A stretch of DNA of 53,023 bases. Origin: a virus (taxonomy: Duplodnaviria; Caudoviricetes). The notes beneath the pieces were generated by a model. The model worked only from the letters and a program-made list of their open reading frames with translations, was not told the DNA's origin and searched no databases. Made by a program: the position numbers and the translations under genes. The stretch covers positions 1-53,023 of the IMG/VR virus record IMGVR_UViG_3300025674_000057; one strand, given 5' to 3'. Position 1 is the first letter of the stretch. Every line of letters starts with the position of its first letter. This document shows, piece by piece, positions 1 to 53,023 of this stretch.

Positions 1-1024
1 CTTTTGCTACAAGACCTTTTAAGTTTTTAGAAGGAACTTCGTGAGGGGAATGAATTCCCATCTTTGTTACTTCCTCAATTTCTTCAACTTCTTCCTTTTT
101 TACACATCGATTATAAGTTTTACCAAAGAGTTTCTGAGTCCCTTTTTTCTCATAACCTGGCCAACATTTTTTACCAGCTTCATCAATCATTCTACTACCA
201 ATACCGTCTGTTGGTTTTAATGGTTCTGGTTTAATGATATCGATAAACTGTGCAAAAGTTTTTCCATCTGCAGTCTCAATCTCCACAGACTCGGATTTAT
301 TTCCCCAATTTGCTGCACCAACTTTACGACACTTAACTAAAGCACCAGAAGCATATGCACTTGGCCAAACAGAATAACGTGACTTTACTTTATGGTAACA
401 AGCATCCTTTTTACCACTACCTTTACCTGGTTTATCTTTTACTTCCTGCAGATCGGTCTCTTCAGTTGCAACATTCGTTGGTTTTGCTCCACCAGTTTTT
501 TCTGGTTGATTTGGATCTTGGCGATTTTTTCTTCTTCTCGCAGTTTCCTCTTCTTCATCACTCAAATTTGCCGCCATTTTAGAACTACCACATTTTGGTG
601 TGGAAGTTTGTCCAGGTTGACGAGCACAAGGTTTACCTGCCCATTTGCCGCCCAATTGAACCCAACCTTTTTTACCATCAGAAGATTTTGATTTACCAAA
701 CCAATCACGAAGTCCTTCATCTCCAGACTTTGTTTCCTCATTGGTCACATAATCTGCTGCAGTATCGATATAATCTGCTGCCTTAGTAATTTTTGACTGA
801 ACCCATGCTTGTAATTCACCCTCACCTTTTTTACCCATCTTCTTTTGAAGACGACCGGCGGCATTTTTAATTGTTTTAATTTCTGAACGAGCCATTGAAT
901 ACTCGTGATCTTTCTTCTTTTCTTCGTTCATTTTTTTCTCTTTACCCTGACAATGGGCGCGTTGTGAAAATCCTTTTGGATCATCACAATTGATCGATTT
1001 TTTATATTTTTCAGACCAACCCAT
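1..1024 (-). CDS. Partial modular Lys/Glu-rich protein downstream of gp16 (runs off the left edge)
   Basis: Absent from the ORF track. Read by hand from ATG 1024: MGWSEKYKKSINCDDPKGFSQRAHCQG...DHEYSMARSE...WPSAYASGALVKCRK...KCWPGYEK; open to position 1. Confidence 0.8.
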   Translation of the reverse strand, partial: MGWSEKYKKSINCDDPKGFSQRAHCQGKEKKMNEEKKKDHEYSMARSEIKTIKNAAGRLQKKMGKKGEGELQAWVQSKITKAADYIDTAADYVTNEETKSGDEGLRDWFGKSKSSDGKKGWVQLGGKWAGKPCARQPGQTSTPKCGSSKMAANLSDEEEETARRRKNRQDPNQPEKTGGAKPTNVATEETDLQEVKDKPGKGSGKKDACYHKVKSRYSVWPSAYASGALVKCRKVGAANWGNKSESVEIETADGKTFAQFIDIIKPEPLKPTDGIGSRMIDEAGKKCWPGYEKKGTQKLFGKTYNRCVKKEEVEEIEEVTKMGIHSPHEVPSKNLKGLVAK

Positions 1025-1031
1025 TGATATT

Positions 1032-1460
1032 TTAAGATTCTTCTTTATTATTTAGAAAACCTTGTTTGAGTAATTTTGAAAGTTCTGACGTAGATCCAAC
1101 AAATAATGCATTGTTTGTTACGTTATTAGTTGTTTGTTTCATATTATCTTCTTCCATATCTTTTAGTTTCTTTTGCAAATCTAAAAGTTTATCGGTGGTA
1201 TCACCAACGCTTTTGATTATTTGTCCGGCAACTTCATATGCTCTAGGACTATCACTTTCCGATGCTAGTTCCATAATACCATTTAGAGCTTCTTGTCCCT
1301 TTTCTATTAGGGAATATAAATTTGCTCTAGTATATTGATAATCTTTTTTAATGTCCTCAGAATCCTGATTTTTGACTATTTCGGATGGTGGATTAGAATC
1401 TACGCTAACAATATTAGTTTCGGTGTTTAGCGATTTGCTTATAGAATCAAATTTATCCAT
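1032..1460 (-). CDS. gp16: Terminase small subunit (T4 gp16-like)
   Basis: DYQYTR..LY.L, SPRAYEV, NNALFVGSTSEL motifs; directly follows gp15. Confidence 0.93.
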   Translation of the reverse strand: MDKFDSISKSLNTETNIVSVDSNPPSEIVKNQDSEDIKKDYQYTRANLYSLIEKGQEALNGIMELASESDSPRAYEVAGQIIKSVGDTTDKLLDLQKKLKDMEEDNMKQTTNNVTNNALFVGSTSELSKLLKQGFLNNKEES

Positions 1461-1464
1461 AATT

Positions 1465-2514
1465 TTAAATTAGATCTGTGTTTCTAGTGTTGCTATATTC
1501 TCCTGCATCTTGGAAAAATGATGTCTCTTCACTAAATCCAAAATCATCACCAACAACAATTGCCGTATTATCTGCCTCACTCAATACATCAATAGAAGTT
1601 CCAGTAGTATGCGTTGCGGCAATTGTGTCATTATATCCTCTAACAACTGTGATAGAATCTGAAGTCTTAGATTTAATCTTCATAATTTCACTATCAATGA
1701 TAACTCTATCTCCAACAGAAAGAAGACTTGTGGAGGTAACTCCTACTAGAGTTTCTTGCGTTGTTAGGTCTTCACTCAATGAAGATGAATTATCATCATT
1801 ATAATCTTTCTTGGCGATAGGAGTTGCTACATATCTGACCTGTCTTCTAGCATTTTGAACATCAGTATTTGAATAGTAATCGACTTGAACCTTCTTAATG
1901 AGTCCGTCAGTGCTGTCTGCAATAGGTCCGAACAGATAAGTTTTTACTGAAAATTGCAATGTATAAATTAACGCTCTTCTTGTTGTGAAGTCTCCTTCGT
2001 AATCATCTTGGAAACTAATGTTTTCTAAAACTACTGGAATATCTCTCTTTTCACCAATAGAATCTACCAAATCAATAGTAACATTGAATGATGGTTGAAA
2101 AAATGGTAAAATTTGCTCAAGGATTTGTAGAGCATCATCATTTAATTTTGTTAGAATATTTAATTCAAATCCCAAGTTATATGGGACGGGCATGAAGACT
2201 TTTTTGACTCTGCTATTATTATCTACTGCTTTAAAAGTTTGCGTTACTGATGTTTTTCTTGTCGAATCATATTGAATACCGTTCATTTCGAAAGACATTC
2301 TTGGTAAAGTCAACTGAACTGCTTTATTCAGTTCTGCTTGCTGTTCAATTCTTGCGAGGAACTTTTGCATTGGACCATAAGCAAGAGGAACTTTCATCTT
2401 GCTTATAACTTGATTTGAGTTATTTTCGTGTGCAACATACACTTGGTTGAACAGTGTTCCAAAAGCAACAACTGTTTTACGTATTATCTCGTGATAAAAA
2501 TAAGTTCCTAACAT
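1465..2514 (-). CDS. gp15: Tail completion / sheath stabiliser (T4 gp15-like)
   Basis: YFYHEIIRK..FGTLFN, VPLAYGP..KFL, LPRMSFE, PVPYN, QILEQILPFFQP; gp13-14-15-16 synteny. Confidence 0.95.
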   Translation of the reverse strand: MLGTYFYHEIIRKTVVAFGTLFNQVYVAHENNSNQVISKMKVPLAYGPMQKFLARIEQQAELNKAVQLTLPRMSFEMNGIQYDSTRKTSVTQTFKAVDNNSRVKKVFMPVPYNLGFELNILTKLNDDALQILEQILPFFQPSFNVTIDLVDSIGEKRDIPVVLENISFQDDYEGDFTTRRALIYTLQFSVKTYLFGPIADSTDGLIKKVQVDYYSNTDVQNARRQVRYVATPIAKKDYNDDNSSSLSEDLTTQETLVGVTSTSLLSVGDRVIIDSEIMKIKSKTSDSITVVRGYNDTIAATHTTGTSIDVLSEADNTAIVVGDDFGFSEETSFFQDAGEYSNTRNTDLI

Positions 2515-5063
2515 TAATATGTACCAAAGGGATTAGATTCTGTAAAATCAAGAATAAGATCTGCTTCTGCTTCTATTTCGTCATTATCACTGTATTTATC
2601 ATAAATGTCTCTATCGTCATATGATTTAACCGAATACCTAGCAGAAGATGAAGATCCAACAATAACTTCTCCAGCAGCAAATGCTCCATCGTTTATAGAA
2701 ACTTTCAATACATTAGTGCTAGAATTCCATTCTTTAACTCTTGCTGTAGTTCCAGTAGTTGATCCTGTTACAATCTCATTAAATTCGAAAGTTCCTATTC
2801 CTGCAGTTACTGGTGGTGCTGCAGCAGAAACCGTAGGAACTAATATATTAGGAATGTAAATATAACCTTCACCAGGGTCCTCAATATAAATTTCATCAAT
2901 CTCTCCAGCACTATTGATTGTACTTCTAGCGGTTGCTGTAGATATACCTGGAATTATATCCTTATAATTCTTCTCATTAACATCATTAGTTATTGTTACG
3001 GTTGGTGGAGACAAGTATCCACCACCACCTTTAGTAATTATGATTCCAGTAACAATTCCGCATTGATCTATACCAAATTCAAATACAGAAGTAGCAACAC
3101 CAACATTTGTTGGGGTATTTGAAATTGTAAGTGAAGTTGAACCAATTCCAGTTACATAAGTATCTTCTGGAATAAAATTATAAGAGTCGCTATGTCCTAT
3201 TGCTAATCTTACTCTATCTCCAACTATAATATTTGTTGTAGTGATACCTGTTATTGTAGTTGAACCAATACCAAGAGTTCCTGTAGTTTGAACCGAGCTA
3301 ACACGCAATGTAGCAATACCAGTCGCTCTGAAAGATTCTCCTGCACCACCAGATCCAGAAATACTAACAGAAGGCACTGTTCCTGATGCATAACCATATC
3401 CACTATCTGTAACAGTGATACCAGTTACAGTTCCTGCTGCAGACACAGTTGCAGTTGCAGTTGCTCTTGTAGCTCCAGTACTTCCAGAGAAAGTAATATT
3501 TGGTGGTACTGTATAACCAAATCCGATTGTAGCACCAGTTCCAACTGCCCAAGCATCTACCTCATCGAAAGATACTGCTGTTACTATACCTGTAATTGGA
3601 TGAATTGTAGCAACGCCTACTGCCGCTGTAGTGGGCGGAACGATACCATATGATCCTCCAGTGCTAATCGCTACCGTAGGAGCTGTTGTGTACGCTCTAC
3701 CGGTGGTGCTAAACGCAATAGAACCAGGATCAATAGAAGATCCATTGATTCCTCCACCAATATCAATGGTTGCAGAAGCATAACTAAATCCTGGATGGTC
3801 TATAGTAACAGTTGGGACATCTCCGTAGTATTTTCCTTCAGATCCAGGAGTAACAGTGATACTATCTACAGTTCCACCATTTGTTGCATAATCAGTCATG
3901 GTTGCAGTAGCAGCCGCTGACTCTCCAGTTCCAGTTGGTAGACTAAACGTAACTGTTGGTGGAGTTTTGTAGAATACACCTCCAGTTGTCCCACCTGGGA
4001 ACAGGTAACTGGATGATCCAATGCTTATTGGGGCAGATAAAACACTAACACCAGCACCAATTGGGAAGTCTATAATAGCAGTTGCTGCAGCACCAACATG
4101 TTTTGGTGGAGTAATTGTTATTTCTGGAGCAACGACATATCCAGTTCCACCATCATCGACAACTGTTGCAATTACACCCGTTCTCACAGTCTCTATACCA
4201 CATGTAGCAGCTGCTCCTACACCTCCACCTCCAGTAATAGTGATTGTTGGTGGAACTGTATAACCATATCCAGCGTTTGTTAAGATTATTTCTTTAAGGG
4301 AATATGATCCACCAATGGAAGTTGTTATTGCTACTGCAGTTGCTGTTCCACCACTCATTGGGGAAGTCGAAAATCCTATCGTTGGTGGTCTTGTATATCC
4401 TCTACCGTCTGCATTAATAAAAATATTTCTAACATATCCAGAATTGTTATCTAAAACTGGGGAAAGAGTAGGACTTCTACCAACACTAATAAGATTTAAT
4501 GTTGTAATAAAACCTTCTTCCTGAATTTGTGTGTCTATTTCTTCAATTGAAGTATCAATAACTTCATCCTCATATTCATACAATTCACATTTAAGTTCAT
4601 AAACATAAGTTTTACCTAATTGGTAAAATGGTTGCTCGTGCTCAACAAACTTAACTTCAAACAGTCTTTGCCCCAAAGGAAAATAAACTAAATCTCCTTC
4701 CCTTGGTCTTGATGATAAAACAATTTCATCATCATCCGCTGCTTCTAAAAAAGGTGAAACAAAATCTTCAAATCTTTCTTTTGAAATTGTTATTGTTAAT
4801 TCATCTCTTAATGATACGCCAAATTTAGTCATTAGATCGCCAGCACCAGAATATCCTTCGTAGGTGTTGACGTATGCTTCTATGGTAAAATTATCATCAA
4901 ACTTTGATGATTGAATTTCTCTGAATATAGAATCTCTTTTTACAAATTTTCTTGGAATATAGGTTACATCAATACCATAAATCTTCAACTGCTCATTAAT
5001 AAGCTGTTGAACTAATCTTTGTTCAGATGTTGAACCTTGAAGAAAAAAGGGATTTAAAGCCAT
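2514..5063 (-). CDS. gp14: Neck protein (T4 gp14-like) with a large internal repeat insertion
   Basis: MALNPFF..EQ.L..LI.E..KIYG, RPREGDLVYFP, FEVKFVEHEQPFYQLGK, C-terminal DFTESNPFG. Confidence 0.93.
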   Translation of the reverse strand: MALNPFFLQGSTSEQRLVQQLINEQLKIYGIDVTYIPRKFVKRDSIFREIQSSKFDDNFTIEAYVNTYEGYSGAGDLMTKFGVSLRDELTITISKERFEDFVSPFLEAADDDEIVLSSRPREGDLVYFPLGQRLFEVKFVEHEQPFYQLGKTYVYELKCELYEYEDEVIDTSIEEIDTQIQEEGFITTLNLISVGRSPTLSPVLDNNSGYVRNIFINADGRGYTRPPTIGFSTSPMSGGTATAVAITTSIGGSYSLKEIILTNAGYGYTVPPTITITGGGGVGAAATCGIETVRTGVIATVVDDGGTGYVVAPEITITPPKHVGAAATAIIDFPIGAGVSVLSAPISIGSSSYLFPGGTTGGVFYKTPPTVTFSLPTGTGESAAATATMTDYATNGGTVDSITVTPGSEGKYYGDVPTVTIDHPGFSYASATIDIGGGINGSSIDPGSIAFSTTGRAYTTAPTVAISTGGSYGIVPPTTAAVGVATIHPITGIVTAVSFDEVDAWAVGTGATIGFGYTVPPNITFSGSTGATRATATATVSAAGTVTGITVTDSGYGYASGTVPSVSISGSGGAGESFRATGIATLRVSSVQTTGTLGIGSTTITGITTTNIIVGDRVRLAIGHSDSYNFIPEDTYVTGIGSTSLTISNTPTNVGVATSVFEFGIDQCGIVTGIIITKGGGGYLSPPTVTITNDVNEKNYKDIIPGISTATARSTINSAGEIDEIYIEDPGEGYIYIPNILVPTVSAAAPPVTAGIGTFEFNEIVTGSTTGTTARVKEWNSSTNVLKVSINDGAFAAGEVIVGSSSSARYSVKSYDDRDIYDKYSDNDEIEAEADLILDFTESNPFGTY

Positions 5064-5893
5064 TATCCTATCATATCATAAGGTGGAAGTTCATGTTCTA
5101 GAGCCATCTTTGATCTCAACTGTTCTATCTCTCTTTCAGCATCTTCATAAATTTCTCTACCATTGAGTTCAAGACCTCCAGGTAGTTTGACTCCTCTAAA
5201 CTTAATTAAATTTTGACCCCACTGACGCTTAATGAGAGCAGTCAAATATCTCTTTAAAAAACTATCATTATATACTTGACTAAAATCTGAAGGATCTAAT
5301 GCTCTATAGCAATCAATGATCAAATAGTTATCAACATTTTGTGCTGACCAATCAATATCTAGATATAGTCTATCTTGTCTCTTATTAAATCTGACTTGCT
5401 TATCTGTAGTGAGTAAAAAGTCTATATCTTCAAGATAACTCTTTACCATAGAATACTGTAGTAATTCTACAGAGTTGAAATAGTATAAGTCATTTAGAAA
5501 TAACTGATACTTGATACTAAACATTCCACCAGAAACATCACTAGTATCAAACTTAAATATTTTTTCAATACCAATTACTGAATCTGGAACTTGAATAAAG
5601 TTTGAATTCTCATAAAACGTAAAAGACGTTCCAGTTGTAGCAGTCGCTGATGTTGATACTACACCAGTTCCACTAGGTGGTTTTGCTTTTCCACGATCAA
5701 TGTCGTCTTGGGTTATTTTATATTTCAAGAACATTCTTTCAACACCATCAAAATGACGCTCTTGGAAATACTGAAGAGCGTCATCTACTAGGTCATCAAT
5801 TTGATCATCATCAACATTAATTTCTAATACTGGCGCACCAAGTCTTCTTAAACAATAATCAATTAATCCTTGTCTGGTGCTTGGTTTAGCCAT
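5063..5893 (-). CDS. gp13: Neck protein (T4 gp13-like)
   Basis: LIDYCLRRLGAPVLEINVDDDQIDD, KRQWGQNLIKF.GVKLPGG..LNG. Confidence 0.96.
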   Translation of the reverse strand: MAKPSTRQGLIDYCLRRLGAPVLEINVDDDQIDDLVDDALQYFQERHFDGVERMFLKYKITQDDIDRGKAKPPSGTGVVSTSATATTGTSFTFYENSNFIQVPDSVIGIEKIFKFDTSDVSGGMFSIKYQLFLNDLYYFNSVELLQYSMVKSYLEDIDFLLTTDKQVRFNKRQDRLYLDIDWSAQNVDNYLIIDCYRALDPSDFSQVYNDSFLKRYLTALIKRQWGQNLIKFRGVKLPGGLELNGREIYEDAEREIEQLRSKMALEHELPPYDMIG

Positions 5894-6120
5894 TATTCAA
5901 CTCCTGATTGTTGATAATCTTCTACTTTCTTTCTACTCTTTTGTGGTTGTTCTCTAGACAATTCGGAAATTTTCAATAATAATGAATCTTTTTCATCAGC
6001 ATATTCTGTTTGGAGTGTTTTTAATTTTGCCTCCAATAAAATATTTTGATTCATTAAAGTAGATAATTTTTGATTGTATATAGTCACTAAAACATTAATA
6101 TCAACTTCACCATTATCCAT
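5893..6120 (-). CDS. Small coiled-coil hypothetical protein
   Basis: 75 aa, abuts gp13 and the fibre gene; heptad-like Leu pattern. Confidence 0.75.
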   Translation of the reverse strand: MDNGEVDINVLVTIYNQKLSTLMNQNILLEAKLKTLQTEYADEKDSLLLKISELSREQPQKSRKKVEDYQQSGVE

Positions 6121-6121
6121 G

Positions 6122-8833
6122 TTAGAATGTTCCTCCGTCTATAGTATCAGTCCAAGTTGGTTTGTTAGTGTAAACCGTAGTTACAGTATCAGGAACTATG
6201 GAAATATTAGTTCCATTTACTTTCAAATCGTTAGTTGTATCAAAGGTTCCTTGTACACCTATAATAGTTATAGTAGTTCCAGAACTTGTTGTTTTAACAA
6301 CACCATAAGCACTTGAGTTATTGAGTTGAGTTATTTGATCGCCTGCAGTTACAGAAGTTGAAGATGGTAAATCTAATGTGACTTCGGTTACAGCAGTAAG
6401 AATTTGAGTAGAAGTTCTAGTATTAGATGCCGTAGATGGATTGTTAGTAGATCTCTGTAATCCAGCATCATCAAAGAATACGACGCCATTGGTATCAAAA
6501 TCACCAGACTGATAGTAAATACCTTTAACGTCTAAGAATCCTTTTGTTCCACTTACAACACTATTTGTTATAGATGCATCTGGAATATAAGTCCATCTTC
6601 TACTACCATCTGCATGTGTTCCATTTGTTAGTGTGGTAACAGAGCTGTCTGCTATGGAACTATCATCAAATCCGAAGAATCCTACCTTGTTATTGGAAAT
6701 TCCTGAACTTGTATTGTAATCGAAGGAAACACCACGATCTGTACTAGTATCAAATGCGTGTGTTACTGTTAATTGTGTTGTTGTAACAATACCTGCAGAC
6801 GTTACTCCATCAATACGAACAGTATTTGTTCCAGAATCAAAGGAGTGAACAGTTGTTGTTCCAGCACCAGGTAAAGAAGCACTACCAGAAATTAAATCTC
6901 CAGTATTGATACCTACAAGAGAATCTACTACAATTTCAGAACTACCAGTTCCAACTGTAGTCATTACAGTTCTTACACTGCTTACGTCACCAAGATTTAA
7001 AATGGCTTCGTTGACACTTACAGAACTTGAGTTGACTGTGGTTGTAGTTCCATCAACTTGCAGGTCACCTTTGATGATGACTGTTCCTTCATTACTTAAT
7101 CCATCGGGGAATGGATCAATGAATAATTGATTTCCTCCACCAGATTGGGTGAAGATCATGTTGGACTTAATTCCAACATTATCAATTACAACACCACCTG
7201 TATTGGTAAACTCACCTACATGAGCAACGTCACCAGTGATATCAATGGTGTCTGAAACTGAATTTCCTAATGTAGTGTTACCATTAACGATTAAATCATT
7301 AGTAATCGTTACATTACCTGAGGTAAATGCAACTGCCCCAGCAACGTTCAGTGCTCCACCAACATTGAGGGTCTTAGCAATTCCAACTCCACCATCTACA
7401 ACTAATGCTCCACTAGTTGTATCAGATGAGTCTTGAGTTGAAGTAAGTTTAACCCGATCATTTCTAATTGTGGTGATACCTGTTGTAGCACCAATTACCA
7501 GATTTACTCCAGCACCAAGAACGTTTGCCTCAGTTACTGTGGAATTGAGTAAATTAAATGATGTTTGATTTGAAGTTAAATCTCCACCATCAACATTCAA
7601 ATCACCATCTAAATCGACGGTAGCATTTCTAATAGTTGCAACACCAGTCGTTGCACCCATTACGATATTGGTAGCTGCTCCAAAAGCATCTACCTTCGTC
7701 GCTGTAGTATTAAACAGCTCTTGTGTCGTTTGAGATCCAACTACTGTTGGATTATTGATAGTTAATGTTCCAGATGTAGCACCAATATCAATAGATGTTG
7801 CAGCACCAAAAGCATTAACAGTAGTTGCTACAGTATCGTATAGATTTTGGGTAGCATTTACACCAACTACCGTATTCGGTCTTAGTGTTAATGTTCCTGT
7901 TGTTGTACCAAGAGCAATTGTAGAACCATCGCCCAGAACATTAGCGGTAGTTACATTAACATCAAATAAATTTAAATTGGCGTTTGTACTATTAACATCA
8001 CCACCTTCAACATTAAGATCTCCACCAATGTGGACAGTCTTTCCTATTCCAACACCACCAGCAACTACTAGAGCACCAGTTGTTGTGCTTGTTGAGTCAG
8101 TTGTATCACTAATTGTGGTGATACCAGTTAGTCCAAGGTTACCACCAACAAATAAATTCTCCTCAATACCAACACCACCTTCAATAACCAAAGCACCAGT
8201 ATCTTTACTGGTGGATCCAGTGGTATCGGAAATGGTTATCGCAACACCACTAGCAAAATTCCAATCGGCACCTTCTACCTGAATTTTATCCGATGTTGCC
8301 TCATCATAATAAATTCTGGCGTCATTATCTGTACCAAATTGGAAGTGAATGTCGTCAGCAATTCTTATATCTGCTGTTGCTCCTGCTTCACCTCTTTCAA
8401 AGAAGATCGCATCCTTATCAGTATCATAAGACAGTCTTATATCATCACTAGTACCAAACTGGAGTTCATCGTTATCTAAAAACTGAACTCTACCAGTCCC
8501 ATTTGGAGTGATGGTAATATTTCCATCAGTATCAGTAGAAGTTAGAGCATTACCATCTAACCTTAAATTATCTACATTCCATACATCAATTTTGGAGCTA
8601 GAATCAACAATAACAGCAGAAGATGCTGTTAAAGTACCATGAACGTGATCTAGAAGATCGGTATAATATTTACCACCAATTTCTATCGGATTATTCGATG
8701 AATTACCGACAAAAAATCTTTCTCCCTTATTTCCCTGTGATCCAGATCCAATTGTGAGGGCAAGTTCACCGTAATTCAGGGTGGATGGGGCAGTCGTACC
8801 CGTAGATCTTTTGACCCTAATAATGCTTGCCAT
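6122..8833 (-). CDS. Fibre / tail-associated structural protein
   Basis: N-terminal IRVKRS..P..L.YGELA motif; GALVxxGGVGI repeated three times; Gly/Thr-rich; ends IDGGTF. Confidence 0.8.
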   Translation of the reverse strand: MASIIRVKRSTGTTAPSTLNYGELALTIGSGSQGNKGERFFVGNSSNNPIEIGGKYYTDLLDHVHGTLTASSAVIVDSSSKIDVWNVDNLRLDGNALTSTDTDGNITITPNGTGRVQFLDNDELQFGTSDDIRLSYDTDKDAIFFERGEAGATADIRIADDIHFQFGTDNDARIYYDEATSDKIQVEGADWNFASGVAITISDTTGSTSKDTGALVIEGGVGIEENLFVGGNLGLTGITTISDTTDSTSTTTGALVVAGGVGIGKTVHIGGDLNVEGGDVNSTNANLNLFDVNVTTANVLGDGSTIALGTTTGTLTLRPNTVVGVNATQNLYDTVATTVNAFGAATSIDIGATSGTLTINNPTVVGSQTTQELFNTTATKVDAFGAATNIVMGATTGVATIRNATVDLDGDLNVDGGDLTSNQTSFNLLNSTVTEANVLGAGVNLVIGATTGITTIRNDRVKLTSTQDSSDTTSGALVVDGGVGIAKTLNVGGALNVAGAVAFTSGNVTITNDLIVNGNTTLGNSVSDTIDITGDVAHVGEFTNTGGVVIDNVGIKSNMIFTQSGGGNQLFIDPFPDGLSNEGTVIIKGDLQVDGTTTTVNSSSVSVNEAILNLGDVSSVRTVMTTVGTGSSEIVVDSLVGINTGDLISGSASLPGAGTTTVHSFDSGTNTVRIDGVTSAGIVTTTQLTVTHAFDTSTDRGVSFDYNTSSGISNNKVGFFGFDDSSIADSSVTTLTNGTHADGSRRWTYIPDASITNSVVSGTKGFLDVKGIYYQSGDFDTNGVVFFDDAGLQRSTNNPSTASNTRTSTQILTAVTEVTLDLPSSTSVTAGDQITQLNNSSAYGVVKTTSSGTTITIIGVQGTFDTTNDLKVNGTNISIVPDTVTTVYTNKPTWTDTIDGGTF

Positions 8834-9063
8834 TAAAAGCTACCTCCGTTAATGTCTAGATTCTGTGTTGCTCCTGGAGTTAGGTCTAAAGTTGCATCCC
8901 ACTTATTAGTAGAACCATTATATACTAGAACCATTCCATTAGATAACCCACCACTTACATCAATATCGCTCAATCCAGCAAGAGTACCGGAGCTAGTTCC
9001 AGAAATTGAAGATAGAACTTTTATTGAGTTTTGTTGACCAACACGTACTTTTATGTCTGCCAT
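8833..9063 (-). CDS. Small virion structural protein
   Basis: LSDIDV..L.NG.VLVYN....KW collar-like repeat; ends INGGSF like the adjacent fibre; late promoter upstream. Confidence 0.75.
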   Translation of the reverse strand: MADIKVRVGQQNSIKVLSSISGTSSGTLAGLSDIDVSGGLSNGMVLVYNGSTNKWDATLDLTPGATQNLDINGGSF

Positions 9064-9132
9064 TATAATGACTCCTTAAAGATTGCATATGAATATAAAA
9101 CTGCCATCTTATAAGTTTCAGGATCTAAAGTA

Positions 9133-9140
9133 TATTTATA
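9133..9140 (-). promoter_or_regulatory. T4-type late promoter TATAAATA
   Basis: Exact consensus, intergenic, upstream of the 9063 ORF. Confidence 0.85.
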
Positions 9141-9141
9141 C

Positions 9142-9312
9142 TCACAATAATCCCATAGAAGAAATCACTTCCTGCTGCTTCAAATACAATTTACAATAAA
9201 GTTTTGCAAAGTCTCTACATTCTTCAAAATTTAGCAAATCGATTTGTCTTGAGTGTTTTTCATATTCAAACATCTTACCAACCGTTTCAAGATTAATTTC
9301 TTCTGGTTTCAT
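9142..9312 (-). CDS. 56-aa NblA-like two-helix protein (putative phycobilisome degradation adaptor)
   Basis: Below the ORF-track cutoff: MKPEEINLETVGKMFEYEKHSRQIDLLNFEECRDFAKLYCKLYLKQQEVISSMGLL. Size and pattern resemble NblA. The ORF is secure; the function is tentative. Confidence 0.5.
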   Translation of the reverse strand: MKPEEINLETVGKMFEYEKHSRQIDLLNFEECRDFAKLYCKLYLKQQEVISSMGLL

Positions 9313-9499
9313 TGATTAACTCCATAAGTAAACTTTTAATTTCAGAAACTTCACTTTTCAAAGATTCGATTTCTTGTTTTTGTTCCTGTTTATTCTTTTT
9401 CATTTTAGAATATTTTTGATACTCTAGTGTATCGCAATTAACAATAGCACCAGAGTTTTCGTCTCTGAACAAATTTGGAAATCCTTCTATTGGTATCAT
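9293..9499 (-). CDS. Hypothetical protein with C-terminal coiled coil
   Basis: LFRD..SGAIVN.D motif, as in the ORF typically following the DUF4815 gene in cyanomyoviruses. Confidence 0.8.
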   Translation of the reverse strand: MIPIEGFPNLFRDENSGAIVNCDTLEYQKYSKMKKNKQEQKQEIESLKSEVSEIKSLLMELINETRRN

Positions 9500-12400
9500 G
9501 CTAATGCAATCGCTCTTAAATCTTTGAATCTTGGAGCGTATGCTTCATTAGTTCCGTTCATAACAATTTTAATCACAAATCCAGAAAATTCACCAAGGTC
9601 ATTAGCAGTAAACTGATAATCTAGGTACTCATCTTCACTACTTGCTTTAACAAAAGTATCTGGTAATCCATCATTCAAAGAAACATCAACAACGGTATCA
9701 CCTATTCCATCACCATCACTATCACTTAAGTTATTGTATCCTGGGAATAATTGATATGCTTGATCTACTTCACTTGAATCTGACTTAATGAGTTTGTATA
9801 AAACTCTAAAATCACTAGAAGCATGGCGATATGCAGATAGCAATACTTTGAGTGAATTTGCTGGTTGTTTTAAGTCAACTCTCTTAGAGATATAAACGCT
9901 GGAATGTGGGTCTCCAGTATTTGCATTTGATCTGGAATCATATGCATAATTGTCTATTGGTTTGTTAATTCTATTTCTACCAAATACGAAAGTTGCTGCC
10001 TCAGATGTATCAATGACTGGAGACAAATTGGTGTTATTTGTCGCTAAGGTTATACCAAGAGTAAGAGACTTACTGTTTGTATTTGATGAAAGAAGGTTTG
10101 TTTCATTTAATCTAGAAGCTACCAATCTTGGTGTGCTAAAGTAATTTACATCATTTAGAGCTACTGACTGGAATCCTTGATCGACGAATGATGTTTCAGT
10201 ACCATCAACACTTGTTCCAGAAGTAGTCCTCAGTAGTGAAGAAACACTTGTATTATCTGGAGTTAAAACATTAAAGTATGGTGCTACTGAAGAGAATTGG
10301 ACATTTTGAGATGCCTTGCAATTTGGTCCTCCAGCAACTTTAGCATCAGTGAAACTTATCTGTGTATCTCCAGAAGATCTGTCTGAGAGATATGATCTAT
10401 CAAATTCCAAATGATACTTATCAGTTCCCCTTAAAGAATTTAAGGTTGCATTTGAAGGTAATGTATGCTGCCTATTAATTCTAGACAGAGAAACTCCATT
10501 TAGTTCATACTTATACGCAATATCACCAGATGCATGTGTTCTACTTGGTGATCCAAATTGACCCTTTGTACCAATAGTCAAAGATTGAGATCCTACAGAA
10601 GTATAAGAAATAATTTCATTATTAATTAACACATATCCAGGATTGCTAGCACTTACTGCTAAACCTTCAAAGGTAGTAAAGTTTGCTGTACTTCCCAAAG
10701 AAATAGTTGTACTATCTGCAGTTATACTTGCAGTGATTGCTTCTCCAGGAGTATCTGGGAATACGTTAGAAATAACAACGGTATTGTTATTTGCCTGCAT
10801 TCCATGGTTATATTGTGTAACTTCGAAGACGTTACCAGAATAAACATACTCTGGTACATAAGAATTCTTAGTTACCACAGTTCCCCCCATCGATACTTCG
10901 GTTGATCCACTATAGAATGATATCGCTTGACTTAATGTAAACTCTAATCCTTGAACATTAGTCAAATATAGTGTATCAACGTTAGATCTTTCTGAAACAG
11001 TTAATCTAGCACCGCTACCCTTAACTACAGAACTCGTAGTAATTCCCAAAACATCACCGACTGCATATCCAGATCCACTATACGCGATAGAGACATTTGA
11101 TATTTGATTATCGGTAACTGTAATATCGGCAGTAGCACTAATACCGTATCCAGTTATATTGTATAGAGGAACTTCGGTAAAGGTTCCGTTTGAATATCCA
11201 GTTCCAACATTTGATGTTGTAATAGCAACTATGTTACCACCAACATTTTCAATGTATCCATAAGCATCACCTTCCGCAATTTTAGTTCCAGTAGTGAATA
11301 CTGAACCAACTACAGAATCTGGAGAAGTTGAAATTCCAACATTTAACTTTCTTGGAAGTGTTTTGATTGGATTGCTAATCAGTTTTGGAACATTTAAATC
11401 ATCAACGTATGTGGTGCTTCCAACAGAAACGTTTGGATTATTAAAGTATGCAGTTCCAGTGGTTGATGTGAAATTACACTTATAGAGTCTGAATGTTAAA
11501 TCTTCAGATGTTGAAGAATTCCAAATAGATCCATTTTGTGGTTTATACAGATTACCACCAATGTAATTATTTGAATAAATTACTTGTTGTGCATTTGGTA
11601 GGTTTTGTGTTGCTACAGTCGCGTCATTTGACTTTGCAATCCAAACCTTGTAGTCATCTGAAGATGGGCAAGTTAAAGTAAGTGCATATTGCTTGTTTGG
11701 TTCAAGATAAATTGGTGATGGGAATACTACATTTGTAGCAGTTTGTCCAGTTGATGAAGTTGTAATACCTGATGGATAGATTTCTGCTCTAGCATAATCT
11801 TGAACCAAATTTGTTTTTGGAGTTCCACCGATATCAGTTTCTCTAACTTCAACAAATATCTTCTCTGTTGAGTCTTTACTTGAGAAGTATAAGTCTACAG
11901 ATGATAAGAAGAATCCATCATTATCTGTTCTAAATGTTTGAGATAGTGGATCTGGTCTTAAAGCATTGAGAGGTAATGCTGGAGATGGTCTTCTCAGAGA
12001 AACACTTTCGGTGTAAGTATTTGCATTTACTATTCCAGATGCATAGAATGTATTTTGAGAATACGTTACTGATGTTGCTGAAGAATTAGTAGAACTTGAG
12101 GATAGTTTAAATGTTTTTGATCCAACCCCAAAAGTTGATGATGGTGTTGGTGTTTGTAAAGGATTTCTTATGAAGAAGCAACCAATTAGATCTCCAACAT
12201 TATCTGTAGTCAGTGACTGAGTTGATACTGTTGCCTGTGCTCCAGATGTTTTTCCAATCAAAGTTGCTCCAGATGGGGTATATCCGAAGAATCTTCCAGT
12301 CGCATCATCTGCTAAGGAATAGGTATCAATATTTAAAACTGTAGATGATGAAGAATATGCTGCTAAAGATAATGATGTATTATATGGGTTTTGTGAATAT

Positions 12401-15400
12401 TCTGTAGTTGGTGTTGTTAAGTTATAGGTTCCTTTTTTATGTGTTGCTGATGCAAGTCTGAAACTTCCAATTTTAACACCAGCACTATAAACATCTACAG
12501 ATTCTCCAGTTTGGAATGCCGCAGATCCAGAACCCATAGTTACTTGAAGTAATTTAGGTATTACATCAATATCAGAATTTCCGTCAAAGAATGAATAATA
12601 CTGTGTATTTGGTTTCAATCCAGTTGCGTAGAACTGAACATTTTTGGATTTAAACTTAGTTGATGGATTAGTACTAACTAAAAGATTATTAACGTAAGAA
12701 TTTTCCCAATCACCTTGAGATCTAATAATCAATCCACTCTGAGAATTTACTGATCTTACCCAAGTATCAGAAGATGGAGTTAACTTCACATATCCATTGT
12801 AATTTGTAACACCAGCTGGGTTTACATTTTGTTCTGAAGTACTATAAGTTTGTCCTACACCTGCTAGAGTTTCAGTATAATTCAGAGTAATTAGATCACC
12901 AGTCTTTTTAACATTATTATCTAACAAACTCAAATTAGTAGAAAAGTCTGCAGAGTCCAAACTTACACTACCATCAACAGCTACTTCAGACTTGAGAGAA
13001 TATAAAGAAATATCGGCATTAAGTTCTTCAGATTCCTTATCAACAACACACTTTGCATCCGAATTTTCAAGATCAATAAAGTTGTTTGTCTTAAAGTTAT
13101 CTACGAAGAAACCAGATTTGAATTTGCTTACTCCGTCAGAGTCAGTAACTTGAAGTGCCTGAGTGCTCAATTCAAGTAAAGATAGTGAAGAAGCTAATTC
13201 AACATTTTCAATTCTTTCTTCCAGGACACCAATGTCCCTCATTGTATAGCGTTTGTTGTTGGTTAGTTTAATCAAACTATCATCAGGATTATACAAATAT
13301 GCTGGTAATTCGATAACAGCAACATCCATTGAATTATCAATAGATGTTGGTTGCTTTGGACTGGTTGATGATGTTCCCTTTATTAATGTGAAAGATCCAT
13401 TCTTATTGAGGACAATCTTATCAATTCTTGGTAGATAATATGAATATCCAACTGTGGAACTTTCATTTGGAGTTAAAACCAATGTTGGATTATTTCCTGC
13501 AGCAGCAAAGGATCTGCTAGCAAAGTCAAATGGTGAAAGTGTTGTTGATGTGAATGGAGATACTCTTGGTCTAAAGTCTAAAGTATCAGATGCTCTTACC
13601 CCATTGAGAAGTTTTGGAACATCATTACCAAATCTATCAGATGCATATGAATTCGCAGTATAAACATCCCCACTATCGCTAGATGGGACGGTATAATAAT
13701 CATATATGACTAATAGTTTTCTTGCTGGTGAAGTTGATGGATCTTTTCTGACTATTCTAGAATAATCATAAAACTGCTCTCTTTGACCCTTATCTAAATT
13801 ATATTCTTCAGTTCTATCAACATAAGCTCCAGTAGTAATACTTTGAACTGGGGCGACAATATTTGACTCTTTAAATGTAACCGTTTCATTATTTACAAAT
13901 CTATTAGAATTCAAATATACAAATTCTACTTTAGTTGATGTGCTTCTTGTAACTATTTGACCAACTGCACCGCTAGTCTCACCAACTATCTGCTCACCAA
14001 GAATTGAGTTTGTATTGAGGTTTAATCCAGATTGAAAGTTTAGCGCATCTAATACTGGTGATGAACTATTTACAGACTCATAAATCGCAACAACTTTTGC
14101 TACATCTGGTACATTGAGTGAAATCTCTTCATCTTCAATTCTAAGACCATAGTACTTACTTGTAGTTAATCCAGATACTGCTGCTGAAGATCCAGTAACA
14201 CAATTAGATACTTCTAATTTCTGACTTCTAACATAAAGTTTTTGCTTATTTCTAATTGAGTTTTTCTTAACAGTTGAATTAACAACAACATTAGATTCAC
14301 TAGGAGTTAATCCACTGAAAGTTATTGAAGTTCCAGAACCATCAAGAGAGAACTTATCTGATGTTAACTGCTCAACAGTACCATCAGAGTAAATTACAGA
14401 ATATCTCTCTGTATCAAAAGTTTCAAAATACGCACTGGTAATTCCAACATCAGATAAACTGACTGATAGTGTACCAACAGCATTAGTTGATTTACCAGAT
14501 GTCTGGCGAGATACTCTGAGTTCTGATCCTACAAAATTAACCTCAGAAACATTTTTATCATTCAATTTAGCATACAAAAATGCATTATCACTATTTTGAA
14601 TTGATGGGGATCCTACAGAAAATGTTGTGCTTGTTTCTGATGTTGGGAGAGAACCATCACAAACTCCCAATACTGTTGCAACACCTACTAACGTGATTGA
14701 TAATCCATCAGTGGAAACATCAGATATTCTATTGAAAGTTTCTGTTGAAAAACCTGTTTTTTGATATCTAATTATAGTATCACTAGCAACTCCGATAAAG
14801 TTTCTACCAGCACAAGTTGCTATTCCAGATGGACTAATAGTTAATGTATCAGTTGAATTAAAATTAGGAATTATGTTGCTTGATAAGAATGTGTCTGCAA
14901 CAAAATCTGTAGATAATCCAATAGTACTTGAATCTTGATATACTGATTTTACATCACTTACCTTATATTCTCTAATGGTTTCTACAGTTCTCGAAAACTC
15001 GGTAGAACCATTAATAGAAATTTGTTCTCCAGGACTAAAAGTGCCTGAGGTCTGAGTAATAGTTACATTTTCATCGGTTGGTGCCGATGTAACATAACCA
15101 GAAGCACCACTACTCAATCCTTTAATGCGTGATGATGCTGGACATGAATCAGAATTGAGTGCTTGATTTAGAGTTAATTTGGTGTGTGTTTGTACGTCAA
15201 ACAGATACAAATCCCATTTTGATGCATTGTTTGAGTATGCACTATCGGTTAATCCAAAAGAATATACTCTTGCCTTTCCAATCTCATTTCCAGTTCCGGC
15301 AATGGTAGAGTTCTTTCTTTGATCACGTAAACTTACAGTATGATTATTATCAATTCCAATAACAGGAGAACCCGAAACATTATTGATTCTCAATAAATTG

Positions 15401-16584
15401 CCCATTTCAAATGGGATAGAAGATGATGATACTGTAGAAGTATCTCTTGGTTTTTCTACATCTAAAATAGTTGTTTCTACTTTTTCAATATCAAATCCTC
15501 TAACGTAAGCTTTTCCTGGAGAAATTCTTACCGATAAGAGATCCTTTGTTGGGGTATTGTTTTGATCAGTTTTTTGCTCTTCAAAATAAATTCCATCAGA
15601 AGAAACTCTATCATTTAGAGAATTTTTAACTTCTACTGCAAATGGTTTAATTGAATAGTTTCCAGACTCATCATAAGTTCTTTTCGCAATGTAATCTTTA
15701 ATGAGTGAATATGTATTACTATCCTGTAATTTCTTTACAACTCCGTTAGAAATTCTAAGTATTTCGATGAAATTTTTATCATCAAAATCAGTAATCGCTT
15801 TCTTAGAAAGAATTGCTGAAATTTTTAATCTATCTGCACCAGGAGCTGAATAATTTGAAAATCCTCTAGCATTATCAAATAGGTCTGGATTTTCCGAAGA
15901 TGCAAATTCAATACTTTCCTGAACACTTAGTCCAACTCTATAAGAAGGGGAATTCGTGTACTGATCTAAAATTAATGTTCTATCATCAACAGTTACAAAA
16001 GATCCTCTTATGAAATAAACACCACTAGAAATTGATACTGCAGATCCTGTTGAAGTTGCATTATCAGATATTAGAGATGCAATTGTTTGTCCAGAATTTA
16101 CTGTAGTATTCCCATATTCAAATGTATCTAAAGATATTAAAGTTTCACCATCACTAAATGGATTTGATACATTATTAACATCAGAATCCAAATACTTTAC
16201 ATAAAGAGTATATGTATCATCAATTGAACTTTCTTTAGTTAAAATATTTTTAACTACCGCTGTTACTTGTGAATTTTGCCCCTTTATTTTCTTACCAACT
16301 AATTCGTTAATATATACGCCAACGTCTAGACCTAGATGTAAGTCATTAATCTTTACTGCATAGTATTCTGGATCGTATATTACATTACCAGGAATTACTA
16401 CAGACCCTTCTTTGAAAAAGTGAGATCCAAAAGACTCTATTTGACCTTGTAGTATCGACTGTAATGTCGTTAATTCTCTAGACTGGACTGGAAATCCTGG
16501 TTTGAATAGTACCCTATAGAAATTATTAGAGGGATCAAAATCATCAAAATAAGGTGATACATTTAAATCTGTTTTTTGGGACAT
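9496..16584 (-). CDS. Large virion structural protein (DUF4815/VrlC-like)
   Basis: PYFDDFD...FYRVLFKPG.PVQSRELT.LQ, APGADRLK, RTYDESG.Y, KRYTMRDIG, FKSGFFVDNF, DPLSQTF, C-terminal DLRAIALA. Confidence 0.9.
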   Translation of the reverse strand: MSQKTDLNVSPYFDDFDPSNNFYRVLFKPGFPVQSRELTTLQSILQGQIESFGSHFFKEGSVVIPGNVIYDPEYYAVKINDLHLGLDVGVYINELVGKKIKGQNSQVTAVVKNILTKESSIDDTYTLYVKYLDSDVNNVSNPFSDGETLISLDTFEYGNTTVNSGQTIASLISDNATSTGSAVSISSGVYFIRGSFVTVDDRTLILDQYTNSPSYRVGLSVQESIEFASSENPDLFDNARGFSNYSAPGADRLKISAILSKKAITDFDDKNFIEILRISNGVVKKLQDSNTYSLIKDYIAKRTYDESGNYSIKPFAVEVKNSLNDRVSSDGIYFEEQKTDQNNTPTKDLLSVRISPGKAYVRGFDIEKVETTILDVEKPRDTSTVSSSSIPFEMGNLLRINNVSGSPVIGIDNNHTVSLRDQRKNSTIAGTGNEIGKARVYSFGLTDSAYSNNASKWDLYLFDVQTHTKLTLNQALNSDSCPASSRIKGLSSGASGYVTSAPTDENVTITQTSGTFSPGEQISINGSTEFSRTVETIREYKVSDVKSVYQDSSTIGLSTDFVADTFLSSNIIPNFNSTDTLTISPSGIATCAGRNFIGVASDTIIRYQKTGFSTETFNRISDVSTDGLSITLVGVATVLGVCDGSLPTSETSTTFSVGSPSIQNSDNAFLYAKLNDKNVSEVNFVGSELRVSRQTSGKSTNAVGTLSVSLSDVGITSAYFETFDTERYSVIYSDGTVEQLTSDKFSLDGSGTSITFSGLTPSESNVVVNSTVKKNSIRNKQKLYVRSQKLEVSNCVTGSSAAVSGLTTSKYYGLRIEDEEISLNVPDVAKVVAIYESVNSSSPVLDALNFQSGLNLNTNSILGEQIVGETSGAVGQIVTRSTSTKVEFVYLNSNRFVNNETVTFKESNIVAPVQSITTGAYVDRTEEYNLDKGQREQFYDYSRIVRKDPSTSPARKLLVIYDYYTVPSSDSGDVYTANSYASDRFGNDVPKLLNGVRASDTLDFRPRVSPFTSTTLSPFDFASRSFAAAGNNPTLVLTPNESSTVGYSYYLPRIDKIVLNKNGSFTLIKGTSSTSPKQPTSIDNSMDVAVIELPAYLYNPDDSLIKLTNNKRYTMRDIGVLEERIENVELASSLSLLELSTQALQVTDSDGVSKFKSGFFVDNFKTNNFIDLENSDAKCVVDKESEELNADISLYSLKSEVAVDGSVSLDSADFSTNLSLLDNNVKKTGDLITLNYTETLAGVGQTYSTSEQNVNPAGVTNYNGYVKLTPSSDTWVRSVNSQSGLIIRSQGDWENSYVNNLLVSTNPSTKFKSKNVQFYATGLKPNTQYYSFFDGNSDIDVIPKLLQVTMGSGSAAFQTGESVDVYSAGVKIGSFRLASATHKKGTYNLTTPTTEYSQNPYNTSLSLAAYSSSSTVLNIDTYSLADDATGRFFGYTPSGATLIGKTSGAQATVSTQSLTTDNVGDLIGCFFIRNPLQTPTPSSTFGVGSKTFKLSSSSTNSSATSVTYSQNTFYASGIVNANTYTESVSLRRPSPALPLNALRPDPLSQTFRTDNDGFFLSSVDLYFSSKDSTEKIFVEVRETDIGGTPKTNLVQDYARAEIYPSGITTSSTGQTATNVVFPSPIYLEPNKQYALTLTCPSSDDYKVWIAKSNDATVATQNLPNAQQVIYSNNYIGGNLYKPQNGSIWNSSTSEDLTFRLYKCNFTSTTGTAYFNNPNVSVGSTTYVDDLNVPKLISNPIKTLPRKLNVGISTSPDSVVGSVFTTGTKIAEGDAYGYIENVGGNIVAITTSNVGTGYSNGTFTEVPLYNITGYGISATADITVTDNQISNVSIAYSGSGYAVGDVLGITTSSVVKGSGARLTVSERSNVDTLYLTNVQGLEFTLSQAISFYSGSTEVSMGGTVVTKNSYVPEYVYSGNVFEVTQYNHGMQANNNTVVISNVFPDTPGEAITASITADSTTISLGSTANFTTFEGLAVSASNPGYVLINNEIISYTSVGSQSLTIGTKGQFGSPSRTHASGDIAYKYELNGVSLSRINRQHTLPSNATLNSLRGTDKYHLEFDRSYLSDRSSGDTQISFTDAKVAGGPNCKASQNVQFSSVAPYFNVLTPDNTSVSSLLRTTSGTSVDGTETSFVDQGFQSVALNDVNYFSTPRLVASRLNETNLLSSNTNSKSLTLGITLATNNTNLSPVIDTSEAATFVFGRNRINKPIDNYAYDSRSNANTGDPHSSVYISKRVDLKQPANSLKVLLSAYRHASSDFRVLYKLIKSDSSEVDQAYQLFPGYNNLSDSDGDGIGDTVVDVSLNDGLPDTFVKASSEDEYLDYQFTANDLGEFSGFVIKIVMNGTNEAYAPRFKDLRAIALA

Positions 16585-16586
16585 CT

Positions 16587-18143
16587 TTAGAATTCCAGTA
16601 TAACTTTAATGTCTTCTTTTTGTCTTGGATTTCTCGTAACCACTGGTCTGTTATCTAGATATAGAATGGTTCCGCTTGTTTTATTTATCTCTGGTGAGGC
16701 AACTCCATTTGTAAATTGAGTTGCTAAATTAACTATCTTAGATGCTGTTATTGCAGTAGTAATTCCACTAAAGTTCGGATCTATAGTGCAACTAAAATTA
16801 TTTGACGCAGTAACTGTTCCACCAGAAGCAGTAAAGCTTACCGACGTAGTTTCGTTAACAACGTTGAAAGAATCCTTTTGATCGTATGATGTTGGATTGA
16901 AGAATAAAGATCTATCTACAAAATACTTTAAAACTTTGGTTTCATCATCATATGATGCAACATATCCAACTGCAGTCCCAACTCCAGATACAGACTGGTA
17001 AATTTTAGTTCCTGGGATAGCATCGTCTGGATTAGAAACAGACAGTAATTTCAATGAATATAAATTAGAAAACTGACTATCTGTAAATATCGACGTTGCG
17101 GACCCAATTTGAGTTGGGTTTTTGATAATTCCAATTTGAGAGAATTTTGTATCTAATGGAAAATCCTTTGTAGAATCATCAAATCTTGAATAAATTAATA
17201 CCTTATCAGTTCCTAGTTCTGTGTAAATATCAAAACCATGTCCTTTTGATGGTGGGATGATTGGAACTAGATTAGCAAAAGTTGTTGCACCAGAATTAAT
17301 TGAAGATAAATCAACTCTTCCATACGTGTAATTTTTTCCACCAGAAGAAACTGTTGTTTCTAATATTTTTCCACCACTAACATTAACAACTACTTTTCCT
17401 CCAGTACCATCGCCAATAATATCTAATTCTGCACTAGTGCTATTATAACCTGCTCCTTGATTTTCTACGTAAACTTTTTTTATCTGGTTATTATTTACAG
17501 TAGAATCACCATTCTCTCTTACCGCTTGTATTTGAGCATCAGTGGTTGTTTCCCAGTCATTTGGGACTGGAATATATTCGATAGAATCAAATTTAATAAT
17601 ATCACTTGGAGAAACAGTGAACATGTATTTCCACACATATCCATCTCCACTCTCACCTGCTCTAGATGGTTCCAAGTCAATAAACGTTGGTTCATCCTGA
17701 GAGAAATTACCACCTGGTTTTGTTTGATTAGATCCGTTATCTATACAAACATAAACTCTATAATCACTATTAATTACATAATAGTTAGCGTCATACAATC
17801 TAGTTGAACTAGTTTGTGGGGACTGATTGTAAATGCTATAATCATGACGGTACATTTCATAAATTGTACCTTGAGTCCAATCAACTCTTCTTATAAGTCT
17901 TCTAACATTATTAGATGTTATCCTTCTACCAAAGATAATAGTATCTTTTACATGATTTAAATAATTTGGATTATCTGTAGGACTTGGAATATTTGTATCC
18001 CAAGTAGTAGACCTACCAAACCCAACAGCGTCGGGATTTGGTAGGCTTAAAAACACATAATAAGAATTGTTGGTGTCCCGAACAGAATCAACAAAGTTAT
18101 TCGCATTTAGAATTCTAAATTGATCTGTGACAATTGCAGACAT
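16587..18143 (-). CDS. gp8: Baseplate wedge subunit (T4 gp8-like)
   Basis: MSAIVTDQFRI, YYVINSDYRVYVCIDN, DGYVWKYMF, C-terminal R...QKEDIKVILEF. Confidence 0.93.
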   Translation of the reverse strand: MSAIVTDQFRILNANNFVDSVRDTNNSYYVFLSLPNPDAVGFGRSTTWDTNIPSPTDNPNYLNHVKDTIIFGRRITSNNVRRLIRRVDWTQGTIYEMYRHDYSIYNQSPQTSSTRLYDANYYVINSDYRVYVCIDNGSNQTKPGGNFSQDEPTFIDLEPSRAGESGDGYVWKYMFTVSPSDIIKFDSIEYIPVPNDWETTTDAQIQAVRENGDSTVNNNQIKKVYVENQGAGYNSTSAELDIIGDGTGGKVVVNVSGGKILETTVSSGGKNYTYGRVDLSSINSGATTFANLVPIIPPSKGHGFDIYTELGTDKVLIYSRFDDSTKDFPLDTKFSQIGIIKNPTQIGSATSIFTDSQFSNLYSLKLLSVSNPDDAIPGTKIYQSVSGVGTAVGYVASYDDETKVLKYFVDRSLFFNPTSYDQKDSFNVVNETTSVSFTASGGTVTASNNFSCTIDPNFSGITTAITASKIVNLATQFTNGVASPEINKTSGTILYLDNRPVVTRNPRQKEDIKVILEF

Positions 18144-18161
18144 ATTATTAGCTTTTTTCTA

Positions 18162-18169
18162 TATTTATA
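18162..18169 (-). promoter_or_regulatory. T4-type late promoter TATAAATA
   Basis: Exact consensus 18 bp upstream of the gp8 ATG. Confidence 0.88.
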
Positions 18170-18177
18170 CTCTGTAC

Positions 18178-21100
18178 TTAACCTAACTCTTTACTTAGGC
18201 CACCAGTATTCCTCAATCCATATCCCCTACGTAGTATTTGTGGGAATGTAGTGAGTCCACTATTCACTGTATATCCACTAACTCCAACAGAAATTGGACT
18301 CGTAGATCTTTCAATTCCGAACAATCTGCCCCAAGAGAATCTTCCTACAAAATCCGCAGATGTTTCTAAACCAGTGATGTTTGTTGTAGATAGAATATTG
18401 CAGGTTAGAACTCCGACCAGATTGTCTCTAGATATTTGGTTGATAACATAAACATTATCAGCAAATGTAGTTCCAATACCAACTACGTCACTATCTGAGG
18501 TGTTGATTGATGTTACTCCAGATCCAATATTAGTATCAGAAACATATATGTAATAACCTTGAAGAAGTGAGTCAATATCAGAATTCGAATCATACAATAC
18601 TTGGAGATTGAGTGCTAGAGGATTCGATCCACTACCAGCAGATGTTGTTATTCCTGTGATAATTCCACTAAATCCTTCTACAAATCTAATTTCTGGAATC
18701 AGTTCTCTATTGAATGATGGAATAGATGCTGCAATAACTGCTGGTGGATTCGTATAAGTATATCCACTTCCAGGATTTGTAATACTTACAGAAGAAACAG
18801 TTCCAGCAGCAGAAACTGTAGCGGTTGCTGTTGCAGTGCTTCCAACTCCAATTGGACCACCAATCTTCAATGTTATAGTTGATCCTGCAGTGTATCCACT
18901 ACCACCAGTTAGAATACCAATAGAAGAAATTGTCGAGAATCCACTTACAGAGGCGCTGAATCCTGCAGAAACTGGATTTGTATCCGATTCTACAAGGAAT
19001 CCTTCAAATTGTTGTATCACAGTGCTTGTATTTGGATCATTCTCTTCATACTTAAACAGTTGAGCACTATCTACAAATATTTCTTCGTCAGTTAAAGAAA
19101 CATCTTTAATAACTCTTGTTGCTGGTATAACAAATGGTTCTAAAGAATCTCTAGACTTGAACTGATAATCTTCTTTTACAATTAGATCTCTCTTTTGCTT
19201 AGACCAGTGAATTGGTCTGAAATTATCTTCATCAATACCATCCCCAAGATAGATTCCTGTCTCAACAACATCAGCACTTTGTATCAGAGAAACTGTGCGA
19301 CCTGTTTGAGATACAGTTGAAGGAATGAAGTTATTCTTAACTAATTCTAAAGTATCACCTGGTTTTACAGTTTCATTTACATTAACAGTAAAGCTATCAA
19401 CGTTGCGTGTTCCTCTATAGAAGAATATCGCTATATTATCTTCAGCCTTTGGTGCTTCTTTGAATCTGAAGGTTGTTCCACCTTCAAATACATATGAAAC
19501 ATTTGGTTCTTGCATGACTCCATTGAGGAAGATTAAAAGAACCGCGTTAAAATCAATCAGATCTGATTCTGGATTTGTTCTATCTTTTTCGAAACTTAGA
19601 AGCTCATTATTTCTGAATAATGGGAATCTAGTTCTTGAACCATTTTGCAATGATTTTATGCTATCAATATAATCAAGTTCACCTAACTGCCATGAAGCGA
19701 AGGAATCTGTAAATACATCTTCAACGGTGAATATTAGTTCTTCAGTTGGTTCGGATAGTCTAGCATCAGTGACCAGTCCTACCAGTCTGAATTTATCACC
19801 TCTTCTAAATGCATATCCAGGTTTTGTAATAGTTGTTGTTTTGACTTCAAATAGACTTGTTCCAACTCCAACGACAGATGATTGTCCAACGTTAACAGTC
19901 ATTGATAGACCGATTCCAGCATCAGTAGTATTTCCTACAGATAGTCTAGATACACCACTGATCGTTAGATTTTCGTATGAAGGATCGTCAATTCTAATAG
20001 ATGGATTGGTGTAACCACTACCACCACCTTTAATGGTGAATGATAGTGAACCACCAGCACCAACTGCTGCAGTGATAGTAGCACCAGAACCAGTTGAATC
20101 ACTAATTCCTACACCAATTGTTCCACCATAATATCCAGAACCAAACGTTAAATCTCCATAATAATGATATGCAGTTCCCTGTCCAACATAAGTATGTGTA
20201 ATTGTGCTGGTTCCAACTTGTGCTTTGAAAGTTGTAGCAGAAACAATCCCCGTTACTGGGAAAACAAATCCATATGGACTGGATCCGGGGTATGGGAATA
20301 TAGTAGAAGTTATACCAGATCCACCAGGGCAACTAAACTCAAGACCTTCCAAGAAGACTCTGTTTCCAGATCCAGTAAGTCCATGATCAGTAGATGTAGT
20401 TATTTCAATAATACCTGTGGTATTGTTGTATGAAGATGTGCTGATGGAATATGAAGATCCTGTTGTAGCAATACCAACAATCTCTGTAATAGATCCTCCA
20501 GCACCTGTTCTAGCAATAACTTTTGCTCCAACTAAAGGTGCATATCCAAGACCTCCAGTTGATCCAAGAGAAATGATAATTCCACCACGAGGAACTTGGT
20601 TTTGGTTAACGTCATAATCTACAACGATTACATCATCAGTATTTGGTCTAGTGACTGAAGTGAACGTTACTGTGGTTAGTCCTGCATTAGAATCTGATTC
20701 TAACTCATAGTTGTTTCCTGCATTATTTTCAGTATCTGGAGTTTGGAAAACATCATTGATGAACACAAGTCCACTTCCAGGTTCGACACCCGACGTTGAT
20801 TCACCCTCTATCGTTAGATTGAAAGTTCTACCAATTCCAGTGAATTGATCTGAAATATCATCATATAATTTGTTGAATTCATAATCTCTACGTAAGAAAA
20901 CTCTACCATTAAACGTGGACTTAGGTAATGGTAAACCACCTTGATCTAATCTATCATTATTACCTTTACCATCAGGAGCTTCGGTGAAGTGAATTTTGTT
21001 ACCGACAATGTTATATGCACCTCTATAAATTCTTGCTTCTGTTCCATCAGTATGGGTAGTTGCAGAAGATCCTACAAATCCTCTATTAACTTCAACAATA

Positions 21101-24100
21101 GGAACTGTTCCCAAACCAGTTACAGGTCCAGTATTTGTTGTACCGAATCCAACATTAACTACTCTTAGATACTCATCATCAACTTTGATCAAGTCTCTAG
21201 GCGCAACAGAAGCAATTCCAGACAATCCAAGGAATGTTACTGCAGCACCAATTGCTCCACCATTATAGTCTAAAGTATGATTAATAGGAGTCCAGATAAT
21301 TGGATACTGATTAACACCATTTACCGTAATTAAACTCTTTTCGAGTTTTTTCTTCATCTCAAGTTTATGGTAATTACCAGAACCAGATGAAGTGAATGTA
21401 AATCCAATTCCATTACCACCACTCACACCAGTGAGTTTAAATGAATCATTATCAACCCTAATTGCATAAACAGTAGTTGGTGCAATATCAGTTGAAATGC
21501 CTGTTATAAAGTTTGCACGTATTGTAGTTCCAGTTGAAACTTGAGAAACTTCTACTGAGGTTTTAACCTGTTCGGAGTAGAAAGTAGTTCCAGTTCCTTC
21601 ATCTACAACTTCTGTTGATGTGATGGAATTGATTCCAATAGAAACAATTGTTCCAATTCCACTATTATTTCCGGAGAAAATACCAGAACCAACAGTAAGT
21701 ATTGATGTATTTGCAATGCCTGTAATAACAGAAGATCCGCCAGATACCACATTACCAACAAAATATGTAAATGTTGATCCTATTGAAATAACTGTCGTTC
21801 CTGCAGAAACTGAAGGTCCGATAATAGTGTCTCCAATGTTAATACCAGTTGTAGATGCAACGCCAGTTATTGTTGAAAATCCTGTAATAAAATCACCTTT
21901 AAAGTTTCTTCCTCCAACTAAAGTAGATCCAATACCAACAGCACTAGCAGTAACTCCAGAAAGAGTTGAATATGGAGTGTAGATTAATTCTTCTCCAGTT
22001 TGGAAGAAGTGGTTTGGTATCGAGAATACACCAGTAGATTGATTTAGAACGCTAGCATTATTTGGATTAAATGTCTTTTCAAAAATTGGTGTTCCTCCGT
22101 AATTTAGATCAAACTCTAATCTATCCTTACCAAAATTATTCAATGCTCCATAGAAAGCTGTAGTTAGTTCCTCAATTCCAACTCCATATGTAAAATCATC
22201 TGGAGTATTAAATTCATCAGACTCAAAGTATATAAATTGATCAAACTTTTGAAGCAATACAGTATCTGAAGAGAAATCGGAATCTGGATAGAATTTAACT
22301 TTTACTTGAGATCCATCAACGTCTGCACCAAAAGTTCCTATTCCACTTGTAGATGCAGACCCAACGGATAGGAATGGATATTGTTGAATATTAACTCTTC
22401 CATTATCAGAAACTACCAAGAATTGATGTAGAGCAACAGTTGTTCCCACACCGACTCTTACTAGTGATTTTAATGTACCTTCAACACCCAAATCGTAAGT
22501 ATTAATCGTAGTGATACCAGTTGAAGACTGGAAAGTTGATTCCAATCTAGCACTCTTCTCAGTACCAGCATCTTGATCTGTAACTAAGTATCTGTAAGTT
22601 CCAATACCAGATGCTGTTGAACCAAAACCAACAGTTTTTGCCTTTACAGTAACTTCATTATTTGTGTTATTTGTAAAGTTTAGTTTGAAAACTCCACCAT
22701 CGACAGAAACTCCAAATGTACCAATAAATCCAAATGATGAACCACTGATATTACTATCAGTATCAAAGTAGTATTCACTAATATATCCATCGTTTCCATC
22801 ATGATACGCTAGAATTTCGAAATAATTCATATCCAAAGTATCTTCATTTCTGATAAAGACATTAGAATATATCGTATCAATAGAAGATAATTGAGACTTG
22901 AATATATCTGTAGTAACACCAACTGTTGGGAAATCTTCCGTTCTAGCAGTTAGTCTTAAGAATCCAATATCAGTAAATCCTACTCCAACATTTGTTTCAC
23001 TTAAAGAGAAATAATCTCTATAAATTTTCAAATTATAACTGAAGACTAATGGATCTGTAGGATCAAATCTCATAGCAGAGTTTCCATTATCTGCAAAAGT
23101 TCCAGATAAAGTGCCTAAAGATTCTTCACCAGTGTAGAGATTTGCCTTATTTAAAGTATAGGTATTATTATAGTTGTTTAGAATTACAACTTCACTAGCT
23201 TGAATGTTAGTTTTATCTTCATCGACGATTTGAACCAAGAACTTGGAGAATTGATCCGTAACTGAATATTCAAATGCATCTATAAAGGTATCTCTATTAA
23301 ATTCTGCACTTGAGAATTTATTACTAATATCATCAATTTGAAGAACTCTATTGGATATACATTGAATAAAGTCTGCAAGTTTCTTATTTCTAAGGATGAT
23401 AGCATCAGAAGAATTTGTTGTTGGTAGGTAATCGATCGCTAAATCAAAGTTATTGAATGTATCAACTCTTTCTTCATTAACAAAATCTAAAATTTGACTT
23501 AAAAATTGATCAGATCCAATTCCAACAGAAGCTGAAGATGTTATACCAACATCAGCAAAGTTTTTAAATCCTGATGGGTGAACCAAACGATTTACAGAAT
23601 CTTTTGATTTATCAAAACTTACTATCTTATTATCTTTATATCTTTCACCAGTCGTCTTAATCGAATAAGATAAATTCTGATAATAATCATTATCTGGTAA
23701 AACCTGATAACTATTGTTTAATTTACCAGTATCATTCTTCCATCCATATTTTCTTTCCTTAGAATAATTTACAGTATAACTACTATCTAATATAATATCT
23801 TCTTCAACTCTAGCAAGATTTCCAGAAATGAAACCACTAATGGAATCATTATAAGATAACTTATACTCTCCAGAAACAGTTATATAATTTTTATTTGCAG
23901 TTTGTACAAATAAATCAGTGTCTGAACCATTGGCTAAGATTTTTTCACCCAGATAGAATATACTTGGAACTCTTGTAATACTAAATGTTGGATAATTCTT
24001 CTGATTTACAATACTTGTAAATGTTGTTGGTGGAGATACTGCTGTTCCAGCATTATCTGTATATTCTCCAATATCATATTTAAGTACTGCAGGGTTTGAA

Positions 24101-27100
24101 TTAGTGTATTCAACTACTCTAAAGAATCTATACCCATTATCAGGAGAATTAAATCCTGTTCCTGGAGAAGATACCACTCCAAGAGCATCTGTTGTAGACT
24201 GCTTTTGAATCCCTTCAACAAAAACATAATCACCCTCTGCAAATGGTGGAACAACAAATCCATTAATCGCTGGTGTGGTCAATTCACACTCAACTATTCC
24301 ATTTGTATAACTTAAAATTCTCTCTACACTAACACCATTACTATTGTTTTCAGTGAATATTGTATGTTTGACTGATTCTAGTCCTTTTGGTTCTTCAACA
24401 ATATCAACATCAAGAAGAGCAGATCCTCTTAGATTTGCTTCTAACAGACCACTAGAAACTTTAGATCTAGTATTATCATTAACTAAAGAAAGAGTTGGCT
24501 CTGAAAGGTAATTTTTTCCACCATAAACAACACTTACTTGAGTAATCTTATCAGACTTTTGTAATCTAATTAATCTTGGAATGTCTGCTTGTGGTTTTAG
24601 AGTTTTGTCTGATGAGAATTCAAATCCTTCATCAGCAATTCGTAAATCTTCAATTCTACCAATATTTGTAGAATTTGTCTTTATAACTGCGTTTGTACCA
24701 GAACTTAATGTGCTTATACCAGAAACTATTGGTAATCTATTATATCCAATACCTCCAGAAATTAAGTCTAATTTTTCTATTCCGCCAGTAGCCGTTTTGG
24801 AAGTAGTGTTATATTTAATAACCTCACAATCTGCAGACTTATATGAATATTTTTCTGGAATATCTTTTAAAGAAATATTGAATGTTGTAGATCCAACCCC
24901 AAAAATCTTATGTTCACCAGTATAAACACTATCACGGTAAATTAAGTTTGATTTATTGTGAACATCAGCATCAACAGAAACTAAAGATCCAGATTTTTCT
25001 AGATTATAATATAGATTGGTTGGAATGCTAGTATTGAATCCAATTGTTACTGATGCCGTAGATGATACACCAATAGTTCCGACACCAGAAACTGCAAAAA
25101 CGGAAGTATTTCCTATTGATACAAATTCATTCTTAAATTCCGAATCAAAGAAGAACTTAAGATCATATCCAGAAAGTGAAGTATCGGATAAGTCAAATAC
25201 TACATCATTATTCTTAGTTACTGTTAACTGTGGATTGATTAAACTTAGTTCTTGATCTGCTCCTCCAGTAGATGCGATACTAACGACTCTTGGTGGAGAC
25301 GCTATAGAATCCGAATATGTATCGCATAGATAAATGTAATCATCATTTATTCTGTATACAAAATATCCACCAGTACTAAGACCAGATGATACTAAATCAT
25401 TAGCATCATAGAATACCTTTTCGCCTGTGGTAAATCCATGTAGAGGTATATTAATTTTATTATTTGTTGTGTTTATTCCAGTAGAATTGAATCCTACAGT
25501 GTTAACTAAAAGTCTATCGAAAGAAGAATTATATTTTACAGATACACTAGATGCCGTAGTTCCAATACCTGTAGATAATCCAGGTTTTACTATCAACTGA
25601 ATAGTATCACCATAACTTAGACCATGTGCCGTTGAAACGGATACTTGACTTGTTATTTTTTTAACATCTGCAGTAATTTGTGTATGCTGTGGTTCAAGAT
25701 AATAGTAATCGCTATTAGATCCTGTTCCACTGTAGAATAGTCCACTAGTTGTAGTTGTTAAACCAACATCAGTTACAATACCGATTGTATCTGGAGTCTT
25801 GTTTATGATATAAACATATTGACTATCTCCAGACTCTGGTAAATTGAAGAATGAAGAACCTGGAGTGTTTCTAACAATTAGAGCACCTGAACCGCTTGGT
25901 TTTACAAATAAAACTCTTTGGTTTGTTACAAATGGGTGATTTGGAATATAGATGCTTTGAGTTTCTACAGAAACAGTCTCCGCATTAACACCAAGTTGAT
26001 ATTGAACACTATTAAATGTTCCAGTATCAAGACCAGAACTTACAGATACACTTGGGTTGAAGTAAACCTTATCGTTACTTCTAGAATTGAAATATGAATT
26101 GTCTAGATCAATAGTAAACTTATTATTATAAAAATCTACTTGTGTGCTTGCTGTGTGACCAGCAGAAACACCTCTAGAGACTCTCAGTATACTTTCATCA
26201 TCAAATACATTTAATACAGATAAAGTCTCTGTTCCAATCCCTAATGTAGATCCAATACTGATATTGCTTGGGAATGGTGAAATGTAAATATCAGTTACAA
26301 CACCAGCAGTAGCGTTTGATGATACATCAAAAATCAAAGATGAAAATACTGAAGTAACACCTACTTTGTGAGATCCAGATAGTTTCCCAATAGATGTAGT
26401 GGAAACTCCTGTGATTTCTACTACATCACCATCTAAAAGATCGTGATATGGATCTACTTTTATCTCAATTTGATTTGGATTTTTTCTAAGAACTAAAGAA
26501 TTATTGTATACTTCTGCAGTTGTAGAAATTTCTACAACACCTTTACCTTTGATCGAACCAACTACTGCAGATACTCCACTACCACCAGTATTTCCATTAT
26601 CAAAAGTTAGTGCTTCTCCTACAGCATAATCACTTCCACCAGAGAGAACGGATAAAGATTCTACAGATCCTTCAGAAACTATCTCAACAACTGATGTTTG
26701 CTTTCCTAATTTATTTGGTTCAATAATAAAATCGTTATTTGAGTATTGTTGACTTACTCTATATGGGAAAGTGTTTCTGACCAAGTTGGAACTATTAAAG
26801 TCCAAATCCTGAGATTGATTTAAATTTGTATCGAATTTGGATCTATAGTTATTTCCAATGAAGTATGGGAATTTTGGTTCTAACTTATTTGTTTGAATAT
26901 TTGTCGATACACCAACATAGTATGCATAAACACCATTTGGAAACTCTGGAGTTTTTGAGAATCTTCCATTATAAGAATCCAAATCGCCATTATCTGTGTA
27001 GACATAATCTTCTACAAAGAATCCAAGGTTAAATCCACTTGGTCTATTATATACATTAGATAGATTTGTGGTATATCCAGTATCTAAAACTTTTAATGCT

Positions 27101-30100
27101 GAGTTTCTATCCTTTGGATCTGAATATCCATATGGACCATAAACTGGGTTTCCATCATATGCCCATCCAATTATCTTAGAGTGTTCATACTGACTTTCTC
27201 CATCTTCATAGAAAGAAGAACCCTCTCTATCCGTAGAATATCCGACAACGCCATAAGATAAATCATCACCATTCTCAAGTAAAATTTCATCAGAAAATCT
27301 AACTTTGTTGTTTATGGTTAGAGATCTTACATCTGATAGTAAAGATCCATTTTTTCCTAATGGTTTTACAGCAATAGAAGTATTTCTAGGATTATAATTT
27401 GTTCCAGAATTAATTACAATAACTCTAGTAATTCTTCCACCAGAAACTTCTGCTCTTAATTTTGCACCAACTCCATCACCATTTACAACAAGATCTGGTG
27501 AAGAAGAGTAATATAGTCCACTATTTTGAACTTCAACGTTGACTATTTTTCCATCAGACACAATTGGTTTTAATTGTGCAGATTGTCCACTTCTTACAGT
27601 TAATGTTGGTCTTCTGTGGAAATTGAGAATCTTTGATCCATAATCTGTACCAGGTTCATAGAGATATGCATCAACAATTTCTCCTTTAAAAACTGGTGTT
27701 GCTGTAATAGTACCAATTGTTCCAGCATATTCAACTTCTAAGTTGAGTGTTATTGGTGGATACTCGAAAATATGTTGACCAGATCCAATGGAAGAGAATT
27801 TGACGTATTCTCCTCTATTGAATTCGTCTTTAGATGGTGTAGATGTGCTAAGACCAGCATTTGCTAATCTAAATCTAGAATCATCTAATTTAAGTACATA
27901 ATACTGATTCGAAGTTGTAAGACCTGAAATACTTTCTGTATAAGTATATCCAAATCCAACAGCAGTTCTATAATTGATCAAATCTCCATTCTTAAATCCA
28001 TGATTATCAAAAGTTATCGAATTGAATACTGTCGATATACCAGTTGGTTTAATTTTTAAAGACCTATTTTCATATCCAGATCCACCACTAACAACTTGTA
28101 TAGAACTTAGAATATTCTTACTATCTAAAAGTCTAAATTTGTGAATACCTCCAGCGTTAGCTGTAGTAAATCCAATAGTATTAATACCAGAATTTAAATC
28201 TGATATTGTGTTATAAAGTTTAATGGTGCTTGTATTAACAATTTCTGGGTAGTATACTGAACCATTGGACAAATATCTACCCTGATCTGTGTTTGAAGCA
28301 CCAAATGTTCCAATACCTAGTGGTTCATTTCCATTTCTATTATAGACAATAGGTGTCCCATCCTGAAGGTTATGGAACGATAAAAATGCTATAACATCAT
28401 CTGATATATTCACTCCACCGCCAAAAGTAGTAGTTTGGGCGTTGAAACTGATTTCTTTGAATCTTTCCTCAACATATGGTTCTAAAATTGCTCCTGACCC
28501 ATTACCACCAGAGATTGATGCAGAAACAACTCTGTTAACATCTACTTCATTTGGATCTACAATGACTTCTTTTAAGTTACCACGAACAACTAAATCAACT
28601 AAAGCAGTTGTACCAAGACCCACTGTAGGATTTGATACTACTACTGTTGGTGGACTTAAAACATCATAATCTGAACCAGAATTTATAATGTTGACGTTGG
28701 ATAGTGGACCATAATAAATTTTATCATTTGATTTATAATTTATAATTTCAACACCATTGATCAACATTCCAGTTGGTCCTGGTTTTGTTTCTTCTCCAGT
28801 TCCAGATTGAATATTTTGAACTAATGAAATTTTTCTTAATAATTTTTTGGGAGCAAGTTTCTTATCGCCAGTTTGTTCTTCTAGTGTAAAAACATGATCA
28901 GATACAGTAGAAGAGGATTGGAATTTCACATAATTATTACTTCCAATAAAAGATCTAGCGTTATATAATCTTATCTTATTTTTTATATCACCAGGATTTG
29001 TGGGGTCTAGAACTTCAACGTAGTAAGTTTGACCAAATGTTAATCCACTAATTTCTGATGAAGAACCACTGTAAACAACTGCATCTCCAGTAATGAATGG
29101 AACTGCGGTTGAAAAAGAAAGTATAGTGTACTTGGTTATACCATTTGTATCAATCTCAGTACCAGAGAAAATATTATTTAAATTTGACGATGCAGTAATA
29201 GAAAGAGTTTTTGAAACAATGTCTTTCGTTACACTATAATCTGGTAGAGAATTAGATGCTACATGAATATATTTTGAATTTTCTTCATAGGTATTCTGAA
29301 CGTTTGCTGTAATTTTTGGATATTTTAATGAAACATTAACAGAAGAAGCATTTTCTATGTTTCTTCTTATACTAATTTTTCTATTTGAATTTATTCCAGT
29401 AATACTTTTGTTTAATAAAACGACTCTAGGGAGTGCTAGATCAGGTCTATTTGTAATAGAAGTTACTATAGCATCCTCTATAATAATATTTTCGGAATTT
29501 CTGTCTAAAACATTAACAGAATCACCGACCTTCAAACTTGACTTGTCTGGCGTTTCATGTAAAATAACTTGATTTCCTGTAAATGATTCTACTTCATATC
29601 TTGAAGATGTATTATAAATCCATGAGTTGAAGAGTAACTCCTTGTATGTTTTACCATTAGATGGATTTTCTATCTTTTTACCAATATTTTTTACAGAAAT
29701 AACATCACCAACTGATCTGAAATAGATATCATTCTGATTTTCTAACTCCGATAAGACACCTGTGATTCTCAACTCCACTTTTTTAGTGGTATCACCATTC
29801 TCATATCCATAAATGATCTTATCAGATCTTAAATCTGATCCAGGATCGATGGTGGATGTAATTCCACTGCAACCGAAGAACTGATTAACGCTCTTATCAG
29901 TATAAGTTATGGTGTCTGATCCTACAGTTATTGTTCCAGAAGAATCAAATCCTACTGTAGAATCAACCGTGATTACAGTGTCTGTCGATAAAACTTTCTC
30001 TACTACTTTAGTTTTCGGAGTAATTTCAAAAGTACCTTCAATCAAACTCTTTTCATCATATCCAGCAAATAGTTGAATCTTATAAAGAGTCTTATTATTT

Positions 30101-30945
30101 CTTGTTATAATCTCTACTTCAGAAACAGGTGCTGATGCAGTATTATCATTATTATTGATAACCTGACCAACAAGGTTATTTGGATTACTTCCAGAGATTA
30201 ATTCAGCTACAAGAACTTCTCTTCTAATAAACTCTGCATCAGATGATCTAACTAAGAATTCTTTCAGATTTAAAATAGTTGGATCTAATCCATAGAGAAC
30301 ATTATAAAGAATTCTAAATGATTCTGATGTTCCCTTTGTTTGATAGAAAGTTCTAATTTCTTTAAGGAAATTATTTAAATCTAAATTTTCTACGAAATCA
30401 AGATCTTCAAATCCAGGAGCTAATGATTGTTTTAACTTTCTATAGAACTCCTTTAAAAATAATGCGCTTAGGTTTTGTGCTACGCTTCCTACAGAGTGCG
30501 TACCTGCATTGGTTGATGAAAATTCTAGTTCTTCTGGATTTAATGCGCTGCGATAAGAAGTAATACCACTAAATCCTCTTACACATCCAGTAAATGAATT
30601 TGTTGTAATACCAGTATAAGTGATAATCTCATCATCAATCTTCACCAAACCATACTGAGGTGGGAATCCCTTTGTATTATCTACGTAAATCTCAGTATCG
30701 CTTGTTCCTATCTGTGTAGACACAGTAGAAACACCAGATATTACATCAGGATTTAAGTTGTTTAATTTTTTATATTGATCTAGATTCTCTGCAATATCAA
30801 TAGGACCACCCTGGAATTCTTGAGAAATATAATATTGCTTTAGGAATTCCACCGCTTTGGGTGTTTCTGATATAACAAACTCTGGTAACTGATTTTCAAT
30901 TATTTGCTGAATCTTAACTCTAGAATCAAAACCAGTCGTGACCAT
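18178..30945 (-). CDS. gp7: Baseplate wedge initiator (T4 gp7-like), 4255 aa
   Basis: QLPEFV...FLKQYY.SQE, FYQTKGT..SF..L, DNDYYQN.SY.IK, LVHPSGFK; lies between gp6 and gp8; contains a YHYH-like segment (IIGWAYDGNPVYGPYG, TPEFPNGVYAYY). Confidence 0.9.
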   Translation of the reverse strand: MVTTGFDSRVKIQQIIENQLPEFVISETPKAVEFLKQYYISQEFQGGPIDIAENLDQYKKLNNLNPDVISGVSTVSTQIGTSDTEIYVDNTKGFPPQYGLVKIDDEIITYTGITTNSFTGCVRGFSGITSYRSALNPEELEFSSTNAGTHSVGSVAQNLSALFLKEFYRKLKQSLAPGFEDLDFVENLDLNNFLKEIRTFYQTKGTSESFRILYNVLYGLDPTILNLKEFLVRSSDAEFIRREVLVAELISGSNPNNLVGQVINNNDNTASAPVSEVEIITRNNKTLYKIQLFAGYDEKSLIEGTFEITPKTKVVEKVLSTDTVITVDSTVGFDSSGTITVGSDTITYTDKSVNQFFGCSGITSTIDPGSDLRSDKIIYGYENGDTTKKVELRITGVLSELENQNDIYFRSVGDVISVKNIGKKIENPSNGKTYKELLFNSWIYNTSSRYEVESFTGNQVILHETPDKSSLKVGDSVNVLDRNSENIIIEDAIVTSITNRPDLALPRVVLLNKSITGINSNRKISIRRNIENASSVNVSLKYPKITANVQNTYEENSKYIHVASNSLPDYSVTKDIVSKTLSITASSNLNNIFSGTEIDTNGITKYTILSFSTAVPFITGDAVVYSGSSSEISGLTFGQTYYVEVLDPTNPGDIKNKIRLYNARSFIGSNNYVKFQSSSTVSDHVFTLEEQTGDKKLAPKKLLRKISLVQNIQSGTGEETKPGPTGMLINGVEIINYKSNDKIYYGPLSNVNIINSGSDYDVLSPPTVVVSNPTVGLGTTALVDLVVRGNLKEVIVDPNEVDVNRVVSASISGGNGSGAILEPYVEERFKEISFNAQTTTFGGGVNISDDVIAFLSFHNLQDGTPIVYNRNGNEPLGIGTFGASNTDQGRYLSNGSVYYPEIVNTSTIKLYNTISDLNSGINTIGFTTANAGGIHKFRLLDSKNILSSIQVVSGGSGYENRSLKIKPTGISTVFNSITFDNHGFKNGDLINYRTAVGFGYTYTESISGLTTSNQYYVLKLDDSRFRLANAGLSTSTPSKDEFNRGEYVKFSSIGSGQHIFEYPPITLNLEVEYAGTIGTITATPVFKGEIVDAYLYEPGTDYGSKILNFHRRPTLTVRSGQSAQLKPIVSDGKIVNVEVQNSGLYYSSSPDLVVNGDGVGAKLRAEVSGGRITRVIVINSGTNYNPRNTSIAVKPLGKNGSLLSDVRSLTINNKVRFSDEILLENGDDLSYGVVGYSTDREGSSFYEDGESQYEHSKIIGWAYDGNPVYGPYGYSDPKDRNSALKVLDTGYTTNLSNVYNRPSGFNLGFFVEDYVYTDNGDLDSYNGRFSKTPEFPNGVYAYYVGVSTNIQTNKLEPKFPYFIGNNYRSKFDTNLNQSQDLDFNSSNLVRNTFPYRVSQQYSNNDFIIEPNKLGKQTSVVEIVSEGSVESLSVLSGGSDYAVGEALTFDNGNTGGSGVSAVVGSIKGKGVVEISTTAEVYNNSLVLRKNPNQIEIKVDPYHDLLDGDVVEITGVSTTSIGKLSGSHKVGVTSVFSSLIFDVSSNATAGVVTDIYISPFPSNISIGSTLGIGTETLSVLNVFDDESILRVSRGVSAGHTASTQVDFYNNKFTIDLDNSYFNSRSNDKVYFNPSVSVSSGLDTGTFNSVQYQLGVNAETVSVETQSIYIPNHPFVTNQRVLFVKPSGSGALIVRNTPGSSFFNLPESGDSQYVYIINKTPDTIGIVTDVGLTTTTSGLFYSGTGSNSDYYYLEPQHTQITADVKKITSQVSVSTAHGLSYGDTIQLIVKPGLSTGIGTTASSVSVKYNSSFDRLLVNTVGFNSTGINTTNNKINIPLHGFTTGEKVFYDANDLVSSGLSTGGYFVYRINDDYIYLCDTYSDSIASPPRVVSIASTGGADQELSLINPQLTVTKNNDVVFDLSDTSLSGYDLKFFFDSEFKNEFVSIGNTSVFAVSGVGTIGVSSTASVTIGFNTSIPTNLYYNLEKSGSLVSVDADVHNKSNLIYRDSVYTGEHKIFGVGSTTFNISLKDIPEKYSYKSADCEVIKYNTTSKTATGGIEKLDLISGGIGYNRLPIVSGISTLSSGTNAVIKTNSTNIGRIEDLRIADEGFEFSSDKTLKPQADIPRLIRLQKSDKITQVSVVYGGKNYLSEPTLSLVNDNTRSKVSSGLLEANLRGSALLDVDIVEEPKGLESVKHTIFTENNSNGVSVERILSYTNGIVECELTTPAINGFVVPPFAEGDYVFVEGIQKQSTTDALGVVSSPGTGFNSPDNGYRFFRVVEYTNSNPAVLKYDIGEYTDNAGTAVSPPTTFTSIVNQKNYPTFSITRVPSIFYLGEKILANGSDTDLFVQTANKNYITVSGEYKLSYNDSISGFISGNLARVEEDIILDSSYTVNYSKERKYGWKNDTGKLNNSYQVLPDNDYYQNLSYSIKTTGERYKDNKIVSFDKSKDSVNRLVHPSGFKNFADVGITSSASVGIGSDQFLSQILDFVNEERVDTFNNFDLAIDYLPTTNSSDAIILRNKKLADFIQCISNRVLQIDDISNKFSSAEFNRDTFIDAFEYSVTDQFSKFLVQIVDEDKTNIQASEVVILNNYNNTYTLNKANLYTGEESLGTLSGTFADNGNSAMRFDPTDPLVFSYNLKIYRDYFSLSETNVGVGFTDIGFLRLTARTEDFPTVGVTTDIFKSQLSSIDTIYSNVFIRNEDTLDMNYFEILAYHDGNDGYISEYYFDTDSNISGSSFGFIGTFGVSVDGGVFKLNFTNNTNNEVTVKAKTVGFGSTASGIGTYRYLVTDQDAGTEKSARLESTFQSSTGITTINTYDLGVEGTLKSLVRVGVGTTVALHQFLVVSDNGRVNIQQYPFLSVGSASTSGIGTFGADVDGSQVKVKFYPDSDFSSDTVLLQKFDQFIYFESDEFNTPDDFTYGVGIEELTTAFYGALNNFGKDRLEFDLNYGGTPIFEKTFNPNNASVLNQSTGVFSIPNHFFQTGEELIYTPYSTLSGVTASAVGIGSTLVGGRNFKGDFITGFSTITGVASTTGINIGDTIIGPSVSAGTTVISIGSTFTYFVGNVVSGGSSVITGIANTSILTVGSGIFSGNNSGIGTIVSIGINSITSTEVVDEGTGTTFYSEQVKTSVEVSQVSTGTTIRANFITGISTDIAPTTVYAIRVDNDSFKLTGVSGGNGIGFTFTSSGSGNYHKLEMKKKLEKSLITVNGVNQYPIIWTPINHTLDYNGGAIGAAVTFLGLSGIASVAPRDLIKVDDEYLRVVNVGFGTTNTGPVTGLGTVPIVEVNRGFVGSSATTHTDGTEARIYRGAYNIVGNKIHFTEAPDGKGNNDRLDQGGLPLPKSTFNGRVFLRRDYEFNKLYDDISDQFTGIGRTFNLTIEGESTSGVEPGSGLVFINDVFQTPDTENNAGNNYELESDSNAGLTTVTFTSVTRPNTDDVIVVDYDVNQNQVPRGGIIISLGSTGGLGYAPLVGAKVIARTGAGGSITEIVGIATTGSSYSISTSSYNNTTGIIEITTSTDHGLTGSGNRVFLEGLEFSCPGGSGITSTIFPYPGSSPYGFVFPVTGIVSATTFKAQVGTSTITHTYVGQGTAYHYYGDLTFGSGYYGGTIGVGISDSTGSGATITAAVGAGGSLSFTIKGGGSGYTNPSIRIDDPSYENLTISGVSRLSVGNTTDAGIGLSMTVNVGQSSVVGVGTSLFEVKTTTITKPGYAFRRGDKFRLVGLVTDARLSEPTEELIFTVEDVFTDSFASWQLGELDYIDSIKSLQNGSRTRFPLFRNNELLSFEKDRTNPESDLIDFNAVLLIFLNGVMQEPNVSYVFEGGTTFRFKEAPKAEDNIAIFFYRGTRNVDSFTVNVNETVKPGDTLELVKNNFIPSTVSQTGRTVSLIQSADVVETGIYLGDGIDEDNFRPIHWSKQKRDLIVKEDYQFKSRDSLEPFVIPATRVIKDVSLTDEEIFVDSAQLFKYEENDPNTSTVIQQFEGFLVESDTNPVSAGFSASVSGFSTISSIGILTGGSGYTAGSTITLKIGGPIGVGSTATATATVSAAGTVSSVSITNPGSGYTYTNPPAVIAASIPSFNRELIPEIRFVEGFSGIITGITTSAGSGSNPLALNLQVLYDSNSDIDSLLQGYYIYVSDTNIGSGVTSINTSDSDVVGIGTTFADNVYVINQISRDNLVGVLTCNILSTTNITGLETSADFVGRFSWGRLFGIERSTSPISVGVSGYTVNSGLTTFPQILRRGYGLRNTGGLSKELG

Positions 30946-30946
30946 A

Positions 30947-32812
30947 TTACCTCGTTAACGTTCCGTTTGAATAACTTGATGTGGAGTCAAAATTGATACC
31001 TGATATTTGCTCTCCAGAAGAGATTGTATCCTTCTTCATATTTATGGTGCTTTTTGAGATATCAAATACTAGATACAAGTCCTTGAGTCCAACAACATCA
31101 TTAGATTCTGGGAATGCCTGTATTTCAATGACTTCATCTGGAAGTGACGTTGATGTAATATTAATGGTATTAACAAGTACTTCGCCCTTTACATAATCAA
31201 CAGATCCTATAGATTTTTTAACAATCTGATATTGTCCTGGTGTTGAAGTTGGTTTAACAATAGAAAGAACTCCAATATCACTACCTTCAACAGGAACATC
31301 TGAGAAATATACAGTATCATTTTCTCCAGCAATCTTAAATCCAGTACTCTTGATATTATATCCTACAGGATTCTTATGGAATCGATTACCAAAACAGATT
31401 TCATATTGTGCAAAAGTATTCAGTACAGCATTCAAATTACGTCTAATCTTAACCTTAGTAATGTTTGAGGTAATTGACGTATCAACATTATCAATAACCT
31501 GAACAACCTTACTATATTTGAATCTTCCACCAAACTTATTAAAATCAACAGAATCCGAATATTGTGTTAGAGTGTTAATAACATTTGTTCTTAGATTCTC
31601 AATATTAGAAACTGCTGATGAATTGTAGTAAACTGTGCTATCAATCTCAACATAAAGTAATTTAAGGTCTATAATTTTTTGATTTATTCCTGCTACAGAA
31701 TATTTTTTCAAATCATTTAGAATACTAGTCTTTGTAAAGTCAGAAATTGACGTACCATTTTTTGGTTTAATACTGATCAATACTGTTCCAAATTGAGGTG
31801 GGTCTAACTCTTCTCCACCAACAATTGAAACAGACTCAGTATTGGGGTATACTTGCTGAATAATCGATTCGTAATCCCTCGCTGTGACCGCCCGGTACTG
31901 CGAAGAGTACACTCTTGGGGCAAAGTACTTAACGGAGTCAATTGACTCGATTGAAGCGCCTCCCTTAGACGAATCAACGGTTGTTACAGTTACTGTACTG
32001 GAAGGGTCAATTGTTATTCCATTGGAATCTACAATCGTTCCAGAGAAGGTGAAGACTCTTGGACCATTACCATCTTCACCATCAGTAATGATATAACTTG
32101 CTTTGATAGTAGTTCCATTTTCTACTTTCTTACCGAAGACATCATCACCAAACAACAACTCATATTTCTCATCAGTTACTTCTTGAATTAAGAAGATTTC
32201 AGAGGTTTTATCAATTTCAAATAAGTTATCAACTGCACTATATGTTCTACTTCCAACTTTTACTCTAATAGTGCTAGCATCAATACCAGAATTATCGAGT
32301 ACGAATCTTTGATTGAGTGATGTATCTGCAGTAAACGTTTTATTTAAAAATACACCCTGATAGATGGTTACATTTTCAAAGGACGCAGATCCATTTGTTA
32401 CACTAACTGTGATATCTTCTGGAACTGAAAAGATATATGGACTCGATTGACCATCACCCCCAATGCACACCAGACCCGCTTTAAGGGTGATCTGAGGTGA
32501 TGTGGTGGTAGTTGCTATATTAAATGATATTCTCGCCGTTGCTGCCTTTTTTGAGCGGGGTACATAACCAACATTACGCGCTAATGCTACAACATTTTCA
32601 CGAAGAGTCGCTGAGTCTAAGAAAGACTCATTGACGATCATGTTTGAATTGAAAGCAGTGATATATGTATTATATGCTAACGTATCGATCAGGACAGAAA
32701 AATTTGATCCCTCAAAGTCAAAATCCGTGAATGTAGAGTTTGCACGGAGATAATCCTTGATGGATGTCTTTATTTGATCGAAATCTAGATTAGTAAATTT
32801 TGTAAAAGGCAT
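30947..32812 (-). CDS. gp6: Baseplate wedge subunit (T4 gp6-like)
   Basis: LDFDQIK..IKDYL, FTDFDFEGS, ESFLDSA.LRENVV, SQYRAVTA.DY. Confidence 0.96.
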   Translation of the reverse strand: MPFTKFTNLDFDQIKTSIKDYLRANSTFTDFDFEGSNFSVLIDTLAYNTYITAFNSNMIVNESFLDSATLRENVVALARNVGYVPRSKKAATARISFNIATTTTSPQITLKAGLVCIGGDGQSSPYIFSVPEDITVSVTNGSASFENVTIYQGVFLNKTFTADTSLNQRFVLDNSGIDASTIRVKVGSRTYSAVDNLFEIDKTSEIFLIQEVTDEKYELLFGDDVFGKKVENGTTIKASYIITDGEDGNGPRVFTFSGTIVDSNGITIDPSSTVTVTTVDSSKGGASIESIDSVKYFAPRVYSSQYRAVTARDYESIIQQVYPNTESVSIVGGEELDPPQFGTVLISIKPKNGTSISDFTKTSILNDLKKYSVAGINQKIIDLKLLYVEIDSTVYYNSSAVSNIENLRTNVINTLTQYSDSVDFNKFGGRFKYSKVVQVIDNVDTSITSNITKVKIRRNLNAVLNTFAQYEICFGNRFHKNPVGYNIKSTGFKIAGENDTVYFSDVPVEGSDIGVLSIVKPTSTPGQYQIVKKSIGSVDYVKGEVLVNTINITSTSLPDEVIEIQAFPESNDVVGLKDLYLVFDISKSTINMKKDTISSGEQISGINFDSTSSYSNGTLTR

Positions 32813-32813
32813 G

Positions 32814-33215
32814 TTATCTTCTGGTTGCCTCTAAAATGTAGTTAAATTCTTGCTGAGGGAAGTCTTGTCCTATAATATCAAAGTAAACTGTAATATCAAA
32901 AGCGTTTTCATCGTATCTTGGACTGACTTCAACACGAACATTATCAGCTCTAGGTTCGTAATTTACAACGGAGTTATAAATTTGAGTCTCAACAGTGGTC
33001 GCAGTACCGTAATCTACAAAATCAAACAAACTAGTTGTTAAATTTGACCCAATTGTGTTATTAAAAAACCTTTCGCCAGGTAATGTTTGAACAATATTAC
33101 GAATTGAACGTTTAATCGCATCTTCATTCTTAAGCACAAGGATATCTCGTGTCACAGGATGCATATCAAAGGACAAACTAATGTCCTTAAACTGTCGAGA
33201 TATCCTTTGTACCAC
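32814..33215 (-). CDS. gp25: Baseplate wedge subunit (T4 gp25-like)
   Basis: FKDISLSF..HP, AIKRSIRN...T.PGERFF, NYEPR. Confidence 0.95.
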   Translation of the reverse strand: MVQRISRQFKDISLSFDMHPVTRDILVLKNEDAIKRSIRNIVQTLPGERFFNNTIGSNLTTSLFDFVDYGTATTVETQIYNSVVNYEPRADNVRVEVSPRYDENAFDITVYFDIIGQDFPQQEFNYILEATRR

Positions 33216-33238
33216 TGAAATGTCTCAAGTCTTCTTTT

Positions 33239-33246
33239 TATTTATG
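33239..33246 (-). promoter_or_regulatory. Late promoter variant CATAAATA
   Basis: 7/8 match to consensus, 23 bp upstream of gp25. Confidence 0.7.
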
Positions 33247-33496
33247 CCCCAGTTACCCCATAATTTGGTTCTGTACCATATTCCCAGTCATCATAATCAT
33301 CATCATTTCTGATTTTTTGGTGTAATTCCGATTGTTCTTTTAAATGATGTCTTTTTGGTGAAATATCATCGTGCATAATCTCCTGAATCACCTTTTTTTG
33401 TGGATCTGGATAATTATAATCAGTTACAAGGTGTGTTGTACCCCACATTTGGTACATGTAATCGACATTTCTGTCTGGATTTGGTGAATTCGCCAT
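33242..33496 (-). CDS. Hypothetical protein
   Basis: 84 aa, YM..MWGT..LVTDY motif, co-oriented with the baseplate genes. Confidence 0.75.
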   Translation of the reverse strand: MANSPNPDRNVDYMYQMWGTTHLVTDYNYPDPQKKVIQEIMHDDISPKRHHLKEQSELHQKIRNDDDYDDWEYGTEPNYGVTGA

Positions 33497-33553
33497 TTTT
33501 TTCGTTCTAAACTATAAAATTAGAACTTTTTTCGGGGTTTCTATCCCGCAAAA

Positions 33554-34210
33554 TTATTTATTTTCACGTTCTTCGGTGGTTTCCCAGAAATATTCGTCGG
33601 TATCACCCAGTCTTCCCCAGTCAACACCGTTCTCAACCTGATAATATTCTGTAGAAACCTTAAAATCAGGTGTTTTTGGTTTATCTGGAGTCAAACTTAT
33701 ATCATAAACACGACATCTATTGTTCGGATAGAGTGCAAATTGTCCATTGACTAGTTCAATGAGGTTAAATGACTTATGTTCTTGAGGAATTTCTGCCGTA
33801 CTATAGTCAATAATGTCTGCACTGTTATGATAATTGTCTAAAGTACAGATATAATACCCTCTCATTGATCCAAAATGACGTGTACGAACCTCCCAGTCCA
33901 TTGATGCGACAAATTGCTTCGTAATTGTCGTCACACCATAGTCCATACAGTTCCAAAACTGTAAGTTTTCAAGGTCCATATCAGTCTCAGGTGTCTCTGG
34001 ACGAGACAAAAAGGCACTAATCGGTAATTTATCATAAAGAGCACCATATTCTGGTAAATATGTCTCAAAATAAAAAGCGCGTCCAGGCATCGACTTAGCC
34101 GATACCCAAACGCCCTCAACAAATTCACCATGACCATCTTTTAAATCGCGTAGGTATTCTTTACGAACCCATACTCTTTGTGCTGGTAGATTAGTGATTA
34201 AACAACTCAT
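33554..34210 (-). CDS. Conserved hypothetical phage protein
   Basis: 218 aa; WVRKEYL, GA.YDKLPISAF, LQFWNC, EHKS, GQFALYPNNR motifs; function unknown. Confidence 0.85.
   Translation of the reverse strand: MSCLITNLPAQRVWVRKEYLRDLKDGHGEFVEGVWVSAKSMPGRAFYFETYLPEYGALYDKLPISAFLSRPETPETDMDLENLQFWNCMDYGVTTITKQFVASMDWEVRTRHFGSMRGYYICTLDNYHNSADIIDYSTAEIPQEHKSFNLIELVNGQFALYPNNRCRVYDISLTPDKPKTPDFKVSTEYYQVENGVDWGRLGDTDEYFWETTEERENK
33555..33562 (-). promoter_or_regulatory. Late promoter variant AATAAATA
   Basis: 7/8 match, overlaps the stop of the upstream ORF, followed by a GC hairpin. Confidence 0.6.
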
Positions 34211-34359
34211 CCTTTTCCTTGACCCCTATACTTCTTACGTGCTTTATTGCGAGAAGACGCGGCGTACTTCGTTCCTCCCCCATCGCCTTGACGAGATTTC
34301 TTAGGAGGTCCCGGAATATAAGAAGTCTTATTCAGTCCACCTTTTGCGCGTACAGCCAT
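34207..34359 (-). CDS. 50-aa highly basic peptide
   Basis: Hand-read: MAVRAKGGLNKTSYIPGPPKKSRQGDGGGTKYAASSRNKARKKYRGQGKG; GGAG upstream; ATGA overlap with the next gene. Confidence 0.8.
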   Translation of the reverse strand: MAVRAKGGLNKTSYIPGPPKKSRQGDGGGTKYAASSRNKARKKYRGQGKG

Positions 34360-34361
34360 AA

Positions 34362-34529
34362 TTAATTCTCCAAAATTTCGTGTGTGATTTCATGTGGTTC
34401 GGGAGAACCCGTCTCATAAAATTGTTGAGCCAGGTCCTCCATTGCATCGAAAAATTCTTCCTCAGAAAGATCTGTGAAGATTTTCTCTCCTTGCTTTAAT
34501 ATATTAAATCGTGAGGGTTTGTTTTCCAT
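34362..34529 (-). CDS. 55-aa acidic hypothetical protein
   Basis: Hand-read: MENKPSRFNILKQGEKIFTDLSEEEFFDAMEDLAQQFYETGSP...; TGATG coupling with the upstream gene. Confidence 0.75.
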   Translation of the reverse strand: MENKPSRFNILKQGEKIFTDLSEEEFFDAMEDLAQQFYETGSPEPHEITHEILEN

Positions 34530-35287
34530 CAAATGATTCTTGTCTTCTCGTGACCAACTCTAATACGAGGATCACACCAAATTTCAAATCCTGCTTCCTT
34601 TGCATCCAAACAGAAACTCACATCCTCTCCGCACATATCTTGAACCTCTCCAGATTCAAATACTTGCATCTTCGGAGCAAACCAAGGATACTTCATCTCC
34701 GAATGCTCAAAGACTCCGTTCTTGATTAGCAACCATCCAAATCCAGTGTAATCGACTGTGAATGGCTTTCTACGCTTGGAAATTGATTCCAATGTTTCAT
34801 GATTCATCACTCCACCATTGTTACGGAAATCATCTTCCTCTAACCAGTGTGCAACAGATGTCGTGTGACCGTCCTCAGTGCAATACCACCCAGCAGCAAT
34901 GTCTTGTTCCATGAGAACCAACTGCCAGAAGTTGTTGCTATTGAATACAATATCACTATCGATCCACAGTTGCCAATCATAATTCAACTTGCCGTCCCAG
35001 GGAATTTGGTCTGGTCCACGCAGTACGTTTGCACCAAGACACTTGCAACGGGCAAAGTTCACCATTGAACTGTAGTCTTGGGAAATCTGAATACTTGCCC
35101 CTGCCTGAACTAAGTCAAAACAAAGTTGTACAAAGTTCTTCAAGTAAGTATAAGAAACTCCTCTTCCAGGAAGACAAAAGACAATCGATTTTCCACGAAC
35201 CAATTCTTTTGCTTTTTCATAGTCCCACTCTGGTTCTTTTGTTGAACTCACGGGCGCTTTTGCTTTTACAGTAAATCCTTTAGCCAT
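34529..35287 (-). CDS. GT-A fold glycosyltransferase-like protein
   Basis: SSMVNFAR, WQLWIDSDIVF (DxD), VDYTGFG.LLIK.GVFE, GEDVSFC, RVGH. Confidence 0.8.
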   Translation of the reverse strand: MAKGFTVKAKAPVSSTKEPEWDYEKAKELVRGKSIVFCLPGRGVSYTYLKNFVQLCFDLVQAGASIQISQDYSSMVNFARCKCLGANVLRGPDQIPWDGKLNYDWQLWIDSDIVFNSNNFWQLVLMEQDIAAGWYCTEDGHTTSVAHWLEEDDFRNNGGVMNHETLESISKRRKPFTVDYTGFGWLLIKNGVFEHSEMKYPWFAPKMQVFESGEVQDMCGEDVSFCLDAKEAGFEIWCDPRIRVGHEKTRII

Positions 35288-35326
35288 AAGAAAGTGTAAT
35301 TACGTCAGGTTGTACGTACAACGAAT

Positions 35327-35355
35327 ATCATACAATATTATCTATACAATGTCAA
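35327..35355 (-). promoter_or_regulatory. Sigma70-type promoter TTGACA-17-TATGAT with an embedded late-like TATAGATA
   Basis: -35 at 35350-35355, -10 at 35327-35332, TATAGATA at 35339-35346. Confidence 0.75.
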
Positions 35356-35528
35356 TCTACTTCCCTTTCAGACATGATAATCTCACTACCCTCTAGGGAA
35401 ATATTGATCTCTGTATCTTCATACCAGGACAGATCATTCGCCATCCATTCAGGTATTATAACATAATATTCGCCAGTTACTGGATCGACCTGTAGAGGTT
35501 GAAAATTTTCTCCGGAATTTTTTCTCAT
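35352..35528 (-). CDS. 58-aa AbrB/MazE-like (swapped hairpin) protein
   Basis: Hand-read: ...VDPVTGEYYVIIPEWMANDLSWYEDTEINISLEGSEIIMSE; the V.IP......L.W......+.+....+++ pattern is typical of AbrB. Confidence 0.6.
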   Translation of the reverse strand: MRKNSGENFQPLQVDPVTGEYYVIIPEWMANDLSWYEDTEINISLEGSEIIMSEREVD

Positions 35529-35644
35529 CGCCGTTAAACAAGTTTGGGTTTTTGTTTTTATATAGCAAAAACTAAATATCTCCCTTGTGTAACACTTTGT
35601 AGACTACAGGGACCCATGGGTTTTATATACGGGGGGCTTATACG

Positions 35645-35669
35645 CGCCGCGACCCCCGAAGGGGCGGCG
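35645..35669. other. GC-rich stem-loop at the island boundary
   Basis: CGCCG-cga-CCCC-CGAA-GGGG-CGGCG; no U-tract on either strand. Confidence 0.55.
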
Positions 35670-35703
35670 ACCCTATAACTGCTGAGTCACGAACGGATGC
35701 CCA

Positions 35704-35898
35704 TCACGAATAGGTGTGACCGCTAACGGGACAGGGAGCGACCTCATCAGACCAGACCTCAGAGAACTGACCAGCGATAGCGAATGCACTGATGCCCAAC
35801 TGAGGTTGCAGACGCGACCCCATAGGGGAGTCGTCGTTGTTGCGACCCGTCCAAACGATGCGGCGGGTCTGGAGGTCGGAGGACATGGAGAGGATCAT
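35704..35898 (-). CDS. Hypothetical protein, last ORF of the island
   Basis: 64 aa; TACAAT -10 at 35923-35928 upstream. Confidence 0.55.
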   Translation of the reverse strand: MILSMSSDLQTRRIVWTGRNNDDSPMGSRLQPQLGISAFAIAGQFSEVWSDEVAPCPVSGHTYS

Positions 35899-35933
35899 GG
35901 AGGTCCCGTTGTGGTTGAGAGTATTGTAGCAGA

Positions 35934-36683
35934 TCAGAGGGGGATGACGCGAACGTCGTCGGCACCCGCCACCAACTGATCCACACGGTCCTGCTGCAAC
36001 TTCAGAACGACCGACGAATTGCGGTTCGCTTTGGACAAACCCAGGAAAGCACGAATCCCGTTGTTGCTGGTGACGCGGAGGCGGAGACCGACCTCAACGA
36101 TGTGGTGATCTTTGACCAGCACGACCTTACGGGAAGTCATGCCGCGACCCTTCTCAACGCGGGCACCGTATCCGTCTTCTAGGAGACGGGCAGCGCGGAT
36201 CGCTTCGTGTTCGATCACGTAGCAGCGTTGGGCGTCGGTGTCGGTGATCGCCATCACCATGCCGTCGTTTTCTGCGATCAGTTCGGAGCGCAACCAAGCG
36301 GTGAGGGTCACGGGGTCGATCGAATCAAGAGCAGCAGAGCAGATCTCATTAAAGAGGTCGCGGCACTCATTCACAATCGCGTCGCGCTTAGCGGTCTCCC
36401 ACTGACGGGCGTCGCTGACGAACTTGAGAAAGGGATTGAACTGAGAGGCGTCGATCAGGGTGTCGGTCTTTGAGGTGTTAACCCAATCGAAAGATCCGTT
36501 CTTCAGTCCTGCCTTGTGCTTGATGCTGATTCGCTTAGCGCCTGCCGTGGCGTCTGCCTTGTTATGGGTGCCGCCCTTATGGGTCACGATGTCGGGAAAG
36601 ACGCGGTGATCGTTGAGCAGTTGAATGGTCGCCAGTTCGTTGGCGATGCCTTCGTGATGGGTGCTGCCGTTGGTTTTGAACAT
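35934..36683 (-). CDS. Putative PD-(D/E)xK restriction-like endonuclease
   Basis: N-terminal helix Glu (GIANE), then GG..NKAD..AG...ISIK (D...S-x-K variant active site); 249 aa; high GC. Confidence 0.5.
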   Translation of the reverse strand: MFKTNGSTHHEGIANELATIQLLNDHRVFPDIVTHKGGTHNKADATAGAKRISIKHKAGLKNGSFDWVNTSKTDTLIDASQFNPFLKFVSDARQWETAKRDAIVNECRDLFNEICSAALDSIDPVTLTAWLRSELIAENDGMVMAITDTDAQRCYVIEHEAIRAARLLEDGYGARVEKGRGMTSRKVVLVKDHHIVEVGLRLRVTSNNGIRAFLGLSKANRNSSVVLKLQQDRVDQLVAGADDVRVIPL

Positions 36684-36767
36684 GTTAGAAGCGGGTGGAG
36701 TGCCACCCGACGAATTGAACAGTGTAGGAGGGGGAGTCTTTAAGGCGCTGCCGTTCCCTTCCTGTGT

Positions 36768-36796
36768 ATCTTACCAGATCACGGGGTTTCCGTCAA
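36768..36796 (-). promoter_or_regulatory. Sigma70-type promoter TTGACG-17-TAAGAT
   Basis: -35 at 36791-36796, -10 at 36768-36773, upstream of the nuclease-like ORF. Confidence 0.7.
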
Positions 36797-36908
36797 AGTC
36801 AGTCACGGTGCCCTGTTCGGTGTCCTCTGCGATCGACTCCAGAATTTCCAGGAGTTGGGCACCGTCAGCGGCACGGTTGAGCAGGGAGGTAGCAAGGTCG
36901 CGGGTCAT
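36771..36908 (-). CDS. 45-aa hypothetical protein
   Basis: Hand-read: MTRDLATSLLNRAADGAQLLEILESIAEDTEQGTVTDFDGNPVIW; the stop lies in the next promoter's -10. Confidence 0.65.
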   Translation of the reverse strand: MTRDLATSLLNRAADGAQLLEILESIAEDTEQGTVTDFDGNPVIW

Positions 36909-36965
36909 GGTAGGATGTTGGTTTGGTTTGGCGGCAGTCTTTAAGGCGCTGCCGTTCCTATGGGA

Positions 36966-37247
36966 TCAGAGATCCCAGAGCATGTCGTTCATTTCCTGGG
37001 CGTCGATCGCGGGGTCATCCCAGCGAACGCCGTCGCCAGTCTTAACCAGGTGGCGACCGATCTGCCCGTCAGTCATGCAGCGAACGAACTTCTCCCAGGG
37101 GGTCTCAATGCCTGCCTCCCTGTAGGTCACACATGCCTTAGCGGTGTTGTAGAGGAACTCATCGTTGCCGATCCAGAGGGCGGCATTCCAGGTTTCGTAG
37201 TTTGCCCAACCGTTGTAGGTGGGGAGGGTGGCGGTTGCGTTGGTCAT
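36966..37247 (-). CDS. Conserved phage hypothetical protein
   Basis: YNGWANYETWNAALWIGNDE motif; start reassigned to the ATG downstream of the -10 at 37270. Confidence 0.8.
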   Translation of the reverse strand: MTNATATLPTYNGWANYETWNAALWIGNDEFLYNTAKACVTYREAGIETPWEKFVRCMTDGQIGRHLVKTGDGVRWDDPAIDAQEMNDMLWDL

Positions 37248-37269
37248 GCTTGTCTGTGTTGTTGAGACT

Positions 37270-37329
37270 ATTATAGGCACAGGGTGTGGCGGAATCAGGC
37301 AAGCAGTGTACGGTTTGCCCACTGTCCCA
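37270..37329 (-). promoter_or_regulatory. Early promoter unit 1 (-10 TATAAT plus 9-6-9 palindrome)
   Basis: GTGTACGGT-ttgccc-ACTGTCCCA at 37306-37329, 30 bp from the -10. Confidence 0.75.
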
Positions 37330-37519
37330 CACTGCCCTTACGGTTGATCAGCAGTCGCAGCATGTCACGACGGCGGCAGTTGTGGGCACTGACTGAACCA
37401 TTGTGCCATTTCACGATGGCACGACGGGTCAGGGGTGATAGGATGACATTCTGGCAGGCAGTGCTAGGACGCTGCACGTTCATGAACACGGGCAGGTGAT
37501 CTAGGGCGAAGTCCAGCAT
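37295..37519 (-). CDS. Basic hypothetical protein
   Basis: Has its own promoter unit; ends SVGQWAN, reading through the next palindrome. Confidence 0.7.
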   Translation of the reverse strand: MLDFALDHLPVFMNVQRPSTACQNVILSPLTRRAIVKWHNGSVSAHNCRRRDMLRLLINRKGSVGQWANRTLLA

Positions 37520-37541
37520 GGTTGTCGTTTGAACTGAGGTC

Positions 37542-37601
37542 ATTATAAGGGGTCAGGGGTGCCCTTTGGGGCGGATGGTGGACGGTTCAGCAACCGAACA
37601 C
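37542..37601 (-). promoter_or_regulatory. Early promoter unit 2
   Basis: TATAAT 37542-37547; GTGGACGGT-tcagca-ACCGAACAC 37578-37601. Confidence 0.75.
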
Positions 37602-37811
37602 CAGGTCAGCGATCTGATCAACCTGGGACACCTTTCCGCCTGCTCGCATCCACTTGTAAGCAGGACCGCTGGTAGGGACGCGCCAGATCATGCACTCCTC
37701 ACCCATCCCATGGAATTCAGCGATCCGCTGGGCATGGTTGACGGAGGTTGCCCACCAGCAAGCGTGCTGATCGAACTTGGACCAGTAGGCGGGTTGAACG
37801 GCGAAGGTCAT
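37587..37811 (-). CDS. Hypothetical protein
   Basis: 74 aa with its own promoter; stop lies in the palindrome spacer. Confidence 0.7.
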   Translation of the reverse strand: MTFAVQPAYWSKFDQHACWWATSVNHAQRIAEFHGMGEECMIWRVPTSGPAYKWMRAGGKVSQVDQIADLVFGC

Positions 37812-37834
37812 CTTGGTTCGTTTGGTATGAAACC

Positions 37835-37894
37835 ATTATAGGGGGCAGATCCGCCGCAATCGGGGAATGGGTGGACAGTACGCTCATCGTCACG
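37835..37894 (-). promoter_or_regulatory. Early promoter unit 3
   Basis: TATAAT 37835-37840; GTGGACAGT-acgctc-ATCGTCACG 37871-37894. Confidence 0.75.
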
Positions 37895-37924
37895 CGGGCA
37901 GCCGAAAGTTAGTTATACAAACTC

Positions 37925-38836
37925 TCAGGGAGTTTGTGCAAACTTAGCGTTGTTGAAGTTAGCATGACTGAAACGCTCACGATTCACCAGTTTCATTGTA
38001 CCGAACTCATTGGAGTAGACATAACCTTCGGCGTCAATTCGATCAGATCCAATGTAAGCAGCAGGACCATCATTGCGGCAAAGGAAGAGTGCATCATCTT
38101 TGATAGATTTGATCAGTTTCCAGTAAGCAATCAGAGTGTAATCACAATCAAATGCATTATCATCAATCGGCGTACCTTCGCGGATGCACTTATTCAATGC
38201 CTTCTTAATCTCTGCTGCTTTCTTATCATCGACAAACTGAACACATTGCGCCATTTGCTTAGCGAACTTGATCACATCATCAAGGTCATGAAAACGGCGC
38301 AGTCCGTCATCATAATACCCAGAGAAGATCCGTGCCTTGGGTTTCACAAACTTACAGTTATGTCCATCCTCTAAGTTAACAGTCAGAGGGATTGCCCAAC
38401 TATCACGAAGGTCATCATTTGCCTCATAACGGGTATGTGGAGCAATGATGATTTCCTCATGAATTACTTCACTGAACTGATAGGTGATTGTGTTCGGAGT
38501 GTATTCTGACTGTCCACCGAATCCGATGAAGTCACCTTGGAAAATGCCATCTGTATGAGGCAACCAATCAAAACAAGCGTGAAGAATCTTTGCAACTTCG
38601 CCTGCATGGTTAGCATCAATGTCCGCATGAGATTCGTTGATCTTAATCTTTACTTTGTTGAAGACACTTTTGGTGCCCACGAAGAAATTACCCGTAGCAG
38701 GATTGCGTCCCCAAACTACAGCGGGAGCACCGTCGATCTTAACGGACAGGGCACCTGCTGCCTCAAACCAGTCCAGGGCGTTCAGGTCGCCCGTGAGGAT
38801 GGTGTCTTCGGGGTGTTCGATGTGTTTGTTTTGCAT
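37925..38836 (-). CDS. DUF6267-like protein with ligase/capping-enzyme-type nucleotidyltransferase motifs
   Basis: HIEHPED; SVKIDG (KxDG motif I); IFQGDFI (III); EGYV (IV); MKLV.R (V). Start reassigned to ATG 38836. Confidence 0.7.
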   Translation of the reverse strand: MQNKHIEHPEDTILTGDLNALDWFEAAGALSVKIDGAPAVVWGRNPATGNFFVGTKSVFNKVKIKINESHADIDANHAGEVAKILHACFDWLPHTDGIFQGDFIGFGGQSEYTPNTITYQFSEVIHEEIIIAPHTRYEANDDLRDSWAIPLTVNLEDGHNCKFVKPKARIFSGYYDDGLRRFHDLDDVIKFAKQMAQCVQFVDDKKAAEIKKALNKCIREGTPIDDNAFDCDYTLIAYWKLIKSIKDDALFLCRNDGPAAYIGSDRIDAEGYVYSNEFGTMKLVNRERFSHANFNNAKFAQTP

Positions 38837-38842
38837 GAGAGT

Positions 38843-38936
38843 ACAATACACGGTTTTGGGGTCTTGTGCGGGTTTAGTGGACAGTTCCCTAAAGTGTCCA
38901 CAGTCGGCTGCCTGCGGCATCCCCTGGCTCTACAAT
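38843..38936. promoter_or_regulatory. Early promoter unit 4, apparently bidirectional
   Basis: Minus-strand -10 TATTGT 38843-38848; GTGGACAGT-tccctaa-AGTGTCCAC 38877-38901; plus-strand TACAAT 38931-38936. Confidence 0.65.
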
Positions 38937-39022
38937 AGGTTCACAACCGAAGGAGGGGCAGGGTCGCCCTGATGACGAAAAAAATCGACACTCAGGCAGC
39001 TCAATTTTAAATTAACTTAATT

Positions 39023-39049
39023 AAAAAAAAGGGGAGATTAAATCCCCCC
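39023..39049 (-). terminator. Rho-independent terminator
   Basis: GGGGGGATTTAATCTCCCC followed by T8 on the minus strand, just after the 39057 stop. Confidence 0.85.
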
Positions 39050-39056
39050 GAATTAA

Positions 39057-39398
39057 TCAGGCAAACACATAACCACTGCAGAAATCTTCGGTCTTGTATA
39101 CATTCTGACCGTTAACTGCACCCACAAACTTTCTCACATACCAGAGGAAATCTTTCTGAAATACACCTTCACCAGCAATGCAGAATTCAGAGCAAAGTGC
39201 ATTCAAACGGGATTTTGTGGTGGTGGATTGCCAACCATCGTCAAAAATGGTCATGCTGGTGTCATCAATCATGGCAATCTTGTTGCCGTGCAGATACACA
39301 AAAGAAACACCATCCATGGTAACAACTTGAGTGTTTCCAGATGACCAGTTCTCATTTGCCTTGATAGCAGCGATCATCTGGGTTTCGATCTTACGCAT
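39057..39398 (-). CDS. Conserved phage hypothetical protein
   Basis: MRKIE, VYLHGN.IA, GWQS.TTKSRLNA, GVFQK.F.W motifs. Confidence 0.85.
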   Translation of the reverse strand: MRKIETQMIAAIKANENWSSGNTQVVTMDGVSFVYLHGNKIAMIDDTSMTIFDDGWQSTTTKSRLNALCSEFCIAGEGVFQKDFLWYVRKFVGAVNGQNVYKTEDFCSGYVFA

Positions 39399-39446
39399 GA
39401 GAGAGAAGAGAAAGGACGTGGGAGGGTGCTGTCCCCTCCACCTCTA

Positions 39447-39554
39447 TACAATACAGCATTTTGGGGGTCGTGCCAAAATCGTGTGTAGGTTGCTCAACCG
39501 TCCACCCGCGGCTGCGATTCTCAATAGTAAAAATACTTGAGAATCGAAACGGTT
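39447..39554 (-). repeat. Promoter unit 5 plus GATTCTCAA hairpin; ~108-bp direct repeat, copy 1
   Basis: About 90/108 identical to 40300-40407 by hand alignment. Confidence 0.85.
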
Positions 39555-39566
39555 AGTGATAGAAAC

Positions 39567-39728
39567 TCACTGACCGTTTGTGTAACTTCCTAGAAGATGT
39601 TCACCCTGACGAACTTCGGCATAACCAAATTCTTCAGAGAGATCTAAACACAAACCCCATGCATCGTCGATATCAACAAAGGAAGAATTTTCGTAAGGTG
39701 CAGATGGGCAGTGAACAGAATAACGCAT
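39567..39728 (-). CDS. 53-aa hypothetical protein
   Basis: Hand-read: MRYSVHCPSAPYENSSFVDIDDAWGLCLDLSEEFGYAEVRQGEHLLGSYTNGQ. Confidence 0.7.
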   Translation of the reverse strand: MRYSVHCPSAPYENSSFVDIDDAWGLCLDLSEEFGYAEVRQGEHLLGSYTNGQ

Positions 39729-39761
39729 GATGATGTTAATGAAGGAACGAATGAGTTAGTG

Positions 39762-40016
39762 TTAACGAAGGAGTTGCAGTTTCACAACCTCAGGCACACT
39801 ATGATCCTCTCTCACAGTGTGAATGTGGAAATTAGGATTGAGACGTTGGCATGTAGCAATTGCATCCTCTTTAGTGGCAGCAATGTAACCCAACTCATCA
39901 CGCATAATGTGACCATTAGGACGTTCAAAACGACCGGAAATGATGAACTTGGTTTCGTGAATTGCCATAAGCTGATTGTCAGTTTGGAGTGCGATTGTGC
40001 AAGGGTCAGTGTACAT
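39762..40016 (-). CDS. Hypothetical protein
   Basis: 84 aa; TGATG-coupled to the upstream ORF; starts MYTDPCT. Confidence 0.7.
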   Translation of the reverse strand: MYTDPCTIALQTDNQLMAIHETKFIISGRFERPNGHIMRDELGYIAATKEDAIATCQRLNPNFHIHTVREDHSVPEVVKLQLLR

Positions 40017-40276
40017 CAGTCGATGTAAATGTTTCGGAGGTCGTTACGATTGTCGCAGGATTCCCACACAGAGTAGAAAGAATTCCATGCACCTTCGTTA
40101 TCAACAAAGGAGTCAATATCGAGCATCTCACATACCCAATCATATGCCATATCGATGTCGGCATTTGTATCATTCACGAATGCACACATCTGACCCATAA
40201 TGTCATCCCAAGTTGCTTGCATTTCGGGGGAGATAGAGAACATGCCGTTTGAATAAGTGAAGAGGAAAGTTGCCAT
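40016..40276 (-). CDS. Acidic hypothetical protein (paralogue of 41079-41291)
   Basis: FV.DTNADIDMAYDWVCEM; start reassigned downstream of the promoter. Confidence 0.7.
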   Translation of the reverse strand: MATFLFTYSNGMFSISPEMQATWDDIMGQMCAFVNDTNADIDMAYDWVCEMLDIDSFVDNEGAWNSFYSVWESCDNRNDLRNIYID

Positions 40277-40299
40277 TGCTTGTGTTTCTTTGACCCTTC

Positions 40300-40407
40300 T
40301 ACAATACATGATTTTGGGGGTCGTGCCCATTTTGTGTTCCACCTATCCGACCGTCCACCCGCGGCTGCGATTCTCAATAATAAAAGTACTTGAGAATCGA
40401 AACGGTT
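40300..40407 (-). repeat. Promoter unit 6 plus GATTCTCAA hairpin; direct repeat, copy 2
   Basis: See copy 1; palindrome TGTTCCACC-tatccg-ACCGTCCAC at 40335-40358. Confidence 0.85.
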
Positions 40408-40411
40408 TATA

Positions 40412-40570
40412 TCAACTAGCAGGAAAGTTACGGCAGACAGCATCACACAAAACCTTCACAAGTTCAGAGTCGTTTGTGATACCATACTCTTGGAAATACT
40501 CCTCAATGATACAATCAATGTCCTCCATAAGTTGTTCACGAGCAGTCAGCATTTCAAGATTAGTGTTCAT
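40412..40570 (-). CDS. Hypothetical protein
   Basis: REQLMEDIDCI...LCDAVC.NFP. Confidence 0.7.
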   Translation of the reverse strand: MNTNLEMLTAREQLMEDIDCIIEEYFQEYGITNDSELVKVLCDAVCRNFPAS

Positions 40571-40602
40571 TTTAGAATAGGAGAAAGATGATACGAAAGA
40601 CA

Positions 40603-40737
40603 TCAATAGTCGATGTTAGCCTTGAGATAATCTTCTACGTCAAACTTATCATCTTTCTCCCATTCTTCTTTATACTCGATGACATCGTAGATCTCACCGG
40701 GAGCATCAACAATTTCAGACCAAGTTGCATCAAACAT
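40603..40737 (-). CDS. 44-aa acidic hypothetical protein
   Basis: Hand-read: MFDATWSEIVDAPGEIYDVIEYKEEWEKDDKFDVEDYLKANIDY. Confidence 0.65.
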   Translation of the reverse strand: MFDATWSEIVDAPGEIYDVIEYKEEWEKDDKFDVEDYLKANIDY

Positions 40738-40765
40738 AATCAAATAGCAAAGGGACAGTTAGTGA

Positions 40766-40966
40766 TTACCAAGAGAGAACAATACCCTGTCCAGGGTCAG
40801 CAATTCTCACATTTTCTTTCTGTTTAACAAACATTTTCTTCCAAGTTGATTGTCCATCAATCTCACCAACGATAAAATCTACGGTGCGGGTTGATACTTT
40901 CACCCCTGCCAATCCGTTGAGCACGAGTGAGCAACCTACGCAAACTTCAGAGAATGGAACAATCAT
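40766..40966 (-). CDS. Hypothetical protein
   Basis: First ORF behind promoter unit 7. Confidence 0.6.
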   Translation of the reverse strand: MIVPFSEVCVGCSLVLNGLAGVKVSTRTVDFIVGEIDGQSTWKKMFVKQKENVRIADPGQGIVLSW

Positions 40967-40991
40967 TGGAGTGAAATGTCTCAACTTAAAT

Positions 40992-41049
40992 ACAATACAC
41001 GATTCTGGGGTCTTGTGGCGGTTTGGTGGACACCTTGCCGACCGTCACA
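40992..41049 (-). promoter_or_regulatory. Early promoter unit 7
   Basis: TATTGT 40992-40997; GTGGACACC-ttgccg-ACCGTCACA 41026-41049. Confidence 0.7.
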
Positions 41050-41078
41050 GCGGGTCAGCCGCCGCGAGTATAAAGAAC

Positions 41079-41291
41079 TCACGGGCAGTTGTACCTAGAA
41101 TCGTTCATGTATTCTTTATACACCTCAGCAACTTCTTCCCAATGCTCATCACGAAGTTCACCACACATGTTCTCCATCCAATCATAAACCATGCCCCAAT
41201 CTGCATCATTTTCCATAATGAATTGAGGCAGAGACTGCAGGTAAAACTGGAAAGAATTCATGGCGAAAGTGCAGGGGTCGGTGTAAACCAA
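41079..41291 (-). CDS. Acidic hypothetical protein
   Basis: Probable TTG start (VYTDPCT...), FIMENDADWGMVYDWMENM; start position uncertain. Confidence 0.65.
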   Translation of the reverse strand: MVYTDPCTFAMNSFQFYLQSLPQFIMENDADWGMVYDWMENMCGELRDEHWEEVAEVYKEYMNDSRYNCP

Positions 41292-41318
41292 AATCAGGTC
41301 GTTTTCGAACTTGAAACT

Positions 41319-41377
41319 ACAATACACGATTTTGGGGGGATATCAACCCCCCTTGTGACAGTTCTCAGATCGTCCGC
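41319..41377 (-). promoter_or_regulatory. Early promoter unit 8
   Basis: TATTGT 41319-41324; TGTGACAGT-tctcag-ATCGTCCGC 41354-41377. Confidence 0.7.
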
Positions 41378-41676
41378 ACGTAGTTATAAACAGAGCGACA
41401 ATCGTTGTAGAATTCTTTACACTCAGGCACGAACACAGTATTAATCCATGCCCAGAAAGTCTTTGCACCTTCGATAACCTGAAGCACGAACAATTGAGTC
41501 CGTTCGGTCATATCATGCTCTTTCCACTTCTGAGCAATCACAGTAGCAATTGCAGCAACGATTAGGCACAGGTTCTCAACACCATCCATGAAAGTGTTGT
41601 AGTGTTTCTTATAATCAATCTCGACAATCATCTCCACGAATGCATCAACGGGAGGGAAAGATTTGGTCAGTTCCAT
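41365..41676 (-). CDS. Hypothetical protein with a hydrophobic/amphipathic helix
   Basis: FPPVD.F, LCLIVAAIATVIA; stop lies in the palindrome spacer. Confidence 0.75.
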   Translation of the reverse strand: MELTKSFPPVDAFVEMIVEIDYKKHYNTFMDGVENLCLIVAAIATVIAQKWKEHDMTERTQLFVLQVIEGAKTFWAWINTVFVPECKEFYNDCRSVYNYVRTI

Positions 41677-41736
41677 TGTTGTTTAAAAAAAAAGGATTTG
41701 TGGGGGAAAATGTAGCGAATTCCCGACCACAAAACC

Positions 41737-41873
41737 AACATAATCGATCTCGGCGCACAAGTCAACCCATCTGCGCCAGTTCTCCAACTGTCCACCATTC
41801 TCAATAAGACTTAGTTATTGAGAATCAATAAGATCTTTTAAATGAGAATGGGTCCAGTCTCCGAACTGGCACA
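41737..41873 (-). promoter_or_regulatory. Early promoter unit 9, hairpin and a second (orphan) palindrome
   Basis: TTGACT-17-TATGTT; TGCGCCAGT-tctcca-ACTGTCCAC 41772-41795; ATTCTCAATAA-7-TTATTGAGAAT 41797-41825; GGGTCCAGT-ctccga-ACTGGCACA 41850-41873. Confidence 0.7.
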
Positions 41874-42038
41874 TTAAAAGATATCGGAGTAATCCTTGAT
41901 GGTAATATTAATATCCTCGTCTCCTTCTAGCTCCAGAAGATCTTTCCAGTCAAGATCTTCTAGTTCTAGATCATCATAACACATGATGTCTAGTGTTACA
42001 CGTACTAGGCGTTTTTGTGCGACCATGTGTGCAGGCAT
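41874..42038 (-). CDS. Small acidic hypothetical protein
   Basis: Hand-read: MPAHMVAQKRLVRVTLDIMCYDDLELEDLDWKDLLELEGDEDINITIKDYSDIF; TTGCGT-17-TATAAT at 42062-42090. Confidence 0.7.
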   Translation of the reverse strand: MPAHMVAQKRLVRVTLDIMCYDDLELEDLDWKDLLELEGDEDINITIKDYSDIF

Positions 42039-42067
42039 GACTCTCGTGCTGTGTGTACTAGATTATA

Positions 42068-42253
42068 TCATGCATAATGCTTATACGCAAGCGCATCATA
42101 ATCTAGTGCATCTCGTGTGTAGTCGTCATCGTCATATGAATCTAGTGCTTGTGCATCTAGTGCATATGATTGCATATATGTCTCATACATCTCGTCGAGA
42201 TCGTATGTGTAATCTTGTGTGAATGAGTAGTCGAGATCGTAGTCGTCGTACAT
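42068..42253 (-). CDS. Asp/Tyr-rich low-complexity peptide
   Basis: 61 aa behind TTGCGA-17-TATAAT (42287-42315); contains no Gly, Pro or Trp. Confidence 0.55.
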   Translation of the reverse strand: MYDDYDLDYSFTQDYTYDLDEMYETYMQSYALDAQALDSYDDDDYTRDALDYDALAYKHYA

Positions 42254-42448
42254 AATTCTCGTCGAGATTGTGTATGATGCTTTATGATTATACTGTATTC
42301 TCGTCGAGATCGCAAGTCCCTATAATGCCTGATTCTCGTCGAGATGCATAATAATATATATGTATTCTCGTCTAGATTTGTGTTATTATGCACATAATGC
42401 TCGTCGAGATTCATTATAGCATAATCTCGCCTAGATGTCTAGTCTAGA
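42189..42448. repeat. Array of ~9 TCTCG-N-CGAGA / TCTAG-N-CTAGA palindromes
   Basis: Copies start at 42190, 42226, 42257, 42299, 42334, 42366, 42399, 42425 and 42438. Confidence 0.9.
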
Positions 42449-42494
42449 TTTTATAAGACTGTGTGGGTCTCAGAGTTTTTCGCCGCCCCGTGAC

Positions 42495-42523
42495 TTGACG
42501 AACCGCGCTCCTTATGCTACGCT
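42495..42523 (+). promoter_or_regulatory. Plus-strand (antisense) sigma70 promoter TTGACG-17-TACGCT with extended TG
   Basis: -35 at 42495-42500, TG at 42515-42516, -10 at 42518-42523; points into the tandem repeat. Confidence 0.55.
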
Positions 42524-42543
42524 CGCTAAACTTGCATCAGGGA

Positions 42544-42682
42544 GGCACCTTTACATAAGATTATCGGCACCTTTACATAAGATTATCGGCACCTTTACAT
42601 AAGATTATCGGCACCTTTACATAAGATTTCTATGAGATTATCGGCACCTTTACATAAGATTTACATAAGACTTCTATGAGAT
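42544..42682 (+). repeat. 22-bp tandem repeat GGCACCTTTACATAAGATTATC built from 11-bp subunits
   Basis: Three perfect copies (42544, 42566, 42588) and two partial copies (42610, 42643) separated or followed by 11-mer TTTCTATGAGA-type units. Confidence 0.95.
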
Positions 42683-42823
42683 AAAACCATCTATTCTCAA
42701 CAATAATACCTTATTGATTCTCAATTAATCTAAACTATTGAGAACTGTATAAACAACAACTTTATATTTAAAAAGGTATTTTTTTAATTAAAACAAGGTT
42801 AAAACACCCAGATTAAGGCATTT

Positions 42824-43075
42824 TTACCATTTTTTCACTGGACACTGTGCAGCAGTCAGTCCTGCCTTATGTTCCATATAACAACCACACTTCTTACATC
42901 TCTTTGAGTTCTGTTCAAAGTGTTCACAACCTAGACAAAGACTTAATCTACGACTCTTCTCTAATGGTTCAACAAACAACTTATTATTCTTAATTGCATC
43001 ACGAATTACATCAGCAATTAACAATGTTGAATTCTTTGCTTGTTCTGGTAATGATGGAAACTGATCTTCAGACAT
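42824..43075 (-). CDS. Small Cys-rich (CxxC/CxxCxC) putative metal-binding protein
   Basis: R...CLGC.........CKKCGC.M..K......CP..KW. Confidence 0.75.
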   Translation of the reverse strand: MSEDQFPSLPEQAKNSTLLIADVIRDAIKNNKLFVEPLEKSRRLSLCLGCEHFEQNSKRCKKCGCYMEHKAGLTAAQCPVKKW

Positions 43076-43080
43076 ATGAC

Positions 43081-43233
43081 CTAATTGAATATTGGAATGA
43101 TTTCACTATTTACATATCCTTCATTCATCACATATTTCTCCCAACGTACAGCATCTTCAATTGTATAAAACACTGCTTTCTGTTGAGAGACTTTATTCTT
43201 CTTCTTTCGTTGATAGATGACTTGATACTTCAT
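43081..43233 (-). CDS. 50-aa hypothetical protein
   Basis: Hand-read: MKYQVIYQRKKKNKVSQQKAVFYTIEDAVRWEKYV... Confidence 0.65.
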   Translation of the reverse strand: MKYQVIYQRKKKNKVSQQKAVFYTIEDAVRWEKYVMNEGYVNSEIIPIFN

Positions 43234-43240
43234 AATGCAA

Positions 43241-43507
43241 TTAAGGATCAGAATAACGATAAAGTTGTGACTTATATAAATCCTCTGAACTTCTTGACTT
43301 TACATACTCCAACTCATTCCAATACTGTGGATAACATACTACACAACAATGAGTCTTCTTATGAAAATTGACCAGATTATCAGGTTTATCTTTTACAGAA
43401 ATCTCAATTGTACAATATTCACTATCAACAAAATACACCCATCCTTCTAAATCAGTATGAGAGTTTTTCCACCTTACATAATCATTTAACTTAGGGACAT
43501 AAGACAT
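43241..43507 (-). CDS. Hypothetical protein
   Basis: YVP.LNDYV.W, EGWVYF, W.EL.YVKSR. Confidence 0.75.
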   Translation of the reverse strand: MSYVPKLNDYVRWKNSHTDLEGWVYFVDSEYCTIEISVKDKPDNLVNFHKKTHCCVVCYPQYWNELEYVKSRSSEDLYKSQLYRYSDP

Positions 43508-43824
43508 TGCTCTAATGGATTTAACTTGAGTTGCATTGCAGAATATGGAGTCGTTTTGTTTATATCTACTTGATCACCTTGTTTGACGGAATTGATTGGT
43601 GCATAGTAGGTGTCTGTTTTTGTGTTATAGAATCCCCAGATACAAACAGATTCATCATGAGAATTGTAATTAAACCCATGCTGATGTACAGTCCAAATTG
43701 AAAGAACATGACGTTTAAATTGTAACGTTCGGTAGTAGTATCCTTCTGGGGGACGGTGAATGAAAGATGCTGGGAGTTCATGATTCACGAGTCGCTCGGA
43801 GATGATTGGGATTGTATCCTTCAT
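43486..43824 (-). CDS. Hypothetical protein (true start probably ~43788)
   Basis: FIH.PPEGY.Y, IWGFY..K...Y.AP.N, TTPYSAM. Confidence 0.75.
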   Translation of the reverse strand: MKDTIPIISERLVNHELPASFIHRPPEGYYYRTLQFKRHVLSIWTVHQHGFNYNSHDESVCIWGFYNTKTDTYYAPINSVKQGDQVDINKTTPYSAMQLKLNPLEQCLMSLS

Positions 43825-43930
43825 GAATCAAGGATTGTAGTTTTTCAGATGCTTGTGAACGAGTCAGGTGTTCTTCAATAGGTTCCCAACCTGTTGTACA
43901 AAACTCTTCAATACGATACAGTGCTTCCAT
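43778..43930 (-). CDS. 50-aa hypothetical protein
   Basis: Hand-read: MEALYRIEEFCTTGWEPIEEHLTRSQASEKLQSLIHEGYNPNHLRATRES. Confidence 0.65.
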   Translation of the reverse strand: MEALYRIEEFCTTGWEPIEEHLTRSQASEKLQSLIHEGYNPNHLRATRES

Positions 43931-43938
43931 AATACTAA

Positions 43939-44175
43939 TCAGGTGGTAAAAGATTCAACAACATGAGATTGAACATCATCGGCAAGTGTATACACACGAG
44001 CATCATTGATATTCTTTCTTAAATTACTATAATACTCTGGATACTGCTCATTATCAGAATCAGTAATCAGATCAAAACATTCCTCATTACTCTCCGCAAT
44101 TACATTCCAAACACCACCATACTCTGAAGCAGGAAAAGGAATGAAATGATCAACGATGTAAAGAAACTTCGTCAT
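43939..44175 (-). CDS. Hypothetical protein
   Basis: LYIVDH..PFP.SEYGG; canonical TTGACA-17-TAAAAT promoter at 44199-44227. Confidence 0.8.
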   Translation of the reverse strand: MTKFLYIVDHFIPFPASEYGGVWNVIAESNEECFDLITDSDNEQYPEYYSNLRKNINDARVYTLADDVQSHVVESFTT

Positions 44176-44188
44176 TGTCTTTTATAAA

Positions 44189-44359
44189 TTACTCCTTGAT
44201 TTTAGTTGATTGTGTAAGATTTGTCAATTGTCGATTTAATTCATACTTAATTCCATATAACTTACCACACATATAATTCTCATAAGAATTACCTTTCAAT
44301 AGTGAGAGCAAATTATCAACCTGCATTTGAGCAAGAATGAGTTTGGTTTCTTCAGTCAT
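44189..44359 (-). CDS. 56-aa hypothetical protein
   Basis: Hand-read: MTEETKLILAQMQVDNLLSLLKGNSYENYM...YELNRQLTN. Confidence 0.65.
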   Translation of the reverse strand: MTEETKLILAQMQVDNLLSLLKGNSYENYMCGKLYGIKYELNRQLTNLTQSTKIKE

Positions 44360-44541
44360 CAGAGAAACTCCGCCATGTAATAATCTACAGTCACTTCTAA
44401 CTCTGATGCCTTCTTCTCATAAAACTGATTCGTATAGTCCTCTGCTTCTTTCCATTGCTCATAAGAATGAATGTTTTCTTCGGAGTGATTCATAAAATCA
44501 GAAAATGCAGAAAGAAATTGTTTGATGTCTTCGTCGTTCAT
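44359..44541 (-). CDS. Acidic hypothetical protein
   Basis: Ends EKKASELEVTVDYYMAEFL; start reassigned to MNDED. Confidence 0.7.
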   Translation of the reverse strand: MNDEDIKQFLSAFSDFMNHSEENIHSYEQWKEAEDYTNQFYEKKASELEVTVDYYMAEFL

Positions 44542-44542
44542 A

Positions 44543-44746
44543 TCAGAAAGATGGTACAACATCATTGCGAATACCAGTCTCAGATTGATCCATTTGTTCC
44601 CAGATTGTATGAAGTTTATGATACAATACAGAAACACTTCCATACTCACGAGCAATTAAATACTCATCACGTCCATCTAATTGTTGAAGTGCCGTTAACA
44701 ATATACCAATCTCATGTACATTTAGATTCATACTCGTTTCGGTCAT
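44543..44746 (-). CDS. Hypothetical protein
   Basis: LNVHEIG.LL.AL; AGGAGG upstream of ATG 44746. Confidence 0.7.
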   Translation of the reverse strand: MTETSMNLNVHEIGILLTALQQLDGRDEYLIAREYGSVSVLYHKLHTIWEQMDQSETGIRNDVVPSF

Positions 44747-44857
44747 ATTCCTCCTGTAGTTTGCGTAAAAATTGAATCTCACGATCGATTTGTTCAATGT
44801 CTTCCAAAAGTTTCACCTTGCGTATACTAAGTTCAAGAATACTACTCTCAAATTCCA

Positions 44858-45061
44858 TCATTTTAAATCAATACGATCGAATACTAACATACCAATTTCA
44901 AAAAACAACTCATCATCCATATCACCCATAATGTTTCGAATACCATCGGCAACACTATCCTGCATCGCCTGAGTCACGGTATCATCATTAATTATATACT
45001 CAATGATCGCGGGTTTTAATGCATCCGCAATCTTAGAAACAGAAGAATGAGAAAGTTTCAT
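44858..45061 (-). CDS. Hypothetical protein
   Basis: 67 aa, TAATG-coupled. Confidence 0.7.
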   Translation of the reverse strand: MKLSHSSVSKIADALKPAIIEYIINDDTVTQAMQDSVADGIRNIMGDMDDELFFEIGMLVFDRIDLK

Positions 45062-45201
45062 TAAAACAGTTCCAGTTGAGTGAAAAGAATGTGATCGCAG
45101 CAGGTATCATCATCCTGCAAATCAATCATATCAGTATCAATATGTTTGGTGAGTTTACCAAAGAGAAAGTCAATAAACTCATGATCTTCTTTAGTGAACA
45201 T
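45061..45201 (-). CDS. 46-aa hypothetical protein
   Basis: MFTKEDHEFIDFLFGKL; start reassigned. Confidence 0.65.
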   Translation of the reverse strand: MFTKEDHEFIDFLFGKLTKHIDTDMIDLQDDDTCCDHILFTQLELF

Positions 45202-45352
45202 TGCAGTCAGGGTGTGGTTGTGGAAGTGTAGCACAGATGCGGGAGATACGTTCCATCTGTTCAATCTTACTCTCTCCTTGATAGACCATCTTCATGGCGC
45301 TGATAGCAGCAAGAACAAGGAAGACTACAAGGAGAGGATTTTTAGAAAACAT
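45191..45352 (-). CDS. 53-aa membrane-anchored peptide
   Basis: Hand-read: MFSKNPLLVVFLVLAAISAMKMVYQG...CATLPQPHPDC. Confidence 0.65.
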   Translation of the reverse strand: MFSKNPLLVVFLVLAAISAMKMVYQGESKIEQMERISRICATLPQPHPDCNVH

Positions 45353-45509
45353 TAGTCCACTTGGTGTGATTTGCTTTGGTGATACGACCTTCTGCTAACA
45401 TGTTATCACACACATTAACGAAGACTTGAAACTTCTGCTCACGAGTGAGAGAATGACCACAAGCAGCAGTCTTAATCACACGGAGCATTTGTGCTTTGGT
45501 AGTGATCAT
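45342..45509 (-). CDS. 55-aa hypothetical protein
   Basis: Hand-read: MITTKAQMLRVIK...KFQVFVNVCDNMLAEGRITKANHTKWTNVF. Confidence 0.7.
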   Translation of the reverse strand: MITTKAQMLRVIKTAACGHSLTREQKFQVFVNVCDNMLAEGRITKANHTKWTNVF

Positions 45510-45534
45510 GGATCTCTGTTGCGTTGATGAGACT

Positions 45535-45593
45535 AGTATAAGGCATCCAGAAGGCGTTTCCAGATGCCCTGTGCCGCTTTTTAAACCGCCATA
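45535..45593 (-). promoter_or_regulatory. Early promoter unit 10
   Basis: TATACT 45535-45540; GGCATC..GATGCC inverted repeat; TGTGCCGCT-ttttaa-ACCGCCATA 45570-45593. Confidence 0.65.
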
Positions 45594-45829
45594 GATTGCT
45601 GGAAGTATAACCCAACTCGCTTCATCATGTCAATTAGTGCGAACTGAATCTCTTCCAGTTCTTCTACATCAGCATCAGATTCCCAGAAGTCAACCATATC
45701 AAACTCTTCCATGTTCACAGTACCGTTCTGATACATTGGAGCATAGAACAATTCACCTTCGGTGGAAACCGTGTAGATGCAACCGTGATTTTCAACAGTC
45801 AGGAACACGCCAGAAAAAACAGGGGTCAT
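45581..45829 (-). CDS. Hypothetical protein
   Basis: 82 aa; stop lies in the palindrome spacer. Confidence 0.7.
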   Translation of the reverse strand: MTPVFSGVFLTVENHGCIYTVSTEGELFYAPMYQNGTVNMEEFDMVDFWESDADVEELEEIQFALIDMMKRVGLYFQQSMAV

Positions 45830-45868
45830 TGTAGGAAAAGTGGAAGGTTTAATGCGGAGTTTGTGGAA

Positions 45869-46111
45869 TCAGCAAGCCATGGGAGAATAATCAGAACCTT
45901 GGTATGCTTCCAGGTTGAAGTCAGTCACAGTAGCACCGTTAGCAATGTACTGATTCACATCATAAACCATATCAGATTTGGTGATGGTAGCAAAGGTGAC
46001 CATTTGAGTCCGCTCACAACCAGGATGCCAGGTCACACGGCGAACGAAACCCTTACCAGCAGAAGTGAGGGGATAGTAATCAATTTGCTTGGCGGCGTTC
46101 AGGAGTTGCAT
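45869..46111 (-). CDS. Hypothetical protein
   Basis: IDYYP, FVRRVTW; has its own promoter unit. Confidence 0.75.
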   Translation of the reverse strand: MQLLNAAKQIDYYPLTSAGKGFVRRVTWHPGCERTQMVTFATITKSDMVYDVNQYIANGATVTDFNLEAYQGSDYSPMAC

Positions 46112-46136
46112 GGGGTGTTCCCTCGATTACCTTGTA

Positions 46137-46195
46137 ATTATACTGCCTCTCTCAGGCGATTCGGGAAGAACTGGGACACTTCCACCTCTGGCACA
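46137..46195 (-). promoter_or_regulatory. Early promoter unit 11
   Basis: TATAAT 46137-46142; TGGGACACT-tccacc-TCTGGCACA 46172-46195. Confidence 0.7.
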
Positions 46196-46614
46196 CCAAA
46201 AGTATCAGTCAACCACCAATCATATAACCTTTCTTCTTCCTCTCGTGCCTCAATTTCATGTGGTTGATACCAATACTCCCAATTTTCCACTGGTGTTTTA
46301 CAATAACACAATTTTCCATAACGGTGCCGCAGGGAACCACGTATCCACTGCGCCAGGTGGGTCAGTTCATGCAAAAGAGTTTTTATATACAACTCCTTAT
46401 CCATGTAAGTGTTCAATTCTATAATGAAGTGGCGAGGACGATGAGTATCACCCACAACATCACAATATCCATGAACTCCTTCACGTTTCAGACCACGATG
46501 AACAATATCCACCGTGATCTTATGGCGTGGAAAGAAGTTATTCAGAAACCAAGAGGTAACATCCTCACAGAGGATTTTAGAATAACCGTATCCAGAATGG
46601 CAGATGTAAGACAT
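46138..46614 (-). CDS. HEXXH zinc metallopeptidase-like protein
   Basis: GYC, TLLHELTHLAQ, downstream Y..QPHEIEA (third-ligand Glu). Confidence 0.75.
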   Translation of the reverse strand: MSYICHSGYGYSKILCEDVTSWFLNNFFPRHKITVDIVHRGLKREGVHGYCDVVGDTHRPRHFIIELNTYMDKELYIKTLLHELTHLAQWIRGSLRHRYGKLCYCKTPVENWEYWYQPHEIEAREEEERLYDWWLTDTFGVPEVEVSQFFPNRLREAV

Positions 46615-46826
46615 GAACCCCAGTGAAGAAACCAAACGAAAGAACCAATAAAGATGAGTTTATGAGTTGCAGTCATGTTTCATTCCCATCAACTTTCCGT
46701 AGATTTTAGCGTAAAACATTTGAATTGGTTTTTTATTATCACTACAAACTTGTTGCTTTACAAGTTCCATCAGTGCCTCTACTTCTTTTACAGTTAAATC
46801 AGCATCTATGTTGTGTTCCGTGACCC

Positions 46827-47030
46827 TCATCCCCATGCCTCAATGTATTCCATGAGTGTAAAGTTCTCATCGGTATCAGTTTCTTCTACTAACTCATCAT
46901 AAGACATACCCTTTAGCATGTTGAGATAATCCTCTGGGGCAATGTCCACATCAGGATCATAATCATCATGACATAACCAGACATATTCATTGAAGAGTGC
47001 TTCGATTAATGCTTCTTTAGGAAAAATCAT
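46827..47030 (-). CDS. Acidic hypothetical protein
   Basis: EY.WLCHDD, ELVEET.TD. Confidence 0.75.
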   Translation of the reverse strand: MIFPKEALIEALFNEYVWLCHDDYDPDVDIAPEDYLNMLKGMSYDELVEETDTDENFTLMEYIEAWG

Positions 47031-47191
47031 GACGCATCATCAGTAACCAAAGAATCATCAGGGAGATTATTTGCTCGGGTTTTCATGCGATTCATTTTTG
47101 AAATGTTCCAACCATTTGTATCAGCATCATGCACAACTCCATCCAGTTGGCGACGCTCGCTCTCGGTGTGATAGTGACGTTGATCATTCAT
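47027..47191 (-). CDS. 54-aa hypothetical protein
   Basis: Hand-read: MNDQRHYHTESERRQLDGVV...; GAGG RBS; ATGA overlap. Confidence 0.65.
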   Translation of the reverse strand: MNDQRHYHTESERRQLDGVVHDADTNGWNISKMNRMKTRANNLPDDSLVTDDAS

Positions 47192-47227
47192 AATTTGTCC
47201 TCAAATGAACATAAAAATTATAGCACA

Positions 47228-47626
47228 TCACCGTGCATAAAGATAACCACCTGCCCAGTCTGCATTTTCCAGCAACCACTCACGTTGCTCAATGATTCGC
47301 AGATCATAACGAACACCTTTTGCAGGTGCTTTGAATGATGCAGACTTATACACTTCACCAGTCTTCTTATCAATGAAAGCGTGAACACTACGGGAAGGAG
47401 GACGATTGTTGTTAGGAATCTCCATAATGATTTTGAAATACTTACGTCCTTCCTCAGGATAGAACTTATAGACAGGAGCATCATAACCACCAACTTTACC
47501 GTGATTGCGGGACTTGAAGTTGTCCATCAGAGCATCACACAGCATCAGAGTCCACTTGCGGACATTCAGTTGGATGGTGTTCCTGGCGTCTTGAGTGGCG
47601 CAGTAGTCAGCGAAGGTGGTAGTCAT
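47228..47626 (-). CDS. Conserved myovirus hypothetical protein
   Basis: GRKY.KI, SVHAFIDKKTGEVYK.AS..APAK.VRY, ADWAGGYLY. Confidence 0.85.
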   Translation of the reverse strand: MTTTFADYCATQDARNTIQLNVRKWTLMLCDALMDNFKSRNHGKVGGYDAPVYKFYPEEGRKYFKIIMEIPNNNRPPSRSVHAFIDKKTGEVYKSASFKAPAKGVRYDLRIIEQREWLLENADWAGGYLYAR

Positions 47627-47647
47627 CGGTTGCTTGCGTATGAACGT

Positions 47648-47706
47648 ATTATAGGGCGTCCTAGGTGCCTCTCAAGGCACCATGTGACACTTCACTTACC
47701 GACCCC
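47648..47706 (-). promoter_or_regulatory. Early promoter unit 12
   Basis: TATAAT 47648-47653; TGTGACACT-tcactt-ACCGACCCC 47683-47706. Confidence 0.7.
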
Positions 47707-47931
47707 ATAGTCAGGTGCTTTTGCTTCCAATTGACTAATCTCTTCATCCAACTGGCGCAGAATACCTTCCCTGGTATATGCTCCAGTAGCATTTTTACGT
47801 CGATCCATTTCTTCTTCAATCTTTTGAGTGATAGAAGCATGGCGGCGGATCTCTCCACCCATAGACATCATCTTTTTAGTTTGACTCATGCAAAACTGAA
47901 GTTGCATAAGTTCCATATCATCAAATTGCAT
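47692..47931 (-). CDS. Hypothetical protein
   Basis: GGAG RBS; stop lies in the palindrome spacer. Confidence 0.75.
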   Translation of the reverse strand: MQFDDMELMQLQFCMSQTKKMMSMGGEIRRHASITQKIEEEMDRRKNATGAYTREGILRQLDEEISQLEAKAPDYGVGK

Positions 47932-47945
47932 AATTAGTCTCCAAA

Positions 47946-48356
47946 TTAAACTGCAAGTGCTCCTGCAGGAATTTCCTGACCTTCCATATAGGAATCACGC
48001 CAGGAGCAGGTATCATAGCACAACCAACCTTCGCTCTGAGTATAAACATACGAATACTCTTCGCTGTTTTGAAGATACTCACCCAGGTCTTTATCAAGGC
48101 GAGGAGGAATATTCTCACCGCGCTGAGAGTAGTATTGTGGACCATAAACTCCCTTCACACCAGTATCATCCCAGCGGTCATCAGTCCAGCAGGAAGACAT
48201 ATCGCCACCGTCAATCAGTTCGGAAGCAAGAGACTTTCCGTTGTAATGAGTCTTCAGGATGCGACCCAACCACTCAGGATAACCGTCCCAGTGGTGATAA
48301 ACAGAGAGCACAGAACCGTCTTTGAGTTCAAGACCGATGCGAGCACGGGTGGCCAT
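47946..48356 (-). CDS. Conserved phage hypothetical protein
   Basis: MATRARIG, SVYHHWDGYP..LG..L, LIDGGD.S, EYSYVY. Confidence 0.85.
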   Translation of the reverse strand: MATRARIGLELKDGSVLSVYHHWDGYPEWLGRILKTHYNGKSLASELIDGGDMSSCWTDDRWDDTGVKGVYGPQYYSQRGENIPPRLDKDLGEYLQNSEEYSYVYTQSEGWLCYDTCSWRDSYMEGQEIPAGALAV

Positions 48357-48379
48357 TGGGGCGTCTGTCGATTACTTAG

Positions 48380-49357
48380 TTAGTATAAGGCATCCATCAG
48401 GGGATTCTGTGCCTCCTGTACCAGTTCGTCAACTGTCTCCTGAGCAATGCTGATAGCATCTGGGTTCACGTCCATCGTGATACAATTTCGGTTCAGGTTA
48501 AAAGCGGATATTGCTGTCGTTCCAGATCCGCAGAAGGGGTCTAGGACCCATCCACCCTCAGGACATGACGATTTTATGATACGTTCTAACAGTTTCAGGG
48601 GTTTTTGAGTGGGATATTTACGCTTATTCTTCTCAGATCGACTGATAAAGTATACATCATCCCACAGATTCTGCACGGGAACACCCTTGGACTCATGAGA
48701 ATAGATTTTTTTGTAAAGGTTGTTGCTGCCGTAGTGCAAACGGTCCTGGGCGTCCAGTTCTTCCAGTTTTTCCCTTGTTATACGAAACCCGTACTGAGGA
48801 TTATATCCTTTGTACTCAAATCGCGCACAAGGACGACTCTTTTCACCAGTAACTTTAGCAAGAGCATAATATCCAACTGCATCCTTATTTTGGAAACTAT
48901 TCGCAGCATAAACAGGATCAAGAGAGGTATATTCAACCTCAAAGTATGGACTACCCTTACGGAGCACCATGATACTGTCTACAATATTACCCCAACCGTT
49001 CTTGATATTGTTCTTAGGACCACTACGTTTCCAGGAGATATTGGTATAGAATGCATCCCGAACTTTACGATCAATCTTAGAAAGAACTAGAGCATTTCCA
49101 ATAAAGTTGTTGTGTGCGTACAACCAACCATTCTTATTCAGTTTTTTATATGCATTATTGATTACTTCAGCATACCAATCAATATAATCATCAAAGGAAC
49201 TCCAGGTATCAGAGAATCCTTTCTCTTGACCATCTTCCTCCTGCATGGTAAAGTCACGCTGCAATCCAAACGGAGGATCCATATAAATTAGGTCAAATGT
49301 CTGATCAATGGTATCTAATTCTTCTACTGGTTTTTGAAGGATCTTTATCTCAGACAT
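48380..49357 (-). CDS. Beta-class N6-adenine/N4-cytosine DNA methyltransferase
   Basis: Motif IV IYMDPPF precedes YPTQKP..LLERII and motif I VLDPFCGSGTT. Confidence 0.92.
   Translation of the reverse strand: MSEIKILQKPVEELDTIDQTFDLIYMDPPFGLQRDFTMQEEDGQEKGFSDTWSSFDDYIDWYAEVINNAYKKLNKNGWLYAHNNFIGNALVLSKIDRKVRDAFYTNISWKRSGPKNNIKNGWGNIVDSIMVLRKGSPYFEVEYTSLDPVYAANSFQNKDAVGYYALAKVTGEKSRPCARFEYKGYNPQYGFRITREKLEELDAQDRLHYGSNNLYKKIYSHESKGVPVQNLWDDVYFISRSEKNKRKYPTQKPLKLLERIIKSSCPEGGWVLDPFCGSGTTAISAFNLNRNCITMDVNPDAISIAQETVDELVQEAQNPLMDALY
48382..48440 (-). promoter_or_regulatory. Early promoter unit 13 (inside the MTase 3' end)
   Basis: TATACT 48382-48387; TGTACCAGT-tcgtca-ACTGTCTCC 48417-48440. Confidence 0.7.
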
Positions 49358-49379
49358 AACCACTCACTAACAACAATAG

Positions 49380-49414
49380 ATCATACCATAAAAAAAGGAG
49401 GGCGTCAACCCTCC
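49380..49414 (-). terminator. Terminator with an embedded sigma70 promoter (PeSL-like)
   Basis: GGAGGG-TTGACG-CCCTCC-T7. The loop is a -35, 17 bp from TGg-TATGAT (49380-49385). Confidence 0.85.
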
Positions 49415-49420
49415 AAGTCA

Positions 49421-49648
49421 TCAATCATCGTAAACTAAACACTCAGGTGCTTCTGGATTCGCATCACAATAGAGTTCAAGTGGTGATGGATCATGATGAT
49501 CTCCTGCTGCAATTTCTTCTTTGTGATGTTCTGCATATGCTTCTAGTTCCTCAAGTTCACCTTCAATGTGGCGGCGTTGTTGAGGAGAAGTAGTGGGATC
49601 TTGGAGGATTTCTTTGTCCTTTTCAATATGCTTTTCGATACTTTCCAT
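49421..49648 (-). CDS. cp12: CP12 Calvin cycle inhibitor (auxiliary metabolic gene)
   Basis: C-terminal PLELYCDANPEAPECLVYDD; late promoter AATAAATA at 49671-49678. Confidence 0.93.
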   Translation of the reverse strand: MESIEKHIEKDKEILQDPTTSPQQRRHIEGELEELEAYAEHHKEEIAAGDHHDPSPLELYCDANPEAPECLVYDD

Positions 49649-49669
49649 TGTTTTGTAACGTGATAATAC

Positions 49670-49825
49670 TTATTTATTTTCTTCCTTTGCTTTTTGCACC
49701 AAATATTCGGCAAATGCCTCCATTTTCTCAGGATGAATTTGCTGAATACCAGAGTCTTTTACTGCATTTGTGATGCTGTAGATCTCGTTTTCAGTGAGTT
49801 TTTTACCTTGCGAGGGAAGAGTCAT
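49670..49825 (-). CDS. 51-aa hypothetical protein
   Basis: Hand-read: MTLPSQGKKLTENEIYSI...IHPEKMEAFAEYLV. Confidence 0.65.
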   Translation of the reverse strand: MTLPSQGKKLTENEIYSITNAVKDSGIQQIHPEKMEAFAEYLVQKAKEENK

Positions 49826-49913
49826 TGTGGTGTTCTGATGTAATCCAAGTATAACTCGGGAAGTTACTAATATCTAGGAACTTAAGGTTTTCTTTGGGAT
49901 TGATTTGCAGTTC

Positions 49914-50141
49914 TTAATCTCGGTCGAACATGGTTCCAAAGAACCCAGAATCACCATCTTTACGATTTTCAATCTTATCAATCAAAGCATCAGCACTGAT
50001 TAGATTATCGATTTGCATAATCATATCAGCAATATGTTTACCGATGAATGGTTTTTCTTGACGTGCAGCAAATGCTAGTGCATTTCGCAGTGATGATTCT
50101 GCTTCTCTTAGAGATTCTTCGACAGATTTAGATAGAGCCAT
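49914..50141 (-). CDS. Hypothetical protein
   Basis: MALSKSVEESL.EA...LRNALAFAARQE.P; GAGG RBS. Confidence 0.8.
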   Translation of the reverse strand: MALSKSVEESLREAESSLRNALAFAARQEKPFIGKHIADMIMQIDNLISADALIDKIENRKDGDSGFFGTMFDRD

Positions 50142-50319
50142 TTGATTCCTCACATTTGCGGTAAAATACCCCATTTACATAGCAGGATTTACCAGGTTCA
50201 TAATATTTTACCACAGGTGGTGATGTTTGTCTAACATTACATAATTCACCTTGTTTTTCAACAAAGTTTCCCATACACAGAGATGCAACAAAAGGAGCAA
50301 GAAGTTTAAGAGTGTACAT
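50128..50319 (-). CDS. Small Cys-containing hypothetical protein
   Basis: Hydrophobic N-terminus; YYEPGKSCYVNGVFY.KC. Confidence 0.65.
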   Translation of the reverse strand: MYTLKLLAPFVASLCMGNFVEKQGELCNVRQTSPPVVKYYEPGKSCYVNGVFYRKCEESNGSI

Positions 50320-51029
50320 CAGCATTCATCCATTCGAAGAGGTTGAACAATCTTACGTAGTTCATAAGATCCATCACCACGATCAATCCACTCTATACTA
50401 TCACCTTCCTTAAGATTTGCTGCTTCTAGAAGATCATTGGGAAAGGTAACAAAGTATTCAGTTTCCATAGTATCGCCGTTTTCTACTTCTTCAACAGAAA
50501 GACGCCACTTCTTTACTTCGTCTTTTTCAGTAAGTGGAGTCCACTCATAACCACCTGCAGACTTGATTGCCTCATACTCAGCATCAAGTTGTGCTCGCTT
50601 GTTATAGTATTCTGCCTCACGCAGATTGTACTCACGGGACTTCTCTTTGTCCTCAGCAGCATCACACATAGCGTTCATTTCTTCTTCAGTGTACTGCTTG
50701 TGCTCTTCTGGATAATAGGTTTCTTCCCAGAAATCAACCCAATCTTTTTGGGTTGCAGAAGAAACACCAGGTGATGCATCAATATCATCAAGAGATGTAT
50801 CAATTTCAAAGGAACGATGACCTTTCAGAAGGGAAAGAATTTCTACACTCTTAGTGAAATACTTCTTGTGATACGTTACACTCTCATTCACAACATTTAC
50901 GATAGTGTCGTAGATGTCTTGTGGTGTAAGATCCTCACAATTCACAGCATCATTCACCCAGTTATCAAGTTGTTCAAGAGAATACTTCTTGTAGGAAAAG
51001 TCACTACTGCGGGGATCGTTCGAGTTCAT
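50319..51029 (-). CDS. Acidic protein with a C-terminal AbrB-like domain
   Basis: C-terminal YFVTFPNDLLEAANLKEGDSIEWIDRGDGSYELRK. Confidence 0.7.
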   Translation of the reverse strand: MNSNDPRSSDFSYKKYSLEQLDNWVNDAVNCEDLTPQDIYDTIVNVVNESVTYHKKYFTKSVEILSLLKGHRSFEIDTSLDDIDASPGVSSATQKDWVDFWEETYYPEEHKQYTEEEMNAMCDAAEDKEKSREYNLREAEYYNKRAQLDAEYEAIKSAGGYEWTPLTEKDEVKKWRLSVEEVENGDTMETEYFVTFPNDLLEAANLKEGDSIEWIDRGDGSYELRKIVQPLRMDEC

Positions 51030-51186
51030 CGAGGTAGTCCTTAATTGCTTGCTCCATAATAACCTGAATCTCCTTCTGTGTCAACTGGTTCATCCAGGAC
51101 CATTTTGGGTCTTGTGGGTCCCAGTCCATCGTGAAGGATCCATCTTCATTCTGTGATATTTTAAGGGTATCAACACTCATCATCAC
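51004..51186 (-). CDS. Hypothetical protein
   Basis: NEDGSFT.DWDP.DP.W. Confidence 0.7.
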   Translation of the reverse strand: MMMSVDTLKISQNEDGSFTMDWDPQDPKWSWMNQLTQKEIQVIMEQAIKDYLDELERSPQ

Positions 51187-51364
51187 ACTCCCTGTTTTGT
51201 TTCCAAGTTTTACGAACTCGCTTCAGTTCTTTGAGTTCCAGTTTAATGTTTTGATAGGCAGTCTCGCTATCAATCTTATCCGCCATTTCCATAGCGATGA
51301 TGACATCAACTCTTGTACCAAAGTGTTTTAGAGCGGTTTCGAAGCAATCGAGATCTTCATACAT
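51170..51364 (-). CDS. Hypothetical protein
   Basis: FE.AL.HFGTRV..I..ME...KI....AY..IK. Confidence 0.75.
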   Translation of the reverse strand: MYEDLDCFETALKHFGTRVDVIIAMEMADKIDSETAYQNIKLELKELKRVRKTWKQNRECDDEC

Positions 51365-51578
51365 CGTCTTTAATCCATTTTTCTGCAGTCAAAATATCTA
51401 TGCGAGCATCAAGAGAATTCCAACATTCATAGAGTGCATTAGTCTGCTCTATATTTGCATCTTCAAGAAGTTTAATACGTTCTTCAAGTTGATCAATCTT
51501 ATCAGAAAGAGATTGGATAGGAACTTGTTGGTTGATACCCCACTTTTCAAAAAACCAATAAGGATTCTGTTTAGTCAT
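51357..51578 (-). CDS. Coiled-coil hypothetical protein
   Basis: LEERI..LE..N...TN.LYE. Confidence 0.7.
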   Translation of the reverse strand: MTKQNPYWFFEKWGINQQVPIQSLSDKIDQLEERIKLLEDANIEQTNALYECWNSLDARIDILTAEKWIKDDV

Positions 51579-51825
51579 GAGTTTTAGTTTTTACCTTCAG
51601 TTTGTGTATTTCTTGCTGAACCCAGATTATTTCGTCCTGAAGACGTGCTATTTTTTCATCATGAGATTTCAACCAATCATAATTCAAACTATTATCAAAG
51701 TCAACACTTGGTAAATTATATTTACGTGAAACATCTTCTGGTGGGTTTTGATGTTTCCATGGATACAGATAATATTCTAATTCTGCAACAATTGTCCAGA
51801 GAAAAACACGAAGATTAAAAATCAT
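51571..51825 (-). CDS. Hypothetical protein
   Basis: 84 aa in an overlapping ORF chain. Confidence 0.65.
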   Translation of the reverse strand: MIFNLRVFLWTIVAELEYYLYPWKHQNPPEDVSRKYNLPSVDFDNSLNYDWLKSHDEKIARLQDEIIWVQQEIHKLKVKTKTHD

Positions 51826-51989
51826 TACAAGACACCGACTTCTTTCAAGTAATTACGATATGCTGCATATCGATTCCATTTCGGTTGATTGGGCACATTT
51901 AACTGATGACAAATTTCACAGTACATTAACCACTCATACCATGGAGTAGTAGGATCTAATTCATGATAAGGATAATCAGAGTTTTCCAC
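51825..51989 (-). CDS. 54-aa hypothetical protein (GTG start)
   Basis: Hand-read: ...YPYHELDPTTPWYEWLMYCEICHQL...YRNYLKEVGVL. Confidence 0.6.
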   Translation of the reverse strand: MENSDYPYHELDPTTPWYEWLMYCEICHQLNVPNQPKWNRYAAYRNYLKEVGVL

Positions 51990-52254
51990 CGACCGTCCCT
52001 TCATATGTAATTGATCTTACGTTAGACCAACCTTCTTGAACGCCTTTCAAATGAAAACGAGTCATTTGGATTACAACTTCTTTCGTCAGTCCAGTAACAA
52101 TTCCTTTTCCGTTCTTATCAAAAGACTCCCATGTTCCCCATGTCTTTTCTTCAACTCGGAAACAATCATCATACCATTCTACTTCAGCAATCTCTGGATG
52201 TTCAGCACTCGTCTGATCCGATTGCATTTCCTGTTGTTGATTCTGTTCCGTCAT
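51976..52254 (-). CDS. Hypothetical protein
   Basis: DDCFRVE...GTW.S, TR..LK..QEG, Y.G.VGGKL. Confidence 0.75.
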   Translation of the reverse strand: MTEQNQQQEMQSDQTSAEHPEIAEVEWYDDCFRVEEKTWGTWESFDKNGKGIVTGLTKEVVIQMTRFHLKGVQEGWSNVRSITYEGTVGGKL

Positions 52255-52450
52255 TTGTTTGTTTGTTAAATCCAAAAGATGCTTCTTTTTCTTCTAATGC
52301 TAACTTCAATGCTACACCACCAACTGCTTCCATTACTTTCAGAATGTCTTCTGGTTTAGCATCTTCACCCAATTCTTTGGCGACATACCAATACTTTGGC
52401 CAAAAGGTTTCACCTGCCTTTTGATAGTCTTCAAGTGTTAATAGTTTCAT
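52202..52450 (-). CDS. Hypothetical protein
   Basis: LTLEDYQKAGE.FWPKY.YV. Confidence 0.75.
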   Translation of the reverse strand: MKLLTLEDYQKAGETFWPKYWYVAKELGEDAKPEDILKVMEAVGGVALKLALEEKEASFGFNKQTNDGTESTTGNAIGSDEC

Positions 52451-52613
52451 CTAAGTAAGTTTCAGAATAAGCATATGGGTAAAGTACATCAAGAATGTAT
52501 CCCAAATCGTGATACATTCCTTTATAGCAAGGTACAGATTGTGGGTGCGCTTGCTGATACTTTCTAACAGCAGTAAAAATAAGTTTCCACTGATGATGTG
52601 TAAGTTCAGGCAT
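52431..52613 (-). CDS. Hypothetical protein
   Basis: MPELT..QW.LIF.AVRKYQ; start reassigned. Confidence 0.6.
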   Translation of the reverse strand: MPELTHHQWKLIFTAVRKYQQAHPQSVPCYKGMYHDLGYILDVLYPYAYSETYLDETINT

Positions 52614-52785
52614 CCTTCTTAATATCAGGATGGGGAGCATACAGTGGACCTTGATAATCGTGAGGACGATTAACTCTGTTATTAACCACTGTTTTATGGA
52701 GTTGCTTTAGTGCTTTGATGGTCTCAGGAGTTTCAGTCCAAGACCATGAATTTCCATTTTTGTCTACAAAGTTTCTTTCAGTCAT
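52606..52785 (-). CDS. Hypothetical protein
   Basis: MTERNFVDKNGNSW.W.ETPE; ATGA overlap with the upstream gene. Confidence 0.65.
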   Translation of the reverse strand: MTERNFVDKNGNSWSWTETPETIKALKQLHKTVVNNRVNRPHDYQGPLYAPHPDIKKDA

Positions 52786-53023
52786 AGAGTGATCCACCTT
52801 TGATTGTTAAGTGTCCAGTTTGTAACTTCAGCAATACGATCCCTAACAGATTTAGAAGGAACCCATCCGAGTTGCTTCATTTTATCACCATCTAGGGCAT
52901 AACGCAAGTCATGACCAGGACGGGAAGAATGGAAGTCAACAAGTTCGTATTTCAGTTCTTTTCCTTGGGATTCTGCGATGATTTTTGCGAGTTCCAAGTT
53001 GTTGAGTTCTTCCGCTCCAACAA
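52782..53023 (-). CDS. Partial NAD-dependent nucleotide-sugar epimerase/dehydratase (RmlB-like C-terminus)
   Basis: N..LA..I, RPGHDLRYALD..K...LGW.P, W...N..W; open to the right edge. Confidence 0.85.
   Translation of the reverse strand, partial: VGAEELNNLELAKIIAESQGKELKYELVDFHSSRPGHDLRYALDGDKMKQLGWVPSKSVRDRIAEVTNWTLNNQRWITL

Follow-up and report, generated by a model that had tools for sequence, protein, structure and literature searches.

Why do small genes in one part of a cyanophage genome so often end inside a copy of the same short repeat, and are these repeats sites of gene exchange, promoters, or both? The window, meaning the whole stretch of 53,023 nucleotides that was analysed, is part of a T4-like cyanomyovirus genome, and its record is rated 25% complete. 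Its DNA matches are restricted to Synechococcus phages and its Pfam matches are to Kyano_Gp96, DUF6267, T4-gp15_tss, Gp6 and Gp8. Structural genes occupy 1-35 kb, and the stretch at 37.3-48.4 kb is the hyperplastic region, which carries Kyanoviridae-type genes and adjoins the gp6/gp8/gp15 structural genes. A sequence-only reading had described palindromes with a 6-bp spacer throughout this region, and had proposed that they form an integron-like system in which promoter-plus-ORF units are inserted, deleted or swapped.

The repeated unit is a predicted promoter

Judged by its sequence, the repeated unit is a predicted promoter of the host sigma-70 type, and the "palindromes" are its upstream ends. 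The repeat spans about 60-70 nt and consists of the -35 TyGGCA, 17 nt, the -10 TATTGT or TATAAT, and conserved upstream boxes. The promoter part, from a GTGnC(C)AC box through the -35 to the -10, makes up about 45 nt, and about 20 nt of conserved boxes lie ahead of it. Across the family the consensus reads TyGGCA-17-TATTGT, which at the level of sequence agrees with the 16-18 nt that separate the -35 and -10 boxes of PeSL promoters (see below). Every unit has its own predicted -35/-10; a good -35 is missing from several of the TATAAT-type copies. In a sigma-70 scan, four element promoters (E2, E5, E6 and E9; motifs in Table 1) reached 9-11 of 12 matches.

The window contains 13 copies at 37.3-48.4 kb, every one on the gene strand, and none within 1-35 kb. 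At E<0.01, nhmmer returned 11 matches at 37.3-47.7 kb, all on the minus strand, and zero in the structural 1-35 kb. Related loci yielded 103 element matches in 47 of 80, on the gene strand throughout, and at least 120 further stretches with the 17-nt core motif were present in IMG/VR viral contigs. The elements are probably active as promoters early in infection, and the conserved upstream boxes may bind a regulator.

Table 1. Promoter elements (E1-E13) and related features of the window.
Feature	Coordinates	Strand	Description
E1	48382..48439	-	weak promoter-like copy, -10 TATACT 48387-48382; nhmmer E=0.84; dyad absent at standard distance from -10
E2	47648..47706	-	TTGAGA-16-TATAAT, -10 47653-47648; pseudo-dyad 47706-47683
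E3	46137..46196	-	promoter element, -10 TATAAT 46142-46137
E4	45535..45594	-	promoter element, -10 TATACT 45540-45535; arms pair only 3/9
Orphan dyad	41850..41873	-	9-6-9, 6/9 complementary, directly 3' of stop 41876-41874; -10 absent at standard distance; possibly a degraded half-element
AT-rich hairpin	41799..41823	-	perfect 9/9, P=0.002; TTCTCAA...TTGAGAA type
E5	41737..41795	-	dyad-like boxes 41795-41772, then TTGACT-17-TATGTT 41765-41737; missed by nhmmer model
E6	41319..41379	-	promoter element, TTGATA-16-TATTGT
E7	40992..41049	-	promoter element, -10 TATTGT 40997-40992
E8	40301..40359	-	promoter element, -10 40306-40301; hairpin 40368-40399 ahead
E9	39448..39507	-	TTGGCA-17-TATTGT; hairpin 39515-39546 ahead
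E10	38843..38901	-	promoter element with sole clearly significant dyad, 38901-38877, 8/9; DUF6267 gene ATG begins 6 nt 3' of -10
E11	37835..37894	-	promoter element, -10 TATAAT 37840-37835
E12	37542..37601	-	-10 TATAAT 37547-37542; 7/9 dyad
E13	37270..37329	-	promoter element, -10 TATAAT 37275-37270
Extra promoter-like -10	35923..35936	-	TACAAT 35928-35923, 5 nt past stop of a 249-aa ORF

The upstream arms are conserved in sequence and not in pairing

The palindrome itself proved weak. In 45-nt upstream segments, the best dyad with 9-nt arms and a 5-8-nt spacer was compared with 500 shuffles, and one of the 11 window copies was clearly above them (E10, P=0.014) and one was borderline (E12, dyad 37602-37577, P=0.10). 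The copies at 47653, 46142, 45540, 41325, 37840 and 37275 were not above shuffles (P=0.43-0.98). In a fixed register, that is, a gap of 6 or 7 nt between two 9-nt arms placed by the distance from the -10, three of the four dyads with stops in the spacer pair at only 2-3 of 9 positions. The window arms resemble one common consensus, GTGGACnGT and its complement, so that a dyad exists at the consensus level within this window. Among 49 full-length family copies, best complementarity was 5.16/9 versus 5.41/9 in shuffled sequence: the arms are conserved in sequence, their pairing is not, and spacer sequences vary from copy to copy. Strong dyads of two arm types occur in some relatives, with 8-10-bp perfect dyads in a few, and hybrid dyads, in which a GTGGAC-type left arm is combined with a right arm of the GTGGCAC type, are common in the family. 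The upstream boxes and the promoter together occasionally read as an imperfect dyad.

Surveys of dyad pairing and of hairpins across the family found no consistent stem-loop or terminator with the promoter. An AT-rich hairpin accompanies 11 of 115 elements, and TTCTCAA...TTGAGAA-like hairpins lie directly upstream of E8 and E9. The sole clear intrinsic terminator, at 39049-39031, is about 130 nt upstream of E10.

Stop codons at the edge of the promoter core

The stop coordinates given in the sequence-only reading (37587, 41365, 45581, 47692 and 41874) are correct. Of the four stops said to fall in the spacer, three lie wholly inside it in the fixed register: TGA 37589-37587 (E12), which forms its final three bases, TGA 41367-41365 (E6), and TAA 45583-45581 (E4), between arm-like boxes. 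The fourth, TGA 47694-47692 (E2), straddles the spacer/right-arm boundary by one base and is inside only in the register of that reading. As claimed, TAA 41876-41874 abuts a 9-nt arm (41873-41865), and three ORFs read through: one stops at 37297-37295, 20 nt ahead of the E13 -10 and past the dyad, one at 46140-46138 inside the E3 -10, and a methyltransferase ORF at 48382-48380, overlapping the final base of the E1 -10.

With a naive null (a uniform stop over 100-160 nt), 4 of 11 gives P of about 1e-4 to 7e-4. A frame-aware null is fairer: in 6 of the 33 frames that enter the left arm the first stop lies in the spacer, and the 4 of 6-7 observed gives P=0.012-0.024; both tests use a small sample and a register chosen post hoc. 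All four spacer stops sit 39-41 nt ahead of the -10, where the promoter core begins on its upstream side. None of the frames of the arm consensus contains a stop triplet, which makes the gap the earliest possible stop site, and because the genes are tightly packed, several of the upstream ORFs extend into the upstream part, which is less constrained. Compaction, offered by the earlier reading as its own alternative, accounts for these positions. In the wider family, of 115 upstream-ORF stops, 8 are in model positions 18-23 and 19 in positions 12-23, and most of the 115 are ahead of the dyad; the stop-in-spacer pattern is no rule across the family.

Relatives exchange genes at the elements

At these promoters, related phages differ by genes that have been swapped, lost or moved. 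In a close relative, L001, which is 95-99% identical to the window, a replaced block runs from directly after the E7 -10 at 40992 to the E10 spacer/right-arm boundary at about 38884, with identity resuming at the right arm. Two of the points at which L001 begins to diverge from the window (40992, 35921) lie 0-2 nt past a -10, and another (37525) lies 22 nt past one; at the extra -10, identity stops 2 nt beyond the box, and a different sequence takes the place of the next small ORF. L001 lacks E13 and the ORF preceding it, and the gene-plus-element arrangement at E6 is conserved in L001, L027 and L016. Between L051 and L064, exactly one cassette and one element copy were lost between 73-nt direct element repeats, and L029 and L026 differ by a loss between two copies of a 28-nt hairpin. 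A 290-nt cassette is present or absent in L125 versus L003 between two dyads with the same 9-nt left arm, with the breakpoint at the spacer/right-arm boundary.

Of the 69 unique events that map no farther than 1 kb from an element, 26 break inside an element window; the expectation is about 18%, as windows make up 9.2% of the neighbourhood. This roughly twofold enrichment takes random positions rather than gene junctions as its baseline, and the pairs are not phylogenetically independent. Left breakpoints lay directly after the -10 in 7 of 14 cases and clustered at model positions 68-72, and about 4 of 33 in-element breakpoints were near the spacer. Such clusters at element edges may mark only the end of conserved sequence, and not crossovers. 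Where the upstream gene is the same and the downstream gene differs (20 pairs), the entire element is identical through the -10; where the downstream gene is the same and the upstream gene differs (66 pairs), the stretch from the right arm to the -10 shows strong linkage, and the left arm and spacer show weak linkage. The elements are, as proposed, places where relatives differ by insertion, deletion and swapping of genes; the spacer as the junction is unsupported.

Contigs from four metagenome runs, searched for rearranged junctions, contained joints from 41315 to 37217, 40992 to 39402, 37810 to 37214 and 37523 to 39401, all just past a -10 or at a start codon and not in the spacer. Three backward joints (39401 to 37523, 38889 to 37516, 48435 to 47737), which mini-circles might produce, are equally explicable as the gene orders of co-occurring relatives.

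Exchange also occurs away from the elements. At almost all junctions, whether they have an element or lack one, most relatives do not keep the neighbouring genes adjacent (fraction broken about 0.35-1.0 in both classes), so shuffling does not need the elements. Among 15 simple indels in close pairs, one lay between full elements, one within dyads and one between hairpin copies, one more adjoined an element and one was a tandem repeat; the remainder coincided with microhomologies of 3-17 nt, for the most part at start or stop codons (ATG, ATGA or TCTGA) without an element. Genes are likewise gained and lost at element-free junctions with 3-9-nt microhomologies, e.g., an overlapping ATGA start/stop. 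The alignment of relatives places some breakpoints in element windows, few of them at the spacer, and most simple indels are element-free.

Recombinase genes

The tyrosine recombinase profile PF00589 had no match in the window record, in agreement with the sequence-only reading, or in the complete relatives G001-G003 and G006-G008, all rated 100% complete. The serine recombinase profile PF00239 had no match in the fragment or in the complete relatives, including the three that bear elements (G006-G008, 2-5 copies each). Control profiles matched in 14 of 14 genomes, and a RecA/UvsX-like gene was present in all three complete element-bearing relatives.

How genes may be exchanged

We regard as moderately likely a promoter-cassette system in cyanophages resembling the PeSL (promoter-early stem-loop), in which genes are exchanged around promoter copies, PeSL-style, by the phage's own recombination. 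Each promoter copy would drive one or a few small genes, and upstream ORFs would stop at the last free position ahead of the promoter core. Because they are conserved within and between related phages, the copies would act as portable homology patches, or linkers, within and between phages. Homologous recombination of the phage and short-homology illegitimate events, filtered by selection, would swap, delete and move genes, and the exchanged stretch would be whatever lies from one -10 to the next element. The repeats would, on this view, have a causal role in recombination. It is also possible, if rather unlikely, that the elements are promoters only and that illegitimate microhomology events anywhere bring and remove genes; selection would then, on the same tentative footing, keep breakpoints between a stop and the next functional promoter or start and so mimic element edges. 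The broken element-free junctions, the microhomology indels and the stop positions expected from compaction are all consistent with this alternative, and HSPs are expected to end at element edges as at any border between conserved and variable sequence. However, precise deletions between 73-nt element copies and 28-nt hairpin copies are hard to obtain without homology-driven exchange, in-element breakpoints are about twice the random expectation, and mini-circles from such exchanges are described in other T4-type phages (PMC2839356).

Two further readings give the dyad itself a function. Integron- or Xer-like site-specific recombination, with the dyad as core site and right arm-promoter-ORF-left arm cassettes excised and rejoined within or next to the 6-nt spacer, would explain the four stops in or at the gap, the two breakpoints at the spacer/right-arm boundary (L001 at E10; L125 versus L003), the rise of linkage at about the right arm in same-downstream pairs and the strong dyads of two arm types. 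Nevertheless, we consider it extremely improbable: in-element breakpoints are mostly outside the spacer, the opposite end of the L001 replacement follows a -10, the metagenome joints are just past a -10 or at a start codon, pairing equals shuffles in the family and in most window copies, neither recombinase profile matched in the 25%-complete window record or in the complete relatives, and each unit has its own predicted promoter. Spacers also vary between copies, and classical tyrosine recombinases do not tolerate differing spacers. The shuffling idea is supported in part, as exchange at the elements; its integron-like mechanism is unsupported. It is very unlikely that the dyad, in the manner of a PeSL's stem-loop half, forms an RNA or DNA hairpin that ends or stabilises the transcript upstream of it. 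E10 and E12 could fold, a few relatives have perfect dyads, and 29% of 113 upstream segments fold at z<-2, but the low z-scores come mostly from the separate AT-rich hairpin, and the arms are conserved in sequence rather than in pairing, which is no better than shuffled. A terminator scan of the window found no T-run after the dyads, and Rfam gave no match. It would be a long shot for the spacer/right-arm boundary to be the preferred joint of an unrecognised nuclease or recombinase, from the phage or its host and of neither tyrosine nor serine type; if so, a cassette would comprise right arm, promoter, ORF, next left arm and a spacer giving the stop, and the hybrid GTGGAC/GTGGCAC dyads would be scars of such exchanges.

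Comparison with known systems

As in integrons, small co-oriented ORFs vary at single-gene resolution and some end inside a downstream imperfect inverted repeat, as at attC. In contrast to integrons, no integrase gene was found here, the dyad structure is not conserved, breakpoints spread over the element with no single core site, and each unit has its own predicted promoter where integron cassettes share Pc. Short conserved intergenic sequences have reportedly been proposed as exchange points in the moron concept of Hendrix and Juhala and the modular theory of Susskind and Botstein. The morons and linker sequences of tailed phages are likewise autonomous promoter-plus-ORF units added between genes, but here 11 kb hold more than 10 copies of a single promoter family, which is common to many genomes. 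Halovirus HF2 is described as having intergenic repeats that carry promoters (PMC8707807), a similar use of repeated sequences, although in an archaeal virus and with unrelated sequence.

PeSL cassettes are described in the T4-type phages RB49/phi1, T4/PST and KVP40/nt-1 (Arbiol et al. 2010, PMC2839356; Comeau et al. 2014, PMC4122927), with mini-circle crossovers placed between the -10 and the ATG or Shine-Dalgarno, in the stem-loop, or adjoining it (PMC2839356); for cyanophage S-PM2, few PeSL candidates are mentioned (PMC4503421). The elements studied here share with PeSLs many conserved, co-oriented sigma-70-like promoter copies, interspersed with small ORFs, in the hyperplastic part of a T4-like myovirus genome. 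Copies bound some insertions, deletions and replacements between close relatives (L001/window, L051/L064, L029/L026), with most simple indels lying elsewhere; the apparent crossovers are scattered along the element and frequently lie between the -10 and the start codon, and degraded half-elements occur. They differ in their host clade, cyanobacteria, in their consensus (-35 TyGGCA, -10 TATTGT/TATAAT), and in having, instead of a constant stem-loop or terminator directly upstream, GTGGAC/GTGGCAC boxes and in some copies an AT-rich hairpin. Mini-circles were shown for PeSLs, whereas the cyanophage elements are known here from assembled sequence. On this comparison, the elements appear to be PeSL-like promoter cassettes of cyanophages.

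Gene content of the region

The window is an entire 53-kb viral contig, rated 25% complete, which carries all of its long ORFs on the minus strand. Its first part (1-35 kb) encodes T4-type structural proteins, namely a gp15 tail-sheath stabiliser, a neck protein, gp8, gp6 and giant ORFs; two of the latter (2362 and 4255 aa) occupy 9496-30945, between the gp8-like and gp6-like baseplate genes. The stretch in question contains about 45 small ORFs, among them Kyanoviridae Gp96, DUF6267, DUF7717, DUF7249 and an N6/N4 DNA methyltransferase, and homologues of each one are present in related viral contigs. At the DNA level the window is similar, in small patches, only to Synechococcus and cyanophage myovirus records. 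The stretch is one of the hyperplastic regions of a T4-like cyanomyovirus. Few viruses of the sea and lakes are more abundant than cyanomyoviruses, and most of their unknown and host-interaction genes sit in such regions. Among the matches listed, the stretch or part of it was present in 23 of 24 runs from 18 studies of aquatic or freshwater metagenomes; these runs contain near-identical sequence and date mostly from 2017, and studies sharing one year and habitat may represent one campaign.

The G+C content is 46-57% at 35000-38000 compared to 32-36% in most structural genes, and the GC-rich small genes with their TATAAT-type promoters may have originated in phages of high-GC hosts. A gene-free stretch at 42100-42820, in which a 22-nt unit is repeated in tandem at least four times (42544-42683) and a 14-nt repeat occurs five times (42255-42410) beside TATAAT boxes, looks like a replication origin. 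An AT-rich block adjoining these repeats (approximately 42692-42792) is 90-93% identical in three related loci (L016, L018 and L136), while the flanking genes are about 70% identical.

A repeated promoter-like element

Read on the minus strand and anchored on -10-like hexamers, a composite element occurs thirteen times between 37.3 and 48.4 kb (E1-E13). Its parts are, in order, a GTGGACnGT-like 9-nt box, a 6-7-nt gap, an ACnGTC(C)AC-like 9-nt box, 28-30 nt containing a -35-like hexamer, and TATAAT/TATACT or TATTGT. Run on the window, a profile built from 11 copies recovered just those copies at the E=0.01 level, on the gene strand only, and found no copies in the structural half. Of 80 related loci, 47 contained copies by the same profile, 103 in total and without exception on the gene strand; with a second set of loci added, the figures rose to 145 copies and 68 of 161 sequences. 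In IMG/VR contigs, a 17-nt core pattern had matches in at least 120 stretches. When isolate phages were searched by BLAST with a 72-nt element, only three partial matches were obtained, and no many-copy isolate genome was found.

The family consensus is a conserved block of approximately 70 nt terminating in CAAAATCGTGTATTGTA, and T(C/T)GGCA precedes TATTGT by 17 nt. In most family members the -35 is preceded by GTGGACAGT followed by GTGGCACA, two boxes that resemble each other in direct rather than inverted orientation. An independent sigma-70 scan picked out four elements (TTGAGA-16-TATAAT, TTGATA-16-TATTGT, TTGGCA-17-TATTGT and TTGACT-17-TATGTT); promoter-like sites across the whole window were not clearly above shuffles (41 found, 30 +/- 6.4 expected). 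The element is interpreted as a promoter of host type whose upstream region is conserved and may bind a regulator. It is not taken to be the core site of a recombinase or a hairpin conserved as such. A 15-base pattern of two GGCAC boxes had at least 120 matches in 185,579 prokaryote genomes; the 80 listed were single matches in unrelated bacteria, as chance predicts, and included two filamentous cyanobacteria and no picocyanobacteria, which is uninformative on a host regulator.

A 236-aa protein encoded at 50319-51029 (minus strand) is conserved in 25 related loci and has a C-terminal MazE/AbrB-like match (PF04014, E=4.7e-5) that, at 23.7 bits, lies under the 24.7-bit cut-off. It is a possible DNA-binding regulator and candidate binder of the promoter upstream boxes. 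The DUF6267 gene (303 aa), whose N-terminus MQNKHIEH is kept in relatives, has its ATG 6 nt past the E10 -10 hexamer (38836-38848), and because of this spacing its mRNA may be leaderless.

Dyad symmetry and hairpins

The sequence-only reading described the boxes as palindrome arms flanking a spacer. This holds at the level of the consensus, since both boxes share one consensus in the window, but not copy by copy, as pairing is weak in most copies. When each 45-nt upstream segment was shuffled 500 times, only the copy at 38901-38877 had a significant dyad (8/9, P=0.014); that at 37602-37577 was borderline (7/9, P=0.10) and the others were unremarkable. A search with the strict dyad consensus returned 3+1 sites, above chance for a 6-nt spacer (0.07 expected), yet missed most copies, and over the whole window GTCCAC-N30-TAnnnT did not exceed chance (15 found, 11.8 expected). 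In a minority of relatives the dyads are strong and come in two arm types.

An RNA hairpin formed by the dyad was considered and rejected on upstream-segment folding and on pairing across the family, where the best 9-nt dyad in 49 distinct full-length copies averaged 5.16/9 compared to 5.41/9 in shuffles. An Rfam search of 35-50 kb at E<=1 gave no match. Of 115 elements, 11 (three of them in the window) are preceded by a different, AT-rich hairpin (TTCTCAA...TTGAGAA). In the related loci then searched it has 64 occurrences; pairing of its distal stem is kept although the sequence there varies, and a single deletion is bounded by two copies. This hairpin is a candidate for another type of regulatory repeat that recombines.

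Stop codons in the gap

Upstream ORFs had been reported to end inside the palindromes, as integron cassette ORFs often end in attC, and all of the stop codons are present at the positions reported. With the register fixed by distance from the -10, three stops lie wholly in the gap, and the fourth (47694-47692) does so only in the register of the sequence-only reading; one further stop abuts an orphan dyad (41873-41850), and three ORFs read through. Of the four dyads that contain spacer stops, three have only 2-3 of 9 positions paired in the fixed register. The enrichment gave P=0.012-0.024 (4 of 6-7) under a frame-aware null and P of about 1e-4 to 7e-4 under a naive uniform null. Because the arm consensus, read directly, holds no stop triplet in any frame, an ORF entering the element can first stop in the gap. 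All four gap stops fall 39-41 nt before the -10, which coincides with the start of the element part most tightly linked to the downstream gene. Across the family, upstream-ORF stops spread from about -60 to +30, with 8 of 115 in the spacer bin. The gap stops match the outcome expected if ORFs are packed closely up to a promoter core under constraint, and they follow no general family rule; compaction, which had been offered as the alternative to cassette ends, fits these observations.

Gene exchange around the elements

The related locus L001 is 95-99% identical to the window over 12.4 kb and differs at four places. At the largest of these, identity ends directly after the E7 -10 and resumes at the E10 right arm. 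Taken together, the four differences have three left ends 0-22 nt after a -10 and one right end at the spacer/right-arm boundary. Contigs of four metagenome runs were mapped on 35.5-49.5 kb; contigs cannot show circles or rare forms. Their joints show co-occurring relatives with the same promoters before other genes, joined after the -10 or at the start codon; backward and short-sided joints (e.g., 41049>46211, side 26) are indistinguishable from other strains or repeats.

Joints in metagenome contigs, differences between the window and L001, and AT-rich hairpins
Feature	Window position	Description	Found in
Contig joint	41315 to 37217	E6 -10, 30 other letters, DUF7249 body	2 runs
Contig joint	40992 to 39402	E7 -10, 24 letters, Gp96 start	1 run
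Contig joint	37810 to 37214	Start codon after E11, DUF7249 body	3 runs
Contig joint (backward)	37523 to 39401	Leader after E12, Gp96 start	3 runs
Difference 1	40992-38883	2.1 kb (ORF 40766-40966 to Gp96 gene) replaced by 1.5 kb of diverged or different genes	L001
Difference 2	~37743-37600	Diverged patch in 74-aa ORF; flanking E11 and E12 identical	L001
Difference 3	37525-37220	82-aa ORF, E13 and first DUF7249 codons replaced by 30 nt	L001
Difference 4	35921-35699	64-aa ORF replaced by homologue of the 82-aa ORF; divergence from 2 nt after TACAAT box	L001
AT-rich hairpin	39515-39546	TTCTCAA...TTGAGAA	
AT-rich hairpin	40368-40399	TTCTCAA...TTGAGAA	
AT-rich hairpin	41799-41823	TTCTCAA...TTGAGAA	
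AT-rich hairpin		TTCTCAA...TTGAGAA	L029/L026, L032, L034, L036, L144

Across 417 locus pairs with common HSPs (200 nt or longer, 90% identity or higher), there were 152 unique interruptions, of which 69 had a breakpoint within 1 kb of an element. It had been proposed that indel breakpoints map to the palindromes. Element windows, 9.2% of that neighbourhood, did hold a breakpoint in 26 of the 69 events, but only about 4 of the 33 in-element breakpoints were near the spacer. Right breakpoints spread from -19 to 97. Left breakpoints clustered at model positions 68-72, just past the -10 (7 of 14), although such clusters cannot place crossovers precisely because they mark where conserved element sequence ends. 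In per-column linkage, the whole element was alike through the -10 in 20 pairs with a common upstream gene and different downstream genes; in 66 pairs with the downstream gene in common and the upstream gene different, the right arm to the -10 was strongly linked and the left arm and gap weakly. These two patterns therefore indicate two kinds of joint, one after the -10 and one upstream of the promoter core. In these alignments, the joints do not point to one fixed site.

Single events were of several kinds. L051 and L064 differ by exactly one cassette and one element, between two 73-nt element copies, and L029 and L026 by 287 nt between two AT-hairpin copies. A 290-nt cassette difference between L125 and L003 lies between two dyads with the same left arm and is the only case resembling exchange at the dyad. 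The other simple indels (15 in all) had 3-17-nt microhomologies without an element, typically overlapping ATGA start/stop codons, ATG or TCTGA; two were in relatives of the window's 45-47-kb part. In relatives and metagenome contigs, the DUF7249 gene (window 37220; L078, L051, L064 and L148) has four or more different promoters or leaders ahead of it. Because similarity always starts about 9 codons into the ORF, its N-terminus is either variable or exchanged with the leader.

Recombination system and relation to known cassettes

An integron-like, site-specific system would call for a recombinase, and a search for one elsewhere in the genome had been proposed. Neither a tyrosine (PF00589) nor a serine (PF00239) recombinase match was found in the window record or in six related records that are complete, while the control searches were positive in 12-14 of 14 reference genomes. 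Among the complete records, G006-G008 have 2-5 element copies, and each carries a RecA/UvsX-like gene; the other three (G001-G003) say little because they have only 0-1 copies. With these searches negative and the joints not at one fixed site, the integron-like system was not borne out. The opposite reading, that the elements are promoters only, has on its side that in most of 160 related loci adjacent genes have come apart at nearly all junctions, whether or not an element is present; this adjacency test, which mixes gene loss with divergence, did not separate the two classes of junction. Against it are the precise losses between two element copies (L051/L064) and between two hairpin copies (L029/L026). 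The proposed shuffling stands in part: gene units appear to be exchanged at elements, but not specifically there.

The likeliest reading is one of promoter cassettes like the promoter-early stem-loops (PeSLs) of T4-type phages. A PeSL is a strong sigma-70-like early promoter with a stem-loop terminator, repeated in hyperplastic regions and bounding indels between close relatives, and the role of a dedicated protein is left open (PMC2839356, PMC4122927). Mini-circles are also described, whose crossover points were the loop, the flank of the stem-loop, or the interval from the -10 to the ATG or Shine-Dalgarno sequence (PMC2839356). For S-PM2, a further report gives few PeSL candidates and judges the mechanism unlikely there (PMC4503421). 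The window family resembles PeSLs in its promoter-like sequence, copy pattern and location and, in some pairs of relatives, in the events it bounds, but differs in having no constant stem-loop and in having its own upstream boxes. Judged by sequence, PeSLs are the closest known system.

The element family is best regarded as the cyanophage form of an already known type of regulatory cassette, and no new recombination system is revealed. The promoter family is common to at least 120 uncultured viral contig stretches and, if active, would give a sequence handle for likely early genes. Activity would also make it a concrete, testable route of gene exchange between phages and would carry the PeSL idea beyond enterobacterial and vibrio phages into cyanophages.

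What the first reader, a model, noticed from the sequence alone, without database searches (positions are those of the whole stretch)
42036..42464. ~430 bp with no GG dinucleotide, and 282 bp with neither GG nor CC
Seen: by manual scan there is no GG on the plus strand from 42036 to 42464, no CC from 42025 to 42317, and no AAA. Roughly 15 GG would be expected at ~19% G. The tract is instead packed with CTAG, TCGA, ATGCAT and CATATG-type palindromes and alternating purine-pyrimidine runs. The constraint spans an ORF (whose peptide has no G, P or W) and promoters, so it acts at the DNA level. Inference: exclusion of a GG/CC-context signal (base hypermodification, primase or nuclease site), or selection for a special DNA structure beside an origin or terminus.
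Basis: partly seen in the sequence, partly recalled or inferred. Interest (0 to 1): 0.7.

Follow-up and report, generated by a model that had tools for sequence, protein, structure and literature searches.

The report
Cyanophage palindrome array and tiny acidic gene
The stretch without GG or CC is real; it is a tiny, very acidic phage gene plus its promoter region, which holds eight copies of one short DNA palindrome and lies beside what looks like the phage's replication origin, so the odd composition is most likely a side effect of these conserved elements.

Summary
GG is absent from 42035-42465, CC from 42024-42318 and AAA from 41878-42528. A joint GG+CC-free run of 284 nt was reached by 0 of 300 dinucleotide shuffles.

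The window is a fragment of a T4-like cyanophage. The tract has two parts:
- A conserved minus-strand gene (42068-42253) for a 61-aa Asp/Tyr-rich protein (net charge -16). Its family has 1436 unnamed database clusters.
- Its upstream region, with eight copies of the palindrome ATCTCGACGAGAT. The copies lie about three helical turns apart and sit on conserved sigma-70-type promoters.

Directly to the right lies an origin-like module: an outward promoter, 22-bp iterons, a box cluster and an easily melted AT-rich block. In 15 of 38 relatives the box cluster is host-type DnaA boxes.

In 29 of 35 related lineages the syntenic tract has the longest GG-free run of its locus. However, which dinucleotide is missing varies, and relatives do carry GG and CC in the tract.

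I read the depletion mainly as a by-product of the site array, AT-rich spacers and the Asp/Tyr gene. A residual codon bias remains unexplained. A GG/CC-specific signal is not supported.

The binding protein and origin activity are unproven. This scan met the same module before on other genomes.

The parts
41798..41824 (.). Inverted repeat TTCTCAATAA-N7-TTATTGAGAA at the left border of the module, downstream of the 54-aa gene
   Evidence: exact arms at 41798-41807 on the minus strand and 41815-41824 on the plus strand. The same word recurs at the right border, 42694-42744.
41874..42038 (-). Conserved 54-aa acidic gene (net charge -10), family phrog_12516, function unknown. It was used as the anchor to fetch relatives.
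   Evidence: PHROG E 7.4e-15; 118 relatives confirmed, 80 loci kept; 15 invariant columns in 20 sequences; model pLDDT 74.9, almost no secondary structure as a monomer.
42068..42253 (-). Gene for a 61-aa Asp/Tyr-rich protein (18 D+E, 13 Y, net charge -16). Family consensus: MYDDYDLDYTY..DLDEDYARD..DYE.LAYRHYA. This is the coding half of the GG/CC-free tract.
   Evidence: 34 of 38 representatives by a strict pattern; codon-position entropy 3>1>2; 1436 proteins at E<=0.001, none named, no Pfam domain; deepest RNA-library contigs lie here; pLDDT 64.7.
42190..42450 (.). Array of eight copies of the palindrome ATCTCGACGAGAT (minus-strand reading): 42189-42201 (inside the ORF), 42256-42268, 42298-42310, 42333-42345, 42365-42377, 42398-42410, 42424-42436 and 42438-42450. 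Relative to the ORF start they lie at +52, -15, -57, -92, -124, -157, -183 and -196.
   Evidence: 12 matches at 7 places, all in 42189-42436; shuffles mean 1.09, largest 5; 80-140-fold enriched 6-mers; 246 sites in 38 representatives at conserved positions.
42287..42315 (-). Leftward promoter TTGCGA-17-TATAAT in front of the Asp/Tyr gene. The palindrome at 42298-42310 fills its spacer and the one at 42256-42268 lies just downstream of the expected start.
   Evidence: 10 of 12 matches; 31 relatives: consensus cTTGc-ATCTCGtCGAGa-ttt.TGcTATAAT. RNA-library contig depth rises to the left of about 42312 (weak evidence).
42413..42441 (-). Second, upstream leftward promoter-like site, TAGACA-17-TGcTATAAT, also with a palindrome (42424-42436) in its spacer. 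Seen only in the window's closest lineage.
   Evidence: 11 of 12, with TG; the -150 group: the window and L079 share it.
42460..42480 (+). Conserved box TGTGTGGGTCTCAGAGTTTTT upstream of the outward promoter. It holds the first GG after the tract.
42495..42523 (+). Rightward (outward) sigma-70-type promoter TTGACG-17-TACGCT, opposite in direction to all neighbouring genes. In relatives it reads cTTGACAAACTGCGCGTCTTATGATACGCT, or carries TATAAT.
   Evidence: The consensus scan did not list it because the window's second hexamer matches only 3 of 6; the support is its conservation in relatives.
42544..42670 (+). Iterons: five copies of the 22-bp unit GGCACCTTTACATAAGATTATC (three exact) plus an 11-bp doublet. 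Relatives have other units around a TTTA(C/T)ATAAG core.
42694..42744 (.). Cluster of three TTCTCAA / TTGAGAA words. In 15 of 38 relatives this position holds two or more cyanobacterial DnaA boxes instead; the two cassettes never occur together.
42731..42790 (.). AT-rich block, candidate DNA unwinding element. It is one of the seven least stable separate 60-nt places of the 53 kb.
   Evidence: -1.047 kcal/mol per step against a mean of -1.263, sd 0.093.
42824..43075 (-). 83-aa CxxC...CxxC gene at the right border of the module (DUF6171, phrog_13558).
   Evidence: 27.2 bits against a cut-off of 27; homologue in L004.

Best explanation
The GG/CC-free tract is not a signal in itself. It is the footprint of two conserved elements of a T4-like cyanophage, packed together at the left edge of an origin-like control module.

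(1) The first element is a real, transcribed gene (42068-42253, minus strand) for a 61-aa protein made mostly of Asp, Tyr, Leu, Glu, Ala and Thr. This composition leaves almost no way to write GG or CC.

(2) The second element is the gene's promoter region. It is built of roughly 32-bp units, each holding the 13-bp palindrome ATCTCGACGAGAT and an AT-rich, TATAAT-like spacer. Neither contains GG or CC.

Inferred mechanism: a dimeric sequence-specific DNA-binding protein, not yet identified, docks on the palindromes. The sites lie about three helical turns apart, so they sit on one face of the helix. One fills the spacer of the conserved leftward promoter, one lies just after the expected transcription start, and two or three continue into the ORF. 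Cooperative binding would therefore shut off or time the early leftward transcript for the two small acidic proteins, possibly in step with the neighbouring origin-like module.

Shown here: the elements, their conservation, their positions and their coding status. Inferred: protein binding, repression and early timing.
For: Gene reality:
- The ORF is found in 34 of 38 non-redundant relatives by a strict pattern. Three of the four misses are variants seen otherwise: S-SKS1 and L069 and S-SRM01. L055 has none.
- Codon-position entropy is highest at position 3 and lowest at position 2 (0.40/0.18/0.04 at the N-terminus, 0.88/0.37/0.24 at the C-terminus). One conserved Arg is written with six codons.
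- 1436 database proteins match at E<=0.001.
- RNA-library contigs of 4 runs cover the gene. The deepest bins are 42010-42312 (150-595 in X17, 131-405 in X19) against 4-18 in 42313-42514.

Composition explains most of the depletion:
- Given the window's peptide, only 1.5-3.6 GG and 2.1-3.5 CC (plus-strand sense) are expected in the ORF.
- In the 211-nt non-coding half, 91 nt are palindrome copies. The 120 nt of spacers are expected to hold 3.1 GG and 1.8 CC, and hold 0 and 3.

Site array:
- In the window, 12 matches at 7 places all lie in 42189-42436, against 1.09 expected.
- Its 6-mers are 80-140-fold enriched, in 35-37 of 38 relatives.
- 246 sites in 38 relatives sit at fixed positions: -15, -55, -88, -120 and -150, and +16, +46/52 and +82 relative to the ORF start. 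Core columns are 85-100% conserved, flanks about 30-55%.
- The -55 site sits inside a conserved TTGCAT-17-TGcTATAAT promoter in 31 relatives.
- Departures from the palindrome are one-sided, which fits two protein half-sites. At positions 5/9 there are 57 one-sided changes against 2 two-sided ones; at the other inner pairs (2/12, 3/11, 4/10, 6/8) no two-sided changes occur.
- The half-site ACGAGA is written in two reading frames inside the ORFs: 29 times as (A/T/V)RD and 19 times as YEx/DEx/NEx.

Conservation of the depletion: the syntenic tract has the longest GG-free run of its locus in 29 of 35 relatives, the longest CC-free run in 21 of 35, and the longest run free of both in 29 of 35.
Against: - After allowing for peptide composition and repeats, about 6-8 GG would still be expected in the whole tract and none is seen.
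- Across 34 ORFs, coding-strand CC is 16, against 43 or 103 expected from the peptides under two codon tables.
- Ala, Thr and Ser codons end in a purine in 86-98% of cases, against 38-53% in 168 other ORFs of the same loci. The neighbouring 54-aa gene does not show this. Some DNA- or RNA-level pressure therefore remains unexplained. These sequences are related, so the counts are not independent.
- No binding protein is identified. Both adjacent proteins are acidic, which makes them poor DNA binders.
- The number of promoter-like matches in the region is not above shuffles (4 against 5.3), so the promoters rest on conservation.
- RNA evidence comes from contigs only, which show neither strand nor ends. 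Many are from related strains, and RNA libraries can hold DNA.
- In four lineages (S-SKS1, L009, L019, L051) the site is mostly a one-orientation half-site, ATCTCGT. In L019 the same word also forms the iterons on the origin side. That fits an origin role better than a plain operator.
Confidence: 0.6

Rival explanations
1. The array is the left arm of the phage's replication origin. An initiator or accessory protein binds the phased palindromes and wraps the DNA, as at T4 oriE iterons or the lambda O-some. The lack of stiff steps (GG, CC, AAA, TTT) and the excess of flexible pyrimidine-purine steps are themselves selected to let the DNA bend. The two small acidic genes would be origin-linked early genes, like repEA/repEB of T4.
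For: - The tract abuts a conserved module: an outward promoter, iterons, a box cluster and an AT-rich block among the 7 least stable places of the window.
- 15 of 38 relatives carry two or more cyanobacterial DnaA boxes there. TTTTCCACA occurs 33 times in 12,290 nt against 8 times in 232,347 nt of background. The box identity is taken from a passage of PMC5987646.
- The array has roughly 31-35-bp phasing.
- In L019 the ATCTCGT word also makes up the iterons on the origin side.
- Purine-pyrimidine alternation and homodinucleotide depletion are shared by relatives. In the ORF, 29 and 32 of 33 are beyond 2 sd; in the non-coding 200 nt, 3 and 11 of 33.
- T4 oriE has evenly spaced 12-nt repeats, depends on an early promoter and has repEA beside it (passages of PMC3016281).
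Against: - No replication data exist.
- The window itself has no DnaA box.
- The tract has average duplex stability.
- The alternation is weak in the non-coding half of relatives (0.547 against 0.495).
- There is no GC-skew turn at this place.
- One site sits exactly in a promoter spacer, which is the classic place for a repressor.
- For T4 oriE itself, the cited review says no link between the iterons and origin activity has been established.
Confidence: 0.2
2. GG and CC are excluded because a GG/CC-context signal must be avoided here. Candidates are a base-modification target, a primase start, or a site for a nuclease, restriction enzyme or CRISPR PAM.
For: - The joint GG+CC-free run exceeds all 300 shuffles.
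- The depletion recurs in the syntenic tract of most relatives.
- Coding-strand CC is scarcer than the peptides require (16 against 43-103).
Against: - GG and CC are at expectation elsewhere in the window (0.97 and 1.04), so there is no genome-wide avoidance.
- In the relatives' non-coding stretch from the outward promoter to the ORF start (G-rich box included), counts range from 1 to 18 GG and 0 to 9 CC. Most relatives have a conserved GGG codon in the ORF.
- Which dinucleotide is scarcer changes between lineages.
- All four homodinucleotides are low, not just GG and CC.
- NCT codons are avoided as strongly as NCC.
- No TGT-family gene is in the contig, though it is only about 25% of a genome.
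Confidence: 0.05
3. The repeats act in the RNA. The leftward leader carries many copies of a self-complementary 12-mer that pair with each other, or form small hairpins, and control stability or translation of the tiny gene's mRNA.
For: The leader 42410-42254 (minus strand) folds at -33.7 kcal/mol against -23.6 (sd 3.3) for shuffles, z = -3.05. The site at -15 lies directly before the start codon.
Against: - Any set of palindrome copies gives such a z-score by construction.
- Changes within sites are one-sided, not compensatory (57 against 2 at positions 5/9).
- Most sites lie upstream of the best-conserved promoter and would not be in its transcript.
- No Rfam family matches 40000-45000.
Confidence: 0.05
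4. Chance plus local base composition, with no biology behind the depletion.
For: GG alone (5 of 300) and CC alone (11 of 300) are only mildly unusual. A 398-nt GG-free run exists elsewhere in the window.
Against: The joint run was reached in 0 of 300 shuffles. The same tract is the longest run free of both in 29 of 35 related loci.
Confidence: 0.02

Closest known systems
Operator arrays on phage and plasmid promoters (lambda OR/OL with CI and Cro; P22 Arc and Mnt operators; plasmid R1 parC with ParR). Recalled from general knowledge; no call checked these systems.
   Same: Several copies of one short dyad-symmetric site, phased on the helix, overlap the core of a sigma-70-type promoter and the start of the transcript. 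This is the layout of cooperative repression.
   Different: No cognate DNA-binding gene is identified. The array is long (5-10 sites over 250-300 bp). It runs into the coding sequence of the controlled gene, where the site is written in two reading frames. It lies beside an origin-like module.
Bacteriophage T4 oriE with repEA/repEB (Kreuzer and Brister 2010, PMC3016281; passages read)
   Same: A T4-type phage with a cluster of evenly spaced short repeats, dependence on a host-type early promoter, and small early ORFs beside the site. The role of the repeats is likewise unproven in T4.
   Different: T4 oriE has 12-nt direct repeats, not palindromes, and no DnaA boxes. There is no sequence similarity. 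No replication data exist for the cyanophage module.
Cyanobacterial oriC-type DnaA-box clusters (TTTTCCACA; passage of PMC5987646) and iteron-plus-DnaA-box plasmid origins
   Same: In 15 of 38 relatives, two to four same-direction TTTTCCACA boxes follow the iterons and precede an AT-rich block.
   Different: The window's own version has no DnaA box but three TTCTCAA words in that place. The boxes lie outside the GG/CC-free tract.
Small acidic phage early proteins that mimic DNA or jam host enzymes (T7 Ocr, T7 Gp2, T7 Gp5.9, phi29 p56). Recalled from general knowledge.
   Same: Size (45-65 aa), extreme negative charge (net -16), and a probable early gene position in a lytic phage.
   Different: No sequence or structure match: no Pfam or PHROG hit, no named Atlas cluster, and a model at pLDDT 64.7. 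The Tyr richness (13 of 61) is not a feature of those proteins. The function is untested.

Membership tests
Promoter-operator array (repressor docking sites) | Repeated dyad-symmetric sites of one sequence | tested here: met
   Eight sites in the window and 246 in 38 relatives. Core columns are 85-100% conserved.
Promoter-operator array (repressor docking sites) | A site overlaps the core promoter or the transcription start | tested here: met
   The -55 site fills the 17-nt spacer of TTGCAT-17-TGcTATAAT in 31 relatives. In the window this is 42315-42287, 10 of 12 matches. The starts are not mapped; RNA contigs give only a weak hint.
Promoter-operator array (repressor docking sites) | A cognate sequence-specific DNA-binding protein | not testable with these tools
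   None identified. The two neighbouring proteins are acidic and have no DNA-binding family match. An AbrB/MazE-like domain lies at 50319-51029, but this is only a lead.
Iteron-type replication origin (T4 oriE, lambda ori, iteron plasmids) | Repeated initiator sites next to an AT-rich unwinding element | tested here: inconclusive
   Iterons lie at 42544-42670 and the AT-rich block at 42731-42790, among the 7 least stable places. These are outside the tract, and the tract itself has average stability.
Iteron-type replication origin (T4 oriE, lambda ori, iteron plasmids) | Host initiator (DnaA) boxes | tested here: not met
   The window has 0 boxes at up to 1 mismatch in the 330 nt after the outward promoter. 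15 of 38 relatives have two or more.
Iteron-type replication origin (T4 oriE, lambda ori, iteron plasmids) | Replication starts there | not testable with these tools
   No replication data. There is no GC-skew turn at 42-43 kb.
Avoidance of a GG/CC-context modification, primase or nuclease signal | Avoidance holds wherever the signal would act (genome-wide or in all relatives) | tested here: not met
   Window-wide GG is 0.97 and CC 1.04 of expectation. Relatives carry GG and CC in the tract, and the scarcer dinucleotide varies.
Avoidance of a GG/CC-context modification, primase or nuclease signal | Matching modification genes in the phage | tested here: inconclusive
   No TGT-family match in the contig, which is estimated 25% complete. 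One N6/N4 DNA methyltransferase lies at 48380-49363. Other pathways were not searched.
Z-DNA or other alternating purine-pyrimidine structure | Long uninterrupted alternating runs, especially (CG)n or (TG)n | tested here: not met
   The longest alternating run is 12 nt (ATATATATGTAT). Overall alternation of 0.626 is the top of the window.
DNA-mimic or host-jamming small acidic phage proteins | A compact fold that displays a DNA-like array of carboxylates, or a known target | tested here: inconclusive
   Net charge is -16. The AlphaFold model has pLDDT 64.7 with two helices. There are no family hits.

The most novel reading that the evidence does not exclude
The tract is the protein-wrapping arm of the still unmapped replication origin of a large group of T4-like cyanophages.

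- A phased array of dyad sites, written even through a tiny gene whose peptide motifs (DLDE, ARD) are shaped by the sites, recruits an initiator or accessory factor.
- The neighbouring cassette recruits either host DnaA (TTTTCCACA boxes) or another factor (TTCTCAA words), in a mutually exclusive way.
- The two tiny acidic proteins are origin-linked early factors, in the manner of T4 RepEA/RepEB.
- The absence of stiff GG, CC and AAA steps is then a selected mechanical property of DNA that must bend.
Probability: 0.2. Interest if true: 0.75.

Novelty: new variant of a known kind. Interest (0 to 1): 0.45.

Why it matters
T4-like cyanophages are major killers of marine and freshwater picocyanobacteria, yet how they start replication and switch off their first genes is not worked out. 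A review passage I read (PMC2984593) reports only a predicted single theta origin for Syn9.

This locus offers concrete, testable parts:
- a conserved palindrome array on early promoters;
- a very widespread but unnamed tiny acidic protein family (1436 clusters);
- next to them, an origin-like module that comes in a host-DnaA version and a non-DnaA version.

Three cultured phages carry it: S-SRM01, S-T4 and S-SKS1. In S-T4 and S-SRM01 the tiny gene is not even annotated.

For the finding as posed, the lesson is more modest. A striking dinucleotide gap can be the shadow of dense overlapping sequence signals rather than a signal of its own.

Tried and rejected
- Rfam search of 40000-45000 at E<=1: no match. 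tRNA scan: none.
- Pfam and PHROG scans of the Asp/Tyr protein: no family. ESM Atlas: only unnamed clusters, best score 0.85.
- AlphaFold models: the 54-aa protein has pLDDT 74.9 but almost no secondary structure; the Asp/Tyr protein has pLDDT 64.7. I judged both too weak for fold searches and ran none.
- Complex prediction of the 54-aa protein with the Asp/Tyr protein returned 'no answer' (score 0.00). This is evidence neither for nor against binding.
- tblastn of the 54-aa protein against cultured phages found nothing at E<=1e-3, although S-SKS1 and S-SRM01 clearly encode it. That search was simply too insensitive for so short a protein.
- Genome-wide tests were impossible because the 'genome' held is the window itself.
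- RNA fold of the outward transcript 42530-42800: z = -0.36, no sign of structure.
- Restriction-site avoidance was considered and rejected, because 4- and 6-bp palindromes are enriched, not avoided.
- An overlapping ORF in another frame was considered as the cause of the codon bias and rejected: frames stay open merely because the sequence is low in complexity, and the stop pattern does not explain the avoidance of C-ending codons.
- RNA-library contigs do not cover every part of 41000-44000. I draw nothing from the uncovered parts.
- Literature: six searches of the held library found no paper that describes the palindrome, this module or DnaA boxes in a cyanophage. Weigele et al. 2007 (Syn9 origin prediction) I saw only through a review passage. 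Supplementary files were not consulted.
Full report
**1. The observation**

The sequence was read and the runs were counted.
- The longest GG-free run of the window is 42035-42465 (431 nt).
- The longest CC-free run is 42024-42318 (295 nt).
- The longest run free of both is 42035-42318 (284 nt). The next best anywhere in the 53 kb is 124 nt.
- AAA is absent from 41878-42528.

In 42036-42464, GG is 0 against 17.6 expected and CC is 4 against 13.8. AA (0.51) and TT (0.38) are also low. AT, TC and CG are high; CG is 1.54 there against 0.65 in the window.

Among 300 dinucleotide-preserving shuffles of the window, a GG-free run this long arose 5 times and a CC-free run this long 11 times. A run free of both never arose (largest 208). 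A second GG-free run of 398 nt lies in a structural gene. The single depletions are therefore modest and the joint one is real.

Purine-pyrimidine alternation (0.626) is the top of the window. The longest strictly alternating run is only 12 nt.

**2. What the window is**

The 'genome' held is only this contig, estimated at 25% of a genome.
- Its large ORFs match T4-type tail sheath stabiliser, head-closure (connector) and baseplate wedge families.
- blastn finds only Synechococcus phages and other cyanophage or marine virus records, 48 in all.
- All genes around the tract lie on the minus strand.
- Sixteen DNA runs labelled aquatic or freshwater metagenome hold half or more of the stretch's words.

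**3. The coding half**

The minus-strand ORF 42068-42253 encodes MYDDYDLDYSFTQDYTYDLDEMYETYMQSYALDAQALDSYDDDDYTRDALDYDALAYKHYA. It has 18 D+E, 13 Y and net charge -16.

I used the neighbouring 54-aa gene (phrog_12516) as an anchor to fetch relatives.
- 118 stretches were confirmed and 80 loci kept.
- 73 of the 80 have at least 600 nt upstream. With the window, S-SKS1 and S-SRM01 that makes 76 sequences, which collapse to 38 non-redundant representatives.

A strict pattern finds the Asp/Tyr ORF in 34 of the 38. Of the four misses:
- S-SKS1 and L069 have variant starts.
- S-SRM01 has the ORF partly outside my slice (tblastn 96% identity over residues 23-47).
- L055 has none.

Evidence that it codes for protein:
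- Codon-position entropy is highest at position 3 and lowest at position 2.
- One conserved Arg is written CGT, CGA, CGC, CGG, AGA or AGG.
- A profile search finds 1436 proteins at E<=0.001, none named and none with a Pfam domain.

The gene is unannotated in S-T4 and in S-SRM01.

RNA evidence comes from the contigs of four metatranscriptome runs.
- Depth is greatest over 42010-42312: 150-595 in X17 and 131-405 in X19.
- Depth is 4-18 in the next two bins to the right.
- This is weak evidence. Contigs show neither strand nor ends, many are only 90-95% alike, and RNA libraries can hold DNA.

Given the peptide, only 1.5-3.6 GG and 2.1-3.5 CC (plus-strand sense) are expected in the window's ORF under two codon tables. 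Most of the depletion in this half therefore follows from the amino-acid composition.

**4. The non-coding half**

From 42254 to 42464, 91 of 211 nt are copies of one palindrome, ATCTCGACGAGAT in the gene's orientation. The 120 nt of spacers are AT-rich and are expected to hold 3.1 GG and 1.8 CC; they hold 0 and 3.

The palindrome in the window and in relatives:
- In the window it matches at 7 places with up to 2 mismatches, all between 42189 and 42436. Shuffles give 1.09 matches on average. An eighth, weaker copy lies at 42438-42450.
- In relatives its 6-mers are 80-140-fold enriched over the rest of the same loci, and are present in 35-37 of 38.
- The 246 sites found in 38 representatives sit at nearly fixed distances from the ORF start: -15, -55, -88, -120 and -150, and inside the ORF at +16, +46/52 and +82. 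That is roughly every 31-35 bp, or three helical turns.
- Core columns are 85-100% conserved and the flanks about 30-55%.

The -55 site fills the 17-nt spacer of a promoter that is conserved in 31 relatives (cTTGc-AT..., then TGcTATAAT).
- In the window this promoter is 42315-42287, and a second one of the same build is 42441-42413.
- The number of promoter-like matches in the region is not above shuffles (4 against 5.3), so these calls rest on conservation.

Two further observations bear on how the sites act.
- Departures from the palindrome are one-sided. At positions 5/9 there are 57 one-sided changes against 2 two-sided ones; the other inner pairs (2/12, 3/11, 4/10, 6/8) have no two-sided changes. 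This fits two protein half-sites and argues against hairpins.
- Inside the ORFs the half-site ACGAGA is written in two reading frames: 29 times as (A/T/V)RD and 19 times as YEx/DEx/NEx. TCTCGA is written 68 times, mainly as DLD. The site is therefore selected as DNA, across coding and non-coding sequence.

**5. The neighbourhood**

To the right of the tract, relatives share the following elements in order:
- a box TGTGTGGGTCTCAGAGTTTTT (window 42460-42480);
- a rightward sigma-70-type promoter (window 42495-42523, TTGACG-17-TACGCT; in relatives TTGACA-17-TAnnnT, in some TATAAT);
- iterons (window 42544-42670);
- a box cluster;
- an AT-rich block.

The rightward promoter points against all neighbouring genes and has no ORF behind it.

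The box cluster comes in two mutually exclusive forms:
- two or more DnaA boxes in 15 of 38 representatives;
- two or more TTCTCAA/TTGAGAA words in 14 of 38, the window among them;
- both in 0 and neither in 9.

TTTTCCACA occurs 33 times in 12,290 nt there, against 8 times in 232,347 nt of background. [quoted passage not shown]

The AT-rich block 42731-42790 is one of the seven least stable separate 60-nt places of the window. The GG/CC-free tract itself has average stability. There is no GC-skew turn here.

This layout resembles an origin. The nearest T4 precedent is oriE, which has evenly spaced 12-nt repeats, depends on an early promoter and has small rep genes beside it. Its repeats also lack a proven role (passages of PMC3016281). 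A review passage says that only a single theta origin has been predicted for the cyanophage Syn9 (PMC2984593).

**6. Is the depletion conserved?**

It is conserved as a trend.
- The syntenic 500 nt has a longer GG-free run than every other 500-nt tile of its locus in 29 of 35 relatives, a longer CC-free run in 21 of 35, and a longer run free of both in 29 of 35.
- The medians are 258, 190 and 129 nt, against tile means of 105, 96 and 53.

It is not absolute, and it is not specific to one dinucleotide.
- In the ORFs of 24 relatives, plus-strand GG is 13 against 172 expected and CC is 65 against 171. A conserved GGG codon accounts for part of the CC.
- In their non-coding stretch from the outward promoter to the ORF start (G-rich box included), GG is 0.64 and CC 0.54 of expectation.
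- In several lineages CC, not GG, shows the longer gap.
- All four homodinucleotides are low. Their fraction is 0.094 in the ORFs and 0.158 in the upstream 200 nt, against 0.251 in the loci. It lies beyond 2 sd in 32 and 11 of 33 relatives respectively.

**7. What remains unexplained**

- Over 34 ORFs, coding-strand CC is 16, against 43 or 103 expected from the peptides.
- Ala, Thr and Ser codons end in A or G in 98%, 91% and 86% of cases, against 53%, 38% and 42% in 168 other ORFs of the same loci. NCT is avoided as much as NCC.
- The 54-aa neighbour shows only a mild version of this bias and no CC depletion.
- The sequences are related, so the counts overstate independent events.
- I have no tested explanation. 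Dense overlapping DNA signals, or selection for bendable DNA, are candidates.

**8. Verdict**

The tract is a tiny acidic gene plus its palindrome-studded promoter region, at the edge of an origin-like module. Most likely an unidentified dimeric DNA-binding protein docks on the phased sites and times the early leftward transcript. A role as an arm of the origin is the main rival (rival 1).

The GG/CC gap is mainly a by-product. A GG/CC-specific signal is not supported.

Earlier notes of this scan described the same palindrome array with a tiny acidic gene, and the DnaA-box module, on other genomes. I reached my reading before seeing them (records it), and they are not independent evidence.

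Noticed in passing
window 35000-38000: A G+C-rich island (0.47-0.57 against about 0.33-0.43 around it). It holds a 249-aa ORF (35934-36683, minus strand) with no PHROG or Pfam match, and the window's longest AAA-free run (36796-37830). It may be acquired DNA.
   Followed up: partly
window 48380-49363 (minus strand): N6/N4-type DNA methyltransferase (PF01555, E 3.8e-40). This is the only base-modification gene I saw in the contig; its target site is unknown.
   Followed up: partly
window 50319-51029 (minus strand): A 236-aa protein with a C-terminal MazE/AbrB-like DNA-binding domain match just under the Pfam cut-off (23.7 against 24.7 bits). It is a possible candidate binder for the palindromes, untested.
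   Followed up: no
window 9496-16584 and 18178-30945 (minus strand): Two giant ORFs of 2362 and 4255 aa among the baseplate and tail genes. The second holds the window's other long GG-free run (22531-22928, 398 nt).
   Followed up: no
L004 1581-2309 (locus minus strand); similar MSxGIIY starts in L005, L020, L021, L044, L047, L054, L063, L064, L067, L079: A GIY-YIG homing-endonuclease-like gene (PF01541, E 2e-07 in L004) is inserted between the origin-like module and the DUF6171 gene in many relatives, but not in the window. Only L004 was checked against Pfam.
   Followed up: partly
L019 and L051, S-SKS1 (L001 2130-2530), L009: In these lineages the site occurs mostly as a one-orientation half-site, (G)ATCTCGT(A), 12-14 copies. 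In L019 the same word also forms the iterons downstream of the outward promoter.
   Followed up: partly
window 41798-41824 and 42694-42744: The same inverted-repeat word (TTCTCAAT...ATTGAGAA) brackets the whole module on both sides, about 950 bp apart. S-SRM01 shows the same bracketing. The meaning is unknown.
   Followed up: no
S-T4 record MH412654.1 about 2606-3619 (L083 1423-2434): About 1 kb without any annotated gene in the cultured phage S-T4 holds the homologous tiny gene and palindromes. The tiny gene is also unannotated in S-SRM01.
   Followed up: partly
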